A program made the translations under genes and the position numbers. Under the pieces are notes generated by a model. The model was not told where the DNA came from and ran no database searches. It saw only the letters and a program-made list of their open reading frames with translations. Below, in pieces: positions 1-59,955 of a stretch of 59,955 nt of DNA. Positions within the stretch are counted from its first letter, which is position 1; the number at the start of each line of letters is the position of its first letter. This stretch comes from Bacteroidota bacterium (GTDB lineage: Bacteria; Bacteroidota; Ignavibacteria; UBA10030). Where the stretch lies: positions 1 to 59,955 of the forward strand of contig JACVXU010000013.1 in NCBI GenBank assembly GCA_015661185.1. The letters are read 5' to 3'.

Positions 1-375
1 GCCTTCACCAGCCAAAGATAATGAAATACTCCTCCGAGTGCCACAATGTAGACCAGCCGGTGGAGCTGCTGCCATCGTCTCCCTCCCATCCATTTCACAT
101 CGCAAACCCTCGACGTAAGGCCATTGGAGAAAACTCTGGTTCTGACCAGGCATTTGCTCGGGCCGATAGACCGTTTCAAATTCATCGGAATCATACGGCC
201 CTTTCTGCCCTCGGGGCCATCGGTCCTCGCTTCTCGCTGGATCGGGGAACGCCAATGTTGACGCCAGCCCAAGGCCGGCCACGGATGCGGCACGGATGAA
301 GTCGCGACGATTGAGGTAGAGATGTTCAGGTGTGATTTCTGAAGTCTTGAGATCCCCGGTTCGATTGATCAGCAT
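1..375 (-). pseudogene. Composite remnant of msrP (periplasmic Mo-dependent methionine sulfoxide reductase) fused out of frame to the C-terminal part of msrQ; runs off the left edge
   Basis: Minus-strand translation from ATG at 375 gives MLINRTGDLKTSEITPEHLYLNRRDFIRAASVAGLGLA, a typical MsrP Tat leader. After only about 20 more residues it reads FETVYRPEQMPGQNQSFLQWPYVEGLR, which matches E. coli MsrP around FETIYAPEQMPGQ...YPYVEGLR, a region that normally lies about 130 aa further in. From about nt 98 a different frame reads KWMGGRRWQQLHRLVYIVALGGVFHYLWLVK, matching the MsrQ motif [28 protein letters not shown]. The ORF track does not list it because it has no stop inside the window. Confidence 0.55.
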
Positions 376-479
376 GCATCACCCTTCCAGTGTGGACGAC
401 ACAAGGATAGAACACACCGGGGAATGACTTCGTTCCTCGCCTGGATGCGGTCACATGAGCGCGGACGAAGCTGTGTGGT

Positions 480-2090
480 TCACCCTCTATTCTGATGCCA
501 CCAGCGGTCGACGACGTCCGGGATTTCCGTCTTCACCTCGCTCTGCTTCCACTTATCGAAGAATTTGATGTCAGCACTGCTCGGCTCCGGATCGGGAAAG
601 TCGATTTGGACGCGGAGCGGCATGGGGATAGCCTCTCCGACGATGAGAGCCTCCCCCTGTCGCAACGAGGGGAGCGTGTCGATGAGTCCGGAGAACGTAT
701 CAGACATCAGCTTGCCCACATAGCCTTGATCGACGGGGTTTGTCAAGCGGAGAATGACGAAGTTGTTGCATTGTGAGAGAATTGTTTCAGAGACCTCCGA
801 CGGCCGCTGGCTCACGATCATACAACTTACGCCGTACTTACGACCTTCCTTCGCAATGCGCTCAACCGTACGCCGCGCTGCCCCCCCCGTGGCTCCGCCG
901 CTGGGGAGATAGTTGTGAGCCTCTTCGAAGACGAGGAGAATGGGAAAGTCGCGTCGTCTGGCGTTCCAGAAATTGAAATCGAAGGCGAGGCGGGCGATCA
1001 ACGACACGATGGTGTTCACAATATCGAACGGAACGCCGCTCAAGTCCATGATCGTCACGCGGGATTCTTGCGTTCGTCCAAAGATCCTGTTCAACAAATC
1101 TGCGAACGAGGAAGACTGTACGTATTGTTTGGGCTTGAACATAAACGCGTATCTCGGATCGTTCAAACGGCTGTCTAGCCGGACAAGGAATCTGGTGAAC
1201 TTTCCATAGAACGGACCTTCCTTTGAGATGGAGCCGCTCGACCCGGTGATTCTCTCCGTGTCGTAGTATTGGAGCTTGGCCCGCACTTCTGCAAGGTCGA
1301 AATACAATGGCGTGTCAACTGTAAGGATATCCGCCAACCCGGGGTTCTTTCCTTTTTTCGATGCGACAATGAGGTCCTTGAAGACAGTGAGTTGGATGGC
1401 CGAGTTCTCGTCGCGTTCGTCAATAAATGTTTCCTGGAGCTCCGCGAGGTTCATCAGCCAGAACGGAAGCTCGAGCTCAGCGATATCGAGATGCTGGCTC
1501 GTCTCCGGGAAGGCGTTACTGTACTCATTGTGGATATCGAGGATGATGATGTTGGTGTCCGGATACACCGCCACCTTCTGCAAGATGGAAGAAACTGTAC
1601 ACGATTTGCCGGAACCGCTGGAACCGAGAACTGCCAGGTGCTTTCCGAAAAACTTGTTTGGATCCAGGTATGAGCGCTCACGTTCGAAGAGAGAGAGTTG
1701 TCCAATCGAGAATCCATACTTCCGGAACACGGAGAATACAGCGGTCAGGTCGGCATCTTCTGCAATGAAGACCGGAGAATCAACCGGCGGGATGACCGAG
1801 ACGCCACGTTCGTATCGACCGGATTTGACGGTCCCCACAAGGCTGAGGTCCATGACGCACCGCTGACTCAGTTTGCCGTTCTCAGAGAGATCGATCTTCT
1901 TGAATTCCGATACCATAGCAACGACGATGACCTTTGCCACTGGAATCAGGACATAGCTGCCGACCTGTCCAACATAGTAGATCTTGCCATTGAGTTCCCT
2001 GGCAAGGTTCTTGATGTCGGCATCGACGACGGCTATCAGAGTACCGCTCGTAACTCCCGTGACAACGCCGACTCGTTTTTGTTCTGTCAT
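480..2090 (-). CDS. HerA-like (DUF87, FtsK-HerA superfamily) P-loop ATPase
   Basis: 536-aa ORF. N-terminal barrel-like segment VGVVTGVTSGTLIAVVD...YYVGQVGSYVLIPV; Walker A LAVLGSSGSGKSCTV; Walker B-like PILLVFEEAHNY; GRKYGVSCMIVSQRPSEVSETILSQCNNFVILRL. This is the typical HerA/DUF87 layout. Confidence 0.85.
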   Translation of the reverse strand: MTEQKRVGVVTGVTSGTLIAVVDADIKNLARELNGKIYYVGQVGSYVLIPVAKVIVVAMVSEFKKIDLSENGKLSQRCVMDLSLVGTVKSGRYERGVSVIPPVDSPVFIAEDADLTAVFSVFRKYGFSIGQLSLFERERSYLDPNKFFGKHLAVLGSSGSGKSCTVSSILQKVAVYPDTNIIILDIHNEYSNAFPETSQHLDIAELELPFWLMNLAELQETFIDERDENSAIQLTVFKDLIVASKKGKNPGLADILTVDTPLYFDLAEVRAKLQYYDTERITGSSGSISKEGPFYGKFTRFLVRLDSRLNDPRYAFMFKPKQYVQSSSFADLLNRIFGRTQESRVTIMDLSGVPFDIVNTIVSLIARLAFDFNFWNARRRDFPILLVFEEAHNYLPSGGATGGAARRTVERIAKEGRKYGVSCMIVSQRPSEVSETILSQCNNFVILRLTNPVDQGYVGKLMSDTFSGLIDTLPSLRQGEALIVGEAIPMPLRVQIDFPDPEPSSADIKFFDKWKQSEVKTEIPDVVDRWWHQNRG

Positions 2091-2112
2091 AAGGATCCTC
2101 GTCTGGAAATCA

Positions 2113-3357
2113 CTAATGATCGGCTATGTTCAGCCGCTTGATAACAACGATCGTCTTATCGTCCCCTTCGTCGGACGCTGATGAGTACTGCAGCACATCG
2201 TCCAGCAAGCGTCGGCAGATCTCTTTGGCGGTGAGGTGCGCCGTGTCTTTAATACTTCGCTCCAACCGATCATCACCATACATTGCTCCTCCTCCGACGG
2301 CTTCGACCACACCATCGGTATACAAAACGACGACATCACCCTTGTTCAGATGGGTGTTGTCCACCTTGTAGACCCCATCGGGAAACGGTCCCATAATCTG
2401 CCCCGTTGCCTCCAGGAGGTCGATGCGCTTCTCAATCGCCCGGTACACCATCGGACTATTGTGTCCCGCATTCGAGTAGAGAAGCAGTCCTTTGGGGTCA
2501 TTCGAGAGCTCAGCGTAAAACATCGTAACGAATTGTTCCTCGGCAAATGTCTTGTTTACCAGTTTGTTAAGACGAGACATCAGCGCACTGATTTTCGTGT
2601 GATAGCTGATGCCCATTCTGAGTGCACCGGAAACGTAGAGTGCCTGCGCAGCAGCTCTGAATCCCTTGCTCGCCGCATCGCCGATCACGACGCTGAGCCT
2701 ATCATCCTCCTCATTGGGTAGAAGGTAATCAAAAAAGTCACCTCCCACGACCCGATCGGGAATCGAGACACCGTAAAGTTCATAGTGGTGAAAGTTCAGT
2801 GCGTGTTGCGGAAGGATACTCTGCTGAATCTCACGAGCCTTGTCAAGGTCCTTTTCGAGCAGGTACGCCTTGCGTTCCACCTTTTTCCCGCGAAGGAGGG
2901 CAGTCACGGCAAGGCTGATGATGTTAAGATCGGCCAGGAGCGACTCTTCGAGCTTTTCCGAGTTGAACGCGAGGATATACTGAGGCACCTTTCCTTTCTT
3001 CGGATCGATCTTTTCGCCAACCGCTGTCGCAGCATACTTGACAATCCCCTTTTTCCTGAGATATCGATCCGTTTCGTTCGCGATCACCGACCGATGATCT
3101 GCAAGCTGATAGAAAATGGGGTAGTTCGCGAGCCCGATCTTGTAACCCGGCTCAAGTCGTTCGATCACACCGATTTGATGGATGAGACGGTAGGAACCTG
3201 TGGCGGGCTCGTATTGCCAGATCCGCCCCCCTTTGATATTGATCATCTCATCCTTGACGATTTCGTTCAAAACGTGCTTGAGCAACTCCTTGTCCGTCTT
3301 GAAATCGTGATGTGCGAAACTTTCAATTGTTCGGTACAGCCGACGCTGGTTCATCAT
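2113..3357 (-). CDS. GAF-domain-containing PP2C/SpoIIE-family serine phosphatase (RsbU-like)
   Basis: PP2C/SpoIIE motifs: VGGDFFDY, SVVIGDAASKGFRAAAQALYV, YSNAGHNSPMVY, VVLYTDGVVEA, DDKTIVVIKR. The preceding ~190 aa look GAF-like. I prefer the ATGATG start at 3357; the track start at 3471 is a TTG with no visible RBS. The stop lies 22 nt before the HerA start. Confidence 0.8.
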   Translation of the reverse strand: MMNQRRLYRTIESFAHHDFKTDKELLKHVLNEIVKDEMINIKGGRIWQYEPATGSYRLIHQIGVIERLEPGYKIGLANYPIFYQLADHRSVIANETDRYLRKKGIVKYAATAVGEKIDPKKGKVPQYILAFNSEKLEESLLADLNIISLAVTALLRGKKVERKAYLLEKDLDKAREIQQSILPQHALNFHHYELYGVSIPDRVVGGDFFDYLLPNEEDDRLSVVIGDAASKGFRAAAQALYVSGALRMGISYHTKISALMSRLNKLVNKTFAEEQFVTMFYAELSNDPKGLLLYSNAGHNSPMVYRAIEKRIDLLEATGQIMGPFPDGVYKVDNTHLNKGDVVVLYTDGVVEAVGGGAMYGDDRLERSIKDTAHLTAKEICRRLLDDVLQYSSASDEGDDKTIVVIKRLNIADH

Positions 3358-3520
3358 AACGAGGTAGAAACCTTTTCTTGTATCGCTGTGGGGAATTTGG
3401 CCTGAACTATGAACCGCTGACCTGGCGACGAAGCCACAGATTGGGTCTTCCGCTGAAGGTCCGACAGCCAATGCCGTGCAGGCAGGGCTCTTTCACCAAT
3501 CCGTAAACACTTGGTGGGTA

Positions 3521-3549
3521 ATTTTACCTCATTTCCTGGTGAAAATCAA
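3521..3549 (-). promoter_or_regulatory. Candidate sigma70-like promoter for the PP2C-HerA pair
   Basis: Minus strand reads TTGATT, a 17-nt spacer (ttcaccaggaaatgagg), then TAAAAT. It sits in the 234-nt gap after the ABC-2 permease stop. FCB-group promoters may follow a different consensus. Confidence 0.3.
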
Positions 3550-3591
3550 ATTTGTCACCCGGCCTAACGGCTGGACGCCGAACCGTGTTGT

Positions 3592-4716
3592 TCAGTCGAG
3601 CTTCTTTCGGAATCGCAGCGCGCTGGCCACGAGGATTGCAAGACCCATCGTAAGCAACATCACTGCCTGCGGCCAGAGCATGTCGATCCCCACGCCCTTG
3701 AGAATGATCGAGCGGATGATGACGAGATAGTATCGCATGGGAATGCACAGCGAGAGATATTGCAGGGGCATCGGCATGTTTTCAATTGGAAACACGAAGC
3801 CAGAAATATACATCATGGGCATCATGACAAAAAATATTGCGGTCATCATGGCTTGTTGCTGGGTCTTCGAAATCGTCGAGACAAATAGACCGATCCCCAG
3901 CGATGTCATCAGAAAAATGCCAGTGAGAACGAAGAGCAGGAGAACACTTCCTTTGATCGGGATACCGAAGCCGAAGACCATCACGGTGAGGACGACACAA
4001 ACGTTCGTCATACCGACGATGATGAATGGAAAGAGCTTCCCAAGGATCAACTCAAACGATCTGATCGGCGTCACCATAAGCTGCTCGAGCGTACCAATCT
4101 CCTTCTCTTTCACGATTGCCATCGCCGTCAGATTCGTCGTGGTAATGAGCAGGATGAGCACCAGCACCCCGGGAACCATGAAATTCCTGCTCTTCAATGA
4201 CGGATTGTACCATGCCCTCACCTCCGGATCGACCCGGCCAGCAGGCGCCCTCCCACCCAGCACTTCTGTGAGGATTCGAGTCGATGCCCCGATGATGATC
4301 TGGTTGATATATCCCATACTGATTGCCGCAGTGTTGCCTTCACTCCCATCCAGAATCACCTGGATTTTGGCAGGCTCTCTTCTCAACACCTTGTCGCCGA
4401 ATCGATGGGGTATCACGAGCGCCATCGTCACCTTGTTGTTGTCGATGTACTGCTGGATTGTGCTGTATTCCTCCGTTGCGTATTCCAGAGTGAAATACCC
4501 GGAGTTCGTGAACTTCTGGATCATCGAGCGGCTCTCGGCGGACTTGTCCAGATCACAGACAACCATCGAGATGTTCTTCACATCCAGTGATGCCGCGAAA
4601 CCAAGCAATGTCAACTGAAGAACCGGTGCGACAAAAATAATCGGTAGCAGCCGCCGGTCTTTGAACAACTGGCCGAATTCCTTCTTCAGGAGCGCTATGA
4701 TGCGTTGGAGACTCAC
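3592..4716 (-). CDS. ABC-2 type transporter permease (YbhR/YbhS-like)
   Basis: 374 aa. N-terminal TM helix, large extracytoplasmic loop, then 5 C-terminal TM helices, the ABC-2 membrane topology. Paralogue of the adjacent permease. Confidence 0.85.
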   Translation of the reverse strand: MSLQRIIALLKKEFGQLFKDRRLLPIIFVAPVLQLTLLGFAASLDVKNISMVVCDLDKSAESRSMIQKFTNSGYFTLEYATEEYSTIQQYIDNNKVTMALVIPHRFGDKVLRREPAKIQVILDGSEGNTAAISMGYINQIIIGASTRILTEVLGGRAPAGRVDPEVRAWYNPSLKSRNFMVPGVLVLILLITTTNLTAMAIVKEKEIGTLEQLMVTPIRSFELILGKLFPFIIVGMTNVCVVLTVMVFGFGIPIKGSVLLLFVLTGIFLMTSLGIGLFVSTISKTQQQAMMTAIFFVMMPMMYISGFVFPIENMPMPLQYLSLCIPMRYYLVIIRSIILKGVGIDMLWPQAVMLLTMGLAILVASALRFRKKLD

Positions 4717-4720
4717 GCCT

Positions 4721-5848
4721 CTATCCTATCGTCCGTTTAAATCGCAGCGTGCTGATGGTCAAAAGAACTGTTGCGAACAGAGCGAGGTACACGGCCTGTT
4801 CCCAGAACGCGGCAAGCCCGACTCCCTTGAGCAGAATGCTCCTGAGAATGACGAGGTAAAACTTTGCGGGTGTAACATTTGAAAGGATCTGCAGCCACCA
4901 GGGCATGCTGCGAATTGGGAACACAAATCCGGAAAGGAGGATCGTGGGAAGGATCGAAACGACAGCCGCGATCTGGAAGGCGACCTGCTGACTGTCTGAG
5001 ATGGTCGATACCAAGAGCCCGATGCTGAGCGCGGCGACGATGAAGAGAAGTGTCGCCCCGAAGAGAAGGAGCACGCTCCCCTTGATCACCACACCGAACA
5101 ACAGATAGGCAGCGAGAAGGACGAGAGCAGCGGCAACGAGGGAAATCGCTGCGTACGGGATCAGCTTCCCGATGATGAAATCGAAGGAGTGCACCGGCGA
5201 CACATTGATCTGTTCGATTGTGTTGCGCTCTTTTTCGCGGACAATCGAGAGCGACGTTGCGATGACGGCTGTGATCGCCAGGATAAAAGCGATGAGTCCC
5301 GGTACCAAGAACTTCGCACTTTTCAGTTCAGGGTTATACCAGATGCGTCCCTCATAGCTGATGGGGATATAGTTGGCACGGCCGATTTTTGCCAGGTTGG
5401 TCAGGACAATCTTCTGTGAATATTGAAGTGTGACCACCTGAGCAAAGCCGACAATAGTCGTCGCCGAGTTAGCGTCCATTCCATCGACCAGGATTTGAAT
5501 TGAGACGGCCTCGTTCGCAAGAAGGCGATCGGAAAATCCCGATGGAACAACCAGCACCATACGCACGTGACCATCATCGAGCATATGCGTGGCTTCTTCG
5601 GATGTCGCCAGGTCCTGTTTATAGTCGAAGTACCCTGAGTTCACAAACGCATTGATGAAATCGCGCGATCGTGCGGTTTTGTCCTGATTCACGACTGCGG
5701 TCTTGATATGATTGACGTCGAAGTTCAACGCGTAGCCGTTCAGCAGCAAGAGCGCGGCCGGGACGAGCGTCAGCACGGCGAGAACACGCTTGTCGCGCCG
5801 GATGTGCCTGAATTCCTTCTTGATAATCGGGAGTAACCGGTCAATCAT
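4721..5848 (-). CDS. ABC-2 type transporter permease (YbhS/YbhR-like)
   Basis: 375 aa with the same architecture as 3592-4716. Only 4 nt separate it from the downstream paralogue. Confidence 0.85.
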   Translation of the reverse strand: MIDRLLPIIKKEFRHIRRDKRVLAVLTLVPAALLLLNGYALNFDVNHIKTAVVNQDKTARSRDFINAFVNSGYFDYKQDLATSEEATHMLDDGHVRMVLVVPSGFSDRLLANEAVSIQILVDGMDANSATTIVGFAQVVTLQYSQKIVLTNLAKIGRANYIPISYEGRIWYNPELKSAKFLVPGLIAFILAITAVIATSLSIVREKERNTIEQINVSPVHSFDFIIGKLIPYAAISLVAAALVLLAAYLLFGVVIKGSVLLLFGATLLFIVAALSIGLLVSTISDSQQVAFQIAAVVSILPTILLSGFVFPIRSMPWWLQILSNVTPAKFYLVILRSILLKGVGLAAFWEQAVYLALFATVLLTISTLRFKRTIG

Positions 5849-5859
5849 GCTTCAATTCC

Positions 5860-6801
5860 TCAGGCGGCTCGTTTCGCTTCTTGATCCAGCAGAAAGATGA
5901 AGACGTCTTCCAGGGAGGGGGTTATTCGCTCGATGTTGTCCACTTGGATGTCCCGTTGATTCAGAATGCGTCGGATGTCTCTGCGCGCTTTTTTTTCGTC
6001 GGAGACACTGACATGCATATATGTCCCGAATACCGAGGTCTCGATAACCCACGCTTGCTCCTCAAGGAGTGCAAGGGCATCAATCACATTTGAGCACTGG
6101 ACTTCCAGAATCGGCGTCTTGATGTGCTCTTCCTTAAGCTGCTTCGGGCTCCCTCCCGCGATGATCTTTCCGGCATTGATCAGGATGATATCGTTGCAGT
6201 ATTCCGCCTCTTCGAGATAGTGGGTCGTCACAAGTACCGTGATTCCATCCGCAGAAAGATCGTTGATCAACTCCCAAAACCTACGCCTCATCAACGGATC
6301 GACGCCGCTTGTCGGTTCATCCAGAAACACGATTCGCGGCCTGTGCAAGACTGCACAACCCAGCGCCAGGCGCTGTTTCCATCCCCCGGAGAGTGTGCCC
6401 GTGATGCTCTTCTGGCGCCCCTTCAGGTTCGCCATCTCCAAAACCCACCGCTTTCGTTCTGCCAGCTCGCCGTTGCTCAATCCATACACTTTTCCGTAGA
6501 AATTGATGTTTTCATCGACCGTCAGATCTTCGTAGAGAGAGAACTTCTGCGACATATAGCCGATGGTTTCTTTCACTTTTTCAGGCTGGCTGTTGATATC
6601 AAAGCCCCCCACACGAGCCGTCCCCTGAGTGGACTGCAACAACCCGCAGAGCATGCGGATGGTCGTTGACTTTCCCGCGCCGTTGGCCCCCAAAAACCCG
6701 AAGATCTCCCCTTGCCTGACTCCAAAGTTAATGTGGTCAACGGCGCAGAATTCGCCAAAGAACTTCGTGAGATTTTCGACTTCGATTGCATTTACAGCCA
6801 T
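5860..6801 (-). CDS. ABC transporter ATP-binding protein
   Basis: Walker A GANGAGKSTT, signature LSGGWKQR, Walker B IVFLDEPTSGVD, H-loop TTHY. Confidence 0.9.
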   Translation of the reverse strand: MAVNAIEVENLTKFFGEFCAVDHINFGVRQGEIFGFLGANGAGKSTTIRMLCGLLQSTQGTARVGGFDINSQPEKVKETIGYMSQKFSLYEDLTVDENINFYGKVYGLSNGELAERKRWVLEMANLKGRQKSITGTLSGGWKQRLALGCAVLHRPRIVFLDEPTSGVDPLMRRRFWELINDLSADGITVLVTTHYLEEAEYCNDIILINAGKIIAGGSPKQLKEEHIKTPILEVQCSNVIDALALLEEQAWVIETSVFGTYMHVSVSDEKKARRDIRRILNQRDIQVDNIERITPSLEDVFIFLLDQEAKRAA

Positions 6802-6831
6802 GAGGCACCATCCATGCAGGTTCGTCCTGTA

Positions 6832-8145
6832 TTACTGCAATTCGCCGATCGCCTTATCGAGGCGGGCTTGCGCAAGTTCGTGATCGACAAGCGACTGTGT
6901 GAACTGCAACTTCGATTGCAGCAACGCCACTTCTGCGTCGAGGAGCTCGGAGCTTGTCGTGAGACCAGACTTGAACTTCTCTGCCGTGATCCGGTAGCTC
7001 TCATTCGCTTGCTCGACACTCAGCTCCGCCAGATGAATCCGTTCTTTTGCCTGCTGGTAGTTGAGGTAGCTCTGCATCACTTCCAGAGTGATTCCATCTC
7101 TGAGCGTTGCGAGGGCATCCTTGGTTTGCTCATACTGTGCCTTCGCCTGATTCGTCTGATGCATGACCGTCAGATTGTTCCATAGATCGAACTGCAACGA
7201 GATTCCAAAGTCCCATGTATCCTTAAACTCATCTTTCGATGGAAGGATCCTCTGGTTGGGTCGGGAATAGTAGTAGTTTCCGGTCAGGAAAATCTGCGGG
7301 AACCATCCGCCAGTAGCCGCCACAATCCCGGCGTCCGCCGCCTTGACTCGGGACTCGAGTGCAAGGACCTCAGGGCGCTGTTGAAAAGCGGATTTGAGGA
7401 TCGTCTCCAGCTCAGGGAAATCCTTCGTCGACGAGGTCGGGGGAGAAGCGATCCCGACCTTGGTATCGAGTGCGATACCAATAGTCGAATTGAAGACAAT
7501 GGCAGCGACACGAACATTGTTAGCAGCGTCACTCTGGAGAATTCTGGAATTCGACAACTGGACCTTCACCTTCAGGACATCATTCTTTGTCGCGAGCCCC
7601 TGGTTCAAGAAGTTCTCAATGTCCTGCAGATGTGCAGTGACCTGCGTGAGGTTTTCATCCGCCAGCCGTTGGACTTCCTTTGCGCGAAACAAACCCCAGT
7701 ATGCCGACCTGATGTTGAACACAAGCTCGGCTCTGTCTTTTGCGACATCGCTCCTGGATGCCTCGGCCTGGTACGAAGCGTTATCGGCAGCCCCCTGAAG
7801 CTTCCAGCCCGTGAACAGCGGCTGCTGGAGAGAAGCGCGAGCCGTGTACGTATTCGGGATGTACGGGAAGATTGTCGGGACACCCGGAAAGGGAATTTTG
7901 AATTCAGGCACTTCGCTCAGGTGTTGATACGAAGCCAGCAGTTTCAACGAGGGAAACAGCATGGCGGATATCTCGCTCGCCTTAGCGCCAGCGTATTCTG
8001 ACTTCATTTTTGAGGCGTGAAGAACTCTGCTGTTTTCAAGGCCGATGTTCACGCTTTCCCCAACCGTAAGCATCCTCGGCTGTGCGACGGAAGCCGCCCG
8101 CCCGAAGATAGACATCACTACACAGACGATAATGTACTTTTTCAT
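6832..8145 (-). CDS. TolC-family outer membrane efflux protein
   Basis: 437 aa with a signal peptide. Two repeated coiled-coil/beta halves with typical TolC-like sequence (LLASYQ..., ADAGIVAATGGWFPQI...). Confidence 0.8.
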   Translation of the reverse strand: MKKYIIVCVVMSIFGRAASVAQPRMLTVGESVNIGLENSRVLHASKMKSEYAGAKASEISAMLFPSLKLLASYQHLSEVPEFKIPFPGVPTIFPYIPNTYTARASLQQPLFTGWKLQGAADNASYQAEASRSDVAKDRAELVFNIRSAYWGLFRAKEVQRLADENLTQVTAHLQDIENFLNQGLATKNDVLKVKVQLSNSRILQSDAANNVRVAAIVFNSTIGIALDTKVGIASPPTSSTKDFPELETILKSAFQQRPEVLALESRVKAADAGIVAATGGWFPQIFLTGNYYYSRPNQRILPSKDEFKDTWDFGISLQFDLWNNLTVMHQTNQAKAQYEQTKDALATLRDGITLEVMQSYLNYQQAKERIHLAELSVEQANESYRITAEKFKSGLTTSSELLDAEVALLQSKLQFTQSLVDHELAQARLDKAIGELQ

Positions 8146-9089
8146 GACCGGTAGCCTTCCACAGTTTCTTGTGTTGCGAGCACCTCTGATAGAAGAGAGA
8201 TAAACACATTCTCCAACGATGGTCTGATGGTCCTTCTGTCCAGCACCTCGATTGAATTCTGTTTCAAGACATCAACAATCTTACGCATCCCCTTCTTTTC
8301 GTTTTCAACCACGATGTTCAGCCGGTCTCCAAATGCCTGCACTTCCCAAGCCACGGATTCGGATTTCAGCAACGCCGACGCTTTCCGAATGTCATTACAG
8401 ACCAGCTCGATCAAAGCCCCTTTCATACCCTCCTTCAGATTCTGCGGAGTATCGGCAACCAGAATCCGCCCTTTATTCATCATTGCAACGCGCGTGCAGC
8501 GTTCTGCCTCGTCCAAATAGGGTGTTGTCATCAGGATTGTGATTCCGGTTTTCAGCAGGCTCGACAGGATTTTCCAAAAATCACGCCTTGAAACCGGGTC
8601 GACACCGGCAGTCGGTTCATCCAGGAAAATGACTTCCGGCGTGTGGATCAACGTGCAGGCGAGAGCGAGTTTCTGCTTCATACCTCCCGAAAGGTTTTCG
8701 GCGAAACGAGACCGGAAAGGGGTCAAGCGGGTAAATTCCAGAAGCTCCTCGCGGCGCAGCCGGTAATCCCGGACCCGATGAATCTCCGCAAAAAACTCGA
8801 TATTCTCGTCGATCGTCAGGTCACCATACAGGCTGAATTTCTGCGATAGATAGCCGAGGCGGTTCTTCACTTCCGACGGCTGTTTCTGAACGTCAAATCC
8901 GCAAACAAGCAGCTCACCCTCGTCCGGAGGGACGATCCCGCAGAGCATTCGCATCGTCGTCGTCTTGCCGGCACCGTCTGGACCGACGAGCGCAAACATC
9001 TCGCCCTTCTTGACGCTCATGGACACAGAGTCAACGGCGCGGTGCTCCCCGAACAATTTGCTGACGGAGCGTAATTCAATGGTATTCAT
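8142..9089 (-). CDS. ABC transporter ATP-binding protein
   Basis: Walker A GPDGAGKTTT, signature LSGGMKQK, Walker B VIFLDEPTAGVD. Overlaps the TolC gene start by 4 nt. Confidence 0.9.
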   Translation of the reverse strand: MNTIELRSVSKLFGEHRAVDSVSMSVKKGEMFALVGPDGAGKTTTMRMLCGIVPPDEGELLVCGFDVQKQPSEVKNRLGYLSQKFSLYGDLTIDENIEFFAEIHRVRDYRLRREELLEFTRLTPFRSRFAENLSGGMKQKLALACTLIHTPEVIFLDEPTAGVDPVSRRDFWKILSSLLKTGITILMTTPYLDEAERCTRVAMMNKGRILVADTPQNLKEGMKGALIELVCNDIRKASALLKSESVAWEVQAFGDRLNIVVENEKKGMRKIVDVLKQNSIEVLDRRTIRPSLENVFISLLSEVLATQETVEGYRS

Positions 9090-9100
9090 ACTGATTCAGG

Positions 9101-10054
9101 TTATCGGATGGCCGCGTCGGCCGGCATGCCCGATTTCAGTGCGCCTTCCTTGTTCTCGACTTCGAGCTTGACACCAAAGACAAGTTTCGTACGGTCCTCT
9201 TTGGTCTGAACATTCTTCGGCGTGAATTCTGCGATCGGGGAAATGTAGATGACCTTGCCTGGGAACCCTTTCTGAGGGAACGCGTCGATGTACACATCAG
9301 CGGACCCCCCGAGCTTCACTTTCCCCAATTCTGTCTCGTTCACGTAGATCATCAAATTCATTTTGTCGAGACGTGTGATCGTTGCGACAACGGAGCCCGT
9401 GCCGATAAGCTCACCTTGCTCGAAAGGTTTGTGAGTGACAGTGCCGGATACCGGGGCAACGATGATGGCATCGCTCAGCTGTTTCATCAGGAGATCGGCG
9501 GTTGCCTTGGCCTGGCTCGCTCGAGCTTTTGCCGCAGCAAGGTCTTCCGGCCTCGCGAACTTTCGCACCTTTCCCAAGTTCTGTTCTGCAGAATTCGATT
9601 GAGCCTTCGCGATCGTATAACGAGATTCGGCGTCGTCGTATTGCTTTTTCGTCACGGTATTGGTGCTGAGAAGCTGCTTCATACGCGCATAGTCATCCTG
9701 TGCGCTCTTGTATGATGCCTCTGCCTGGTGGAGAGACTCCTCCGCAAGTCGCAGATCCTCTGAGCGGGCGCCGTTCAACAAAAGCCTGTACTGGGCATCG
9801 ACGACCTCAAAGCCCGCGTGTGCCTGCTTCCACTGGAGCTCGAGTGTTGATCGGTCCAGGATGACGAGCGTGTCCCCCGTTCGCACCTCGCTCCCCTCCT
9901 GGACACGTATGGCTTCAATCTGGCCTGGCACTTTGGCGCTCACCTTCACCTCGGTCGCTTCCAATGTGCCGCTCGCCTCGATCGCGCCTTTGTTGTTATT
10001 GCCGCACCCCCAGAGCAGAATGCTCAGAGGCAGGATAATCGCTTTCGTATTCAT
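9101..10054 (-). CDS. HlyD-family periplasmic adaptor lipoprotein (YbhG-like)
   Basis: Lipobox LLWGCG, a biotinyl-lipoyl-like segment (VSAKVPGQIEAIRVQEGSEVRTGDTLVILD), a long coiled coil, and a beta-barrel C-terminus. Confidence 0.85.
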   Translation of the reverse strand: MNTKAIILPLSILLWGCGNNNKGAIEASGTLEATEVKVSAKVPGQIEAIRVQEGSEVRTGDTLVILDRSTLELQWKQAHAGFEVVDAQYRLLLNGARSEDLRLAEESLHQAEASYKSAQDDYARMKQLLSTNTVTKKQYDDAESRYTIAKAQSNSAEQNLGKVRKFARPEDLAAAKARASQAKATADLLMKQLSDAIIVAPVSGTVTHKPFEQGELIGTGSVVATITRLDKMNLMIYVNETELGKVKLGGSADVYIDAFPQKGFPGKVIYISPIAEFTPKNVQTKEDRTKLVFGVKLEVENKEGALKSGMPADAAIR

Positions 10055-10071
10055 GGCACCCTTCTTGTCAA

Positions 10072-10698
10072 CTAGTCAAATCCTGTTGGTTTGTCAAAGA
10101 CGTGGAATTCTTTTCTTGATGCGTCGGTCAAGGCTCCCTCGAAGAGAACCTTGAAAATACTCTGCGCCGCTTCCTGCGCTGAGAACGAGTGCTTCGTGAG
10201 GACTTCCGGGTTCATGACTCCTTGAATAGAGCTCACGAGCATTCGTATCAACACTTGTTCATTGACTTCAGCACGAAGAATATTTTCATTTCGTGCCTGA
10301 ACAATCATGGCAACCAATCGACTCACGATGTGTTCCTCGCGAAATTTGTCGAGCTCCTTCCAGATTGAGGGTGCAAAGCGTTGGATATCGATGAGCCCTT
10401 CCCTTCCAAACCTGTTGATGTACTTCCCCATCGTCATCATTGCAGTTGCCAGCTTTTCGGCAAAAGGCTTGTCTGAAGAAATGATGCGCTCCAGCTCCCA
10501 CCCAGCGGAGCGCATCGCAGCATGCAAGGAAGCTCGCAGAAGCTCTTCCTTGCTCGGATAAAACTTGTAAAGGGTTTTTTTACTGATGCCAAGATGCAAA
10601 GAGATTTCATCGAGCGTGACCTTGCTGAATCCTCGGGCGAGGAACTCATTGCGCGCATGCTCCAGAACTCTCTCCCGTAGATCAAGGTCGCTTGGCAT
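10072..10698 (-). CDS. TetR/AcrR-family transcriptional regulator
   Basis: N-terminal HTH FSKVTLDEISLHLGISKKTLYKFYPSKEEL. It is the first gene of the efflux operon. Confidence 0.9.
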   Translation of the reverse strand: MPSDLDLRERVLEHARNEFLARGFSKVTLDEISLHLGISKKTLYKFYPSKEELLRASLHAAMRSAGWELERIISSDKPFAEKLATAMMTMGKYINRFGREGLIDIQRFAPSIWKELDKFREEHIVSRLVAMIVQARNENILRAEVNEQVLIRMLVSSIQGVMNPEVLTKHSFSAQEAAQSIFKVLFEGALTDASRKEFHVFDKPTGFD

Positions 10699-10716
10699 CG
10701 TGTTGTTCAGCCTTAA

Positions 10717-10782
10717 AGATACTACAATGGTATCTATAGTTTCTAGCAGCCCATTATGCTATACATAGAAGGACATAATGGT
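10717..10782. promoter_or_regulatory. Inverted repeats upstream of the TetR gene (candidate operator/promoter region)
   Basis: AGATAC-N7-GTATCT at 10717-10735, and CCATTATG-N16-CATAATGG at 10751-10782. The arms are short and could arise by chance. Confidence 0.2.
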
Positions 10783-10790
10783 ATATACAA

Positions 10791-11006
10791 TTAGTGATGA
10801 CCGACACTATGTTGGTGTCTCTGGTATCTAATGTAGTATTCCTCTTTGATCTTGTCAAGCGAAATCTTGTATCGAGGGGGATGTCTGTCCAGATTCATCT
10901 CACTCTCAGGAACACCGCTCGTCCAAAAAGAATCAACCCACATTTCTTGGAGCCCCGGAAGCGCCGCGGTGAATCCCACCTCAAGAAACGCTTGAATTTG
11001 ACCCAC
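10791..11006 (-). CDS. Hypothetical small protein (71 aa)
   Basis: Open frame co-directional with its neighbours in an otherwise unexplained gap. I recognise no family and see no clear RBS. Confidence 0.25.
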   Translation of the reverse strand: MGQIQAFLEVGFTAALPGLQEMWVDSFWTSGVPESEMNLDRHPPRYKISLDKIKEEYYIRYQRHQHSVGHH

Positions 11007-11209
11007 TTGATTGTATTTGCGACAGCAGTCGCATCATGAGACATGAGTGGAACGCTGCAGGACCTCCCCTACTCCAACCCGGCGACGATGTGGTCGCTGG
11101 GTTTTCGGCTCATCGCCGATTAGACTAAATAGAGCCAGGGTTGGTGGTGTGAATTACGATGCAGAGCGGAGAACAATGCGGGTATAGAGTTATTCTGCGG
11201 GACGCAGTC

Positions 11210-11815
11210 TTATGGCTTCTTCGGCGCAAGTGCGTGGAGTGCTTTAATCCCCTCGCTACCAAGAACAAACTCAAACTCCCACGAACACACCTCAAGCACC
11301 GAGTGAGAACCTCCAGGGGTCAAGCTGCAGCATTCAGGGCGGTTTGTGAAGTCAGGGTCGTCGATCATCAGGACTCCGGAGTCGATGGTTACCGGAAACG
11401 CAAAGCAGAAGAATGGCTTCAGCGCGTCCTTGGGCAGACCCTCTTCCTCTGCGGCGGTTTGGAGTACGCACCGACCGTCACGCTTAAGGAAGACACAACC
11501 TCGTTCCGTCGTTTGCGTGCCAACCCCCCTACCTGACGGATAGTCACCATCAAGATCCTCCTCGCTATCGAACCACTGGCCGGAATCATGGACCTGGTCA
11601 GGCTCCATATGCCGATGCACGAGGTCAGCGTGTCGAAGGATGTTGTCCCGCTCCTCGACATCCAACATCACTCCCCCCTGACAACACGAAGCGTCGCAGT
11701 TTTGCATGGAACAGCCGTGGATGAATGTTGCTTCGAAAATGGCAGGATCGACTTTGAGGACCGGAATATGTGTCAGTTTGTGGTTTCTGAGTTCCAGGTA
11801 TTGTCGATCTGTCAT
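11210..11815 (-). CDS. Cys-rich DUF3109-like protein
   Basis: 201 aa. Motifs GCSMQNCDASCCQGGVMLDVEE, then CVFL..DGRCVLQ and KPFFCFAFP, resembling the DUF3109 family. Confidence 0.5.
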   Translation of the reverse strand: MTDRQYLELRNHKLTHIPVLKVDPAIFEATFIHGCSMQNCDASCCQGGVMLDVEERDNILRHADLVHRHMEPDQVHDSGQWFDSEEDLDGDYPSGRGVGTQTTERGCVFLKRDGRCVLQTAAEEEGLPKDALKPFFCFAFPVTIDSGVLMIDDPDFTNRPECCSLTPGGSHSVLEVCSWEFEFVLGSEGIKALHALAPKKP

Positions 11816-11883
11816 GAAGCCTCGGATGAAGGTTTCTGTGGATGTGCTTTCGATTCGATTGGGTTTGTTGCAGTGCGGTGCGG

Positions 11884-14493
11884 CTACTTTTGTTCTATCT
11901 GTTTCTTCAAGTCAGCAAGTTTTTGTAGCGCGTCCATCGGAGTCATGTTTTCAACATCGAGCTTGCGAATATCTTCCCGAAGCCGGTCGTCTTTCACCTC
12001 GAACAACGTCATCTGAATGTCGGGGGGAGGGATCCGGCCCTTGAGTTGCCTGCCGCTCGAGTACACATTGAGCTCTGATTCCTCAAGGTTCTTCAGGATT
12101 TTCTTCGCCCTCTCCGTGACCTCCTCGGGTAGACCTGCCATTTGTGCGACCTGAATTCCGTACGAGTGATCGGCAAAACCGGGCAGAACTTTATGTAGAA
12201 AGATCACTTTGTCGCTATATTCCCGCACATCGACTTTGTAGTTCTTGATCCGCGGGAAAAGGTCTGCCAGCTCATTCAGTTCGTGGTAATGGGTGGCAAA
12301 AAGAGTCTTCGCGCCAATACGAGAGTGAAGATACTCGGTCAGCGCCCAAGCTATGCTGATCCCATCAAACGTGCTCGTTCCGCGGCCCACTTCATCGAGC
12401 AGGATCAGGCTTCGGTTTGTCGATGTGTTAACGATCGTTGCTGCTTCATGCATCTCAACCAGGAACGTGCTCTCTCCGGAAGCGATATTGTCGCTCGCAC
12501 CTACGCGGGTGTAGATCCGGTCTACAAGTCCAATTCGTGCCTCCGCAGCTGGGACGAAACTTCCGACCTGAGTCAGGAGGACGATCAATCCTACCTGACG
12601 CAGATAGCTCGATTTGCCGCTCATGTTCGGCCCAGTGATGATCAGGATCTGGTCCGATTCCGTGTCCATCAATGTGCTATTCGCAGTGTAACGTTCGCCC
12701 GGCGGCAGTAACCGCTCGATGACCGGATGTCGCCCATCCTTGATCTCAAGCCGCGTGGAATTGTCGACATCCGGACAGATGTAATTGCTCTCGACAGCCA
12801 CATCGGCAAGCGACACAAAGCAGTCATACGTTGCAAGAATCCGAGCGTTTTCCAGGATGTCGGCTGAATACTCAGCGATTGCAACGCGCACTTCATTGAA
12901 AATCCGGGTTTCGAGGGCCAGGATCTTTTCTTCGGCGTGAAGGACCTTTTCCTCATACTCCTTCAGTTCGGGCGTGACGTAGCGTTCGGCATTTGTCAGC
13001 GTCTGCTTCCTGATGTAGTCACCCGGCACCTTGTCCTTGTGCGTGTTCGTGATCTCGATGTAGTATCCGAACACATTGTTGTAGCCGACTTTGAGCGACG
13101 GAATTCCGGTACGCTGACGCTCCTGTGCCTGGAGCTTCGCGATCCAGTCTTTTCCACTGAACGCCACTGTCCGCAGATCGTCCAGCTCCTGATTGTAACC
13201 CTTCCTGATGACTCCCCCCTCAACCATGGAAAGGGGTGGATCATCTTCGATCGCGTCGTGGAGCAGTTTGACCAGCTGATCGAGCGTGTTCAACCGCCCG
13301 TGCATCTCCTTGAGCGTCGTCGCATTCAAAACACAAACATGGGTCTTCACTGACGGGATGAAGGAGAGTGAACGCTCGAGCTGCTTCAATTCTCTCGGAT
13401 TCGCCCTTCCCGTGGCAATCCTCGCCACAAGTCGTTCGAGATCACCAACCTGCCCCAACACTTCGCGAAGATCGCGCCTTGCTGTATCGTTTCCGAAAAA
13501 CTCCTTCACCGCGTCCAACCGCTGTTGGATGGGGTCAAGTTTCTTCAGCGGACGATTGACCCATGCTTTGAGCATTCGCCCCCCCATCGCGGTCTGCGTC
13601 CGATCAAGGACGGCAAACAACGTACCATCCGATTGGCCCGACAACGAAGCCGTGATCTCGAGGTTCCGTTTCGTCGAAGCATCCAGTACCATGTAGTCGC
13701 TGGTATCAAAGGGAGTAACCCTCTTGATGTGCGGGAGATTGGCTTTCTGTGTTTCTTGCAGATAGTGCATTACTGCACCGGAAGCAACGATTCCGGTCTT
13801 CAGATGCTCGACGCCGAAACCCTTGAGAGACTGCGTCTTGAAATGATTGACGAGGATCTCGTAGCAATAGTCGCCGTTGAAGACCCAATCATCGACTTTG
13901 GTGTAGAGCCCCCGGAATTTTTCTCGCAGGAGGCTCCCTACGGTCTCAAGATCGCGTTTCTGGACGAGAAGCTCGGAGGGTTGCAGGACATGAATCTGGT
14001 CGGGCAGATTCCTGAGGGGGAACTCCGTTACCCCGAACTCTGCAGTCGACACGTCGATAAACGCGAAGCCGATCATCTCGTCTCCCTGCGTGAGTGGTGA
14101 CGGGAGGGCGACGGCGGCCAGGTAGTTGTTCTGTTTCTGCTGAAGAACCTTGTCTGAAAACGCGACGCCGGGGGTCACTACCTCGATGACATCGCGCTTT
14201 ACAATTCCCACCGCGAACTTAGGATCTTCCAGCTGCTCGCAAATCGCAACCCTGTGACCGGCCTTCACGAGTCTCGGGAGGTACGTGTCGAGGGCGTGAT
14301 GAGGGAAACCGGCAAGAGGCACCTCCCCGGCGGCGCCGCTCCCGCGCTTGGTGAGCGTTATACCCAGCACCTTCGCAGCTGTCTTCGCATCTTCTTCAAA
14401 GGTCTCGTAGAAATCACCCATTCGAAACAAGAGAATAGTGTCAGGGTGCTTCGCCTTGACCTGTTGATATTGTTTCATCAAAGGGGTGGACAT
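11884..14493 (-). CDS. mutS: DNA mismatch repair protein MutS
   Basis: 869 aa. N-terminus TPLMKQYQQVKAKHPDTILLFRMGDFYETF, Walker A GPNMSGKSSYLRQ, DEVGRGTSTFDG, FATHYHEL. Confidence 0.97.
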   Translation of the reverse strand: MSTPLMKQYQQVKAKHPDTILLFRMGDFYETFEEDAKTAAKVLGITLTKRGSGAAGEVPLAGFPHHALDTYLPRLVKAGHRVAICEQLEDPKFAVGIVKRDVIEVVTPGVAFSDKVLQQKQNNYLAAVALPSPLTQGDEMIGFAFIDVSTAEFGVTEFPLRNLPDQIHVLQPSELLVQKRDLETVGSLLREKFRGLYTKVDDWVFNGDYCYEILVNHFKTQSLKGFGVEHLKTGIVASGAVMHYLQETQKANLPHIKRVTPFDTSDYMVLDASTKRNLEITASLSGQSDGTLFAVLDRTQTAMGGRMLKAWVNRPLKKLDPIQQRLDAVKEFFGNDTARRDLREVLGQVGDLERLVARIATGRANPRELKQLERSLSFIPSVKTHVCVLNATTLKEMHGRLNTLDQLVKLLHDAIEDDPPLSMVEGGVIRKGYNQELDDLRTVAFSGKDWIAKLQAQERQRTGIPSLKVGYNNVFGYYIEITNTHKDKVPGDYIRKQTLTNAERYVTPELKEYEEKVLHAEEKILALETRIFNEVRVAIAEYSADILENARILATYDCFVSLADVAVESNYICPDVDNSTRLEIKDGRHPVIERLLPPGERYTANSTLMDTESDQILIITGPNMSGKSSYLRQVGLIVLLTQVGSFVPAAEARIGLVDRIYTRVGASDNIASGESTFLVEMHEAATIVNTSTNRSLILLDEVGRGTSTFDGISIAWALTEYLHSRIGAKTLFATHYHELNELADLFPRIKNYKVDVREYSDKVIFLHKVLPGFADHSYGIQVAQMAGLPEEVTERAKKILKNLEESELNVYSSGRQLKGRIPPPDIQMTLFEVKDDRLREDIRKLDVENMTPMDALQKLADLKKQIEQK

Positions 14494-14520
14494 GTCCGAT
14501 TTCGGGAAAGAGAGGAATCA

Positions 14521-14718
14521 CTACCCCTCAAACTCCGCCTCTATAGAGATTTCGCCGCTCAGCTCGTCAGCCCTAACACGCAGAACATTCGGCCGGCAAC
14601 AGACTGCACAGTCTTCCACGTACGATTGTCGGGAACCTGCCAAAAGATCGACAAAAGTCTCATTTTCTTGGCCACAAACGGCACAGCGATACGTGCCGGA
14701 ACGCTCCTCGTTCATCAT
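14521..14718 (-). CDS. CPXCG-motif cysteine-rich mini-protein
   Basis: YRCAVCGQENETFVDLLAGSRQSYVEDCAVCCRPN matches the CPxCG...YVEDCxVCCRP family pattern. I prefer the ATGATG start at 14718 over the longer track ORF. Lies 27 nt upstream of mutS. Confidence 0.65.
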   Translation of the reverse strand: MMNEERSGTYRCAVCGQENETFVDLLAGSRQSYVEDCAVCCRPNVLRVRADELSGEISIEAEFEG

Positions 14719-14850
14719 TCGTTCAAAAGATACAGAAACTTCGAGACCGAGACAACCGCCATTATTGGCATTTCGGGTTTTCGTCAATGTTGTAATTTCA
14801 TCAAACTTTCGGTAGGTTCTGCGCACACTTACTGCGGGAAGATCTTGTCA

Positions 14851-15729
14851 ATGGGATTCTATCCTCAACCCAATCTGTGGCAATGCGGACCGTTTGCCCT
14901 GAAGCATGCCCTTGTTATGCTTGGCATACTGGCTGATGAAAACAAGATCACCGAAATTGCCGGCACTCGCTGGTGGTACGGTTCCGATGAATTCCAGCTT
15001 GCCAAAGCAGCGCATCGTTTCGACTGTGACCTCAGGTTCATCCGGCGCTTCGAACCGGAGAAGGCCCGCCAGGAGCTCATATCATATCTCCGCCGCGGAA
15101 TTCCGGTTTTGCTGTGCGTGCAGGAATGGAGTCACTGGGTAACGGCCGTCAAGGAAGAAAAAGGAAAGTTCATCATTCTTGATAGCGAGAAGAAAGAGGT
15201 TCTCTCGATTCTCTCCTGGCGCGACCTGAGGGAAACATGGATTCATCGCGAACGGGACGACCGTGACAAGACAGCCATTCAGACGATTCTTGATTTTCAT
15301 CCAGTCATTCCACGCTTTCGGGTCAGAACGAAGGCACGGTTTTCCGTTGCAAGGGCGCGATACCTTCTCAAACCGAGCAACCGTGGTTTCTCCAGATTGT
15401 GGAATGAGTATCTGGGTGATCTTCTCAACCTCTGCAGACCACACACGCCACGTAGCCAGAACTTCATCTCGCTTGGGGAATTCCTGCGCCGACATGAAGC
15501 GATGATCGTCGACCAAGTTGACCTCTGGCATGGCTGGATCGAGAGATCGCAGGCGAAGCGCATTCTCAACCATCTGCATTTCGTTGCTGACACCTATGGA
15601 CTGGTACTTCCGAGCCAGGACGAAAAGCGTGGCATCGCAGGCATCACGGCGATCCTAACGCTCTGGGCAGCCAGCGAGTATGGCGTACTTCCGGTGTACC
15701 AGGCTCCGCCCAAGATGAAACGGCGCTAG
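14851..15729 (+). CDS. Hypothetical protein with an N-terminal C39-like (papain-fold) cysteine peptidase domain and an unknown C-terminal domain
   Basis: From ATG 14851: NLWQCGPFALKHALVMLG (candidate catalytic Cys), then WSHWVTAV (His) and FIILDS, the spacing typical of Peptidase_C39-like domains. The C-terminal ~170 aa are unrecognised. The first 597 nt of track ORF 14254-15729 are antisense to mutS and the CPXCG gene. Confidence 0.55.
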   Translation: MGFYPQPNLWQCGPFALKHALVMLGILADENKITEIAGTRWWYGSDEFQLAKAAHRFDCDLRFIRRFEPEKARQELISYLRRGIPVLLCVQEWSHWVTAVKEEKGKFIILDSEKKEVLSILSWRDLRETWIHRERDDRDKTAIQTILDFHPVIPRFRVRTKARFSVARARYLLKPSNRGFSRLWNEYLGDLLNLCRPHTPRSQNFISLGEFLRRHEAMIVDQVDLWHGWIERSQAKRILNHLHFVADTYGLVLPSQDEKRGIAGITAILTLWAASEYGVLPVYQAPPKMKRR

Positions 15730-15909
15730 CCGATCCAATATCGCACACACCGTACGCCACCACCGATACTCCAGCTTCTTTCAATTTGGCCTTGATCTTG
15801 GCCATGAGTTCCTCATTCATGGAATGATCAAACTTCCAAGTTCAAGGCCAAACCGGAATAGTCTCTTTTTCCCTTGCAGACGCTCTGGATCGTCGGTATC
15901 TTGCTCCCA

Positions 15910-16650
15910 ATGCTACTTTCGATCATCATACCGGCCTTCGATGAGGAGAAAAAACTTTCGCTCGACATGCAAGCTGCTGCAACATTTCTCTCGAGAAATC
16001 AGATAACAGGAGAAGTAATCATTGTCGACGATGGAAGCTCTGATCGAACAGCTGCGCTCGCTCAGGAGGCGTCCCTCTCTCCGGGTATTCCACGAATCGT
16101 CATTCAAAACCGCCCTCATCGGGGAAAAGGACATGCCATTCGAACCGGCATCCTGGCTTCCCATGGTGAGTATGTGATGTTCGCCGACAGTGGATTGACG
16201 ATCCCCTTTGAGCACATATTGAAGGGATTGCGATTACTTCAACAAGGTGCATGTGATCTGGCCCTTGGATCGAGAAGACTCCCCGGAAGCATCATCCGGA
16301 GAGAACAAGATTGGGATCGGAAAATCATTTCGCACCTTTTTCACAACTTGATGGTTCGATGGATGCATGTTCCTTCTCATCTTACCGACACACAATGTGG
16401 GTTCAAAATCTATCGGGGAGAACTCGCACGAACACTGTATGCCGAGTGCATCACGGAAGGGTTTATGTTCGACATCGAAATCATTCTCCGTGCAGGGAAC
16501 CACGGATATCGGATTATGGAATTCCCTGTCGAATGGACATGTGATCGAGATAGCCGGATCAGCGTCCGGCGAAGTACCCATCAGATCCTGAAAGAGATTC
16601 TGCTGATCCGTCGAGTTCTCTTCAAGTCGAAATCCCGGGACCACACCTAA
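15910..16650 (+). CDS. Family 2 glycosyltransferase (polyprenol-phosphate sugar synthase-like)
   Basis: MLLSIIIPAFDEE..., VIIVDDGSSDRTA, FADSGL, DTQCGFK. These are the GT2 / dolichyl-phosphate glucosyl- or mannosyltransferase-like motifs. ATG at 15910 preferred over the TTG at 15874. Confidence 0.85.
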   Translation: MLLSIIIPAFDEEKKLSLDMQAAATFLSRNQITGEVIIVDDGSSDRTAALAQEASLSPGIPRIVIQNRPHRGKGHAIRTGILASHGEYVMFADSGLTIPFEHILKGLRLLQQGACDLALGSRRLPGSIIRREQDWDRKIISHLFHNLMVRWMHVPSHLTDTQCGFKIYRGELARTLYAECITEGFMFDIEIILRAGNHGYRIMEFPVEWTCDRDSRISVRRSTHQILKEILLIRRVLFKSKSRDHT

Positions 16651-17584
16651 GAACCGATGCAGGTTTCCCTTCCTCCCCCTCCTCAAACACAATAGCCCAC
16701 ATCTTCTCCTGACTCGAAATGTATCTCTGGATCTCTGTCGGGGTCATCACCATACATGCTGTCGAGATCGCATCGCTTTTTGCAGCTGCGTCTGAACAAA
16801 CCCAGGCAGCCCGCAGCCGGTCCACAGGTTCACCGGTTCGCGGGTCCGCGATGTGTAACCATTTTCTTGTCCCCGACCCGCCAAGGCCTTGGTCCTTCAG
16901 AATAACTTTCTGAATTACCTCCGTGAATTCTCCCGGGGAACTCAAGGTTGTTGACCATCCCCTCTCGCCAGCATGATCGCCGAATGCAAAGGCAGAGCTC
17001 ATTCCACCATGCACAAGTGCCGAACTCACTCCCCATTCCTTCAGTAGTTCCACTCCCCGATCAACGGCATATCCTTTTCCAATTGCACCCAGATCGACAA
17101 GTGGTACGAAGTCACCGACACCAACCGACAGACTCGCCTCGTCCAACTCGAGCAGATGCATTCCGCTCTGTTCCTTTGCACGCTCACGTTCACCGGAGGA
17201 ACCAGCAACACTCGTTCTCCCCTTCCAACCATCCACCATTCTTCCAATCGCAACATCGAACGCTCCCTCAGTCTCTTTCCAATACTCCAAGCTGAGTGAG
17301 AGACATTGAAATGCATCGAAACTGACACGGATCTTCCCATGCGGGGGCAGATTATTGATCCTTGCAATGTCGCTGTTCGGGAGATACCTGCTGAGCTCTA
17401 GTTCGAGTCGATCAATCTCCTGAAACGCAGCAAATGCTGCGCTGTGTGAAAAGTGAAGATCTTCATCCGCGATTAGGATTTCAAAGATCGTTGCCATCGC
17501 CCGGTGTTCAAACCGATGGATATTCTCTTTCCTTGTATCTATCGTATCAGTCACTTTGAAGGATCCTTTTGGATCTTTTCCCAA
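16622..17584 (-). CDS. apbE: FAD:protein FMN transferase (ApbE family)
   Basis: HRAMATIFEI (the MGT-type motif region), DLGAIGKGYAVDRGVELL, and the general ApbE layout. No N-terminal signal peptide is visible. Confidence 0.8.
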   Translation of the reverse strand: MGKDPKGSFKVTDTIDTRKENIHRFEHRAMATIFEILIADEDLHFSHSAAFAAFQEIDRLELELSRYLPNSDIARINNLPPHGKIRVSFDAFQCLSLSLEYWKETEGAFDVAIGRMVDGWKGRTSVAGSSGERERAKEQSGMHLLELDEASLSVGVGDFVPLVDLGAIGKGYAVDRGVELLKEWGVSSALVHGGMSSAFAFGDHAGERGWSTTLSSPGEFTEVIQKVILKDQGLGGSGTRKWLHIADPRTGEPVDRLRAAWVCSDAAAKSDAISTACMVMTPTEIQRYISSQEKMWAIVFEEGEEGKPASVLRCGPGIST

Positions 17585-19119
17585 AGATCGAATGTGATAT
17601 AGCCGCGTATCTCTTTTCCCGGCCGCAGAATCACAGGATTGGCAAACAAGGGAACATAGAGGATTCGGTGACCGGGTGATTGTTCTTCATACAGTTTTGT
17701 CAGGAGAGTATTCTCAACTTCGGGTGATGCGAGTATTACGCGGGTTGGCGAAAAATCTTTTTCAACATTCCCCCACCACCCGACATGCTTCAAAGAACGA
17801 AGATACCAGGGAAGCGGCCAGTAGTCATCACCCGGATAGACAACCTGCACAGGCATCGATGATCCTTGCTCCGAATGTCGTGCAGCATTCTCCACCATTG
17901 CCGCGACATGCTGGACATCTTTTGTTGGATGAGCATAGACATAGGGATTTCCAGGGTCATCGCAGTACTTGAAATTTGAGAGTGAAGCCTGCCACGCGAG
18001 GTGGCCGATGATAAGGAGAACAATGGCGAAACCGACATGGCGCCATTGTTGTTCCCGAAACCACTCGAGAAACGCTACAACAGCGCAGGCCGCCATCACG
18101 ATGAAGGCCTGCCATGCACCTACTATTAACCATGGAGTCTTGTAAGGGATTGCGGATGAGACGATGAACATGAAAAGACCATACAATCCCACAAAAAGTT
18201 TGAAGTCCCTCGCGCTCCGATCTGTTTCCGTTTTGTCTTTCAAGGCACTCCATATTCCGACAAGACCGAAGACAAGGATTGCGATCTCCGTCCACACCGG
18301 TCCTTCACTCCCTCTTGACCACGTGAGGAGTTTCAAGAAGTAGTACCAGGGGTGATCATGTCTTCCGCTTTCGCCCGCTCGTTGGAAATAGGTCTGATAA
18401 GCAAGCAGGGAATCTACAACACCATTCCAATTTGTGGTGAAGGATGAAAAGAAAAGAATGGCTGTGAGAGAGGCGGCGAGGATTACTACTCCCAAATTCT
18501 TGAGCGAAAGAGAATACTGTCTCTCCCCCTTTTGCCGGTGAAGGAGAATAACAACCAGTAGAGATAATCCCATACACCCGGCAGAAATGAGCCATGTCTC
18601 CTTCGTCGCATACATCAATCCGGCCTGAACACCTGCCAGAGCCGCCCAGATCGATTTTCCACTGAGGAGCAGCCGATAGATTGAAACGATGAAACCAAAG
18701 GTAAAACAAACCAGCAACATTTCCTGGATATAGTAGCGGCTGTAGAACACCGTCATAGGCGAGCAAGCAGTGAGAAGTGCTGCCCATGCAGTGGCTTGCC
18801 TCCCGAGACCTTTGATGAGAAAAAGAAGTAGGATGACAGAAAAACCACAGAGTGCCGGGACTATGCGTAGAGTTGTTTCTGTTACTTCGGTAAGATTGTT
18901 CTTTGACGAGAGCCAGGCTGGTATCAGTGTCAGATAATTCAGGGTAGGTCCGTGATACTCCTTCTTGTCGTAGTGATACGTGCCATGTTCAAGGAGCTCA
19001 CCGAACTTGACGGCGTGAACAGCTTCATCAGTATGCATCGGGCGAAGGTCGAGCGATAACAGGCGCAGGAGCGCACCTGCTATCAGCGCAACAACAACAA
19101 TCCACCCTTCCCATTTCAT
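17551..19119 (-). CDS. GT-C fold membrane glycosyltransferase (PMT_2/ArnT-like, TIGR03663-like)
   Basis: 522 aa and polytopic. N-terminal RLLSLDLRPMHTDEAVHAVKF...YHGPTLNY is typical of this GT-C family. Confidence 0.7.
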   Translation of the reverse strand: MKWEGWIVVVALIAGALLRLLSLDLRPMHTDEAVHAVKFGELLEHGTYHYDKKEYHGPTLNYLTLIPAWLSSKNNLTEVTETTLRIVPALCGFSVILLLFLIKGLGRQATAWAALLTACSPMTVFYSRYYIQEMLLVCFTFGFIVSIYRLLLSGKSIWAALAGVQAGLMYATKETWLISAGCMGLSLLVVILLHRQKGERQYSLSLKNLGVVILAASLTAILFFSSFTTNWNGVVDSLLAYQTYFQRAGESGRHDHPWYYFLKLLTWSRGSEGPVWTEIAILVFGLVGIWSALKDKTETDRSARDFKLFVGLYGLFMFIVSSAIPYKTPWLIVGAWQAFIVMAACAVVAFLEWFREQQWRHVGFAIVLLIIGHLAWQASLSNFKYCDDPGNPYVYAHPTKDVQHVAAMVENAARHSEQGSSMPVQVVYPGDDYWPLPWYLRSLKHVGWWGNVEKDFSPTRVILASPEVENTLLTKLYEEQSPGHRILYVPLFANPVILRPGKEIRGYITFDLWEKIQKDPSK

Positions 19120-19943
19120 TGCACAGCCCTACCGTAGACCTCGACTTCTATGTAATGATTGAGTTCGTTCGCTGTATTCCCGCGGCTGTAGAGACGGACA
19201 TACCTCCCTTGTACACCCTTCGCATCGATCAGTTTGCCTTCCGATGTCTCGACATAACTCATGTCCTTCCCCACTCCCCTTCCGGACGAATTATCGATGT
19301 CATTATTGAACACTGTCTGCACATTGGAGATGAAGTCGGAATCATCCGCCACCTGGACAATGAAATCGTGATAGACGACGGCTTGTTTATGATAATGCCA
19401 TACCACAAGGGCGTAGATATTATGACGGGCCTTTAAGTCGATCATGACATACTGCAATTTAGGGCCAAGCTCCACGAAGCTCCCTTCGGCGGCCTCCTTA
19501 TCGCCGTCGGTGATCATCGAAAGTTCGCCGATGACCGGTTGTTCGTCGGAGCTGCTGACCGCTTTTTTAAACGCAACGTTCCTCGTGCCTGCCGGAGCAA
19601 GGAATGGCGGGCGTGGTTTGCCAAGAGGCTTTTCCAGGTTTAGTACGGCAATATTCGTCGGCGTTCCCACAAACATTGGCTTAGGAAGTTTGATGTCCAG
19701 TTGAACGAGCTGCACATTTGCTGCCTGACCTGCAGGAGCGGTGGTTGTTGTCTGTCCCGGTTGAGATGTCGTCTGACCTGAAGATTGACCCTGCACAATT
19801 CCCTGCGCAGGCGCGGCAGCCTGCTGTCGCTGAGGTGTTTGTTGAGCCGGCTGCTGATTCTGCTGCTCAGAAGATTTTTGACACGACATCAGCAAGACTG
19901 TGCAGACGAATACGAAAAGGAGTTTACTCCAAGACTGTTTCAC
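19116..19943 (-). CDS. Lipoprotein with a Gln/Thr-rich linker and a C-terminal F5/8 type C (discoidin)-like domain
   Basis: Lipobox LLMSC. Low-complexity stretch QQNQQPAQQTPQRQQAAAPAQ...SSGQTTSQPGQTTTTAPAGQ. The C-terminus (RYVRLYSRGNTANELNHYIEVEVYG) resembles a galactose-binding/discoidin fold. Confidence 0.65.
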   Translation of the reverse strand: MKQSWSKLLFVFVCTVLLMSCQKSSEQQNQQPAQQTPQRQQAAAPAQGIVQGQSSGQTTSQPGQTTTTAPAGQAANVQLVQLDIKLPKPMFVGTPTNIAVLNLEKPLGKPRPPFLAPAGTRNVAFKKAVSSSDEQPVIGELSMITDGDKEAAEGSFVELGPKLQYVMIDLKARHNIYALVVWHYHKQAVVYHDFIVQVADDSDFISNVQTVFNNDIDNSSGRGVGKDMSYVETSEGKLIDAKGVQGRYVRLYSRGNTANELNHYIEVEVYGRAVQ

Positions 19944-19946
19944 GTG

Positions 19947-20615
19947 TTACTCCTTCACAAATTGTTCGGGTGATTGTTTAACATAGGCTATGGTGAGATA
20001 TAGATGAACGATCGCAACAAGCATCAGGAAGAGCGCACTGTATCCATGCAACCGGATGAGGACTTCTTCTCCTTCCGTTCCAAACAGGGGATACAATCCA
20101 AGGATGACGGTGAGCATGAGAGGAAGCGAGAGAACACTCACGAGCCAAAAGCAGGTCTTCCAGGCAAATCGGATAATGTTTTCTTTTTCCTGATACCGAT
20201 TGTTGATGAGCCCTCGGACTGCTTCCCCGTCACTTCTCAGGAAACGGAGGCGATGCGCCCAGAGAAGTGCCAGAGCCGAAAGAGAAAGTGCAAACAACGG
20301 TGCCACGGTTACGTGGATCACGAGAAGAATTCCGGTCAGATGATCGCCAAGAACGAGGAGTGGTACGAATCCGGTTATCGCGAGCAGGAGGAAAACAAGA
20401 ACCGTCAGGAGGAAAACAATTCTTCGTGCGAAGAGAAGGATATTCTCAGCAAGAAGAGCCTGTCGCTTCTGCCAAACAAGTAAAGGAAGCCTCATCTGAG
20501 AGACGAGAAACTCCCGAACGGCATTCCAATTCTTCCATTGACGTTTGAGATCATAGGCCAGAGCAGCGAAGAGTAGCAAAAGAGCCAGGCCAGAGATAGT
20601 TCGAAACAATGTCAT
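19947..20615 (-). CDS. Polytopic membrane protein with conserved intramembrane His residues (candidate b-type cytochrome/quinone-interacting subunit)
   Basis: About 5 predicted TM helices with His in or near them (LLVIHVTVAP, LWAHRL, LIRLHGYSALF, VAIVHLYL). Start ATG at 20615 overlaps the cytochrome c stop as ATGA. The track start at 20702 would overlap by 91 nt. Confidence 0.6.
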   Translation of the reverse strand: MTLFRTISGLALLLLFAALAYDLKRQWKNWNAVREFLVSQMRLPLLVWQKRQALLAENILLFARRIVFLLTVLVFLLLAITGFVPLLVLGDHLTGILLVIHVTVAPLFALSLSALALLWAHRLRFLRSDGEAVRGLINNRYQEKENIIRFAWKTCFWLVSVLSLPLMLTVILGLYPLFGTEGEEVLIRLHGYSALFLMLVAIVHLYLTIAYVKQSPEQFVKE

Positions 20616-22498
20616 TCTTCTTCCAGTGCAAGTGAACGGATCATACGCGCGAGCCCGCGCATGGTATAAAGAAGCACAATCGATGCCATCAGGAGAAAAC
20701 AAAGGATGATGATCAGTTGTAACCCGGGCCGGAAGAGAAACGACATCGAGAAAAGCCAGGCTGAGATTGCGGCTTTATCCTGAAAGTGTGTCATGCGCTC
20801 GACAGAATCTTGATCTGCAACATAGGGAGAGGCGACAAGCACCGTGCCGAAATGAAACGGAGCATCAGTCGCATGACAATCTGTGCAACCACGAACGCCG
20901 AGTGATTGCGCCTTGGGTCTGACGTCATGTGCAAGCGGCCAGAGATAGGGGGTTGCCGCTTCGTGATCCGATGTCTCAAGCTTTCCATCGGGTCCCATCG
21001 AGAAGAGTTTCCCCGAACTTACATAGACAGGAGTTCGCGTCGAGTCCAAAGCTTGCAGGCATTGGAGAATACCGTGAATATCACTCTCTCGTAAGATCGG
21101 CCATCGCGACAATACGCGTGTCGTATCTTTGGAGAGGATTTCCATCACAAGAGGGCGAACAACTTCCGGTAGGATAGGTGTCACATCATTGTCTTTTCTG
21201 AATCCCCAAAAGGCCGGCCAAAAAAGATTGTGGGGAGCATATGTGCCGTTTGCCTGTTTTGCAAAAACAGGAGCAACAATCTGCGGTAAGGCATCGTCCG
21301 CCTTATCGGCTTTGGGTATTCCGAGTGCATGGGCTCTTGATGTTTTCACACGAACTGTTGCCGAGGCGGGCCATGGACCCGAGTGGCAGGCGGTGCATGC
21401 AAGTCTTTCAAAATGGACAGGTGGAATTCCAAGATGCTGTGGTCGCGGTGCACCCTTTTTCCCCTGCCGGGGGATTGAAGTGTCATCGATTCCGATATGA
21501 CATCCCTTGCAGGTGAGGAATGCAGCAGCCGGTTTTCCGTTCAATTCCGCTTCGCCTTCATATCCACGCACCATTTGATGATCCAGACCATTTCTATGGC
21601 AATCGACACAGACCATTCCTGCAGCAAGATGAACGTCCTCTTCCCCCTCCCAGCGCTCCGGTTGTGACGGATCGATGACCTTTGAGGAGTGGCAGAAGGA
21701 GCATTGGGTGTGTGGCATCTTGCGGGGAACGTTGAAAAGAACTTTTCCAGTCACATCGAACCGCGACGAGTTGTAGGTAACTGTCGGTGGAAGAAAATTT
21801 GATTTCTCCGGAGGGACGGCGGAGTAGAGATCATAACTATCCGGCATCTCTCCTGCAGTTCCCTGCACGGTAGTAAATCCACTGCTCGCAGCAGCGGCCC
21901 AGCGGAAATTCTGCCGAAGGACCTGAACACCATATTCCGCTTGATTCTGTGCAGGATCGGCATTATGACAACTCTGACAATTCACATCGAGACTTCCCGA
22001 GACTTGCCAGCGCATGTAATCGTTGAGATCCTGAAGAGTCTCGTTTTCTCCAACTCCCCCCCCGGGCAAATGACGCCCGAATGTCGTAAGGAATTTGAAG
22101 GTCGAAAGACCAAGTGCAGCAGGATTGTAGGTCCCATTCCATTTCCTGTACGAGAGCGGAATTTGCACTGCTGCCTGACGGTCGACGAAAATCCACGGCT
22201 CACCGGCACGACCAGGGTGAACACTCGAATCTGCAGCATTGAAGTGCCATCCGGCTCGAATTTTCTCATAGTCGTGACATTTCCGGCACGTCTGTTTTGC
22301 TGAGAATGGCATGACAGGTTTCTCATCAAGGTTGATGACGTGATCGAACTCGTCACACAACTTGATCAAATGAACCGGCAGAGCCCTGTTACCATCGGCC
22401 ACATCTCCGATGGTAGTGGAAGTCTGCCCTGCAACAGTTCCGAGAGCCATAAAGAGAGGAATCAGGATACGAACAATATTCTTCCGTTCAGTCATCAT
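20612..22498 (-). CDS. Heptahaem c-type cytochrome with N-terminal signal peptide and C-terminal membrane anchor
   Basis: Seven CxxCH motifs: CRKCH, CQSCH, CSFCH, CVDCH, CKGCH, CTACH, CTDCH. Hydrophobic C-terminus LQLIIILCFLLMASIVLLYTM. Confidence 0.9.
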   Translation of the reverse strand: MMTERKNIVRILIPLFMALGTVAGQTSTTIGDVADGNRALPVHLIKLCDEFDHVINLDEKPVMPFSAKQTCRKCHDYEKIRAGWHFNAADSSVHPGRAGEPWIFVDRQAAVQIPLSYRKWNGTYNPAALGLSTFKFLTTFGRHLPGGGVGENETLQDLNDYMRWQVSGSLDVNCQSCHNADPAQNQAEYGVQVLRQNFRWAAAASSGFTTVQGTAGEMPDSYDLYSAVPPEKSNFLPPTVTYNSSRFDVTGKVLFNVPRKMPHTQCSFCHSSKVIDPSQPERWEGEEDVHLAAGMVCVDCHRNGLDHQMVRGYEGEAELNGKPAAAFLTCKGCHIGIDDTSIPRQGKKGAPRPQHLGIPPVHFERLACTACHSGPWPASATVRVKTSRAHALGIPKADKADDALPQIVAPVFAKQANGTYAPHNLFWPAFWGFRKDNDVTPILPEVVRPLVMEILSKDTTRVLSRWPILRESDIHGILQCLQALDSTRTPVYVSSGKLFSMGPDGKLETSDHEAATPYLWPLAHDVRPKAQSLGVRGCTDCHATDAPFHFGTVLVASPYVADQDSVERMTHFQDKAAISAWLFSMSFLFRPGLQLIIILCFLLMASIVLLYTMRGLARMIRSLALEEE

Positions 22499-23857
22499 TC
22501 AAACCTTGAACTCTTGATTGTCAAACGTCAGCTTTCTGCCTGTCTCAACCGCTTCGTTGACCTTGAGAACAGTCACAGCAGTTTCGTAAGCCACTTCGGC
22601 AGGGCAGTTGAGTCTTTCTTTTCCCTGGATGGCATTGAAGAAATTATCCAGGTGAGGTTTGTGGTACGGGTCATCGAATTTCACAGGAAGTTCAAACGAT
22701 GGTGGAGATACGGTTTCCCGTACATCAAGCACTGCATCGGTCTGAGGTTTCTTTTGTTCTCCGGTCGGCGCTTTCAAATATCCCATTGATACCCACTTGT
22801 CCCATTCGGGCGCGGTCGGCTCCCGGTATGCAGCACCGCGGCCTCCCGATTCTGAAATGACCAACGTCCCCTGATCGCCCATGAAACTTTCGAAGTAGCC
22901 CTGATTGCTGTTCGTGGAAATGGTTTGGTAGAAGGCACGGACTTTTCCGAATGTCGTTTCGTATTCAAATGTCGCGAGGACGGTATCAAACCACTCATGC
23001 GTCCTCCGATCGTAGTAGTCGATACCTCCGCTCGCCACGATAGTGTTCGGACGGGCATTCAAAAACCAGTTATAAATATCCAGCTGATGCGATCCGAGGT
23101 CCACGACAGGTCCGCCGCCGAGATGCCGGTACCACCGCCAGTTTCGAAATTCCTCCATCGAGCGGAAGCCATACTTTTTCAGAATGGAAGGTTCAATGGA
23201 AGATCCCTTCGGCCAGCCATTGTCAGGTTGAAGAGACCGGTTCCACTGTCCATTCACCGTGGTAATTCTTCCGAGAATCTTCGCTTCCTGAATGAGTCGT
23301 TTGTACGAATGAACATACTTGGGATTGCTTCTTCGTTGATGCCCGATTTGCAGCAGCTTCCGCGATTGCCGGGCGGCGCGAACCATTTGCCGTGCACCCT
23401 CTAGGGTGTTGGACATTTCCTTTTCGCAATAGACATGAAGACCAGCGCTCAAACAGTCGACCGTGTGCTGGGCGTGCCAGAAATCGGGAGTGGCAATCAG
23501 GACGGCGTCCAGTCCTTTTTCTTTTGCCAGCATCTGACGATAATCTTCGTACGCGTTGACTTTGTGGCCAAACTTATCAAGCATGCGCTGGGCACGTTTC
23601 AAGTTATACGCCTCCCAGATATCGCAGACCGCTTTGAATCGGACATTGGGGATTTTCAGGCATGCGTTCATCAATACCTGACCCTGCGCCCCGGCCCCCA
23701 ACAAGGCAATCCTCAACTCGTCTGAGGAAGAGGTCTTCTGTTCTGCCATCGCAGCCTCACTGCTCGAATTCGTTATGAGCAATCCTGCACCTGCAGCGGC
23801 GGTATATTGTAAAAACTTACGTCGATCAATTCCTGTCATCTTTCGTCTTTCACTCAA
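22499..23857 (-). CDS. Tat-signal Gfo/Idh/MocA-family oxidoreductase
   Basis: Twin-arginine leader GIDRRKFLQYTAAAGAGLL. Rossmann segment RIALLGAGAQGQ and the Gfo/Idh/MocA layout. Its stop directly abuts the cytochrome start. Confidence 0.85.
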   Translation of the reverse strand: MSERRKMTGIDRRKFLQYTAAAGAGLLITNSSSEAAMAEQKTSSSDELRIALLGAGAQGQVLMNACLKIPNVRFKAVCDIWEAYNLKRAQRMLDKFGHKVNAYEDYRQMLAKEKGLDAVLIATPDFWHAQHTVDCLSAGLHVYCEKEMSNTLEGARQMVRAARQSRKLLQIGHQRRSNPKYVHSYKRLIQEAKILGRITTVNGQWNRSLQPDNGWPKGSSIEPSILKKYGFRSMEEFRNWRWYRHLGGGPVVDLGSHQLDIYNWFLNARPNTIVASGGIDYYDRRTHEWFDTVLATFEYETTFGKVRAFYQTISTNSNQGYFESFMGDQGTLVISESGGRGAAYREPTAPEWDKWVSMGYLKAPTGEQKKPQTDAVLDVRETVSPPSFELPVKFDDPYHKPHLDNFFNAIQGKERLNCPAEVAYETAVTVLKVNEAVETGRKLTFDNQEFKV

Positions 23858-26800
23858 GTTCCTTAATGGTGATGTTGCGAAATTCTACCTTCAAACTGTG
23901 ACATTGAAGTCCAATGTATCCCGATCTACGTTTCAACCCAGGGTGCGTCGATTCTTTGTCCATATGCGAAATCAAATCGGCATCGACAATGACTTGATTG
24001 TTAAGCGTTACTAGTACACGCGGACCCTGCGCGACAATGGTGTAGTGCTGCCACTCGCCGGCCTTCTTCGTCACTCGCGGAGATGCTGCCTGCACGCCAT
24101 AGAGACTTCCGCAATACTGCCATGGTTTGAGATTGGCATATTCGGAAGCATAGTCATCAAGAACCTGGATTTCCATTCCAGTATAGGCAGGGTCACCCTG
24201 ACGGGGCGATCTGAGGAAAACTCCGCTATTTCCACCCGGCGCCAATCGGAAATCGAGATCAAGCTGGAAGTTATCATATTCCCGCTCCGTTGAAAGCCAG
24301 CCGCCGCCTTCACCCGTGGTGAAGAGAATTCCATCCTCCACACTCCAGTTCCCTTCTTTTCCATTGATCACTTTCCAGCCTGCCAGATCGCTGCCATTAA
24401 GGAGCGAACCGCTAAAGTATGTTTTGTTCCGGGGAATCTCGCGGATGAAAATATTCCGGAAGTAGAGCGGAGCATTATGTGATTGAAGTTCAATTTGTCC
24501 CCTTGGGAAAATCGGAATCTTCCGATCCCAGTAATTTTCCAGCACGACGCTATCGGCAATCATAACATCGTTGAGATATACCCACACCCGCTCGCCGATC
24601 ATGCGTATGCGGAAGGTGTTCCACTCCCCGATGGGATTGTCGGCTCGTTGCAACGGTTTGCTGGGATTCTTTTGATTATTATAGAGACCTCCGGATCCCA
24701 CCGGCCATTGAGCGGGGTCCCAAATCTGCACCTGCGGCGATCCGCGGAGATATATTCCACTATCCCCTTCCTTATCTATTTTCCAATCGACCAGAAGCTC
24801 AAAGTCCTCGTAGTCATTGACCGTGCACAGGCTCTCACCTTTTCCATCGAAAACGAGAGTACCGTCGGCAACCGACCAGTGGGCCCGCATGGATGAATCT
24901 GCCCGAACTTGTGCAGCAGCTAGCTGGGCGCTCTCCATCTTTGCTCGTTCAATCGGATCAGCAACGAGTCCTTTCCACCCTTTGAGATCTTTTCCACTAA
25001 ATAACGCTTTGAATCCTTCAGGTGGGGCATTCATCCCAGCAGTTGCATCGAAGCTACGCATCACCTGGTTCCGGAATTGCCGGGGTACTTCCGATTCAAT
25101 GAAAGCACGGGCTACAAGTGAAGAACCCAATTCATCGCTCTTTTCACTCTTACCGGAAGAAATCTTTCCTGCAGCAACGGATGCATCCAAACCAAGAGAG
25201 TCGTCTTTGATGAATGGAATAACGAGTTTCAAAGCCTCTTTGCACCGTAAGTTCCCGAGAGCACCAAGAACCAGCCGCTTCTCATCGACGCGTTCCGCGG
25301 CAGCAAGTGTTTCTTCATGATATCGGACAGCGGCTTGAGGTGAAATGGTCGCACTCTCAACGACACGCACGCAACCGCGTAAAGCCAGAACACGAAGATT
25401 CAGTTTCTCCTTGCTTCGGGCGATAACCAGGAGAGAATCGTAAGCCTGGATGGTCGGCCAGTCAACGAGAGCCCGGATTGCGGCATCCCGCACATCGGCA
25501 TCTTTACTTCTGATGCTTTCCATGACAACGGAGAGTGCCTTGGTTCCGCCGATGCGGCCGAGTGTCCGGAGCAGGATGAGACGATTCTCCGGAGATGCCG
25601 ATTGATAGAAGTCTAATACTTTATCTGCTCGTTTCTCTGGATCAACGATTCGTGAACAGAGAGTTACAAGACTCTTCTGCGCTGCTGATCGTTCGGACTC
25701 TTCCTTCAAACCGAGCATAGCTGACAATAACCGCTCTTGATCGATTTCCGTGGCAATAGCTCCCGATGCTTTAAGAGCGGCAAGCCTGATAGACGATGAT
25801 TCCTTTTTTGTCAGGCTGAGGATGGGTTCAAGCGGAACGAGCGAACCGTATTTCCTGAGAAGTTCTGTGAGCATGGCCACAGGCGGAATGACCTGCGTCG
25901 GCGGCAACTGTTCCAACACCTTTTTCACCGTCGCAAGATCGGCTGAATCTTTTCGTACTTGAAGTACATTCAGAATTGAACGAAGGGATTCGACCCCTTT
26001 CAATTGAAAGGCCGCTTCGATCGCAGAACGACGGACCAGACCGCTATCATCATTGATCGATTCGGTGAGAACAGAGTAAGCACTTTGATCTCCGCGCTGA
26101 CCCAGCATATCGAAGATCTCACTCCGGACCATATGACGGGCTGACCCTGCCATCGCCACCCATTTGCCTGTCACTGACTCGCCCGGGATACGAAGTGCCA
26201 ATCGGAGCGCTGCGACTCGGAACTCTTTACTGGAATCGGCCATCGCTTGAAGGAGATCATCAAGAATATCGGGTCCCTTGATTTGCGCTGAGAGCTCAAG
26301 CGCGGCTGCTCGAAAATGATTCTCGGTCTTGGAGGCTCGCTGCACGAGCAGGCTCCTGCAAAGATCCAGCGCCTTTGCACTCTTCCCTGCTTCCAACTGT
26401 CTCCGGGCAAAGAGGAGAAGGTTCCCCGTGAACTCGTTTTTTTCTGTTGTTTGAACGCTTTCAGCGGCCCTGGTGAGCATTTCTTCCGCCCTGATATCTC
26501 CAATATTTGCCAATGCGAAGAGAGCGGTAGGACGAATGGCAGGATCGTTCAAACCGGCTTCTTTCAATAAAGCCTCGACCGCGGCGCGACTACGCAACTC
26601 GCCGAGACTTTTCATCAGAGTGATACGGCAATTGCTCCCTGCTCCTGGGAGCGCCGCCAGCATCGGTGCCTCTGCTCCTTCCCGAATTGCCATCATGGCC
26701 TGCGCGGCTGGTTCACAGAGTTGTTCATGAACAAGAAACCGTGAGATACTCTCTATCGATTCACCTTTTCCAGCCACCTGCAATCGGGCCAGAAGAAACG

Positions 26801-27176
26801 CTGTGTGTTGAACGGGGAGCTGAGCGTCCAGGGCTTTCTTGACACCCGATACAAAGACGAGACGATCAGCCTCACCCCCCTGTCGGATGACGTATGTCGC
26901 CAGACCCTGTAAAGCAAATTCTGCTTGTGCATTACGATCCGTTCCACCAGCTTCGAGCTTTTGACAGACTTCCTGGACGGCACGTTGTCCCATGTGAAGA
27001 ATGGATGAAAACATCCAACGCGCCTCTACGGTGTCCCGGGCCGGCATCCGAGCCAAGAGTTGATCGAGTGTGAAAGGGTGAGAAACCACCGCCTTCTCGA
27101 CGGGTCTCGGTGAAGAACAACCAGACAGGAGCCAGGAGATCAACAGGAGAGCAGTAAGCACGGTACATTTCTTCAT
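23850..27176 (-). CDS. Large lipoprotein: N-terminal HEAT/ARM-like repeats plus two C-terminal DUF1080 (3-keto-disaccharide hydrolase family) domains
   Basis: Start at MKKCTVLTALLLISWLLSGCSS (lipobox LSGC) with AAGGAGAG upstream. About 700 aa of repeated helical units follow. Two DUF1080-like modules: FSGKDLKGWKG...WSVADGTLVF...DSGIYLRG...EWNTFRIRMIGERVWVYLNDV, and LNGSDLAGWKV...WSVEDGILF...NSGVFLRS...EIQVLDD...EWQHYTIVAQGPRVLVTLNNQ. Confidence 0.8.
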   Translation of the reverse strand: MKKCTVLTALLLISWLLSGCSSPRPVEKAVVSHPFTLDQLLARMPARDTVEARWMFSSILHMGQRAVQEVCQKLEAGGTDRNAQAEFALQGLATYVIRQGGEADRLVFVSGVKKALDAQLPVQHTAFLLARLQVAGKGESIESISRFLVHEQLCEPAAQAMMAIREGAEAPMLAALPGAGSNCRITLMKSLGELRSRAAVEALLKEAGLNDPAIRPTALFALANIGDIRAEEMLTRAAESVQTTEKNEFTGNLLLFARRQLEAGKSAKALDLCRSLLVQRASKTENHFRAAALELSAQIKGPDILDDLLQAMADSSKEFRVAALRLALRIPGESVTGKWVAMAGSARHMVRSEIFDMLGQRGDQSAYSVLTESINDDSGLVRRSAIEAAFQLKGVESLRSILNVLQVRKDSADLATVKKVLEQLPPTQVIPPVAMLTELLRKYGSLVPLEPILSLTKKESSSIRLAALKASGAIATEIDQERLLSAMLGLKEESERSAAQKSLVTLCSRIVDPEKRADKVLDFYQSASPENRLILLRTLGRIGGTKALSVVMESIRSKDADVRDAAIRALVDWPTIQAYDSLLVIARSKEKLNLRVLALRGCVRVVESATISPQAAVRYHEETLAAAERVDEKRLVLGALGNLRCKEALKLVIPFIKDDSLGLDASVAAGKISSGKSEKSDELGSSLVARAFIESEVPRQFRNQVMRSFDATAGMNAPPEGFKALFSGKDLKGWKGLVADPIERAKMESAQLAAAQVRADSSMRAHWSVADGTLVFDGKGESLCTVNDYEDFELLVDWKIDKEGDSGIYLRGSPQVQIWDPAQWPVGSGGLYNNQKNPSKPLQRADNPIGEWNTFRIRMIGERVWVYLNDVMIADSVVLENYWDRKIPIFPRGQIELQSHNAPLYFRNIFIREIPRNKTYFSGSLLNGSDLAGWKVINGKEGNWSVEDGILFTTGEGGGWLSTEREYDNFQLDLDFRLAPGGNSGVFLRSPRQGDPAYTGMEIQVLDDYASEYANLKPWQYCGSLYGVQAASPRVTKKAGEWQHYTIVAQGPRVLVTLNNQVIVDADLISHMDKESTHPGLKRRSGYIGLQCHSLKVEFRNITIKELE

Positions 27177-27192
27177 AGTTTGGGTCTCTCCT

Positions 27193-28452
27193 TTATAAAT
27201 GCCACGGTGCACGCATGGGTGGATCGATGAGTCTATTTGCAGCCTCATCATCCTTGCATCGCTGGGTGACCGGATCAAATGTGATGTTTCGATTCAGCTG
27301 CCAGGCAATTTTTGCCAGGTTGACGAGCGTTGCTGACCGATGTCCATTAAGCTCATTCAGCGCAAATCTCTTTCGTGTTCGAACCGAGGTGGCAAAGTCT
27401 GTGATTAGCGGCTCGGGCTCCGGAGTTGCTGCCAGCTTTTCTTTGAAATGTGGAATCGTGCATCGAAACCCCTTGAATAATTTTCCATTAGGACCCTCGA
27501 TGAAGGGAATATCTTTCTTATCCGGATCAGCTTCAAGAACGATCCGGCAACGATCCGCATACTTGATGACAATGTTCCGGAACGATCCTGCAGCTTCCGG
27601 ATGCTGGGGTGCAGAGTCGACTTCAATTTCAACCGGACTCTCTTCATCCTTTCCCATGAGGTATTGTGTGCCATCGAGGTAATGTTGTCCCATATCTCCC
27701 AGTCCTCCTCCATCATAATCCCAATAGCCGCGAAAATTTGCATGGACTCGATGGGGATGATACGGTTTATAGGGTGCAGGACCGAGCCAGAAATCGTAAT
27801 CCAATTGCGGGGGAATCCATTGCGGAGTGAGACCTGTTTTTCCGCTCCAGTAGAACTTCCAATCGAATCCAGTCTGTGCTGCGATCGTGACCGTCAGCGG
27901 CCATCCGAGCAATCCGCTGTTGACCACGCGACGGAATTCACGGGCTGATGCACCGCTGCCATAGAAATGATCCGATGTAAATCGCCACCATGTATTAATG
28001 CGAAACATTGTTCCGTAGGTGTTCACAGCTTCGACCAGCTTTTCACCCTCGATAATCGTTCGGGTCATCGGTTTCTCACACCAGATATCCTTCCCTGCCT
28101 TTGCAGCCGCGATGGCAATAAGGCCATGCCAATGCGGGGGTGTGGCGATATGAATAATGTCGATGTCCTTTCGCTCCAGCACTTCCCTGAAATCCTTATA
28201 CCCTTTGACTCCGGGTCCGCCGATTTCCATTCCTTCTTTGAGATGATCTTCATCAACATCACACACAGCAAGGAGACGCGCTCCGGTATTTCGCAGGTGC
28301 CAGTGTCCCATACCTCCGACACCGACCACTGCTTTCGTCAGCTCGTCGCTTGGCGGGGTGTAGCCATTACCTCCAAGGACGCGCCGCGGTACGATCGTGA
28401 ATGCTCCGAGTGCAAGAGCCGATTGAATAAACCTTCGTCGGGTGAGTTCCAT
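27193..28452 (-). CDS. Tat-signal Gfo/Idh/MocA-family oxidoreductase
   Basis: Leader MELTRRRFIQSALALGAFTIV, then VVGVGGMGHWH Rossmann and ATPPHWH...WCEKP motifs. Confidence 0.85.
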   Translation of the reverse strand: MELTRRRFIQSALALGAFTIVPRRVLGGNGYTPPSDELTKAVVGVGGMGHWHLRNTGARLLAVCDVDEDHLKEGMEIGGPGVKGYKDFREVLERKDIDIIHIATPPHWHGLIAIAAAKAGKDIWCEKPMTRTIIEGEKLVEAVNTYGTMFRINTWWRFTSDHFYGSGASAREFRRVVNSGLLGWPLTVTIAAQTGFDWKFYWSGKTGLTPQWIPPQLDYDFWLGPAPYKPYHPHRVHANFRGYWDYDGGGLGDMGQHYLDGTQYLMGKDEESPVEIEVDSAPQHPEAAGSFRNIVIKYADRCRIVLEADPDKKDIPFIEGPNGKLFKGFRCTIPHFKEKLAATPEPEPLITDFATSVRTRKRFALNELNGHRSATLVNLAKIAWQLNRNITFDPVTQRCKDDEAANRLIDPPMRAPWHL

Positions 28453-28459
28453 AGGTTTC

Positions 28460-29689
28460 CTAGGCGGTTTGTGTTCCGTTTTCAGGTACGGAAGAACTGC
28501 TGTTCTTGAAAAACACGCTAAAAACGATCATAATGATGGCACCAAAGGCAGCAGGAATTGCCCAAAATGTTTGCCATTGCGCCGCAGCATCGGGTCCTGT
28601 CGATGTAACAATGCCATTATGCAGCCATCCTGAAATCTGTGCACCGATCAACATTCCGGCTCCATAGGTCATCAGGACCAGGAAACCCTGAGCCTGCCCG
28701 CGAATCTGGCGCGTCGAGCTCTTATCGACATAGATCTGGCCCGCCACAAAGAAGAAGTCGTAGCAGATACCGTGAAGAATGATTCCACCCATAATCATCC
28801 AGAAGATACCCGAGGGCGCAGCGAGAGAAAAGAGCACATAGCGAAGAACCCATGCCAGCATGCCGACAAGTAAGATCCATTTGATGCGCATGAAACGGAA
28901 GAAGAGGGGGAGGAGAATGATAAACAACGTTTCCGACATCTGGCCGAAGGACATCTTGAAGCCGGGATTGAGAATTCCGTTGAAATTTACAAACACCGGT
29001 GCATAAGCGTAGTAGGTGGAAAGAGGAATGCAGATGAGAAACGAGCTGATGATAAAGACGACGAAAGAAGGACTCTTCAGTTGTGCCAATGCATCCAGAC
29101 CCATGATTTCACGGAAGGTGACCTTTTCCTTTGCCGAAGGGGGCGTATGTGGAAGTGTATACGCATACAATCCCATGACCACACCCGCAGTGCCTGCGAT
29201 CCGGAGCGGCAATCCCGTTTCATCTGCACCCAGAACTGCGCTCACGAGAATACCGGCAACAATCCAGCCAACAGTTCCGAAGACGCGGATGATGGGGAAA
29301 TATTTTTCCTGTTCGGTCATATGATGGAAGGCAAGTGCGTTCGCCAATCCGATGGTCGGCATGTAACAGATCATGTGCAGCAATAAGAGAAAGATGAACC
29401 AGCCGGCGGCCCCTGCTTCTGCTGCCAGCGGTGCCAGAAACATGGCCACACCACCAATGATATGGAGCATACCGAGCACTTTCTCTGTTGAGAAGAACCG
29501 GTCTGCAACCATTCCGAGAAAGAAGGGAGAAATTATTGCGCCGATCGGCCCCACCGTATAGGCCCAGTAGATGACATCAGTCATACCGATGCGTCCCATA
29601 TAATTACCCACAGTCACATACCACGCACCCCAGATGAAAAATTCCAAGAACATCATACCGCTGAGTTGGAAGTAAATCGATTTTTTCAT
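28460..29689 (-). CDS. MFS transporter, nucleoside:H+ symporter (NupG/XapB-like) family
   Basis: 409 aa with 12 TM helices. N-terminus LSGMMFLEFFIWGAWYVTVGNYM is typical of the Nuc_H_symport family. Confidence 0.75.
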   Translation of the reverse strand: MKKSIYFQLSGMMFLEFFIWGAWYVTVGNYMGRIGMTDVIYWAYTVGPIGAIISPFFLGMVADRFFSTEKVLGMLHIIGGVAMFLAPLAAEAGAAGWFIFLLLLHMICYMPTIGLANALAFHHMTEQEKYFPIIRVFGTVGWIVAGILVSAVLGADETGLPLRIAGTAGVVMGLYAYTLPHTPPSAKEKVTFREIMGLDALAQLKSPSFVVFIISSFLICIPLSTYYAYAPVFVNFNGILNPGFKMSFGQMSETLFIILLPLFFRFMRIKWILLVGMLAWVLRYVLFSLAAPSGIFWMIMGGIILHGICYDFFFVAGQIYVDKSSTRQIRGQAQGFLVLMTYGAGMLIGAQISGWLHNGIVTSTGPDAAAQWQTFWAIPAAFGAIIMIVFSVFFKNSSSSVPENGTQTA

Positions 29690-29700
29690 ACTGCCCCTTG

Positions 29701-30753
29701 CTAAGGAAGATGGATGATGTTCCCTGTCTTCACCGACTCGTCGGCTGCCAGTACAATGCGCAGGCTGTTGACAGCGTCGGCAAGATGTTCACGGAGGTCG
29801 AGATTGTGCCGGATCGACCGGAGAAAATACGCCTGCTCCCGGTTACATAATTCCTGGTGATTTGGTTCGTCGCTGCAATCGATAACAATGTTCTTTCCGG
29901 ATGCTGCATCATGTTTGATGAGCCTGCTGGTTTTGGTATGGGAATCGATATCGGCCGATCCCCCCTCCTTCGCTGCCTGCGGCTCTGCCATACTGATGCA
30001 TCCCAGTGGACCAATGACATCTTTCACGAAGTACGCAACTTCGCTCATCATCGGACCCCACCCCGCTTCGTACCATCCTACAGAACCATTTTCAAACACG
30101 AGCTGCAGCTGACCGTAGTTATACATGGCTTTATCGATTTCGTCGCTGAGGCGAGCTCCAATTGCCTGAACACGGAGCGGTTTCGAACGTGTCATCTGGC
30201 ACATGATATCGACGTAATGAACTCCGCAATCCACAATCGGCGACATTGATCGCATGAGACTCTTGTGGACTTCCCATTCGCTGCCGCTGCTTTGTTGGTT
30301 AAGATTCATTCGCATCACAAGAGGAGCACCTAGCTGTCGCGCCTCCTCGACAAACCGTTGCCATGCAGGATGGTGTCGCAGGATATAGCCGACGACTACT
30401 TTGTTCTTCTTTTCCTCCGCCAGGAGCGCTATTTCTTCCGCTTCGCGAACTGTACCTGCTATCGGTTTCTCAACAAACACATGCAGTCCCGCCAGAAGAG
30501 ATTGGAGAGTCAATTCGTAATGAGTCTCCGGGTAAGTGCATATCGCAACGGCGTCTGCTCGGCTGGATGCAACTGCCTCTTTCAGTGACGAATAGAGTGG
30601 TACATTCCCGAGTTCCGTCGAGAGTTTTTGAGCTCTCTCTTTTGACCGATCGAGAAGTCCCACCAGATCAAAGCCCTGAAGCTGGGTATACGCACGAGCG
30701 TGGGAAGAACCCATGTTCCCGCACCCTACCACAACAACACGCACATTCTCCAA
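29701..30753 (-). CDS. Gfo/Idh/MocA-family oxidoreductase (no signal peptide)
   Basis: VRVVVVGCGNMGSSH Rossmann motif and VFVEKP. Confidence 0.85.
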   Translation of the reverse strand: MENVRVVVVGCGNMGSSHARAYTQLQGFDLVGLLDRSKERAQKLSTELGNVPLYSSLKEAVASSRADAVAICTYPETHYELTLQSLLAGLHVFVEKPIAGTVREAEEIALLAEEKKNKVVVGYILRHHPAWQRFVEEARQLGAPLVMRMNLNQQSSGSEWEVHKSLMRSMSPIVDCGVHYVDIMCQMTRSKPLRVQAIGARLSDEIDKAMYNYGQLQLVFENGSVGWYEAGWGPMMSEVAYFVKDVIGPLGCISMAEPQAAKEGGSADIDSHTKTSRLIKHDAASGKNIVIDCSDEPNHQELCNREQAYFLRSIRHNLDLREHLADAVNSLRIVLAADESVKTGNIIHLP

Positions 30754-30766
30754 TGTATTGTTCCCG

Positions 30767-31837
30767 CTATTGTTTCAATTCCATCAACCAGATATTTCTG
30801 TACTGCACCAGGTTTCCATGATCCTGCAACAGGAGTCCGCCGGCTAATGTGACATCTTCATCGAGAGCGCCGCCGGTCGGTCCAGGCACTGCAAGGTTTT
30901 CATGTATCAGCACACCGTTATGCAGAACTGTCAGTTCTGCATCTTTGGTTTTCTTCCCTGCCTGATCGAACCTGGGCGCGCGGAACGTGATATCATAAGT
31001 TTGCCACTGACCCGGAGGCGCACACATGTTAACACGCGGCCGGGCAACCTTATAGATTCCGCCGCACTCATTGTCCTCTCCTTTGAGGCCATAACTGTCG
31101 AGGACCTGGACTTCATATCTTCCCTGCAGGTAAACGCCGCTATTCGCCCTGCCTTGCCCTGTCGCTTCCGGCATGACGGGTAACCGGAATTCTAGATGCA
31201 GCTGGAAATCAGAAAACTTCTGTTTCGATACAATGTCACCTGTACCCGGCGTCACTTCTGCAATGCGGTCCTGGACTTTCCAGCCGACAGGTGTTCCCTT
31301 CTGTTTCACATCGCGCCGTTCCCAACCATCCAGAGTAGTTCCATCAAAAAGAATCACCGCACCGGTTGGCGGTTTGGCTCCAAGAGTTGGAGGGAGCCGC
31401 ACCACATGCTTCAGTTCAAATAGTTGTGCCTCCTTCATTCGCGATCGACCGGAAACGACACCATCAGAATACGTCATCTGAAAAGATGCCAGATCATGAG
31501 AGGAAGACCCTGCCGTTGTGGGAGTAAACTTCCCATTTTCCAGTTGGGCCTCAAACGAGATCGGAAAGAATAAATCTCCTTTTTGATCAAAATACTGTTG
31601 AATCGTGAAACCATATTTTTTTCCACCAAGGACAATTACCTGCACCGCCAGTGGAGACACTGCCCCCTCATTGGACACCATATATCCCTGATAATCTCCC
31701 ATCACAGGATCCAGCGTGCTCGTCTCACCTTTCATGGTGGATGTTGTTGGAGAACACGATGTGATCATCAATGTGCTTGAAAGAATCGCCAGGAGCATAA
31801 GAACAGTGTTCTTCTTCATTGCGACACCCTTCCTCAT
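30767..31837 (-). CDS. DUF1080 (3-keto-disaccharide hydrolase family) lipoprotein
   Basis: Signal/lipobox LMITSC. C-terminal LFDGTTLDGWE...WKVQDRIAEV...FQLHLEFRLP...NSGVYLQGRYEVQVLDSYG...QWQTYDITFRAP...LTVLHNGVLIHEN...LLLQDHGNLVQYRNIWL. An alternative start exists at 31819. Confidence 0.8.
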   Translation of the reverse strand: MRKGVAMKKNTVLMLLAILSSTLMITSCSPTTSTMKGETSTLDPVMGDYQGYMVSNEGAVSPLAVQVIVLGGKKYGFTIQQYFDQKGDLFFPISFEAQLENGKFTPTTAGSSSHDLASFQMTYSDGVVSGRSRMKEAQLFELKHVVRLPPTLGAKPPTGAVILFDGTTLDGWERRDVKQKGTPVGWKVQDRIAEVTPGTGDIVSKQKFSDFQLHLEFRLPVMPEATGQGRANSGVYLQGRYEVQVLDSYGLKGEDNECGGIYKVARPRVNMCAPPGQWQTYDITFRAPRFDQAGKKTKDAELTVLHNGVLIHENLAVPGPTGGALDEDVTLAGGLLLQDHGNLVQYRNIWLMELKQ

Positions 31838-34800
31838 TCAATTTTTGTTGACTGAAATTCGCAGCCCTTCCGGTTTTCCCCCCTCGGGTGTGCGAAAACG
31901 AGCGCAAGCACCCCAATCGCCACCACCGTTACTAATTTTCATCATCAGGGAGTTCCAACCTTGTTTGAGTACGGCCGGAACAACGTCTTCTCCCGGTGTT
32001 ACCGCCCTTGCAGCTTCTTTGGCGTGGATAAGTTCACCGTTGAGCCACACTTTGAGTCCATCATCGCTCCCGACTTCCAATTGTGCTTTGCATTCTTTTG
32101 GAGACCAGACATTGGTTCGGACATAGACCACCTTCAATTCGCCTCCGATGATTTTATCAAACTCAAGCCGCCACAGCCGGTTCGGGTCGGTCATACTCTG
32201 GAATGGTATCCACTGCACTGATGAAGCATCTGCCCTTTCCGGTGCGAACGCTTCCGCGAAGAGATTTGCATTTTCCTTTATGTAAGGACCTGTAATTTCC
32301 CAGGAGGTGATATAGTCCTCGAGGCGCTCAATAATTCCGACAACTCCACGAGCCCGTCGGACGAGTGCATCATTCTTGGAGCTTTGTGCAATTTTCTTGA
32401 CATCTGCGGTAATGGCAGGGCCTGCGGTTCCGGCAATCCTCTCTGCGATATTCACAACGGCTGCTTCCGCTTCCTTTTGCAGCAGTTCGTCGTTCAGGTA
32501 GCCTGAAGCCAATTGAAATGCCTCAAGCGATCGAGCCTCTCCCACTGCTGAAAGCAACAATTTGAGCTCCTCTTTATTGGGAGCGATCTTCATGGCTTCC
32601 TGATATTTCCTGGTCGCATCATTGGCCGATTGTTTGGTATCGAGCCCAATGAGTCGAACTGCTCCCCGAAGTGCCAATGTGTTTTCTGTGATCACTTTTG
32701 CAGTCGTGGCTATCTTCCATAGATCGGTATACGGTTCTGAACTCGGCCATTCAGAAAGTGCACGGATGGCGGAGAGACGGATTTCACCATTCTTATGATT
32801 CAGTGCCGTGCGGAGAACCGGTAATGATGCGGGGGCTCCAATTTTTCCAAGAACATTCACAAAGGAAATGATAACCGCTTGTTTCTTTATCGAAGGATAA
32901 GCTGCCAGAATCGCTTCATCCTCCAGTGCAGGAGCAGGAATTCGTTTTGCTATGGCAACCAGGGCCAATTCAAACTCACGCCGCTCGGCGTCATCCTTCG
33001 CCAGGGTGAGAAATTCCATCATGGCGGGGATTTCATCAGCAGTTCCAAGCACCTTCAGTACTTTCGCCGATTCCAGACGAACCGCGACAGCAGGATCTTT
33101 GGATGTTTTCAACAGCGCAGGTATGGCGGAACTCATCTTTCGCTCCCCCATACTTTTGATCACTTCCACTTTTACTTTGCTGTCACCTGCTTTTATCAGC
33201 TGAAGCAGCGCTTCCTCGGTGCCCTGAGCGTTAAGTTCATTGAGACTATTTCTCGCGTCGTTTTGTTCTGCGCCTTTGGATGATGCTGCCGCACGAGCCA
33301 AGAGTGGTACAACGGTCGCATCGCCCATGTTGCCCAGGCTTCTGAGAGCTGCAGAACGGACATGTTGATCTTTCGATGAGACCGCAGAAGTCACAATGTT
33401 TTGGAGCTCGGCATCACGGTGATTCGAAAGTGAAGCAACCAGTTGAGCCTGACAGGCTGGAGGCAAACCTTGATAGGTGCGAGCGATCGTCCTTACCTGC
33501 TCGATACTGGATATTTCTCTTACGAGTTGAACAATATTTCTCTTACGAGTTGAACAAATGCCGGATGAAGATCGACCTCTTTACTCTTCAGCGTGTTCAC
33601 AATCAACTCCGATGCATTGGCAGGGTCGGCATGGATGATTCCCCTGAGTGCCGCAGAGCGAACGGGTACGGGTTCACCCGGTACATTCAACTCCCGATAG
33701 ACAGCAAGGGCACGATCCTTGTTTCCTGTTGAACTCAAGTGAGAAGCACAAACAAGGAGAGCATCGAGGAGATGTGGACGCAATTGAGATTTCATTCCCC
33801 GTTTCAAATCCTCCAGAATGGTGAGCGCCTCCGGAGTCCCGATGTTTCCGAGCGCTGAAACTACCGCAGATGCGACGACTGTATCTTCGTGAGCAACAAG
33901 CCGCTGCAACGCGGAAGTTGCACTCTGAACTCTTCGGTTTCGCAAAGCGTTGATGATCCCAACCATCGTTGAGGCTTTTGCTGTCGGCAGTGCTTGAAGA
34001 AGTGCTTGTTCTGCCGTTGATCCTTCTATGGATTCCAAAACAAAGAGCGCCATATTCGCTGTCTTGTCATCGGAAAGCATTGGGATCAATCGAGGGATTG
34101 AGCTCTCACTCCCCTTGAGCGACAACTTTTGGAAGATAAATTGCTTCCCACCGGACGATGCAGCACCTTCCAAGAATCCCAGGAAGAGTTGTTCAATTTT
34201 CACGCGTGCTTCAGGTAAATCATTCACGTCACGGAGAAATTCATCCAACTCAGCCATCGTGGCACGACTGTCACCGTACTGATAGGTTGAGAGCTTCGAT
34301 AGATAAGATTTCAGGAGACCTTCATCGAAGAAACTCATCGGATCGAACGGAACCGGCGACGTATTGATGTCATAATCGCCGAGTGCAAACTGGATACCAT
34401 CGAGGTAGTGCTGCAGCACTGCCGGAATTGCCAGCACTTCATTGTTGTGCCCAAGCGAGCAATAGAAAAGCCGACCTTTCCCGGACATCCGTACCCAGCT
34501 GATGGGAATATCGCGATCGGATTTCTTCACTCCAGAAGCTTTTCGATTCCGATCAAGTTTCATGTCGAGAGAAAGAAGAACGCGGCTGTTCTTACGAAGA
34601 TTGTTCTGACGAATGCGATAGATCTCGTCCTTGATGAGGAAGTCCTTCCCTTGAAAAGCGGCGTTCAACGGATGTGATGGATCGACGATTTTCACCCCCC
34701 ACGTTCCATCAGCCGTCCAAGGGTGACTGTCGAAGACTCCCCCAAACAGTTTCTGGGCTTCCGGCCATGTCGGGAAATTGTCGGTCGCGGCATGAAGTCC

Positions 34801-35241
34801 AACGATACCCTTACCGGTGGCAATAAAATCGAGGAGACTCTTTCGAAGAAGAGGATCATCGAATTTCAATTGTGTGGTATTATTGAAACAGACCGCATCG
34901 AAGCGCTGAAGGTTTTCCGGTCTAAAGATGGTAAGATCCTTGCTCATCACGGTCTGGAATGCTCCCGTTTTTCTCCCCATGACCTCCAGGGCTTTGCTCG
35001 CGCGCTCAATGGACGTGTGCTGAAATCCTTCAGAAAGGTTAAAGACAAGCAGCGTACGCGGTTGTCTTGGTTGAACGGTGGACTTCATGGGCACAGCCTG
35101 TTCAATCGCTTTTACCTCATCTTGCGAGAGCTGCGCATTTGCAGGAATGGCGAAGAGAAGAACGATAACGGCGACAATGATCAGGCTAACAAGTGATGGG
35201 TGTCTCAAGGTCTTTCCTCGTTGAGTTAGATGTGAATTCAC
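31838..35241 (-). pseudogene. ThuA-domain / HEAT-repeat / C-terminal beta-sandwich exported protein, split into two ORFs (33520-35241 and 31838-33466) by a 23-bp tandem duplication
   Basis: The upstream ORF has a signal peptide, a ThuA-like domain (LLVFNLSEGFQHTS..., GIVGLHAATDNF, ISWVRMSGKGRLFYCSLGHN) and HEAT repeats. The downstream ORF continues the HEAT repeats and ends in a beta-sandwich-like domain (LEVGSDDGLKVWLNGELI...). Removing one 23-bp copy joins ...AFVQLVREI to SSIEQVRTIARTYQGLPPACQAQLVASLS... in frame. Confidence 0.75.
33512..33557. repeat. Perfect 23-bp tandem duplication (2 copies)
   Basis: tatttctcttacgagttgaacaa at 33512-33534 is repeated exactly at 33535-33557. The length is not a multiple of 3. 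It creates the TAA stop at 33520-33522 on the minus strand. Confidence 0.95.
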
Positions 35242-36557
35242 AAATGCCAGGGACTTCGCATTGGACGTGCGAGCATCCGATCAGCTTCCGGATCGTTCAC
35301 GAATTGCTCTGTTGCAGGATCCCACTGCACTTTTCGCCCGAGTTTCATGGCGATCAAACCTAAGTGACCGACCATGATGGATCGGTGTGCAATTCTTGCC
35401 GGTGTAATGGCCTCAGCGCGACTCCGGATACAATCAAGGAAATTTTGATGATGATCGTCGCTCTTGTATAAATGAATTTCATTCGGACCAATCGCGGATG
35501 TGAGGAGCGATTTGTTCGAAGCATCGAATCCACCTCGATCAACCCAAATCCATCCTTCCGTTCCTTCAAATTGAACTCCCATACCTTTGGGCTGCTGTTT
35601 CTGATCCGCCACAATCATCGTGAATCCCTCTTTATACGTACAGACGAACCGGTAGCTTGTCGCCGTATCGAAAAGTCCGTCTTCAGCCTTCGGGAATTCG
35701 GCTACGCCTTCTATCTCGATGGGACTCGTCATCTCAGTGTCCATTCCCCACTGGGCGATGTCGACATGGTGACCGGCCCAATCGGTTATCATCCGGCCTG
35801 AATAATCGCTGATCCACCGGAAATTCCAATGACAGCGGTTGGGAGCGTACGGAACCAGAGGAGCAGGACCCAGCCACATGTCATAATCGAATCCCTCCGG
35901 GACAGGTGAAGGTTTGTAGCCTCCCTGATCGGAAATGCTGAATCCATACGGTAATCCAACCCGCACGGTCTTCACTTTACCGATCCTTCCATTCCGGACG
36001 AGTTCGCAGGCATACCGGAAGCTCTTCACCGAACGCTGCCAGCTTCCGGTTTGCCAGATGATACCATAGCGCTCCACTGCGTCGACGACAGCCCGTCCTT
36101 CTGCAATCGTGTAGGCCAGCGGCTTCTCTCCATAGATATCGAGACCTTTCTTAGCCGCTGCGACCGCAATCAGTGCATGCCAGTGATCCGGAGTTGCCAG
36201 GCTTATAGCGTCGAGATCACGTCTCTCAAGCAATTCGCGGAAATCGTCATACTCCGCACATCCCTTCTTTCCCGACTTCTCCTCCACCGTAGCAATCGCT
36301 TCCTTCCGCCGCTTCGCATCGACATCACAGATGGCGACAATCTGGGCTTCTGGCTTCTCAAGAAAGCTCTCCATGTTGCCTGTTCCCATATTACCGACAC
36401 CAATACATGCGAGGGTGATACGGTCGCTGGGAGCCACTGCACCCGATCGACCGAGCGCGGTGGAAGGAATAAACATCGGCAACCCGACCGCCCCAATGGC
36501 GGCTGCGGTTGCCTGTTTTAAGAAATCACGACGGCTTTTCTTTATGGTATTCTTCAC
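35238..36557 (-). CDS. Tat-signal Gfo/Idh/MocA-family oxidoreductase
   Basis: Leader KKSRRDFLKQATAAAIGAVGLPMF, then LACIGVGNMGTGN and ATPDHWH...YGEKP. Its stop overlaps the ThuA gene start by 4 nt. Confidence 0.85.
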   Translation of the reverse strand: MKNTIKKSRRDFLKQATAAAIGAVGLPMFIPSTALGRSGAVAPSDRITLACIGVGNMGTGNMESFLEKPEAQIVAICDVDAKRRKEAIATVEEKSGKKGCAEYDDFRELLERRDLDAISLATPDHWHALIAVAAAKKGLDIYGEKPLAYTIAEGRAVVDAVERYGIIWQTGSWQRSVKSFRYACELVRNGRIGKVKTVRVGLPYGFSISDQGGYKPSPVPEGFDYDMWLGPAPLVPYAPNRCHWNFRWISDYSGRMITDWAGHHVDIAQWGMDTEMTSPIEIEGVAEFPKAEDGLFDTATSYRFVCTYKEGFTMIVADQKQQPKGMGVQFEGTEGWIWVDRGGFDASNKSLLTSAIGPNEIHLYKSDDHHQNFLDCIRSRAEAITPARIAHRSIMVGHLGLIAMKLGRKVQWDPATEQFVNDPEADRMLARPMRSPWHL

Positions 36558-36584
36558 GCCAGGTCTCCTTATTCGATCTTGTGG

Positions 36585-37577
36585 TTACTTATCAAACGCA
36601 GCATCGAATGCGACAGCGGATTGAGAAAAATCGGTTTTACGCACAAATTCACATGCTTCACGTGCCCCATGTTCGCGTTCCATTCCGCTATCCTCCCATT
36701 CAACCGATAATGGCCCGGTATATCGGATATGATTCAGGGCACGAATAATTTCTTCAAACTTTACCGATCCATGACCGAGCGATCGGAAATCCCAACCGCG
36801 CCCGCGTGCACCGAAGTTCAGATGCGATCCGAGAATTCCGTTTTTACCATCGAGCTGAAGTGCCGCATCCTTCATGTGCACATGGAAAATTCGATCGGGG
36901 AACTCTTCGATGAATCGGACCGGATCAATCATTTGCCAGAGGAGGTGGCTCGGATCGAAATTGAAACCGAATGTTTTCCGTCTGCCGATGGCATCGAGAA
37001 CCCGGTGCGCTGTAACGATATCGAAGGCAATTTCCGTGGGATGAACTTCGAGCGCAAACTTCACTCCGCATTCATCATAGACATCGAGTATGGGATTCCA
37101 CATGGATGCAAAGTACTTGTAGCCATCTTCGATCATCGCATCGGTGACGGGCGGAAAGCTGTAGAGCAGATGCCAGATAGATGAACCGGTGAATCCATTG
37201 ACAACGTTGATACCGAGATTCCGGGCAGTTCGGGCCGCATCCTTCATCGTTTCCACGGCCCAACCACGTTTTTTTTCAGCATCTCCAGCACAGGAGGCCG
37301 GGGCGAAGCCATCCGACCGGCTGTCGTTGTTCAGGTCGCACACAAGCTGACCGGCCAGGTGATGGCTGATGGCAAAGAGTTTCAGATTGTGTTTCTTGAG
37401 GATGCGGAGCTGATGCTTACAATAGTCTTTGTCGACCGCCCCCTTGGTTACGTCGAGGTGATCACCCCAGCAAGCAAGTTCGAGTCCATCATAGCCCCAT
37501 GCCGAAGTCTTTTTTGCTAATGTCGTAAGAGGCAGGTCGGCCCACTGCCCCGTGAAAAGTGTCACGGGTCTTGACAT
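36585..37577 (-). CDS. Xylose isomerase-like TIM-barrel protein (sugar phosphate isomerase/epimerase family)
   Basis: 330 aa. GYDGLELACWGDHLD, FALEVHPTEIAFD, FNFDPSHLLWQ, HVHMKD. These are the AP-endonuclease-2/xylose-isomerase-like barrel motifs. Confidence 0.8.
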   Translation of the reverse strand: MSRPVTLFTGQWADLPLTTLAKKTSAWGYDGLELACWGDHLDVTKGAVDKDYCKHQLRILKKHNLKLFAISHHLAGQLVCDLNNDSRSDGFAPASCAGDAEKKRGWAVETMKDAARTARNLGINVVNGFTGSSIWHLLYSFPPVTDAMIEDGYKYFASMWNPILDVYDECGVKFALEVHPTEIAFDIVTAHRVLDAIGRRKTFGFNFDPSHLLWQMIDPVRFIEEFPDRIFHVHMKDAALQLDGKNGILGSHLNFGARGRGWDFRSLGHGSVKFEEIIRALNHIRYTGPLSVEWEDSGMEREHGAREACEFVRKTDFSQSAVAFDAAFDK

Positions 37578-37588
37578 CGTCCTTCTCC

Positions 37589-38761
37589 TTATTTATGCAT
37601 TGGTGTCCATTTCTTCGAACTTTTCGCGCTGGCAAGGACTGTCTCGATAAAGAGCATGCCGCGCAAACCGTCGTTCACATTGGGAAAATCGAGAGCAAGT
37701 TTATCCGGTTTTACCCCTTCGATGGATGCACGAACCGTCTCGGCAAAATTGCAGTAGATATTCGCGGACGCTTCGATGAATGCCTCTGGGTGACCGAAGG
37801 GAAGTCGTGTAGCGCGGGCGGCTGCAGGACTCTTCGCTCCGATGTACGAATTCCCCCGCCGGAATATTTGAACGGGACCGTCAGGTTCTTTTACATAGAG
37901 ATAGTTCGGATGTTCCTGATGCCATTCGAGACTTTTCTTGGTGCCATACACCCAGATGGCCAGATTATTTTCTTCGCCAATCGAAACCTGGCTGACATGC
38001 AAAATACCCTTTGCACCGTTCTCGAACTTCAAGAGACAATTACAATCGTCGTCGAGCCGGCGGTCTTTCACAAAGATGGTCAGATCGGCACAGACCTCTG
38101 TGATCTTCAGACCGGTGACATATTCCGAGAGGTTTTCTCCATGCGTGCCGATATCGCCCAATGCTCCAGCCGCACCGCTTTGTTCCGGATCCGTTCGCCA
38201 GACTGCTTGTACACTCCCTGTTTGTTCCAGCGGTGTGGCAAGCCACCCTTGCGGATATTGAACAACGATTTTTCGAATATCTCCCAATTCTCCAGCCCGT
38301 ACGAGATCGCGCGCCAGTTTTACCATCGGATATCCTGTATAATTGTGCATGAGAGCGAACACTTTTCTCGAGGCTTTTACGAGTTTCTTTAGTTCGCGGG
38401 CTTCCTGCGTATTGAACGTCATCGGCTTTTCACACATGACATGGAGGCCGGCATTGAGACAAGCCTGAGCGATCGGGAAGTGTGAGTTATTCGGTGTAAC
38501 GATGGTAACGCAATCGATTCTTTCCCCTTTTGGAAGTTGCCGTTCTTTTTTTATCATCTCTTCATAGCTGCCATAGACGCGCTTGGGATCAAGGAGGAGC
38601 TGCCTCCCTGTCTCCTGTGACTTTTTCAGCGTTCTGCTGAAGGCTCCGGCGACGATTTCTATTCCCCCATCCATTCGGGCAGCCTTCCGATGGACCTCTC
38701 CGATAAAAGCGCCGGGACCTCCGCCTGCCATTCCCAGTTTCAATGTTCGCTTGAGTTTCAT
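37589..38761 (-). CDS. Gfo/Idh/MocA-family oxidoreductase (no signal peptide)
   Basis: LKLGMAGGGPGAFIGEVH Rossmann motif, TPNNSHF...MCEKP. It is the first gene of the cluster. Confidence 0.85.
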   Translation of the reverse strand: MKLKRTLKLGMAGGGPGAFIGEVHRKAARMDGGIEIVAGAFSRTLKKSQETGRQLLLDPKRVYGSYEEMIKKERQLPKGERIDCVTIVTPNNSHFPIAQACLNAGLHVMCEKPMTFNTQEARELKKLVKASRKVFALMHNYTGYPMVKLARDLVRAGELGDIRKIVVQYPQGWLATPLEQTGSVQAVWRTDPEQSGAAGALGDIGTHGENLSEYVTGLKITEVCADLTIFVKDRRLDDDCNCLLKFENGAKGILHVSQVSIGEENNLAIWVYGTKKSLEWHQEHPNYLYVKEPDGPVQIFRRGNSYIGAKSPAAARATRLPFGHPEAFIEASANIYCNFAETVRASIEGVKPDKLALDFPNVNDGLRGMLFIETVLASAKSSKKWTPMHK

Positions 38762-39207
38762 GGATCCCCCGTAAGAGGTTTAGGAAAGAACTTCATTTGC
38801 GCTCTTGGAATAGTCTATCGCATCGAGATGCGGTGGATCACCCGAAAAGGAAGAATTGCCAAGGGGCAGCTTATGCATCATGATGAACGACATGATTGGT
38901 TCAACAACCGCAGGGGAAGCAATTTTAAGCTATATGTCGTCAAAGTCAAATGGACAAGAATCGGGTTTTGTTAGGAGGTACTTTGAGCGATGGATTGTGA
39001 TAGATTGTAGTGCTTCCTCTTGTAGTAGATGTTCGTGTCCAGGCCAGCGCTTCGCCTTCGGCTTCCTTCAGATTCTCCGCCATAGGACGGATGAGCCTCT
39101 GGCTCTCACCTCGCGGTGGACACCATTGCCGTTCGGCTTATGATTCCCCCCTGCCGGGGTCATAGGAGTCTTGGACTCCCTAGCCAATGCGCCCTGCGGT
39201 GCGCACC

Positions 39208-39242
39208 AAAAAAAACATCCCGCCTCAGAGAGACGGGATGTT
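39208..39242 (-). terminator. Rho-independent terminator downstream of the phosphofructokinase gene
   Basis: On the minus strand, a 9-bp stem (AACATCCCG / CGGGATGTT) with an 11-nt loop is followed by T8. It lies 49 nt after the stop at 39291. Confidence 0.8.
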
Positions 39243-39290
39243 TGTTTGCATCCGCATCGCGCGGGTGCACCAATCGGACGTCAGTCGAGT

Positions 39291-40451
39291 CTAGTACAGG
39301 AACATCGGCTTGCCGAGCAGGTGAGCCACCTTCGGCCGATAGTTTTCAGAGTCATACAACTCGTTGACATCGACCCGTTTCAGACCTTGCGTCAGCGTTT
39401 CAATAGGGACGGTCGTGTACTTGCCTTCCCGCAAGGCAACCATCTTCCCGAATTCCTTCTTCAATGCGAGATCCGTCGCCAGGTTGGCGTAGCTGATTGC
39501 AACCATGCGGTCAAGAGCATCGGGTTCACCGCTGCGCATCAGGTATGCGACTTTCTGATACACCGTGTGGACACCGGTGAGCTTTTTGAGCGCCTGCTCA
39601 GTCACCGCTCCAATACCTCCGAGCTTACGATGACCATAAGCGTCGGCTTCGCCATACTCCACTACCTGCCCGCCGAGGAGGTGCGCACCTTCAGACATCG
39701 TAACGACGGCATAGTTGCTCGGGTTGCTTGCTTTATCCTTCTCAACGAACCGCGCAAGTTTTTCCACATCGAACGGAACTTCTGAGATAAGCGCGCGATC
39801 CACGCCGGCGAGATAGGCGGAGATTAGAGCCGTTTCACCTGAGTTGCGACCGAAGAGTTCCACAACAGCAATGCGCTCATGCGAACCGGCAACTGTCCGG
39901 AGCGCTGTAATGAAATCCACACTGCGTGTCACCGCAGTTGAAAACCCGATGCAGTAGTCAGTACCGAAGACGTCATTGTCCATCGTTTTGGGAATCGCGA
40001 TTACCGGCACACCCTCTTTGTGCATGCGCACCGCGTAGCTCTGCGTATCGTCGCCACCGATGGTGATGAGGACATCGATCCCCAGATGCTCAATCGCTTT
40101 CAGGACGTGGGGAGTGAAATCTACCTTGTAGTCCTTCCCGAGTTTTTCGTGCTCGGTCGTCTTAAGAAAGCTCGGGATATCATCCGTTTTTACCTTCCCC
40201 GGGTTCGTGCGGGAGGTGTGCAGGAAGGTTCCGCCTGAGCGGTCGATGGTGCGGGTGTTGAGTTTGTTCAGATGGACGTAGTTGTCTCCTTCGTTGTCTT
40301 TTCGATTGAAATCGAAATTGAGCAATCCTCCCCATCCACGACGGATTCCAACCACTTCTGCGCCATTGTCGATTGCCCGGTAGACGACGGCTTTGATGCA
40401 GGGATTCAGGCCAGGCACATCACCGCCGCCTGTAAGTATTCCAATTCTCAT
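39291..40451 (-). CDS. pfp: 6-phosphofructokinase, probably pyrophosphate-dependent
   Basis: [25 protein letters not shown] (Asp where ATP-dependent enzymes have GGDGS), IPKTMDNDV (Lys where ATP-dependent enzymes have PGTIDND). Confidence 0.75.
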
Positions 40452-40475
40452 TGTCTGGGTTCCTCTTGATCGTTG

Positions 40476-41270
40476 TTAGTGAAGTTTGTCGATACTCCAG
40501 CGATCCATCGCCTCCAACAGCCTGTAATCTGTTAGGTCATAATGGATGGGAGTAACGGATACATAGTTGTTTCGAATTGCAGATTGATCATATCCAAGCC
40601 CTTCATCACTGTCCTCCAGGGCGCCGGTCAACCAATAGTATTCTTTGTTGGCAGGATCCCTCCGCACATCGAACGTGTCGTTCCAAACTGCCCTCCCCTG
40701 TCGCGTCACGACAACACCCTTGATATCTTTCTCCGGCAGAGCCGGAACATTGACGTTCAGGAGCGTTCCCTCCGGTAGACCCTTCTTGATAACCAGTTCA
40801 GCCAGCCTCCGCGAAAATTTCGCTGCATATCTGAAATCCGCAGGACCATAGGTCGTCAAGGAAACGGCGATAGATGGAATGCCGAGGATTGTCCCCTCTG
40901 TCGCTGCCGACACAGTTCCCGAGTAGATGATACTGATGGCCGTGTTCGCACCGTGATTCACCCCCGACACCAGAAGATCCGGTTTCTTCTTGAGGAGCGC
41001 TCTCGCCGCAAGCTTGACAGAATCCGCCGGGGTACCCTCCACCGCGTAGCCGAAAAACACTCCGTTCTTCTTGAACTCTTTGGCACGAAGCGGAAAGTTC
41101 ATCGTGATTGCATGCCCCACCGCGCTCTGTTGCTTATCAGGTGCGACGACAGTCACATCGCCGATCTTCTTCAGTTCCTGGACGAGCGCGAAGATTCCCG
41201 GCGCATCGATACCGTCATCGTTTGAAACAAGGATGTTGAGTCTCTTTTTCGATTTCTTTTTCACGTCCAC
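40476..41270 (-). CDS. surE: 5'/3'-nucleotidase SurE
   Basis: ILVSNDDGIDAPGI, GVNHGANTA, YSGTVSAA. Confidence 0.92.
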   Translation of the reverse strand: MDVKKKSKKRLNILVSNDDGIDAPGIFALVQELKKIGDVTVVAPDKQQSAVGHAITMNFPLRAKEFKKNGVFFGYAVEGTPADSVKLAARALLKKKPDLLVSGVNHGANTAISIIYSGTVSAATEGTILGIPSIAVSLTTYGPADFRYAAKFSRRLAELVIKKGLPEGTLLNVNVPALPEKDIKGVVVTRQGRAVWNDTFDVRRDPANKEYYWLTGALEDSDEGLGYDQSAIRNNYVSVTPIHYDLTDYRLLEAMDRWSIDKLH

Positions 41271-41488
41271 CTATAATATAAAAAAATACCCATTCACACA
41301 ATCCCGACGCCGGGCTTCAGCCGATTCAGCCTTGATGATTTCAAGCGTACCGGAGACAATGACCACCAGACCGGCCTATCGGGGTCCCCATTCGATTCCG
41401 ATAGTTGGGATTTTCAAGGACCGGGTCATTCTTGCCAACAATTGTGCTGGAATTCCTCACGGCATCGCTTGAACAGTCTGTTTGTTCT

Positions 41489-42292
41489 TCACGTTCTCAC
41501 CACCCCGACTGATTCTTCATCGAAGAGATCCTCTTCCCCATCTCCGGTGCCCGATGGTGAGAACTCAATGCTCCACACCTGCTCGAAACTTTTTTTCAAA
41601 GCCAGTACGACCTCGTCACGTTCCACCCTTCTCTCAAGAGCTGAGGCGAGGTCGATCGTTTTCCCCTGCAGCTCAGATTTCAACGCATTGCGCTGATCAT
41701 CATCGAGAGCCTTCAAGAAATCGACGATCCTGAGATGATCCGGCCCCAGAAGGATCGATCCGTGCTGCAACACGACTTCCTCACCGTTCCGACGAGCGAA
41801 CCTCCGCTGCGCGCTTCCAACGAGTTTGCGTCCAGCGATTTGGATTTCGTACCGTGCAGCGCTGGCAAAGCATGCAACTGCCGATGATGAACGATAGAGG
41901 GAGGGGAAATGGGGTTGGGACTTCACCAGGGCGACCTTTGCACCGAGGACTCGGAGTCCGCCCATCAATGCTTCACTGACGTCCTGATAGACGGACAGAA
42001 CGCTCTTCTGCGATGCAACCAGGACAACACTGTACGTCACTTCATCGGAATGGAGGATCGCTCGTCCGCCGGTTGGGCGTCGCACCACATCGATTCCAGC
42101 TTCAGCACACTTTTCGAGGTCGATCTCTCCGATGTCCTGATGCCAACCGAGCGAAATAGCACGAGGATGCCAGCCATAGAATCGGACAACGGACGGACGA
42201 TCGCACGCCACGAGCGACTGTGCAAGTCTCTCGTCATACTTCATATTGAACGCGCCAGCCCGACACCCAGTATTCCGAAACTGCCAGACCAT
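41489..42292 (-). CDS. Lipoate-protein ligase / octanoyltransferase family protein (BPL_LplA_LipB catalytic domain only)
   Basis: VRRPTGGRAILHSDEVTYS and GRKLVGSAQRR (catalytic Lys region). Directly abuts the lpxA stop. Confidence 0.7.
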   Translation of the reverse strand: MVWQFRNTGCRAGAFNMKYDERLAQSLVACDRPSVVRFYGWHPRAISLGWHQDIGEIDLEKCAEAGIDVVRRPTGGRAILHSDEVTYSVVLVASQKSVLSVYQDVSEALMGGLRVLGAKVALVKSQPHFPSLYRSSSAVACFASAARYEIQIAGRKLVGSAQRRFARRNGEEVVLQHGSILLGPDHLRIVDFLKALDDDQRNALKSELQGKTIDLASALERRVERDEVVLALKKSFEQVWSIEFSPSGTGDGEEDLFDEESVGVVRT

Positions 42293-43084
42293 CTAGTGAT
42301 GAACGTAACCAGAAATGATACCGCGCTTGCTCTTTGCTATGAACGAAAGAACTGTTTCGACCTCGGGACATGGCTCGACTTCTTCCGCGATGCGGGCAAC
42401 CGCTTGCGAAACATTGAGGCTTGAACGGTAGATGAGACGGTAGGTCTTATCGAGCAATTCGATTGACTTTTCGGAGAACCCTCTGCGCCGCAGACCGATG
42501 ACGTTGAGCCTCTCAAAAATCAAAGGCTCGCTCCCAGCGAGGATGTACGGTGGCACATCTTTGACCACGCGGAACCCCCCACCGATCATAGCGTGATCAC
42601 CGATATGGCAAAACTGATGCACCGGTGTCAACCCGCCGAGGATGACCCAGCTCCCAACGTGCACATGACCACCGAGCGCAGAGCAGTTCGCGAGAATCAC
42701 ATTATCGCCCACGACGCAATCGTGACCAACGTGCGCATATGCCATGAACAGGCAATTGCTTCCAATGATCGTTCTGCCGGTCTCGGCTGTTGCCCGATTG
42801 AGTGTGACGAACTCGCGGACGACGGTGTTGTCGCCGATTTCAAGAGTCGTGGGCTCTCCTTTGAATTTGAGGTCTTGAGGAAAACCACCGATGGCTGCCA
42901 TGGGATGGATCCTGCACTCCCGCCCGATGCGGCTGCCGCTGTGAATCACAGCGTGCGCTCCGATCGTCGTCCCTTCACCGATGGCGACATCATCCTCGAT
43001 CACAGCAAATGGGCCAACCTGCACGCCATCGCTAATCGTGGCTTTGGGGCTCACGACTGCACGAGAATCAATGTGAATAGGCAT
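42293..43084 (-). CDS. lpxA: Acyl-ACP--UDP-N-acetylglucosamine O-acyltransferase
   Basis: Left-handed beta-helix hexapeptide repeats and a typical LpxA C-terminal helical domain. Sits in the lpxD-fabZ-lpxA context. Confidence 0.92.
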   Translation of the reverse strand: MPIHIDSRAVVSPKATISDGVQVGPFAVIEDDVAIGEGTTIGAHAVIHSGSRIGRECRIHPMAAIGGFPQDLKFKGEPTTLEIGDNTVVREFVTLNRATAETGRTIIGSNCLFMAYAHVGHDCVVGDNVILANCSALGGHVHVGSWVILGGLTPVHQFCHIGDHAMIGGGFRVVKDVPPYILAGSEPLIFERLNVIGLRRRGFSEKSIELLDKTYRLIYRSSLNVSQAVARIAEEVEPCPEVETVLSFIAKSKRGIISGYVHH

Positions 43085-44556
43085 TATTTCGAAGAAGGAT
43101 TCTTACTGGTGGTAGAAAGTTGGTAGGAGTCTGTGTGGTTTCCTGCTTTTGCCTGATTGTCTTCTCTGTCGACGATCGCGGCAGAGAAATCCCCCTCTGC
43201 GACGAGATTGCCGTCAACAAACGCCTGACCACGGATTTGAATGAATTTTGATCTTCTGCTGACCATCTGGACATCCAGAACAAGTTGATCGCCCGGTACA
43301 ACGGGTCTTCGAAACTTAACGTTGTTGATCGACATGAAGTACACCAGCTTGTTGCCGGGATTCTCGAGGCCGTTCAGCATCAGGATGCCTCCGACCTGTG
43401 CCATCGCTTCCACGATGAGGACGCCGGGCATCACAGGCTGATCGGGGAAATGACCCTGAAAAAACGGTTCGTTAAACGTCACGTTCTTCACTCCAACCAC
43501 CCGCTCGTCGAGCTGGAAATCGATGATCTTGTCGACGAGGAGAAAAGGATACCGATGGGGCAAGATGCGGGCAATAGCATTGACGTCAAAAATCACGCCT
43601 TCCTTTTTGACGTGCATGTACTTCTTGACCAGCTTTTTCTGCTGGTAGAGTTTGCGCACCTTCCGGGCAAACTCAATGTTACTCGCATGCCCGGGCCGCG
43701 CCGCCAGGATCTGCGCCTTCAACGGAGCCCCGATCAGCGCGAGGTCTCCGATCAGATCGACCAGCTTGTGCCGCGCGGGTTCGTTCTTGAAATGAAGTCG
43801 TTTCTCATTCAACACGCCCGTTGTGCCGAGAATGAGCGCGTGATCAATCCCGAGTTTGTGCGCCAGCTTCTTCAGTTCACCCTCAGACAAGTCACGGTCA
43901 ACGATGACGATCGCGTTGTCCAGGTTACCACCTCGAATCAATCCTTTGTCGCGCAACATCTCGACTTCGTGGAGGAAGCAAAACGTGCGGGAGGGAGCAA
44001 ACTCCGTGATGAATTCCTTCTCAAGGTTAAAAAGGCCGGTGTGCTGACTGCCCAGGGCCGGGTTATGGTAGTCAATCAACACCGTGACCCTGAAGTCATC
44101 AGTCGGAAGCGCAACAATCTCAACGCCTTTCTCTTCGTTCTGGTAGCGAATCGTCTGATCGATGATCAGATAATCCTTCGGGGCTTCCTGTTCCTGAACG
44201 CCGGATTCCAGGATCATATCGACGAAGGGCTTCGAGCTTCCGTCAGCGATCGGCGGCTCGATGTTGTCGAGCTCAATGATGACATTATCGACCTGAAGAC
44301 CCACGATTGCCGCCAGCACGTGCTCCACCGTGTGAATGCGTACGTCGCCGATACCGATCGTGGTCCCGCGTTCCACGCCGATCACATGGTCGACATCGGC
44401 CGGAATTTCGGGAGTCCCGCCGACGTCAACACGCCGGAACCGGATACCGTAATTCTCGGGCGCCGGCTTGAAGGTCATCGTTGTCTGCACTCCGGTGTGC
44501 AAACCGACGCCGGTCATCGTAACGGGTGTCTTGATCGTATGTTGCTGAACGAGCAT
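43084..44556 (-). CDS. lpxC/fabZ: Bifunctional UDP-3-O-acyl-GlcNAc deacetylase / 3-hydroxyacyl-ACP dehydratase (LpxC-FabZ fusion)
   Basis: LpxC N-terminus (QHTIKTPVTMTGVGLHTG, HVLAAI, HASN). FabZ C-terminus (LPHRYPFLLVDKI, FFQGHFPDQPVMPGVLIVEAMAQ). Shares a TAATG junction with lpxA. Confidence 0.93.
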   Translation of the reverse strand: MLVQQHTIKTPVTMTGVGLHTGVQTTMTFKPAPENYGIRFRRVDVGGTPEIPADVDHVIGVERGTTIGIGDVRIHTVEHVLAAIVGLQVDNVIIELDNIEPPIADGSSKPFVDMILESGVQEQEAPKDYLIIDQTIRYQNEEKGVEIVALPTDDFRVTVLIDYHNPALGSQHTGLFNLEKEFITEFAPSRTFCFLHEVEMLRDKGLIRGGNLDNAIVIVDRDLSEGELKKLAHKLGIDHALILGTTGVLNEKRLHFKNEPARHKLVDLIGDLALIGAPLKAQILAARPGHASNIEFARKVRKLYQQKKLVKKYMHVKKEGVIFDVNAIARILPHRYPFLLVDKIIDFQLDERVVGVKNVTFNEPFFQGHFPDQPVMPGVLIVEAMAQVGGILMLNGLENPGNKLVYFMSINNVKFRRPVVPGDQLVLDVQMVSRRSKFIQIRGQAFVDGNLVAEGDFSAAIVDREDNQAKAGNHTDSYQLSTTSKNPSSK

Positions 44557-44577
44557 GGTTTTTTCCGAAGAAGTTTT

Positions 44578-45636
44578 TTATGATTTCGTTTCGGAGAGCC
44601 GATTTCTCAACACCTCAAGCGACCTCTTCAGCTCCTCAACATCTTTGGCCAATTCAGGCAGAGATCGCGTGATAACTTCGATTTTCAATGCTCTCGCGTG
44701 ATCTTTCGCAGGTGAGCCCCAGTACGTTTTCCCAGGCTCTGTGGACTTGGAGACGCCCGTTTTCGCCATGAGCACTGTTTTGTCCGCGATCTCAATATGT
44801 CCGACGATTCCGACCTGCCCGGCTATGATGACATTTTTTCCAACCTTTGTGCTTCCGCTTATTCCCGTTTGAGCGGCGATAACAGTGTCCTCACCGAGGA
44901 CGACATTGTGAGCGATTTGAATGAGGTTGTCGAGTTTCACTCCTCTCTTGATCAGCGTCTGGCCGAGAGTCGCCCTATCAATCGTGCAGTTCGCTCCAAT
45001 CTCCACATCATCCTCAAGGACAACGATTCCCATCTGCGGGATCTTTTCATATGAGCCGTCTGGTTTCGGAGCAAAGCCGAATCCATCGCTCCCGATCACT
45101 GCACCTGCATGGATGATCACGCTCTTCCCCACCCGGCACCCATGATACACGCTGACATTCGGATACAACAGACAGTTCTCACCAATTGCGACACCATTAC
45201 CAATCACACATCCGGGAGCGATTTTCGTGTTGTCGCCGACGACGGCATCTTCGCCTACGGTGACGTGCGCACCGAGCGACACATTGTTCCCGATCGTTGC
45301 TGATGGAGGAACAACAGCTGTTGCGTGGATACCCTTCAAGAATGGATCCGGCATGGGCGTGAGGCGCTTCATGATCCGAAGAAACGCGACGTACGGATCA
45401 AGGACTTTGATGAAAGTAAGGCCCTCTCGTGAAGAGCCACGCTTCGAGTCAAAAGACGTGGACACAAGGATTGCGGATGCCCTGGTCGCCCCGACATGTT
45501 TCTCATACTTTGGATTCGACAAAAACGTCAGGTCGCCAGGACCGGCTTCCTCGATCTTGGCGACCCGGAGAATTTCTACTGCTTCATCCCCGCTAAGTTC
45601 ACCATGTACGAAGATCGCGACTTCTCGGGCTGTCAT
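44578..45636 (-). CDS. lpxD: UDP-3-O-acylglucosamine N-acyltransferase
   Basis: N-terminal LpxD domain (GDLTFLSNPKYEKH), hexapeptide repeats and a C-terminal helix. Confidence 0.92.
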   Translation of the reverse strand: MTAREVAIFVHGELSGDEAVEILRVAKIEEAGPGDLTFLSNPKYEKHVGATRASAILVSTSFDSKRGSSREGLTFIKVLDPYVAFLRIMKRLTPMPDPFLKGIHATAVVPPSATIGNNVSLGAHVTVGEDAVVGDNTKIAPGCVIGNGVAIGENCLLYPNVSVYHGCRVGKSVIIHAGAVIGSDGFGFAPKPDGSYEKIPQMGIVVLEDDVEIGANCTIDRATLGQTLIKRGVKLDNLIQIAHNVVLGEDTVIAAQTGISGSTKVGKNVIIAGQVGIVGHIEIADKTVLMAKTGVSKSTEPGKTYWGSPAKDHARALKIEVITRSLPELAKDVEELKRSLEVLRNRLSETKS

Positions 45637-45650
45637 GTGAAGACCTTGGA

Positions 45651-46190
45651 CTATTTACCGCCACCGGGCAAGATTGTGAGCTTCGCAAGCACCTTCTGCG
45701 TCAGGTCGTATTTGACATTGGCATACATAAGAAGGATCTCACCGCTCTTGTCGAAAACGTAATCAAATCCCTCTTCGAGCGCGACATCCTGGATCGCCTT
45801 GAATACACGATCCTGCACCGGCTTCATGAGCTCGTTCTGCTTCATGAACAAGTCGCCGTTTTGGCCGAACTTCTTGTTTCGATACTCCGCGATCTTTTGA
45901 TCGAGATCGCGCATTTCTTTCTCGGCATCGACCCGACGCTGCTCTGTCATGATCAGCTTGCGCTTCTCGTAGTCATCGAATTTCTTCTGCCAATCCTGCT
46001 GGAGCTTGTTCAACTCCGCCTGCCAGTCGACCACGATCTGATCCAGCTGTTTCTGCGCATCCTGTGCATCAGGCAACTGTTTCATGATGGCGTCGGTCGT
46101 GACGTAACCGATTTTCGCCTGACCCATCAGCAGCGACGGAATCGCAAGAGCCAGGAAGATCGAGATCCGCAAGATATTCTTCATGGTCAT
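45651..46190 (-). CDS. skp: OmpH/Skp-family periplasmic chaperone
   Basis: Signal peptide, coiled-coil Q/K/E-rich body and a C-terminal EGFDYVFDKS motif. Confidence 0.88.
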   Translation of the reverse strand: MTMKNILRISIFLALAIPSLLMGQAKIGYVTTDAIMKQLPDAQDAQKQLDQIVVDWQAELNKLQQDWQKKFDDYEKRKLIMTEQRRVDAEKEMRDLDQKIAEYRNKKFGQNGDLFMKQNELMKPVQDRVFKAIQDVALEEGFDYVFDKSGEILLMYANVKYDLTQKVLAKLTILPGGGK

Positions 46191-46254
46191 TCCCCACCTT
46201 TCTGCCCGTTCAATGATTCTACCTTCTCCCCCAAGCGCTACGGAATCTGCAGAA

Positions 46255-46759
46255 TTACTTTCCTTTGACCGCTGTTCCCCGCTTTAGCCGATCGATGACC
46301 TTGTACGTAAGGTCAACCCTGGCGTCGCCGTACAAAACGTTGGCTCGATCAAACACGAACGTGAAGCCGTCTTCCTTCGCGACTGCTTCGATGGCGCGAA
46401 GAACTTTCTCCCGGATCGGAGTAAGTCGCTTCTCACGTTCCTGCGCTGCCTCGCCTGTCCGAGCGTCAAGCTTCTGAGCCGCATATTCACGCAGCTTCAG
46501 GTTGAGATGGCGCCATGACTGACGACTGCTTCTGATACTCCTCCACCTGCTTCTGGAGACTGGCATTCATGCTCGCAACAGAATCCTGCCACCCCTTCAC
46601 AAGCGCGTCAAGTTCCTTTGAGGCTTTCTGCGCTTCGGGCAGCTCACCAAGGATTTTTTCGGAATCGACGAATGCAGCTTTCGATGTCTGCGCGGCAACA
46701 ACGCTGAAGGAGAGAACCAACGCAGCGACGAGAGCGATTATGATGAAAATGTTCTTCAC
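46255..46759 (-). pseudogene. Second OmpH/Skp-family chaperone gene interrupted by a single frameshift
   Basis: ORF 46487-46759 encodes the signal peptide plus the N-terminal half (AAFVDSEKILGELPEAQKASKELDALV...). ORF 46255-46566 in another frame encodes the C-terminal half (LNLKLREYAAQKLD...LTPIREKVLRAIEAVAKEDGFTFVFDRANVLYGD). The frames switch around 46490-46530. Confidence 0.7.
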
Positions 46760-46813
46760 GGTGTCCTCAAAATGAAGTTAGCGGTTAGAGTGATTTTCAA
46801 AGAATTGTATATG

Positions 46814-49159
46814 TTAGAATCCTTTTCCGAACTGGAAGTGAAAGCGCCAGCCGGGCGGAGAAGTACCTGGAGCCGGAGCGTCAAAACCATAGCCGTAATC
46901 AAAACCTACCATGCCTATCGGGTTAATGAGAAGCCGGACTCCAACCCCAGCCGACCGCCGCAGATCCATCGGATCAGTCACTTTTGGCTCCTTCCAAACA
47001 TTCCCTGCTTCTGCGAAGAGCAGGGCGTAGATCGGTATCGGATTGATCGAGAGAGCGAATCGCAGCTCAGCCGAGTGCTTGAGGCTAGACAAACCTCCGC
47101 TTGCTGGTCCTACTCCACGGTCTTCATATCCGCGCAACGGAGTTGTATTGAAATAGCCCAGACCCGTACCTCCCATGAAGAACACGTCGGTTGGCTGGAT
47201 TCTCGGGTTATCTCCGATGCCAAAAACGAACCCAAGAGTGGTCGAAAGCGCGAGCGCAATGCGATTGCCTCCCAGAATCGGAACATACCAATCAGCGTTG
47301 AAGATGTGTTTGGAGAATTTCACATTCCCCGGGAGGAACCCTCCTGAAAGTTCCGTGAGGAGCGAGAAATTGGATCCTCTCGTCGGGAAGATCGGACTGT
47401 CAGTACTGTTCCGAGAGATGACCTGCGAAATGTCAACCTGCGTCGTCGTCCCTTCCAGATAGTACGATCCACCGGAGATGACGTCGTTGCGCTGGAATCG
47501 AAGCGTCCAGTCCCCCCTGAACAAGTAGTCAGGCCATCTGAATCGACGGCCAACACGAACCGAAGCACCGGTAAGTCTCAAATCGTAGTAGAAGATTTGC
47601 CGCTGGTCAAAGAGGTTAACTCCGAAAAGGGTCGGCGTATCGAACATCCACGGTTCCGTGAATCCGATCGAAAACGTCCGATAGCGGCTTCCTTCACCGA
47701 ACTGCCAGTCAAAGCTAAGCATCTGACCTGCACCGCCGCGGAGTGGGTCCTTCAACGAGAAATTGTTGAACGTCAGCCCCAGTGCACCGTTGAAACCAAA
47801 ATAGCCGCTATAACCGACAGACATGTTGAAGGTGTCGCTTGATTTTTCCTCGACGGCGTACTCGAGGTCGACGGACCCTTTCTCGACATCCAGATTGCGC
47901 GTGTCCGGCTTGATTTTCTCGGGGTTGAAGTAATTAAGCTGCGAAAGCTGACGTGCGCTCCTGATGACAGCCTGGCGGCTGAAATATTCTCCCGGGAGAG
48001 TGTACAGCTCACGGCGGATCACTTTCTCGTGCGTCTTTGTGTTCCCTGTAATAACAACCTGACCAATCCTGAACTGGTTTCGTTCCCGCAGATGAATTGT
48101 GACATCCAGGCTGTCGCCTCCAACGCGTGTCTCCTCCGGCTCCGCCTGGAACATCAGGTAGCCGTTGTCCATGTAAAGTGAGGAAACGTCCGTTTCTTCC
48201 TCGCTGCGATAGAGGTTCTTCTCGAATTTTTCCTTGTCGTAGATATCCCCTTTTAGAAATCCGAGCCGCTGAGAAAGGACCTCGGAGGTGTATACGGTGT
48301 TCCCTTCCCAGATAATGTTCCTGACCCGGTACGGAGGCCCCTCATATACAACGATGTCGATGGTGAGGTATTGCTTATTCTTGTCGTACAAAAGAGAGTC
48401 CGAAATGATCTCGGCGTCACGGTACCCGTTCTTCTGGTAAAAATTCAGGATGAGGCGCTTGTCTTCCTCGTATTTCTTCTTGTCAAACTTGTTGCTCGCC
48501 CAGAATTTCCACCATGCTCGTTCAGCCGTCTCTTTCATCGATCCCTTGAGATCGTCATCGCTGAATTGCTTGTTGCCACGGAATATGATGCGATCAACTT
48601 TGACCTTCGGTCCTTCATCGATGGTCACGCGGAGTGTGACCCGATTGCCCGTGGAATCCCTGATCAGAACAGGATTGATGCCGGCATTGAGATATCCATC
48701 TTCAGCGTACTTCAGCCGGAGCAATCGCCGTATCAACGAAAGATCCTGTGCCGTGACAATCTGGCCCTTGACAAGGTTGACTCTCTTAAGAACCTCATCC
48801 TCACTGAGTTCATTGTTGCCGACGATCTCGGTTTTTTCCAGCCGGGGGTTTTCCGTGACACGGATTAACAGATAGACCCCTTCAGGTGTGCGGTTCTCGG
48901 TAAGGATCTGAATATCGTCAAACAACCGCAACCCGTGGAGACGCTCGATGGCAGTGCGCGTTTGGTCGCCGGGAAGGGTGATCTCCTCTCCGACTTTCAA
49001 ACCTGTGTTGGCAATAATCGCGGCGGGATCGGAAGAACGTTGACCTTCGACTGAAATGCCGAGAATCTTGAACACTTCCGGACGCTGTTGCGCTTGCAAC
49101 ATCGTGCAGGATACCAGAAGAATGGTGACGACAAGAGTAAGTTTAAGACTTTGACGCAC
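46814..49159 (-). CDS. bamA: Outer membrane protein assembly factor BamA
   Basis: 781 aa. Signal peptide, five POTRA-like repeats, a C-terminal beta-barrel ending ...FHFQFGKGF. Confidence 0.93.
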   Translation of the reverse strand: MRQSLKLTLVVTILLVSCTMLQAQQRPEVFKILGISVEGQRSSDPAAIIANTGLKVGEEITLPGDQTRTAIERLHGLRLFDDIQILTENRTPEGVYLLIRVTENPRLEKTEIVGNNELSEDEVLKRVNLVKGQIVTAQDLSLIRRLLRLKYAEDGYLNAGINPVLIRDSTGNRVTLRVTIDEGPKVKVDRIIFRGNKQFSDDDLKGSMKETAERAWWKFWASNKFDKKKYEEDKRLILNFYQKNGYRDAEIISDSLLYDKNKQYLTIDIVVYEGPPYRVRNIIWEGNTVYTSEVLSQRLGFLKGDIYDKEKFEKNLYRSEEETDVSSLYMDNGYLMFQAEPEETRVGGDSLDVTIHLRERNQFRIGQVVITGNTKTHEKVIRRELYTLPGEYFSRQAVIRSARQLSQLNYFNPEKIKPDTRNLDVEKGSVDLEYAVEEKSSDTFNMSVGYSGYFGFNGALGLTFNNFSLKDPLRGGAGQMLSFDWQFGEGSRYRTFSIGFTEPWMFDTPTLFGVNLFDQRQIFYYDLRLTGASVRVGRRFRWPDYLFRGDWTLRFQRNDVISGGSYYLEGTTTQVDISQVISRNSTDSPIFPTRGSNFSLLTELSGGFLPGNVKFSKHIFNADWYVPILGGNRIALALSTTLGFVFGIGDNPRIQPTDVFFMGGTGLGYFNTTPLRGYEDRGVGPASGGLSSLKHSAELRFALSINPIPIYALLFAEAGNVWKEPKVTDPMDLRRSAGVGVRLLINPIGMVGFDYGYGFDAPAPGTSPPGWRFHFQFGKGF

Positions 49160-49985
49160 TTTTTAGAAACCTTTCCATCCCTCGGAGCGGGTCTAGACCA
49201 CTGGATTCATTCTTGTTTAGCTGCTCGCTCACCATCCCAAACCGTCGCTCTCGCCGCTGGAAATTCGAAACGGCTTCATATAGTTGCTTTCGGCGGAAGG
49301 ACGGCCAAAACTCTTGAGAGATGAAGAGCTCGCTGTAGGCAATCTGCCATATAAGAAAATTGCTGATCCGAAACTCGCCGCTGGTACGAATGAGCAAGTC
49401 TGGGTCGGGAAAATCTTTGGTTGCGAGATAACTTGTGATGAGCTCCTGGGTGATTTGTTCTTTCTTGAGGCTGCCAGACCGTATTTCGTCATACATGCGT
49501 TGGATCGCATTCGTGATATCCCAACGGCCGCTATAGCTGAGGGCAAGAATTAGCGTGAGGCCCTTGTTGTCTTTCATCTTCTCGATGCCGTCGAGGAGTT
49601 CATCCTGAACGTCTTGCGGCAACGCGGCGATGTCTCCCACGACCTTCAGTTTCACTTCATTCTGGTGTAACCGATCTTTTTCGTCCCGCAGGGCTTTCAA
49701 GAGAAGCCGCATCAGAAGAGAAACCTCTTCTTGCGGTCTCTTCCAGTTTTCCGTGGAAAACGCATACACGGTGAGATACTTCACTCCAAGCTGACCACAC
49801 GCTTCGACGATGTCTCTGACAGAATTTACACCCTCATGGTGCCCAGCGATCCGTGGGAGACCCCGTTTCTGCGCCCATCGACCATTGCCATCCATAATGA
49901 TGGCTATATGCCGTGGCACATCACCTGACCCAATCAGTCGGTCCTGAAGCTTCTTATCGTGCCCTGTTGCCTTCTCGAGCGCCAC
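49143..49985 (-). CDS. uppS: Isoprenyl transferase (undecaprenyl diphosphate synthase)
   Basis: HIAIIMDGNGRWA, YAFSTENWKRP, LIRTSGEFRISNFLIWQIAYSELF. Confidence 0.93.
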   Translation of the reverse strand: MALEKATGHDKKLQDRLIGSGDVPRHIAIIMDGNGRWAQKRGLPRIAGHHEGVNSVRDIVEACGQLGVKYLTVYAFSTENWKRPQEEVSLLMRLLLKALRDEKDRLHQNEVKLKVVGDIAALPQDVQDELLDGIEKMKDNKGLTLILALSYSGRWDITNAIQRMYDEIRSGSLKKEQITQELITSYLATKDFPDPDLLIRTSGEFRISNFLIWQIAYSELFISQEFWPSFRRKQLYEAVSNFQRRERRFGMVSEQLNKNESSGLDPLRGMERFLKSASKS

Positions 49986-50133
49986 TGAATCCCCTTTGAC
50001 AAACCGTATTATGACCTGATAAAAAATTTAACCTTTTTCGCTTGAAAAGTCAAAGGGAAGTTTGGAACACCCCCAAAACAATTGCAGATATGACTTAAAG
50101 AAGAATCGAAATGTATCACCCAAATCGCCTGCC

Positions 50134-50162
50134 TTGACTGCACTTTCAAAATTGGTTATATT
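50134..50162 (+). promoter_or_regulatory. Candidate sigma70-like promoter upstream of clpC
   Basis: TTGACT, a 17-nt spacer, then TATATT, about 85 nt upstream of the clpC ATG. Confidence 0.35.
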
Positions 50163-50246
50163 CTAAGGAAACTCAATCAAAGGCTTTTGCGTTGTTAGAC
50201 GCATGAGGGAGCATAACAGTTCAACTTATTTAAGGTGAGAGCTTCA

Positions 50247-52748
50247 ATGGAAGGTAATTTCTCCAACCGTGTGCAAGATGTTATCCGGCTGAGCCGGGAA
50301 GAAGCACTGCGTTTAGGCCACGACTATATCGGAACGGAACATCTCCTTCTCGGGATTATCCGGGAAGGAGAGGGGATCGCTGTCAAAATTCTGCGGAATC
50401 TTGGGGTCGACCTGTACAAGCTCAAGAAGGCGATCGAAGACACGGTCCGGACCTCCGGTGGCACCTTGACAATCGGCAACATCCCGCTCACCAAGCAAGC
50501 CGAAAAGGTCTTGAAGATCACCTATCTCGAAGCAAAGCTATACAAATCAGACGTGATTGGGACTGAGCACCTCTTGCTGTCGCTCCTTCGGGATGACGAT
50601 AACATTGCGGCACAAATCCTGCATCAATTCAATGTCCATTACGATGTTGTGCGAAATGAACTCGACAACATCATTTCCGGAAAACCCTCGTCGCCCCCTG
50701 CCCCTCATAGCACAGAGAAGAAGCAGGACAAATCAAAAACACCGGTGCTCGACAACTTCGGCCGGGACCTGACTAAGCTGGCCATCGAGGATAAGCTGGA
50801 TCCGATTGTCGGACGGGAAAAGGAGATTGAGCGGGTTGCCCAGGTACTCAGCCGCCGGAAGAAGAACAATCCGGTTCTTATTGGCGAGCCCGGCGTTGGA
50901 AAATCAGCGATAGCCGAGGGCCTCGCCCTCCGGATCGTCCAGAAAAAGGTCTCCAGGGTCCTGCACGATAAGCGGGTCGTTACGCTTGATCTCGCTGCAC
51001 TCGTCGCGGGGACGAAGTACAGGGGGCAATTCGAAGAGCGGATGAAGGCCGTGATGAACGAGCTTGAGAAAGCAAAGGATGTCATACTCTTCATTGACGA
51101 ATTGCACACAATCGTAGGCGCTGGCGGCGCAAGTGGGTCTTTGGATGCATCCAATATGTTCAAGCCGGCGCTCGCACGCGGCGAGCTGCAGTGCATCGGC
51201 GCTACGACCCTCGACGAATACCGGCAATATATTGAAAAGGACGGAGCGCTCGATCGCCGGTTCCAGAAGATCATGGTCGATCCAACGACCGTTGATGAGA
51301 CTATTAAGATCTTGCTAAACATCAAACAGAAATACGAGGAGCACCATGGTGTGCTCTACTCTGATAAGGCAATCGATGCGGCTGTTCGTTTGAGCGACCG
51401 CTATATTACCGACCGTTACCTCCCCGACAAAGCGATCGACGTGATGGACGAAGCAGGTTCCCGGGTTCACCTCGCGAACATTGTCGTCCCAAAGGAGATA
51501 CTCCTGCTCGAAGAAGAGATCGAGAAGATTAAGCAGGCGAAGAACCAGGTGGTCAAGAATCAGAACTTCGAGGAAGCAGCACGTCTGCGGGACCTTGAGA
51601 AGAAGCTCTTCAGCGACCTCGAGATCGCGAAACGTGAATGGGAACTCAAAGCTCAGGAAGTAGTCTATGACGTGAGCGATGAGAACTGCGCCGAAGTTGT
51701 TTCAATGATGACAGGCATCCCGGTCAATCGGGTTGCCCAAAGTGAATCTGAGAAGCTCCTCAAGATGGAGGAAGCCCTTCAGGCTGTGATCGTCGGCCAG
51801 GATGAAGCGATCGTGAAGCTCACCAAGGCAATCCGTCGCACGCGTGCCGGACTGAAGGATCCAAAGCGGCCTATAGGCTCATTTATCTTCCTTGGACCGA
51901 CGGGCGTGGGAAAAACCGAGATGGCCAAAGCACTCGCCCGGTACTTATTCGATTCTGACGAAGCGTTGATCCGAATCGACATGAGCGAGTACATGGAGAA
52001 ATTCTCTGTGTCACGACTTGTTGGAGCGCCCCCGGGGTACGTGGGATATGAGGAAGGGGGCCAATTAACGGAGAAAGTGCGGAGAAAGCCCTATTCCGTC
52101 GTGCTGCTTGATGAGATCGAGAAAGCCCATCCGGACGTGTTCAATATCCTGTTGCAGGTTCTGGATGATGGAATTCTGACAGACAGTCTTGGACGCCGGG
52201 TTGACTTCAAGAACACGATTCTTATAATGACCTCGAATATCGGTACCCGGGATATCAAATCGACCGGGGCGATGGGATTCGGAACGAAATCAGAGCAGGA
52301 TAAGTACAGTGCGATGAAGGGGCACATTGAGGATGCCCTGAAGAGAGTCTTCAATCCCGAATTCCTGAACAGGGTTGATGACGCTATCGTGTTCCATAGC
52401 CTCGAGCGACAGCATATTCTCCAGATCATTGACATCTCATCGAAGGATCTTTTCAAGCGAATGGAGAGCATGGGCATCTCGATCGAGCTGACGAAACCGG
52501 CTAAGGAATTTCTTGCCGATAAAGGCTTTGATCCGGCCTTTGGCGCACGGCCGCTTCGCAGGGCTATCCAGAAATACGTTGAGGATCCGCTCGCTGAAGA
52601 AATCCTCAAGGGATCATTCGCCAACGGGAGCAAGATCATGGTGAAGTTCACCGAGAAGGCAGAAGAGCTGGGTTTCTTTGATTCGAGCAAAGACAAAGGC
52701 GGAGATGAGCTTAAAGAGCAGGACGAAGAGGTTGCAGGCGCCTCCTAA
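50247..52748 (+). CDS. clpC: ATP-dependent Clp protease ATP-binding subunit ClpC
   Basis: Double Clp_N repeat, two AAA+ modules ([13 protein letters not shown]; [13 protein letters not shown]) and a UVR-like linker ([17 protein letters not shown]). ATG 50247 is preceded by AAGGTGAG. Confidence 0.92.
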
Positions 52749-52775
52749 ACGGATGGTGGCTTTAATAAGTTATAG

Positions 52776-52806
52776 AATCCCTCGGTGACTCCGGGGGATT
52801 TTTTTT
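52776..52806 (+). terminator. Rho-independent terminator after clpC
   Basis: AATCCC...GGGATT stem followed by T8, starting 28 nt after the clpC stop. Confidence 0.7.
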
Positions 52807-52819
52807 GCGGTGTCAAAAA

Positions 52820-53437
52820 ATGGGAAAAAGACCTTTCAGCATCAAGAGTTCCTACATCCTTTTCTACAAACCATATGGGGTCCTCTCCCAGTTCTCCGAC
52901 AATTCCGGGCGAATGACGCTCAAAGCGTTCGGTCCATTCCCGCAAGATATCTACCCCGTCGGGAGACTTGACGCAGACAGTGAGGGCCTTCTTCTGCTCA
53001 CGAACGACGGTCCGGCGAAGCATCTCCTTCTGGAACCTCGCCATGGACACCAACGCACCTATCTCGTACAGGTCGAACGCGTCCCCAGTGGAGAGGCCCT
53101 CGCAAGGTTGAGAACAGGAGTGACGATTGAGGGGCGAAAAACCAAGCAAGCTACTGTAACGCTCCTTGATCCCGAGCCTCCGGTCCCTCTGCGAGAGATA
53201 CCAATCCGATATAGAAAAAGCGTTCCCACAGCATGGCTTGAGATAGCTCTCACGGAAGGGCGCAATCGCCAAATCCGCAAAATGACTGCAGCAGTGGGTC
53301 ATCCGACGTTGCGACTCATCAGAATCAAGCTGGGGCCGCTCACGCTGATCGGGCTCAATCCTGGGGAGCACCGACATCTTTCCAAAACGGAAGTTCAGTT
53401 GCTTCTCGCATCAACCGATCAATCCCCTGTATCCTAA
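52820..53437 (+). CDS. Pseudouridine synthase, RsuA/RluE family (no S4 domain)
   Basis: ILFYKPYGVLSQF, PVGRLDADSEGLLLLTNDG, RTYLVQV, EGRNRQIRKM. Confidence 0.88.
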   Translation: MGKRPFSIKSSYILFYKPYGVLSQFSDNSGRMTLKAFGPFPQDIYPVGRLDADSEGLLLLTNDGPAKHLLLEPRHGHQRTYLVQVERVPSGEALARLRTGVTIEGRKTKQATVTLLDPEPPVPLREIPIRYRKSVPTAWLEIALTEGRNRQIRKMTAAVGHPTLRLIRIKLGPLTLIGLNPGEHRHLSKTEVQLLLASTDQSPVS

Positions 53438-53589
53438 CTGAAATCCGGCAACCCTGTCCTTCCATCAACTCTCTCAACTCTCTGACTGATGTTGGCGGCA
53501 GCTCGGCCACCTGCACGTTAGAGCCGCCCGGGTTCTTACATGGATTTGTTCAAATTGGTGGTTTTACGGAAAAAGGCGAAGCGGAGTAG

Positions 53590-53626
53590 AAATAAAAGCC
53601 CCGACGCGCACCGTGAGCGTCGGGGC
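53590..53626 (-). terminator. Strong hairpin plus U-tract terminator on the minus strand, about 220 nt downstream of the histidine kinase stop
   Basis: Perfect 10-bp GC-rich stem GCCCCGACGC / GCGTCGGGGC with a 9-nt loop, followed on the minus strand by TTTTATTT. Confidence 0.7.
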
Positions 53627-53844
53627 CAGGGAGGTTGTTCTGAAACCCGCCCAAGGTAGGAACAAAGAGCGGGCTCGTATTTCACAACACAGCCATGTCG
53701 TATTTTGTTCCAGAGAACGAAGAATTCTTACCATTGGCAACGCTTTACGGGATAATCACTTATAGCCTCCCAGCGTGAAGATGACAAGAATTTGACCAAA
53801 CCGAATTGAGGGGAATCTTGTTCATCTCAATTCCAGGGGGTCGA

Positions 53845-56800
53845 TCACGAATCAAGCGCCTCTCTAATCCTTTTCAGTATTTCGTGAGTACTATAGGGCT
53901 TCCCGATGAACCCCTTGATGCCGCCTTCCAAGATTTCCGCCTTCATTCGGGGATCGAGATATCCACTCGCGAGTATGACCTTGACGTTTTGGTTGATGTG
54001 CTTCATCCGCCGACACGCTTCCCAACCATCAATCTTCGGGAGTCCAAAATCGGATAGCACCAGGTGAATTGAATGCATCTGGTCGGAGTACACTTTGACA
54101 GCTTCTTCGCCATCCTTCGCTACCAACACCCGGTAGCCCTTCTGCCCAAGCACGGTAACGACGAACTCGAGCATCAACTCTTCATCTTCGACGACAAGGA
54201 TGGTCTCCGAGCCACCGCGCACATTCTGACTTTGAGCCACTCTATCCTCGCCTGGAGAGATGTTATCTTCCCGGGACGGGAGATAGATCCGAAATGTCGT
54301 TCCGCGTCCCAATTCGGAGTCGACATCGACGAATCCCTTATGTGCCTCCACCACACCGAAGACAACCGAAAGTCCGAGGCCGGTTCCCTTTCCCACGTCC
54401 TTCGTGGTAAAGAAGGGCTCGAAGATTCGAGCTTTCGTGCTTTCATCGATGCCGTCACCTGTATCCGAGACGCTGATCTCTACGTAACTCTGATTCAAGG
54501 CAGCGGCGAAACGTGGCGCAAGCGTCTTCCCCTCCACCAGCCTGGTCGCTATGCTGATCGATCCATGATCGGCCATAGCGTCCCGTGCATTCACACACAG
54601 GTTCAAGAGGGCCTGATGAAGCTGCGTTCGATCGATGGACAGCGGAGGGAGCGCCTTCTCCAACTGTAACGAGAGGGTAATCGTCTTCGGGAATGTTTCC
54701 CCGAGCATGGTTGTTAGTTCACCGATAATGGAGTTCACATCCACCTTTTCCAGTTTGAACTCACTCTTCCGTGCAAACGTCAGGATCTGACGCACTAACC
54801 CTGCACCCCGTTCCGCCGCATTGACAATCGCGTCAATATACACTCCAACCTTTTCAGTCCCGACCGACTTCTGTCCCAGCATGCTCGCGTAGCCAAGGAT
54901 GATTCCCAGGATGTTATTGAAATCGTGGGCAATCCCGCTCGCCAACGTGCCAAGGCTTTCCATCTTACGCGCCTGCCACAGCTGCTGCTCAAGCATCTTG
55001 CGCTCCGTTACGTCCTCTTTTACGGCAAGGAAGTGCGTTATGGCTCCCGATGCATCCCTGACGGGAGAAATTGAAGCCAGTTCCCAGAATTGTTCCCCGT
55101 TCTTTTTCTTGTTGTGGAACTCCCCCTTCCATTCCTTTCCTGAAAGGATAGTCTCCCATAGCTTCGAGTATTCTTCCGCCGGAGTGTCTCCCGATTTCAA
55201 GATCCGCGGATTTTGCCCTTTCGCCTCCTCGAGGGTGTACCCAGTAATCTGAGAGAATTTCGGGTTGACATATTCGATCGTGCCCCCGATGTCTGTGATA
55301 ACAATGGACGCAGGGCTCTGTTCGACGGCACGATGTAGCTTCCGCAATTCCTCTTCGGCGTGACGATGCTCCGTTACGTCTGTTACGATACCGAGGATAG
55401 CGGTTCCCCCTTCGTAGATTGTGAGTCTTGTCGAATGCAAACCCACAATCCGTTTTCGGTCTTTTGTATACAGCACATATTCGTATGCCGGAATTTCCTT
55501 CCCAGCCTGATGCTTCGCGAAGTTGTCCATCACAAGTGGAATGTAGTCCGGGGCGATGAGACTCAGGAAACTGAAGTCTGGAGCATAGAACTCATCCTTA
55601 CTGAAACCCATTAATTCCACGCAACGCTGGTTGACATAGACTACTTTCCCCCCCTTGTTGATATAGATCATGTTGGGCGATTGTTCCGAGAGCGATCGGA
55701 ATTTTTCTTCGCTTTCCCGCAGTCTCTGTTCAGCTTCCCGCCGTTCAGTAACGTCACGGAAGATGCTGAGAAGGAGTAGTGGTTCATTCGAAATCTCGAG
55801 CAACGAATTTGACATCTCGACAAGAATCCGCTTTCCCCCGTGGAGAGGAAGCTCCACTTCCTGATGGCGAGCGAACGAACGTGTCGCAAATCGATGCTGA
55901 TAGACGTTCAGGTCTTCTTCGTCCTCAGCGGCTGATACCGGCTCATATGCCATCGTGAATGGTTGTCCGATCAATTCGGCCTCCGGCTTACCCATGAGTC
56001 GGCAGAAAGCCTCATTGACCATGACGATCGATCCGCTCTCGTCCAGGATACGCATTCCGTCCATAGAGCTTTCCCAGACACGACGGAACCGCATCTCCGA
56101 CCGCCTTACAGCTTCCTCAGAGCGCTTGCGCTTGGTGATGTCCATGCCCAAGGCAACCACGACCTCCTGGCCGAAGTACACGCTTCGGTTCAGGCGCACT
56201 TCCTTGGGGAATATTTCTCCGTTTTTCCGACGCCCCCACCATTCAAATTGCTGCGGCTCGCCAGCATATGTCTTTCGGACCGATTCGAGAGTTTGCTGAA
56301 GATCGTTCATACCTGGCGCAGCGAGGGCTTCCGGCGTTTTTCCAATGAAATAGTCACGCTCATAGCCATACATGTCGACCGCCCCCTGATTGACATCAAG
56401 GAATTTCCCGTCCTTATCCTGAATGTAGATTGCGTCATCAACGCTGTTGAAAAGCCCCCGATAGCTCGCTTCGGATTTCCGGAGAGCATCCTCAACGCGC
56501 TTCCGCTCTGTCACATCCCGCTGAACGGCAAGATAGCCAAGAATGTTCCCCTTGTCCCCGAGAATCGGACTTGCGGACCCCTCAACGGTGATCAATCGAC
56601 CATCCTTCGTCCTGTTCTCCAGTTCCCCTCTGAATACTCTCTTCTGCAGCAACTCACTCCAGAAGAATTTATAGCTCGACTCATCGAGCATTCCGCTCTT
56701 CAGTATTCTGGGAGTTACCTTTCCAACAGTCTCTTCCGGCGTATGACCATAGATCTTTGTGAATTCCGGATTGAGGTATGTTATGATCCCCTCAGCGTCC

Positions 56801-58335
56801 GTCGTGAAAATAATCTCACCGGATGACTCGACAGCTTTTCGGAGTCTAAGCAGCTCCTCCTCGGCTCGCTTGCGATCTTCTAGTCCTCGGGCAACAACGA
56901 GCGTGGCTGGCTTACCTGCATACGTAATGGGGACCGAGGCGACTTCTACATCGACGCTAGAGCCATCAAACCGCACAAATTTCTCCTCGACAAACGGTTG
57001 CCTGACAGGCTCCTTCACTTGTGCCAACGTACGGGTTTTGACCAGTTCCTTGTAGTCCGGGTGAACAATATCGAGGATCGGCGTGCCGACCAGGTCGTTC
57101 ATTTCCCGCGCCCCGATCAACTGGATACCCGCCTTGTTGACGAAGACGAACCGCCCCTCGGCGTGTACCGCGATTGCATCTGGAGAGAGGTCGACGAGAC
57201 GCTTGTAGCGCTCCTCACTCTCGTGCAGCGCTTCCTCCTTATGTCTTCGATTTTCCTCCACACCGATTGCTGCCGCGATAATGTTCATCAATTGTTCATC
57301 ATCTGCCCCGGGCACGAAGTCGTGCTGGAAAACCGCGCACAGCGATCCAATATTTTCCTTTCCGAACCGAACACCTTTTCCGACATACGTCCTCAAATCG
57401 TACTTCCTCACATTCGGATCGCTCTTGAAGTACACGGTTTCAGGCAAGTTCCTGACGACCCTCAACTCACTCCGACCTCCACTGATCACATCATAACAAA
57501 TATGTCCTTCGGGATCGCCTTCAGATTCATAGTCCTCCGGAGTGTTCCAACGACCGATTGAGCACAACAGACCTCCATGCACCCTATTGTATAAGGCGCT
57601 TGTGGCTCCCAACAATTCCCCGCAGACTCCAACTAGTGAGTTGATATTCTGCACAGGATCCGGTCCGAACCTCAGAAAGCAATCATTGAGTCTCTTCAGC
57701 CGATCCTCCCCCATTTTCCGCTCCGTGATGTCACGGACAATAGCCTGAAAATACTTTTTGCCGTCTATCTGAATGAGACGGGAACTCGTCTCAACCGGAA
57801 AAGTCCTACCATCCTTACGCCGATGGAGCGTCTCAAACACCATCCCCCCCCTCTCTGTGACCTGTTCCATCTGGCCCACTATATCGCCAATTGTCTCAGG
57901 CGCCCGTATCGAGCGAAGGTTTTTTCCCTCCAATTCCTCCCGCGAATAACCATACGCCGCAGCAGCGCGGTCATTGACGTCCACGATTGTTCCGTCCTCT
58001 TTGATCAGCAGAATGATGTCGTTCATGCTTCGCGTGAGGTCATCGTACTGCCGCATGAGGGACCCAGTTTGCGAATGCTGCTCAAGGAGACCGTCAGCGG
58101 CCTTGATGACCGTCCGGCTCCATTCCCGCGTGAGACCGCCCCCCAGCGCCGCGAGCAACACGAGCGTTGGGAGCACGACGAACCAACTGCTCGATACGAG
58201 CGGCGCACACAGTATTCCAGTCGTGACTACAATTGCTGCGAGCACCACGTATACATAGATTCGTTGCGTCGGTATGATAACTCCCTGTACCTGACCGCTC
58301 ATTTTTCGCCTCTCGATTGTGTGATACGATGTCAA
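53845..58335 (-). CDS. Multi-PAS/GAF hybrid sensor histidine kinase with C-terminal receiver domain
   Basis: 1496 aa. Two N-terminal TM helices, many PAS-like repeats (recurrent ...DVTERK/DITERK boundaries) and one GAF-like block. HisKA (GIAHDFNNIL), HATPase (DTGDGI...GTGLGLS) and REC (ILVVEDE...VLSDFGLPKIDG...ILASGY). Confidence 0.9.
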   Translation of the reverse strand: MTSYHTIERRKMSGQVQGVIIPTQRIYVYVVLAAIVVTTGILCAPLVSSSWFVVLPTLVLLAALGGGLTREWSRTVIKAADGLLEQHSQTGSLMRQYDDLTRSMNDIILLIKEDGTIVDVNDRAAAAYGYSREELEGKNLRSIRAPETIGDIVGQMEQVTERGGMVFETLHRRKDGRTFPVETSSRLIQIDGKKYFQAIVRDITERKMGEDRLKRLNDCFLRFGPDPVQNINSLVGVCGELLGATSALYNRVHGGLLCSIGRWNTPEDYESEGDPEGHICYDVISGGRSELRVVRNLPETVYFKSDPNVRKYDLRTYVGKGVRFGKENIGSLCAVFQHDFVPGADDEQLMNIIAAAIGVEENRRHKEEALHESEERYKRLVDLSPDAIAVHAEGRFVFVNKAGIQLIGAREMNDLVGTPILDIVHPDYKELVKTRTLAQVKEPVRQPFVEEKFVRFDGSSVDVEVASVPITYAGKPATLVVARGLEDRKRAEEELLRLRKAVESSGEIIFTTDAEGIITYLNPEFTKIYGHTPEETVGKVTPRILKSGMLDESSYKFFWSELLQKRVFRGELENRTKDGRLITVEGSASPILGDKGNILGYLAVQRDVTERKRVEDALRKSEASYRGLFNSVDDAIYIQDKDGKFLDVNQGAVDMYGYERDYFIGKTPEALAAPGMNDLQQTLESVRKTYAGEPQQFEWWGRRKNGEIFPKEVRLNRSVYFGQEVVVALGMDITKRKRSEEAVRRSEMRFRRVWESSMDGMRILDESGSIVMVNEAFCRLMGKPEAELIGQPFTMAYEPVSAAEDEEDLNVYQHRFATRSFARHQEVELPLHGGKRILVEMSNSLLEISNEPLLLLSIFRDVTERREAEQRLRESEEKFRSLSEQSPNMIYINKGGKVVYVNQRCVELMGFSKDEFYAPDFSFLSLIAPDYIPLVMDNFAKHQAGKEIPAYEYVLYTKDRKRIVGLHSTRLTIYEGGTAILGIVTDVTEHRHAEEELRKLHRAVEQSPASIVITDIGGTIEYVNPKFSQITGYTLEEAKGQNPRILKSGDTPAEEYSKLWETILSGKEWKGEFHNKKKNGEQFWELASISPVRDASGAITHFLAVKEDVTERKMLEQQLWQARKMESLGTLASGIAHDFNNILGIILGYASMLGQKSVGTEKVGVYIDAIVNAAERGAGLVRQILTFARKSEFKLEKVDVNSIIGELTTMLGETFPKTITLSLQLEKALPPLSIDRTQLHQALLNLCVNARDAMADHGSISIATRLVEGKTLAPRFAAALNQSYVEISVSDTGDGIDESTKARIFEPFFTTKDVGKGTGLGLSVVFGVVEAHKGFVDVDSELGRGTTFRIYLPSREDNISPGEDRVAQSQNVRGGSETILVVEDEELMLEFVVTVLGQKGYRVLVAKDGEEAVKVYSDQMHSIHLVLSDFGLPKIDGWEACRRMKHINQNVKVILASGYLDPRMKAEILEGGIKGFIGKPYSTHEILKRIREALDS

Positions 58336-58521
58336 TTGGGGGGCAATCTCTATGCCATCCAGACTATAAGGGGATCGTGATCAGCATTGCCTCTTGTGGA
58401 AATTCGCTCGAAAATGAGGCTTTTCTCGTCGCTTTGAGCGAATAACTCAGGAACTCCCGATGCGCTTGCTTTTGCCGCCTGCGAGAACAACACCCGTGAT
58501 CTCATCTACCCCAACCATAGC

Positions 58522-59280
58522 TTACACCAACCACGGAAGAATCAGTTTGCCGCCAGCGACCACAAGAACGAGTCCGAGTGCCAGCTGAAGGAGCTTTGTA
58601 CTCAATCGCTGTGCGCCTAACCGGGAGCCGAGAAACCCCCCTAACACAACCACGGCAACAAGGATCCCGACGGGCAATTCAATACTGGTGCCACGTGCAA
58701 CATGGCCGATCAGTCCACTCACAGAATTCAGCACAATGAAAGCACTCGAAACGGCTGCTGTCCCTTTGATTTCAGCCCAACCGAGTAGGAGAATTACCGG
58801 ACTGAGAAACACGCCGCCGCCAATCCCCACAATCCCCGAAAGCAATCCGAGCACAAACCCGATGGGCGCTGCGAGCGCCCATCGTTGGATCCACCTCATC
58901 GAATCCGAACGCTGCGGAATTTCCCGGAAGAACAAGAGCCTTGCAGCAACAAGCAGAAGAGCCACACCCAGCACAAATTTTAGCGCCTCATCGCCCACAG
59001 TCATGCGTCCGCCGAGATATGCCGCGGGCATGGACGTCACGACAAACGGTAGGAGAAGCGAGAGGGATAAGTGACCGCCCCTCCAATAATTGAAAAAGCT
59101 GATCGCAGCAACAGCGATGTTGAGAACGAGAGCCGCAGGAATGATCGAAGGCGCAGCCATCCCGCTGAGTGCAAAGAGGGCGAGGTACCCCGACGCACCG
59201 CCATGTCCAATGGATGAATACAATGCGGCAACCAGGAAGAAAAGAGGGATGAGGATCCAGGGCATTTCCTGCGTGGGCAT
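58522..59280 (-). CDS. TauE/SafE-family (DUF81) anion exporter membrane protein
   Basis: 252 aa, about 8 TM helices, Gly-rich internally repeated halves typical of TauE. Confidence 0.75.
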   Translation of the reverse strand: MPTQEMPWILIPLFFLVAALYSSIGHGGASGYLALFALSGMAAPSIIPAALVLNIAVAAISFFNYWRGGHLSLSLLLPFVVTSMPAAYLGGRMTVGDEALKFVLGVALLLVAARLLFFREIPQRSDSMRWIQRWALAAPIGFVLGLLSGIVGIGGGVFLSPVILLLGWAEIKGTAAVSSAFIVLNSVSGLIGHVARGTSIELPVGILVAVVVLGGFLGSRLGAQRLSTKLLQLALGLVLVVAGGKLILPWLV

Positions 59281-59283
59281 CGA

Positions 59284-59766
59284 CTAGTCCGCTTCCTTTG
59301 CAGCCTTGGCAATCGGGACCAAGCCAACGAGATCGCCGATCCGCATTGTTCCCGGGCAAATGACACGAGCAAAAACGCCCTCCCGCGGCATCACACAATC
59401 GCCGGCACGAAAAAAGATTGCACACTTCGTATGGCATTCCTTGCCGATCTGGGTCACTTCGAGTTCGACGTTGCCGATGCGCAGATGATCACCGACCATA
59501 AGGTTCGGAACGTCAATACCCTCAGTCGTGATATTCTCGGCAAACGCGCCGGGACGGACGTTGAGCCCTTTTGCTCGCATTTTCTCAATGCTCTCCAACG
59601 CAAGCAGACTGATCTGACGATGCCAATTGCCCGCATGTGCATCCCCTTCAATGCCCCACTCCTCGCGAGCTACCGCGCATGACACGTTCGTCTTGGGAAT
59701 ACCCTTCTTCCTGCTGATTGAAATCGCAACGACAGAACCGTCCCTCTGTTTCATTGGACACTCCAC
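59284..59766 (-). CDS. MOSC domain-containing protein
   Basis: 160 aa. Beta-barrel MOSC-like sequence (GDHLRIGNVELEVTQIGKECHTKC) next to moeA. Confidence 0.7.
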   Translation of the reverse strand: MECPMKQRDGSVVAISISRKKGIPKTNVSCAVAREEWGIEGDAHAGNWHRQISLLALESIEKMRAKGLNVRPGAFAENITTEGIDVPNLMVGDHLRIGNVELEVTQIGKECHTKCAIFFRAGDCVMPREGVFARVICPGTMRIGDLVGLVPIAKAAKEAD

Positions 59767-59955
59767 TGTAGAAGTGAAACGGTAACATCGCTGCCGACAG
59801 GAAGCCTGTCAGCGGCGCTCGGGAAGTGAATGAGACAATTCGCGGCTGCCAGACCTCCCATCATATGTGAGTCTTGTCCCCTCGTGGGAGCCACCTGTAA
59901 TCGGCCGGCGGCGTCGTTGGTGAGAACGCCGCGCACAAATTCCATACGTCCCGGC
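59751..59955 (-). CDS. moeA: Molybdopterin molybdenumtransferase MoeA, C-terminal end only (gene runs off the right edge)
   Basis: EFVRGVLTND..GRLQVAPTRGQDSHMMGGLAAANCLIHFP...LPVGSDVTV is typical of MoeA domain IV. Confidence 0.7.
   Translation of the reverse strand, partial: PGRMEFVRGVLTNDAAGRLQVAPTRGQDSHMMGGLAAANCLIHFPSAADRLPVGSDVTVSLLQWSVQ

Follow-up and report, generated by a model that had tools for sequence, protein, structure and literature searches.

Two adjacent genes, both on the minus strand, make up the locus described here: the gene of a GAF-PP2C phosphatase and, directly after it, that of a HerA-like ATPase (Table 1; coordinates are positions of the window, that is, the whole 59,955-nt stretch of DNA that was analysed). 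Their arrangement, with the phosphatase ending 22 nt ahead of HerA, was as given in a preliminary description of this DNA.

Table 1. Positions of the phosphatase and HerA genes and of neighbouring features in the window
Feature	Position	Strand	Basis or remark
Mosaic msrP-msrQ remnant at contig end	1..375	-	Three-piece alignment; context, outside the module
HerA-like hexameric P-loop ATPase, 536 aa	480..2090	-	'Orphan' HerA family, clade A
Spacer, 22 nt, with Shine-Dalgarno-like GAGGA at 2100-2096	2091..2112	-	Sequence
GAF-PP2C (SpoIIE/RsbU-type) Ser/Thr phosphatase, 414 aa + stop	2113..3357	-	Pfam SpoIIE
GAF domain, ~aa 20-135	3300-2953	-	Part of phosphatase
Coiled-coil linker, aa 138-181	2946-2815	-	Part of phosphatase
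PP2C domain, aa 182-410	2814-2128	-	Part of phosphatase
Intergenic region above the pair, 234 nt to the ABC-2 permease stop	3358..3591	-	ORF map, sequence
Conserved block TTTGATTTTCACCAGGAAATGAGGTAAAAT, 30 nt, with sigma70-like TTGATT-17-TAAAAT	3521..3550	-	Comparison of related loci

The phosphatase reading frame was open from a TTG at 3471 and closed by a TAG at 2115-2113, and the conserved start, common to 26 orthologues, was the ATG at 3357 (MMNQRR...). Membership of the PPM/PP2C phosphatases followed from a match to Pfam SpoIIE (PF07228; 137 bits against a cut-off of 25, E = 7.8e-40), and the metal-binding Asp motifs GGDFFD, DAASKG, YTDG and DDKT were invariant in the 26 orthologues. A first full-length model (pLDDT 69) gave fold matches only for the PP2C half, the closest being Rv1364c RsbU, RssB, SiaA and SpoIIE. 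The N-terminal domain had no Pfam match even at E <= 1 and no PDB profile match, and the GAF-like sensor claimed in the preliminary description is confirmed by fold only: GAF-type sensor domains made up essentially all of the 50 matches listed when an AlphaFold model of residues 2-185 (pLDDT 87.5, pTM 0.80) was compared with the PDB by Foldseek (best E 1.6e-6, TM 0.52-0.68 among the matches listed). The HerA-like protein was built of a HAS-barrel, a RecA-like core and a helical bundle, and was placed in the FtsK-HerA superfamily by its match to Pfam DUF87 (PF01935; 115 bits against a cut-off of 23.2, E = 7e-33); its motifs Walker A (GSSGSGKS), Walker B (LLVFEEAH), EGRKYG and SQRP showed no variation across clades.

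The GAGGA motif of the spacer stands 6 nt ahead of the HerA ATG. Across 27 orthologous loci the spacer between the two genes had a median length of 28 nt (range -4 to 312), and a purine-rich motif preceded the HerA ATG in each of them. The two genes are probably co-transcribed. The 234-nt gap above the pair is exactly as first described, and the promoter-like TTGATT-17-TAAAAT element was located in it at 3549-3521; the pattern itself (9 of 12 matches) is at chance level, two sites having been found against 2.5 expected from shuffling, yet it falls in the one 30-nt block of this poorly conserved region (TTTGATTTTC..GGTAAAAT) that was kept in six related loci (the window, L006, L007, L009, L010 and L011), the rest of the intergenic DNA being about 51% identical. 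In these loci the block lay 165-326 nt before the phosphatase start; it contains an inverted repeat (ATTTTC/GGAAAT), and its RNA fold was not significant (z = -1.45). On the other side of the pair, the degraded msrPQ reported earlier was recovered as an alignment of window positions 1-520 in three pieces with msrP-msrQ of the closest relative (L009), where both genes are intact, and about 305 and 809 nt would have been deleted between the pieces; the remnant occupies the extreme contig end, overlapped by another contig (C399), a position at which a real deletion and an assembly artefact look alike.

A full-length phosphatase orthologue was found directly upstream of HerA in all 26 species-level loci with a HerA at least 70% identical, and in none of the 54 loci with a HerA at most 67% identical. 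All 15 sampled genomes of the source family carried the pair, and the PP2C-HerA-msrP-msrQ neighbourhood was syntenic within the family (msrP-msrQ come after HerA in most clade-A loci), although vertical descent also accounts for a large part of this synteny. The neighbours of the pair varied, with an ABC-2 permease, a haem-sensor cyclase, DUF3109 or another gene upstream, and msrP or another gene downstream. A second HerA lineage had the order DUF1684-PP2C-HerA with a spacer of 13-26 nt, and in a third, Kryptonia, HerA came first (mutS-HerA-PP2C-thyX) and the two genes overlapped at stop and start; the pair was also present in a record labelled Ignavibacterium album (L074). Among Ignavibacteria-type bacteria, the two genes thus stay side by side in at least three deep lineages. 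In the rooted HerA tree, each half of the orphan family contained PP2C-linked HerAs, between which the unlinked clades were nested, and a single clade of clade A and the f5 lineage was rejected by the AU test (p = 0.0014). Chance adjacency, which the preliminary description had allowed for, is excluded because three lineages have the pair, in two different gene orders, and because it was retained through turnover of its flanks.

The link between the two genes is not obligate. Of about 100 genomes sampled from the class, 86 had a phosphatase orthologue, in most cases unaccompanied by HerA, and in 34 of the 88 loci examined no HerA was nearby, so that the phosphatase does not depend on HerA for its basic function. 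Unlinked HerA paralogues in turn adjoined RR-PAS-HK-RR hybrid kinases, response-regulator proteins, an RR-HD_5 (HD-domain) protein or a haem-sensor-HAMP-cyclase. The earlier statement that a sensor phosphatase is the only partner of HerA must be qualified accordingly. For the source genome, the cyclase-GAF link of relatives cannot be claimed, because it contained only HAMP-cyclase C-terminal homologues and no full-length orthologue of the haem-sensor cyclase. A full-text literature search (HerA with PP2C, SpoIIE or Ignavibacteria) found no paper on the pairing.

By sequence, the nearest relatives of the window HerA are the DUF4297- and SIR2-associated anti-phage HerAs, although it lies below their family cut-offs. 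It matched PADLOC HerA models over its full length (PDLC04105, the best, with 519 bits; PDLC02188 with 416 bits), and its best PDB matches were 9c1m (2.4e-105) and 8xau (1e-93), but it scored 450 bits with NCBIfam HerA_antiphage_2 (NF042944; cut-off 850) and 184 bits with NF042943, the SIR2-HerA model (cut-off 800). In the tree it stood apart from the DUF4297 and SIR2 HerAs (support 97/98); it was inherited vertically and its chromosomal position is stable. The absence of NurA-, SIR2- and DUF4297-like genes, noted from the start, held at the locus: the ORF list and PADLOC gave no SIR2 gene, and the gene adjoining HerA upstream encodes the SpoIIE-family phosphatase, not a DUF4297/Cap4-type nuclease. 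Elsewhere in the same genome, contig C227 carries a separate, canonical SIR2-HerA pair whose HerA is 33-44% identical to that of the window. A profile search of the genome with PF14130 gave no matches, and its control likewise matched nowhere. NurA (PF09376) had no match in the genome, which is 99.3% complete (controls matched in 7 of 14 genomes). A housekeeping HerA-NurA machine was rejected because NurA is absent from the genome; nor did the HerA cluster with NurA-partnered housekeeping HerAs, as had been considered, its closest solved relatives being DUF4297- and SIR2-associated.

To our knowledge, every role so far known for a HerA ATPase is that of motor or scaffold, its partner being a nuclease (NurA, DUF4297) or an NADase (SIR2). 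The pair points to an undescribed role of HerA in signalling, not to a defence system. Our preferred explanation, which we hold tentatively and at a little below even confidence, is that the two genes form a conserved two-gene signalling unit, not an immune one, in which the GAF-PP2C phosphatase regulates the HerA ring ATPase. This reading is strengthened by the signalling genes beside the paralogues, by the approximately 30 Hanks kinases of the source genome, by the invariant catalytic motifs and by the short spacer with its ribosome-binding site. HerA complexes are also known to be phospho-sensitive, because both SIR2-HerA and DUF4297-HerA are reported to be countered by a protein kinase of phage origin (PMC13645617), and a phospho-regulated HerA machine is plausible. 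Weighing against this reading are the many phosphatase orthologues with no HerA, the lack of Ser/Thr columns peculiar to PP2C-linked HerAs, the mere three weakly discriminating phosphatase columns, the chance-level promoter match and the share of vertical descent in the synteny of the family. The orphan HerA family may have branched from effector-scaffolding anti-phage HerAs and lost its nuclease or NADase partner, becoming a vertically inherited chromosomal gene, each paralogue being wired to an input of its own (PP2C, hybrid histidine kinase plus response regulators, or haem-sensor cyclase), with HerA most likely the regulated output. A small-molecule ligand at the GAF domain would trigger the phosphatase, which would then strip Ser/Thr phosphates, placed by one of the Hanks-type kinases of the genome, from HerA or a HerA-bound client, and this dephosphorylation would switch HerA assembly or its ATPase/translocase activity. 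We infer the physical or enzymatic interaction of the two proteins, the direction of control and the HerA target.

Control could also run the other way, which we consider possible but unlikely: the HerA hexamer would be the sensor and platform, and the phosphatase, in the upstream position of an effector, the output that HerA assembles or activates, converting a nucleic-acid signal into protein dephosphorylation (in the paralogues, into a phosphorelay or cNMP). The nearest solved relatives, SIR2-HerA and DUF4297-HerA, operate in this manner, real loci of both kinds in the same class have the same effector-then-HerA order, and a single conserved HerA core is accompanied by variable enzymatic neighbours. 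The three weakly discriminating columns between HerA-linked and unlinked phosphatases (E32, K42 and D134) all fall in the GAF domain. Linked and unlinked phosphatases are, however, equal in length (409-414 aa) and share the same two-domain build, and the linked ones have gained no domain for docking to HerA such as DUF4297 has at its C terminus; the phosphatase is widespread without HerA, and the gene order is reversed in Kryptonia.

A broader proposal, rather unlikely in our estimate, is that the orphan HerA arose from anti-phage immunity and now serves as a signalling hub, a nucleic-acid-sensing ring that uses interchangeable signalling enzymes to raise a non-suicidal alarm. Such a ring would recognise DNA ends, or nucleic acid that is foreign or damaged, and where it once set off a nuclease or NADase it would now pass nucleic-acid events into cellular phospho- or cNMP signalling through the GAF-PP2C phosphatase, the hybrid kinase and response regulators or the haem-sensor cyclase. 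If true, this would define a new functional class of HerA.

Neutral linkage, or co-expression from a shared promoter or regulon (for example for redox or envelope stress, given the msrPQ downstream) with no interaction between the proteins, appears improbable. It would accommodate the synteny of the whole neighbourhood in the family, the phosphatase working alone elsewhere, and the lack of an interface or phosphosite signal in the HerA and PP2C column comparisons, where no Ser/Thr columns were peculiar to PP2C-linked HerAs and the only HerA columns differing between linked and unlinked proteins (R92, G247 and D471) are confounded by phylogeny; against it, three deep lineages have kept or re-formed the adjacency, in two orders, between unrelated flanks and with overlapping or very short spacers. 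Least probable is a new two-gene anti-phage system with the phosphatase as effector or guard of HerA (for example undoing its inactivation by a phage kinase), for although the window HerA is most similar to anti-phage HerAs and phage kinases are reported against HerA systems (PMC13645617), the locus has no toxic effector, the phosphatase had no PADLOC match, HerA fell far under the curated cut-offs, its position is fixed and syntenic family-wide through vertical descent with no defence or mobile genes nearby, and the same genome already has a canonical SIR2-HerA, which leaves the defence module first suggested unsupported.

If HerA partners have indeed been swapped for signalling enzymes, HerA biology would extend beyond DNA repair and abortive immunity to regulated physiology, and the pair would give a concrete case of a domesticated immune scaffold. 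The system can be tested, as the record labelled Ignavibacterium album has the pair and the proteins are ordinary soluble enzymes.

Compared with known systems, the likeness to the HerA-NurA end-resection machine of archaea, Deinococcus and Thermus (PDB 4d2i) is limited to an FtsK-HerA superfamily ATPase with a HAS-barrel and is distant (3.5e-33 for 4d2i; NCBIfam 142-145 bits against cut-offs of 800-970). The phosphatase shares with RsbU/SpoIIE/SiaA-type partner-switching phosphatases the order of sensor, coiled-coil linker and PP2C domain with intact catalytic Asp; in those pathways STAS and anti-sigma-kinase genes adjoin, whereas here the neighbour is a HerA ATPase. No STAS or anti-sigma-kinase ORF stood out beside the phosphatase among the ORFs of window positions 1-8000 (four of which were run against Pfam), canonical PP2C-STAS-RsbW clusters were present elsewhere in the genome (contigs C195, C238 and C356), and its 11 STAS_2 and 19 HATPase_c_2 matches all lay off the contig of the window (C157). 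With SIR2-HerA (PDB 8j4u, 8su9) the pair has in common a HerA hexamer and one enzyme encoded upstream, and PDLC04105, with which a real SIR2-linked HerA of the class scored 802 bits, is also the best model for the window HerA, at 519 bits (further SIR2-HerA positives were L143 and L144); it differs in having no SIR2 gene at the locus. DUF4297-HerA (PDB 9c1m, 8xau, 8ziq; PMC11291478; bioRxiv 10.1101/2024.10.24.620088) likewise consists of two co-oriented genes with the partner upstream, and its HerA, which no other solved structure surpassed as a sequence match (2.4e-105 to 1e-93), agrees in its three-domain build and its motifs. The DUF4297 model detected a true system in a relative (L145). 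With the DUF4297-type PADLOC model the window HerA scored 416 bits, and an authentic member from this class 571. The partner in that system is a nuclease of the Cap4 type, whose C-terminal domain binds HerA, while that in the window is a GAF-PP2C phosphatase, and, unlike the DUF4297-HerA system, the window HerA is chromosomal and vertically inherited.

Every gene in the first 8 kb of the window lies on the minus strand, on which the efflux genes are followed, 5' to 3', by a 234-nt gap, the PP2C phosphatase gene, the HerA-like gene and, at the contig end, an msrP/msrQ remnant (see table). The PP2C stop codon and the HerA ATG are separated by 22 nt containing GAGGA; this spacing and the gap to the efflux operon are as given in the preliminary description. 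The PP2C start was set by alignment of 26 orthologues, in which this ATG (MMNQRR) is conserved. The reading frame extends further upstream to a TTG, without conservation in relatives, so the gene may be over-extended by automatic annotation.

Features of the window and of other loci referred to in the text
Feature	Coordinates	Strand	Remark
TolC, ABC ATPase, two ABC-2 permeases	8145-3592	-	efflux genes
Conserved 30-nt block	3521-3550		contains TTGATT-17-TAAAAT
Upstream extension of PP2C frame	3358-3471	-	38 codons, from TTG 3471
PP2C gene	ATG 3357 to TAG 2115-2113	-	414 aa
HerA-like gene	ATG at 2090	-	
msrP-msrQ remnant	1-520		
Contig start noted with the msrP-msrQ remnant	C399:2-205		contig of the same genome
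Second orphan HerA paralogue	C280:4014-5615		same genome; 62% identical
HerA N-terminal fragment	C191:1-168		same genome; after sucD at contig end
SIR2-like gene and HerA	C227:19587-22683		same genome; 402 and 623 aa
Reversed pairs	L146:6521, L147:4010		Kryptonia-labelled records

With HerA as query, 80 species-level loci were fetched. A full-length PP2C orthologue (61-96% identical) was located directly upstream in 26 of 26 loci with a HerA at least 70% identical to that of the window, and in 0 of 54 loci with a HerA of 67% identity or less; in the class sample, the pair was present in every one of the 15 genomes from the window's family. The median spacer was 28 nt. Upstream of the PP2C gene, the neighbour was an ABC-2 permease (the window and about 8 relatives), a haem-sensor-HAMP-adenylate/guanylate cyclase (10 loci), or DUF3109 or others (remaining loci), while msrP usually, though not always, followed HerA. 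In a second lineage, which is divergent (about 50% identity), HerA also directly follows the same PP2C orthologue, in the order peptidase-DUF1684-PP2C-HerA with spacers of 13-26 nt, and the Kryptonia-labelled records have the reversed order mutS-HerA-PP2C-thyX, where overlap of the HerA stop with the PP2C start suggests translational coupling. (In other families, too, mutS is often the gene upstream of PP2C orthologues that stand alone.) Chance adjacency, previously left as an alternative, falls in view of the invariant pairing amid changing flanks, the further lineages and the two gene orders. When the HerA tree was rooted on the SIR2- and DUF4297-type members, the orphan HerA family separated from these with 97/98 support; PP2C-linked clades (54 linked loci were seen in total) occurred in both halves, with unlinked clades nested among them, and an AU test rejected the window's clade and the second lineage as a single clade (p = 0.0014). 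Either the link dates back to the origin of the orphan family or it was re-made several times; under both histories it is selected. The literature search returned no paper connecting HerA with PP2C, SpoIIE or Ignavibacteria; the present analysis adds that the link is obligate for neither gene, that the pair recurs in three deep lineages with two gene orders between them, and that PP2C-linked clades lie on both sides of the orphan family's root.

Each gene also occurs without the other. Of about 100 genomes sampled from the class, 86 had the GAF-PP2C orthologue, which was found in none of about 300 genomes from the rest of the phylum. Orphan HerAs were limited to a few families (14/14, 7/9, 2/2 and 1/2 genomes; 0/7 in a sister family). 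The phosphatase had unrelated neighbours in 34 of the loci examined, and it did not differ in length or domains between linked and unlinked loci. HerA paralogues outside the link, which share 55-65% identity with the window HerA, each had their own conserved context: sucD-HerA-ndk-NUDIX; CheA/CheB-like genes followed by an RR-PAS-HK-RR hybrid kinase, HerA and a response-regulator protein; HerA followed by a haem-sensor cyclase; or a cluster of a PAS kinase, an RR-HD_5 (HD-domain) protein and further response regulators. What recurs is a single conserved HerA core with signalling enzymes of various kinds next to it.

Several details of these contexts were recorded. The second paralogue of the window's genome is followed by ndk and NUDIX genes, and a further HerA fragment, on C191, follows sucD; this is the sucD-HerA-ndk arrangement conserved in many relatives. 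In loci L035-L062 the hybrid kinase (RR-PAS-HisKA-HATPase-RR) lies upstream of HerA and a protein of about 430 aa with a C-terminal receiver domain downstream, with CheA/CheB-like and MCP-like genes nearby; in L151, HerA sits among the PAS kinase, the RR-HD_5 protein and three more receiver proteins. The 727-aa sensor cyclase (CxxCH motifs, Mcp40H-20 and Tll0287-like sensor domains, HAMP, cyclase domain) directly follows HerA in one clade (L079-L085) and directly precedes the pair in 10 loci of the window's HerA clade (for example, L014-L018 and L021-L023), a placement that suggests a possible cNMP-GAF connection; the window's genome has no full-length orthologue of it.

The phosphatase matched Pfam SpoIIE over residues 218-408 (137 bits) and the ATPase matched DUF87 (115 bits). 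The metal-binding Asp motifs were invariant in the 26 phosphatase orthologues, as were Walker A, Walker B, EGRKYG and SQRP in HerA, so both are probably active enzymes. Sequence profiles (Pfam, PDB profile search) gave no name to the phosphatase N-terminal domain; the GAF-like sensor claimed for it proved right by fold. A confident model built on 31 orthologues from across the class (pLDDT 87.5, pTM 0.80) had GAF-type sensor domains as essentially all of the 50 Foldseek/PDB matches listed, including phytochromes, NifA-like regulators, PtsP and the cAMP-binding Lcd1 GAF. In the structure model a long helix joins this domain to the PP2C domain, which resembles RsbU, RssB, SiaA and SpoIIE.

We favour HerA as the regulated output: the GAF-PP2C protein would act as its ligand-gated regulator, removing phosphate from HerA or from a client bound to it. 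This is inferred because elsewhere the phosphatase works in the absence of HerA and it has acquired no docking domain, because HerA is the constant element beside differing input modules, and because operons joining a phosphatase and its substrate are common (RsbU-RsbV, SpoIIE-SpoIIAA). It is further favoured by a published report of a phage kinase acting against both SIR2-HerA and DUF4297-HerA (PMC13645617). The main rival, by analogy, is that HerA senses and assembles with the PP2C as effector, which would copy known HerA logic. No Ser/Thr specific to PP2C-linked HerAs was found in HerA, and HerA-linked PP2Cs had only three weak linked-specific residues, in the GAF domain. The preliminary description had raised a stress or defence module as a possibility; a mobile defence system is argued against by a position that is fixed and syntenic, vertical descent (identities of 70-98% within a family), the absence of mobile or defence genes nearby and of a toxic effector at the locus, and the lack of a PADLOC match for the phosphatase.

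The promoter-like match upstream of the PP2C gene occurs at chance frequency, but it lies in a 30-nt block kept in six related loci amid diverged DNA, about 40 nt past the permease stop and 165-326 nt before the PP2C start. Within the block, an inverted repeat (ATTTTC-N4/5-GGAAAT) with conserved arms and a varying loop in the six relatives resembles a protein-binding site or small hairpin over the -35 element and spacer; the block may serve the pair as promoter/operator, or it may belong to the upstream operon. The msrPQ remnant is real in the assembly: it aligns in three pieces to the intact genes of a relative, the pieces being separated by gaps of about 305 and 809 nt, and the missing parts were found nowhere else in the assembly. 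It stands at a contig end and its last 98 nt overlap the start of contig C399, so it may reflect misassembly.

By sequence, the window HerA is a relative of the effector-scaffolding anti-phage HerAs and a member of neither the SIR2 nor the DUF4297 system. Its best solved-structure matches were DUF4297-HerA HerAs (9c1m, 2.4e-105; 8ziq; 8xau, 1e-93; 9c1m and 8xau confirmed against their papers), far ahead of SIR2-HerA 8j4u (1.9e-34) and Sulfolobus HerA 4d2i (3.5e-33). NurA was absent from the genome (99.3% complete) in a search whose controls gave matches in 7 of 14 genomes, and a housekeeping HerA with NurA as partner is rejected on this ground. NCBIfam anti-phage HerA models matched well under cut-off (450 against 850; 184 against 800, the latter for SIR2-HerA). 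With genuine systems from the same class as the PADLOC yardstick, the window HerA scored 519 bits against 802 for a SIR2-linked HerA (PDLC04105) and 416 against 571 for a DUF4297-linked HerA (PDLC02188). Neither a DUF4297 nor a SIR2 partner is present at its locus. The window's genome does have a bona fide, canonical SIR2-HerA defence pair on C227, with the SIR2-like gene directly upstream of a HerA only 33-44% identical to that of the window. The genome is also rich in signalling proteins (about 30 Hanks-type kinases and about 12 PP2Cs), and its classical PP2C-STAS-RsbW clusters lie elsewhere; the window PP2C, with HerA as its neighbour, is thus not just one component of a partner-switching cassette.

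Follow-up and report, generated by a model that had tools for sequence, protein, structure and literature searches.

A Seven-Haem Cytochrome Conserved beside a Tat-Exported Gfo/Idh/MocA Dehydrogenase in a Putative 3-Keto-Glycoside Locus of a Bacteroidota Bacterium

Introduction

How does a nicotinamide-dependent dehydrogenase that works outside the cytoplasm dispose of its electrons? The question is raised by an operon-like, 22-kb gene cluster of an uncultured Bacteroidota bacterium (Ignavibacteria, UBA10030; GenBank assembly GCA_015661185.1, contig JACVXU010000013.1), in which Tat-exported Gfo/Idh/MocA dehydrogenases are encoded together with a multihaem cytochrome c. The window analysed is the whole stretch of 59,955 nt, positions 1 to 59,955 of the contig.

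The published BT2156-2160/AL1-5 toolkit for 3-keto-glycosides combines a DUF1080 lipoprotein and a xylose-isomerase-like barrel with one Gfo exported through Tat and another kept in the cytosol, and the characterised pathway is redox-neutral and runs without any acceptor. Nasseri et al. reported that purified AL3/BT3 is stuck in the reduced form without a hydride acceptor and requires a 3-keto-sugar primer in vitro; the authors propose recycling via product reduction and float cytochromes, as speculation only, as possible reoxidants of such enzymes. This stalling provides a biochemical precedent for the need of a reoxidant. A search of the accessible literature returned no paper describing this dehydrogenase-cytochrome link. 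Against that literature, the view of an earlier sequence-only reading of the locus that the wiring is uncharacterised stands, although the idea of cytochrome reoxidation itself is already present in Nasseri et al.

Organization of the Cluster

The minus strand carries an unbroken chain of 16 ORFs from 38761 down to 16622. They represent 15 genes, the number counted before; it concealed that g4 and g5 are the two pieces of a single, broken gene. A perfect 23-nt tandem duplication (TTGTTCAACTCGTAAGAGAAATA x2, about 33520-33565) shifts its frame and creates a stop, leaving ORFs 33520-35241 and 31838-33466 with a 53-nt gap between them. In loci L006, L072 and L077 the g4-like and g5-like matches share one frame.

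The reported junctions are found again in the ORF listing: 4-nt overlaps at 35241/35238, 20615/20612 (with Met30 of the ORF as the start of g13) and 19119/19116, direct abutment of g11 and g12 at 22499/22498 with zero gap, and a 27-nt gap at g2/g3. The remaining gaps are all at most 16 nt once starts are refined. The minus-strand-only run is equally real; co-directionality is not special here, since nearly all genes from 480 to 49985 lie on that strand. What exceeds chance is the close spacing and the conserved synteny, not the shared direction. A consensus terminator scan inside the cluster gave no excess (19 observed vs. 18.7 expected). At the upstream boundary, a stem-loop with a T-run is read at about 39210-39250, and the boundary region (38762 to 39290) matches no Rfam family.

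Three blocks can be distinguished, A (g1-g6), B (g7-g10) and C (g11-g16). The conserved module consists of block C only, together with the convergent GT2 gene g17, and therefore runs past 16622, where the cluster had been taken to end. Genes g1-g10, upstream of the module, are variable among loci.

Table 1. Features of the cluster and its borders, from high to low coordinates
Feature	Description	Coordinates	Strand	Evidence
Upstream boundary	PFK-gene intrinsic terminator, then untranslated leader of ~450 nt before g1	38762..39290	-	direct reading
g1	Gfo/Idh/MocA dehydrogenase, cytoplasmic, levoglucosan-dehydrogenase-like	37589..38761	-	PF22725 93.9 bits, PF01408 71 bits
g2	xylose-isomerase-like TIM barrel, cytoplasmic	36585..37577	-	PF01261 (AP_endonuc_2) 143.2 bits
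g3	Tat-exported Gfo/Idh/MocA, PF19051 type, AL3/BT2158-like	35238..36557	-	PF19051 121.4, PF01408 66.7 bits
g4/g5	single secreted protein, about 1120 aa, ThuA + HEAT-repeat + C-terminal beta-domain	31838..35241	-	PF06283 143.6 bits
g6	lipoprotein, one DUF1080 domain (3-keto-glycoside lyase/hydratase family)	30767..31837	-	PF06439 146.5 bits, residues 160-351
g7	cytoplasmic Gfo/Idh/MocA dehydrogenase	29701..30753	-	PF01408 110.3 bits; no leader
g8	MFS permease, nucleoside:H+ symporter (NupG/XapB-like) family	28460..29689	-	PF03825 (Nuc_H_symport) 318.7 bits
g9	Tat-exported Gfo/Idh/MocA, PF19051 type	27193..28452	-	PF19051 410.7 bits; TRRRFIQ leader
g10	lipoprotein, long HEAT-repeat region, then two DUF1080 domains	23850..27176	-	PF06439 313.5 bits in two stretches
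g11	Tat-exported Gfo/Idh/MocA dehydrogenase, distinct subfamily	22499..23839	-	PF01408 69.1, PF02894 57.5 bits
g12	heptahaem cytochrome c, N-terminal signal peptide, one C-terminal membrane helix	20612..22498	-	7 CxxCH
g13	small membrane protein, 4-5 helices	19947..20615	-	PF01292 19.4 bits (cut-off 30.1), weak
g14	lipoprotein, Q/T/P-rich linker + F5/8-type-C-like domain	19116..19943	-	PF22633 23 bits, under cut-off
g15	GT-C-fold membrane protein, Agl23 family	17551..19119	-	TIGR03663 187.2 bits vs. cut-off 126.25
g16	ApbE-family FAD:protein FMN transferase, cytoplasmic, start codon uncertain	16622..17584	-	PF02424 159.8 bits
g17	convergent GT2 glycosyltransferase, polyprenyl-phosphate-hexose-synthase-like	15874..16650	+	PF00535 65.8 bits

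The Catabolic Blocks

Pfam and the leaders identify five Gfo/Idh/MocA dehydrogenases, three Tat-exported (all of the reported twin-arginine leaders, SRRDFLK, TRRRFIQ and DRRKFLQ, are there) and two cytoplasmic (g1, g7), which indeed lack a signal. Pfam likewise agrees with the xylose-isomerase-like TIM barrel, MFS permease, ThuA, HEAT and ApbE assignments. The DUF1080 modules are three in number and reside in two proteins (one in g6, two in g10), not in the three proteins reported before. At the family level (Pfam, NCBIfam and PDB matches) the likeness to the 3-keto-glycoside toolkit holds: the cluster enzymes belong to the same families as BT2156-2160/AL1-5, those of oxidation, elimination and hydration. 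The description of the system as periplasmic does not extend to g1 and g2, which have no signal peptide and so are cytoplasmic; g1 begins with the Rossmann motif itself, and the N-terminus of g2, MSRPVTLFTGQW, has no hydrophobic leader.

The leader of g3 scores 20.2 bits against TIGR01409 (cut-off 16.7). This protein is 34% identical to g9, the paralogue nearest to the solved AL3/BT3 dehydrogenases (top PDB matches 8tdf, E 2e-27, and 8tdh, E 3e-24), and the two reach 170 and 157 bits, respectively, against BT_2158_fam (cut-off 750). Scores lie under the cut-off also for g1 against NCBIfam LevoglcsnDh (124.5 bits vs. 650), g7 against BT_2159_fam (only 40.8 vs. 650) and g8 against TIGR00889 (309 vs. 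446). The g4/g5 protein has a Sec leader and HEAT_2 matches of 40 and 95 bits; a PF06439 search of the g5 C-terminal domain finds nothing even at E ≤ 10. The lipoboxes are LMITSC in g6 and LLSGC in g10, whose true start is Met35 and whose HEAT_2 score is 92.7 bits. Among other loci, the g1-g2 pair recurs at 58-83% identity in L006, L077, L037 and L029, and g7 is kept alongside g8-g9 in FCB and Calditrichota.

The Conserved Module

Of 78 testable loci, 77 have a g11-type Tat-Gfo gene immediately before g12, a rate that holds for cytochrome carriers, since the loci were selected by g12 similarity. The loci belong to Bacteroidota/Ignavibacteriota, Calditrichota, KSB1, Planctomycetota and Omnitrophota, so the pairing is conserved in at least five phyla; g12 identity across them is 41-72%, and independent contig look-ups also contain the adjacency. 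The comparison of FCB and PVC genomes that the sequence-only reading had proposed therefore speaks strongly for a conserved dehydrogenase-cytochrome neighbourhood. The linkage concerns g11; g3 and g9, which had been included in it, are not cytochrome-linked. After g12 come a cytochrome-b-like gene, a signal-less ApbE gene and usually an Agl22/Agl23-like pair. Of 65 testable loci, 42 have a DUF1080 gene as the immediate upstream neighbour of g11, and in Planctomycetota permease and cytoplasmic Gfo genes lie inside the module; such neighbours place it in a catabolic setting. There is also a second pairing: in 34 of 36 metagenomic loci, a tetrahaem NapC/NirT-type-FGE fusion (cyt512), unrelated to g12, precedes another Gfo with a Tat/lipobox leader. 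Both the g11-g12 adjacency and this independent pairing argue for a functional tie between dehydrogenase and cytochrome.

The g11 protein, for which we propose the role of catalytic subunit, is about 25% identical to g3 and to g9 and forms a separate subfamily. Its RR-x-F leader and the motifs GxGxxG, EK and D..G.H..D are kept in 74 orthologues. It is identical to MBM2844764.1, annotated 'afr 2', and matches solved enzymes only in the N-terminal Rossmann half.

The proposed electron-transfer subunit, g12, is a previously undescribed cytochrome, and its seven CxxCH motifs bear out the heptahaem assignment. All seven are invariant among 15 homologues, as are 8 further His, so that each of the seven haems could be bis-His-ligated. 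Pfam gives only local matches, to the C7, NapC/NirT and c3 families, and a comparison with the PDB found no relative better than E 1.6e-3. The family comprises 349 clusters (50% identity) at E ≤ 1e-30, and every named member is annotated as 'hypothetical'.

Of 83 loci, 75 have a g13-type ORF after g12. All 75 positional orthologues share two invariant His; a third occurs in 59 and a fourth in 48. Similarity to FdnI and Ni_hydr_CYTB is weak, and so is the match to TIGR01583, FDH gamma (23.6 bits, cut-off 115.9). Judged by these features, g13 is a probable b-type cytochrome or quinone-site subunit.

The earlier model did not cover the F5/8-type lipoprotein g14, the Agl23-like GT-C protein g15, the cytoplasmic ApbE g16 and the GT2 enzyme g17, all of them conserved. 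No protein of the module is better conserved than g14 (lipobox LLMSC), with a median identity of 72% and up to 89% across phyla; its linker is not conserved. PMT_2 is matched by g15 at 37.6 bits. The N-termini of about 50 g16 orthologues are all short and hydrophilic, without lipobox or signal peptide, and the Ser-His-Asp triad positions of g16 align with those of E. coli ApbE (4xgw). Of the 48 loci that continue for 8 kb or more downstream, 43 have ApbE. A canonical flavinylation motif, D-x-x-[ST]-G-A-[ST], is conserved neither in g11-g15 nor anywhere in the 83 loci. Finally, g17 has weak NCBIfam matches to ArnC, dolichyl-phosphate hexose transferase, AglJ and PpgS, and in 29 loci or more, as well as in L003 and L086, it runs convergent to ApbE.

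Proposed Function and Alternatives

We interpret the cluster, with moderate confidence, as a composite catabolic locus for periplasmic 3-keto glycoside processing in which g11-g13 would be a three-subunit membrane-bound glycoside dehydrogenase:quinone oxidoreductase. Along the 3-keto route, a ring hydroxyl of the sugar would be oxidised, the aglycone eliminated and the product hydrated. Blocks A and B would each supply one AL3/BT2158-like Tat-exported dehydrogenase (g3, g9) and one large HEAT-repeat lipoprotein or secreted protein bearing ThuA or DUF1080 lyase/hydratase domains, while their cytoplasmic Gfo, cytoplasmic TIM barrel and permease may handle the imported product.

On the observed gene content, export signals, haem motifs and conserved synteny we base a putative complex, with a glycoside as presumed substrate and a presumed direction of electron flow; the g11 sequence, resembling solved enzymes in its Rossmann half only, does not itself point to a substrate. 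The Tat-exported g11 would hold a non-exchangeable NAD(P), g12 would be anchored by its C-terminal helix and carry seven bis-His c-haems, and g13 would be a small cytochrome b reducing menaquinone, so that sugar would reduce the bound NAD(P) and the electrons would go on through c-haems and b-haem to quinone. Two AlphaFold runs (pLDDT 42 and 40) were unusable for the g11-g12 contact. Menaquinone lies at about -74 mV and NAD(P)H at -320 mV, so that electrons can go from the latter to the former and not back, which makes flow from sugar to quinone the likely direction. Such flow would pull an otherwise unfavourable alcohol oxidation. The cells would probably respire with electrons from sugars oxidised outside the cytoplasm, and the gain might be conserved energy, or periplasmic nicotinamide enzymes held oxidised.

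The earlier idea that the nicotinamide enzymes are reoxidised via the cytochrome is a supposition drawn from gene order; against it, the known pathway is redox-neutral, and no two-electron/one-electron converter (flavin, Fe-S or other) was identified. We know of no way in which hydride on protein-bound NAD(P)H could reach a c-haem unless a flavin takes part. Against the proposed complex also speak the lack of a conserved flavinylation motif, the scores of g13 below the cytochrome b cut-offs with only two invariant His, and the restriction of the cytochrome linkage to g11. The signal-less and catalytically intact g16 probably installs covalent FMN in the cytoplasm, ahead of Tat export, and this FMN would serve as the converter. 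A flipped polyprenyl-phosphate hexose is probably supplied by g17 and g15, one possible use being glycosylation of the g14 linker; g14, g15 and g17 have no necessary part in the proposed dehydrogenase model.

It is unlikely that glycoside cleavage is redox-neutral here, with the cytochrome as no more than a reset device. Bound NAD would be recycled as in Bacteroides, by reducing the 3-keto-sugar product, and g11-g12-g13, without stoichiometric flux, would reoxidise enzymes that keep their NADH because 3-keto products have leaked out, either directly or by generating catalytic amounts of a 3-keto-sugar that diffuses and takes up hydride from g3 and g9. The in vitro stalling of AL3/BT3, its primer requirement and the proposed recycling by product reduction fit well here, as do the AL3-like g3 and g9 standing apart from the cytochrome and the single g11 per cluster alongside one to four other Tat-Gfo genes. 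However, repair would come at a high cost, that of a tail-anchored seven-haem subunit and a cytochrome b; the architecture mirrors that of bona fide respiratory dehydrogenases, and the high conservation of g11 (52-81% identity) is the level expected of a primary enzyme.

The glycosyltransferase genes bring in a biosynthetic role for g11-g17, which we regard as quite unlikely: the module would modify the cell envelope or a lipid-linked sugar. Polyprenyl-phosphate hexose made by g17 would be flipped or transferred by g15, a periplasmic Gfo would oxidise the lipid-linked or transferred sugar, much as DprE1 oxidises decaprenyl-phosphoryl-ribose, electrons would reach quinone via g12 and g13, and g14 would be acceptor or carrier. 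Agl23 is a hexose-P-dolichol flippase, the function of Agl22/Agl23 is documented, g15 scores above the curated Agl23 cut-off (187 vs. 126 bits) and g17 is similar to polyprenyl-phosphate hexose synthases. Moreover, about 38 of 48 long loci, drawn from different phyla, have g14, g15 and g17 together with the redox genes, and the Alistipes AL cluster is also flanked by GT2 and GT39 genes. Yet minimal modules (L026, L031, L033, L066) keep ApbE beside g11-g13 and lack g14, g15 and g17, the neighbours are catabolic (permeases, cytoplasmic Gfo/TIM, DUF1080, sulfatase, altronate dehydratase, amylase, GH88, GH26 and GH76 genes), and the module contains no envelope-assembly genes.

Direct transfer from g11 to g12 may be absent altogether, g12 and g13 serving another respiratory or extracytoplasmic electron-transfer task with an ApbE-dependent flavoprotein encoded elsewhere and g11 being merely co-regulated, since one growth condition calls for both. 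ApbE clusters commonly mark extracytosolic electron-transfer systems, the module has no canonical flavinylation target, so that one partner or more may lie outside it, and one locus (L083) has g12-g16 with g11 not directly upstream. This seems distinctly improbable, because the fixed g11-g12 order at zero-to-short spacing goes far beyond usual co-regulation and the unrelated second cytochrome shows the same fixed Gfo pairing. As for reversed flow, in which electrons would pass from quinol to g13 and g12, with g11 as a periplasmic reductase, for example of 3-keto-sugars or other carbonyls, the local NapC/NirT match of g12 (33.9 bits, in a family of mostly quinol dehydrogenases), the NapC-like cyt512 and the Gfo enzymes GFOR and AFR, which by their PDB names reduce keto sugars, lend it a little weight, but it is highly improbable, as menaquinol to NAD(P)+ is strongly uphill by established potentials and requires energy input, and g12 is anchored C-terminally with a cytochrome b partner, like quinone-reducing dehydrogenases, whereas the NapC-type anchor is N-terminal.

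Comparison with Known Systems

The glycoside dehydrogenase:quinone oxidoreductase that we propose for g11-g13 would be built like formate dehydrogenase-N (FdnGHI) or [NiFe] hydrogenase, from three subunits. A difference lies in the electron-transfer subunit: FdnH uses Fe-S clusters, whereas g12 would use c-haems in that place.

Organization of the Gene Cluster

The window is one complete contig of 59,955 bp, belonging to the MAG of an uncultured 'Bacteroidetes bacterium'. An unbroken chain of 16 minus-strand ORFs, named g1 to g16 in the direction of transcription, runs from 38761 to 16622 in the ORF listing. Once the translations are used to refine the starts, adjacent genes overlap by 4 nt, abut or lie no more than 27 nt apart, except for g4/g5 and for g15/g16, which overlap by up to 34 nt, the start of g16 being uncertain. 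Since the minus strand holds nearly all genes between 480 and 49985 of the window, co-directionality alone says little and was discarded as evidence; the spacing is the informative feature. With chain and spacing re-derived from the ORFs, the cluster described in an earlier sequence-only reading is confirmed with minor corrections. One of them concerns its count of 15 genes: the genes are the same, and they correspond to 16 ORFs because g4 and g5 are one frameshifted gene. These two ORFs are 53 nt apart in different frames. A perfect 23-nt tandem duplication (TTGTTCAACTCGTAAGAGAAATA, present twice) shifts the frame of the ThuA-HEAT gene, and deletion of one copy joins g4 and g5 into a single ORF. 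In three related loci from other genomes (L006, L072 and L077) the g4- and g5-like matches share one frame. The frameshift stems either from a recent mutation that inactivates the gene or from an error of assembly. Another correction concerns the three DUF1080 proteins counted previously: PF06439 is found in two only, g6 and g10, and g5 was rejected as the third, its C-terminal domain giving no match even at E ≤ 10.

Features of the cluster, of its surroundings and of selected related loci (assignments from Pfam, NCBIfam and direct reading)
Feature	Position	Strand	Assignment	Evidence or remark
Terminator and leader	38762-39290	-	Upstream boundary: phosphofructokinase (PFK) gene, then terminator, then GC-rich untranslated stretch of ~450 nt before g1	Strong intrinsic terminator (stem-loop/T-run) past PFK
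g1		-	Predicted cytoplasmic Gfo, levoglucosan-dehydrogenase-like	
g2		-	Xylose-isomerase-like barrel	PF01261 143 bits
g3		-	Predicted Tat-Gfo, PF19051 type	
g4	33520-35241	-	Secreted ThuA-HEAT protein (with g5)	PF06283 143.6 bits; 4-nt overlap with g3
23-nt duplication	33520-33565	-	Tandem repeat between g4 and g5	
g5	31838-33466	-	HEAT and beta-rich C-terminal domain	
g6		-	DUF1080 lipoprotein	PF06439 146.5 bits, lipobox
g7		-	Predicted cytoplasmic Gfo	
g8		-	MFS permease, NupG-like	
g9		-	Predicted Tat-Gfo	PF19051 411 bits
g10		-	Lipoprotein, HEAT repeats and two DUF1080 domains	PF06439 313.5 bits (two copies), lipobox
g11		-	Predicted Tat-Gfo, subfamily other than g3/g9	
g12		-	628-aa cytochrome	Signal peptide, seven CxxCH, single C-terminal helix
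g13		-	222-aa membrane protein	4-5 helices
g14		-	Lipoprotein	Q/T/P-rich linker and F5/8-type-C-like domain
g15		-	GT-C protein	TIGR03663 (Agl23 family) 187.2 bits vs. cut-off 126.25, 430/435 profile positions
g16	16622-17584	-	ApbE	PF02424 159.8 bits
g17	15874-16650	+	Convergent GT2 (downstream boundary)	Followed by mutS
491-aa ORF	14254-15729	+	Fills the gap between mutS and GT2	Real start probably near MGFYPQPNLW...
Efflux block	3592-10698	-	TetR/HlyD/ABC/OEP	Among minus-strand genes
Envelope block	42293-49985	-	lpxD, lpxC-fabZ fusion, lpxA, bamA, uppS	Among minus-strand genes
Hybrid sensor kinase	53845-58335	-	1496 aa, ~7 PAS domains, HisKA, HATPase, receiver domain	
Tat-signal proteins	L033:7221-8180; L066:6394-7383, 7528-8487; L081:6514-7521, 7571-8548		One or two, ~320-335 aa, preceding minimal modules	No Pfam match
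Tandem g14-type domains	L084:9436-10761; L085:10001-11362		440-480-aa proteins, Planctomycetota	
Cytochrome/Gfo pair of the second set	L086:240-3111	-	Second set: permease, Gfo, TIM-DUF1080 fusion, Tat TIM barrel, 512-aa cytochrome, Tat/lipobox Gfo	

The leader upstream of g1 could be the site of a promoter or a regulatory RNA. No Rfam family matched the whole window or the 530-nt leader region, and a scan for consensus terminators and promoters gave no excess over shuffled sequence. No regulator gene adjoins the cluster, and the hybrid sensor kinase is too distant to be assigned as its regulator. The 491-aa ORF beside the convergent glycosyltransferase gene g17 was rejected as a member of the cluster, since Pfam does not match it and none of the related loci has a counterpart.

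All five Gfo/Idh/MocA paralogues exceed the cut-off of PF01408. Three of them, g3, g9 and g11, are predicted Tat substrates, with the motifs SRRDFLK, TRRRFIQ and DRRKFLQ, respectively, and a hydrophobic region; TIGR01409 (Tat signal) gives 20.2 bits for g3 and 20.0 bits for g11 against a cut-off of 16.7. At 34% identity, g3 and g9 are closer to each other than to g11, which shares about 25% with each of them. Pfam detected no GMC or FAD-binding domain in any of the 16 cluster ORFs.

Relation to the 3-Keto-Glycoside Pathway

In the Bacteroides/Alistipes pathway BT2156-2160/AL1-5, oxidation of the glycoside at C3 is the work of a Gfo that is exported by Tat and binds NAD tightly; aglycone elimination and hydration of the product fall to a TIM-barrel protein together with a DUF1080 lipoprotein, and a second Gfo is cytosolic (PMC8121099; 10.1101/2024.03.25.586180). 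Nasseri et al. (2024) describe a recycling of the bound NAD of AL3/BT3 by the same dehydrogenase, which reduces 3-ketoglucose, making the process redox-neutral; cytochromes as reoxidants appear there in a single speculative sentence, and the Alistipes fosmid yielding AL1-5 carries GT2 and GT39 genes too (10.1101/2024.03.25.586180).

The cluster has in common with this pathway the Tat-exported Gfo (its NAD presumed tightly bound), the DUF1080 lipoprotein, the xylose-isomerase-like barrel and the second, cytosolic Gfo, and glycosyltransferase genes adjoin it as the GT2 and GT39-type genes adjoin the Alistipes cluster. In the sequence search of the PDB, g9 and g3 match the solved AL3/BT3 structures best, g9 being closest to 8tdf and 8tdh (E 2e-27). 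The NCBIfam equivalog model of the BT_2158 family (NF058561, cut-off 750 bits) gives only 170 bits for g3, 157 for g9 and 101 for g11, aligning the N-terminal ~260-290 residues, so the three are relatives rather than equivalogs. Similarly, the BT_2159 model (NF058563, cut-off 650 bits) gives 40.8 bits for g7 and no match for g1 at E ≤ 0.001; the predicted cytosolic Gfo enzymes of the cluster belong to other subfamilies. Both DUF1080 lipoproteins, g6 and g10, fall in the lyase/hydratase family, the activity being predicted. These family-level matches with sub-cut-off scores suggest the same chemistry at the family level in a cluster that is not an orthologue of the Bacteroides system.

Several features set the two apart. 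The TIM barrel g2 has no signal peptide and is therefore predicted to be cytoplasmic, like the neighbouring Gfo g1, whereas AL1/BT2156 is secreted. Here DUF1080 and ThuA are fused to long HEAT arrays and a SusR-type regulator is absent. The redox-neutral BT/AL system, in turn, has no cytochrome, cytochrome b or ApbE. Of the proposal that the cluster encodes a periplasmic oxidative glycoside system served by a cytochrome chain, the 3-keto-type chemistry is supported by homology, and the cytochrome link has strong comparative support, for g11 only. The electron transfer itself, the substrate, the flavin and the roles of g14, g15 and g17 are what we infer.

A Module Conserved across Phyla

A scan of one genome per GTDB species with the heptahaem cytochrome g12 gave 276 relatives, and the best 80 were analysed further. 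All of these 80 are MAGs or SAGs, and they come from Bacteroidota/Ignavibacteriota, Calditrichota, KSB1, Planctomycetota (Phycisphaerae, Sedimentisphaerales, Pirellulales) and Omnitrophota. Synteny was counted by tblastn of all window proteins against the relative loci. In 77 of the 78 loci with upstream sequence, g12 is immediately preceded by an orthologue of g11 (52-81% identity), L083 being the sole exception. A g13-type ORF comes next after g12 in 75/83 loci. Of the 48 loci whose downstream sequence is 8 kb or longer, 43 have the ApbE gene, and about 38 have g14, g15 and, in most cases, the convergent GT2. Contigs looked up independently, by their precomputed Pfam labels, give the same picture. 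The dehydrogenase-cytochrome neighbourhood on which the sequence-only reading turned is thus kept in several phyla.

The genes upstream of g11 (here g1-g10) vary among loci, a DUF1080 gene being found there in 42/65. Planctomycetota loci have up to four other Tat-Gfo genes, and a cytoplasmic Gfo with a transporter between g13 and g14. Minimal modules of the form g11-g12-(g13)-g16 occur in L026, L031, L033 and L066; they adjoin Tat proteins of ~320 aa without a family, a sulfatase and an altronate dehydratase. The Tat proteins of ~320-335 aa may substitute for DUF1080 or the TIM barrel in lineages with minimal modules. Across loci, the identities of g11 and g12 correlate with a Spearman coefficient of 0.57, and correlations between module proteins, being only moderate, were set aside as evidence.

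The Dehydrogenase, the Cytochrome and a Candidate Membrane Subunit

The product of g11 is 100% identical to MBM2844764.1, annotated 'afr 2'. The GxGxxG and EK motifs and the C-terminal D..G.H..D are kept in 74 orthologues, in which the RR-x-F leader is invariant; the proteins look like competent NAD(P)-dependent, Tat-exported dehydrogenases. In the PDB sequence search g11 is closest to DgpA and GFOR, over the Rossmann half only.

With several CxxCH motifs and a signal peptide, g12 qualifies as a multihaem cytochrome c. Its seven CxxCH and eight further histidines are invariant among 15 homologues (47-73% identity). They would be enough to give each haem a bis-His ligation, a pattern that suits an electron wire and not a catalytic haem. 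With ~90 residues per haem, the protein has substantial non-haem structure. Assignment as a quinol dehydrogenase of the NapC/NirT type (NrfH, CymA) was rejected: the PF03264 match is partial (residues 260-310 against profile positions 122-172, 33.9 bits), and g12 has a C-terminal anchor and seven haems, whereas that type is tetrahaem with an N-terminal anchor. The family turned out to be large, with more than 1,300 homologues in a set of 5.8 billion proteins, nearly all unnamed or 'hypothetical', and 349 clusters at 50% identity in an exhaustive representative search (E ≤ 1e-30). Among solved structures, the g12-family profile found nothing better than E 1.6e-3, and sequence searches with g12 and g14 nothing better than E ~1e-3. 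AlphaFold2 with a 15-sequence alignment of g12 gave an unusable model (pLDDT 42).

In the cytochrome-b-like protein g13, two histidines are invariant (75/75) and two more are found in 59/75 and 48/75 sequences; cytochrome b subunits of the FdnGHI/HyaABC type have four that ligate haem. Its matches are weak and below cut-off: PF01292 (19.4 vs. 30.1 bits), TIGR01583, the formate dehydrogenase gamma subunit FdnI (23.6 vs. 115.9 bits), and likewise Ni_hydr_CYTB. A Rosetta-stone test found CxxCH in none of 372 locus ORFs similar to Gfo, DUF1080, ThuA, HEAT or F5/8 proteins. By the established potentials, menaquinol cannot reduce NAD(P)+, so that electrons would plausibly run from the sugar to quinone and not the other way.

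ApbE and the Flavin Question

In g16, the motifs SG[ST], H-x-x-DP-x-TG and DA-x-x-T align with E. coli ApbE at the positions of the Ser-His-Asp triad, as defined from an ApbE review. About 50 ApbE orthologues (L003-L083 and the window protein) have short hydrophilic N-termini with no signal peptide or lipobox, which puts g16, by prediction, in the rarer cytoplasmic class of ApbE known from the literature. A conserved H-R-F-x-H-x-A-M-A-T motif stands at the start of proteins of this clade. The nearest parallel is in Klebsiella pneumoniae, where a cytoplasmic ApbE attaches flavin to a soluble fumarate reductase, g16 likewise having an intact triad and no signal peptide; unlike that system, the neighbours of g16 have no FMN_bind domain or canonical DxxSGAT motif.

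Because ApbE is kept in the minimal modules, it belongs with the redox genes and not with the glycosyltransferases. Among the proteins encoded nearby, g11 alone, being a Gfo/Idh/MocA protein, is exported after folding in the cytoplasm. The canonical flavinylation motif D-x-x-[ST]-G-A-[ST], with A or S at the sixth place, is absent from 15-40 kb of the window and from all 83 loci. Relaxed [ST]G[AS][ST] matches exist, GSGAS in g9 being one, but no orthologue group conserves them, and the conserved Ser/Thr residues of g11, g12 and g13 bear no likeness to the motif. In every mechanism known, a hydride of NAD(P)H bound to an enzyme needs a two-electron/one-electron converter to reach a c-haem. The conserved ApbE hints at a flavin in this role; the flavin step, with the client of ApbE, is the weakest link of the g11-g12-g13 model.

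Glycosyltransferase Genes and the g14 Lipoprotein

The lipoprotein g14 is the most conserved protein of the module (median identity 72%), with a variable linker rich in Thr, Pro and Gln. AlphaFold2 with 22 sequences gave an unusable model of it (pLDDT 40). The g14-type domain also occurs as a tandem pair in Planctomycetota, in genes directly after an ECF sigma factor and an unassigned ~510-aa gene; these duplicated versions lie beside ECF sigma/anti-sigma pairs. Its occurrence in other settings implies a wider role of the domain.

By its profile match g15 is a member of the Agl23 family, with flippase/transferase activity as a prediction, and g17 resembles polyprenyl-phosphate hexose synthases. 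In Haloarcula hispanica, Agl22 (GT2) makes and Agl23 flips hexose-P-dolichol. A GT2 resembling a polyprenyl-phosphate-hexose synthase and paired with a GT-C membrane protein (TIGR03663) is common to Agl22/Agl23, to Ppm1/Pmt of actinobacterial O-mannosylation and to the module; unlike the Haloarcula pair, the one considered here is bacterial and embedded in a redox/catabolic module. The nearby g14 could be the sugar acceptor through its Thr/Pro/Gln-rich linker, and it is reasonable to guess that the pair is dedicated to glycosylating g14. Less likely is that the module oxidises a lipid-linked sugar in the manner of DprE1.

A Second Dehydrogenase-Cytochrome Pairing

The Melioribacteraceae locus L086 carries the full module and, on the divergent strand, a second gene set. 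Its 512-aa protein combines an N-terminal anchor, four CxxCH motifs (NapC/NirT type) and an FGE-sulfatase (SUMF1-like) domain. A metagenome scan with this cytochrome gave 49 loci (L087-L135). In 34 of the 36 loci that are long enough to tell, the Tat/lipobox Gfo starts 10-368 nt downstream of the tetrahaem-FGE cytochrome; a Tat TIM barrel is often found upstream of the pair. In L029, an FGE-domain protein without the haem part keeps its Gfo neighbour. A fixed pairing with a Tat-exported Gfo is thus seen for two membrane-anchored multihaem cytochromes that are unrelated to each other, which argues that the pairing is functional.

The literature search found no publication on the NapC-FGE pairing. 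It also found none that links Gfo/Idh/MocA or DUF1080 proteins with multihaem cytochromes, in keeping with the earlier statement that this wiring had not been characterised; the nearest statement is the cytochrome idea floated by Nasseri et al.

Proposed Reading and Its Significance

We would class the finding as a putative periplasmic dehydrogenase-cytochrome complex attached to a 3-keto-glycoside pathway. A bolder proposal is a new class of respiratory dehydrogenase, in which a flavinylated, Tat-exported nicotinoprotein docks on a heptahaem cytochrome and a cytochrome b, and which evolved at least twice; we consider it unlikely to prove right as a whole. According to this proposal, a Gfo/Idh/MocA protein with non-exchangeable NAD(P) would be flavinylated covalently at a non-canonical site by the cytoplasmic ApbE before export. 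The exported nicotinoprotein would then dock onto its dedicated tail-anchored heptahaem cytochrome c and cytochrome b, and periplasmic glycoside oxidation would reduce the quinone pool directly. The repeated evolution would show in the pairing of another Gfo subfamily with the NapC-type tetrahaem-FGE fusion.

Periplasmic Gfo/Idh/MocA proteins are among the most numerous Tat substrates of Bacteroidota and Planctomycetota, and they underlie the recently found broad-specificity breakdown of glycans. How cells reoxidise the trapped NAD(P)H is a recognised question, on which the authors of the pathway speculate in terms of cytochromes. The module names candidate partners: a heptahaem family of hundreds of clusters with no solved relative, a small cytochrome b and a cytoplasmic ApbE. 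With its conservation across phyla and the second cytochrome type, four or five recombinant proteins would be enough for a direct test of the question. If the partnership is confirmed, a nicotinamide-based member would join the small set of periplasmic dehydrogenase-cytochrome complexes, polysaccharide degradation would be linked to respiration in abundant sediment and soil lineages, and new sugar-oxidising bioelectrocatalysts would be on offer.

Comparison with Known Oxidation Systems

ThuA/ThuB of Sinorhizobium and Agrobacterium, which forms 3-keto-trehalose, offers a parallel to the upstream genes: a ThuA-domain protein adjoins a Gfo and is translationally coupled with it, as in g3/g4 with their 4-nt overlap. 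Unlike ThuA/ThuB, g3 and g4 carry export signals, and the ThuA domain is joined to HEAT repeats and a further beta domain in a frameshifted gene.

GFOR, the glucose-fructose oxidoreductase of Zymomonas mobilis, which is among the top PDB matches of g11, is the prototype of a Tat-exported Gfo/Idh/MocA protein that takes non-dissociable NADP to the periplasm. It works on its own, by a ping-pong mechanism on two sugars and without a partner protein for redox, unlike the proposed role of g11.

In formate dehydrogenase-N (FdnGHI) and [NiFe] hydrogenase-1 (HyaABC), the catalytic subunit, exported by Tat, is encoded first, then a transfer subunit anchored by a single C-terminal helix, then a small quinone-reducing cytochrome b; g11, g12 and g13 follow this order, g13 as the candidate cytochrome b. 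The transfer subunit g12 has seven c-haems and a Sec signal, whereas theirs has Fe-S clusters and hitch-hikes on Tat; the cofactor is NAD(P) here and Mo/W or NiFe there, so the resemblance is architectural only.

The FAD-dependent glucoside 3-dehydrogenases, G3DH of Agrobacterium/Halomonas and LacABC of Caulobacter, consist of a GMC flavoprotein as the catalytic subunit, a small Tat hitch-hiker and a cytochrome c subunit. No GMC/FAD protein is encoded here; the candidate catalytic subunit is the nicotinamide-dependent Gfo/Idh/MocA, and the heptahaem protein is unrelated to the G3DH/LacABC cytochrome. What these systems have in common with the proposed reading is periplasmic oxidation at C3, delivery of electrons to a c-type cytochrome and the respiratory chain, and a Tat-dependent location.
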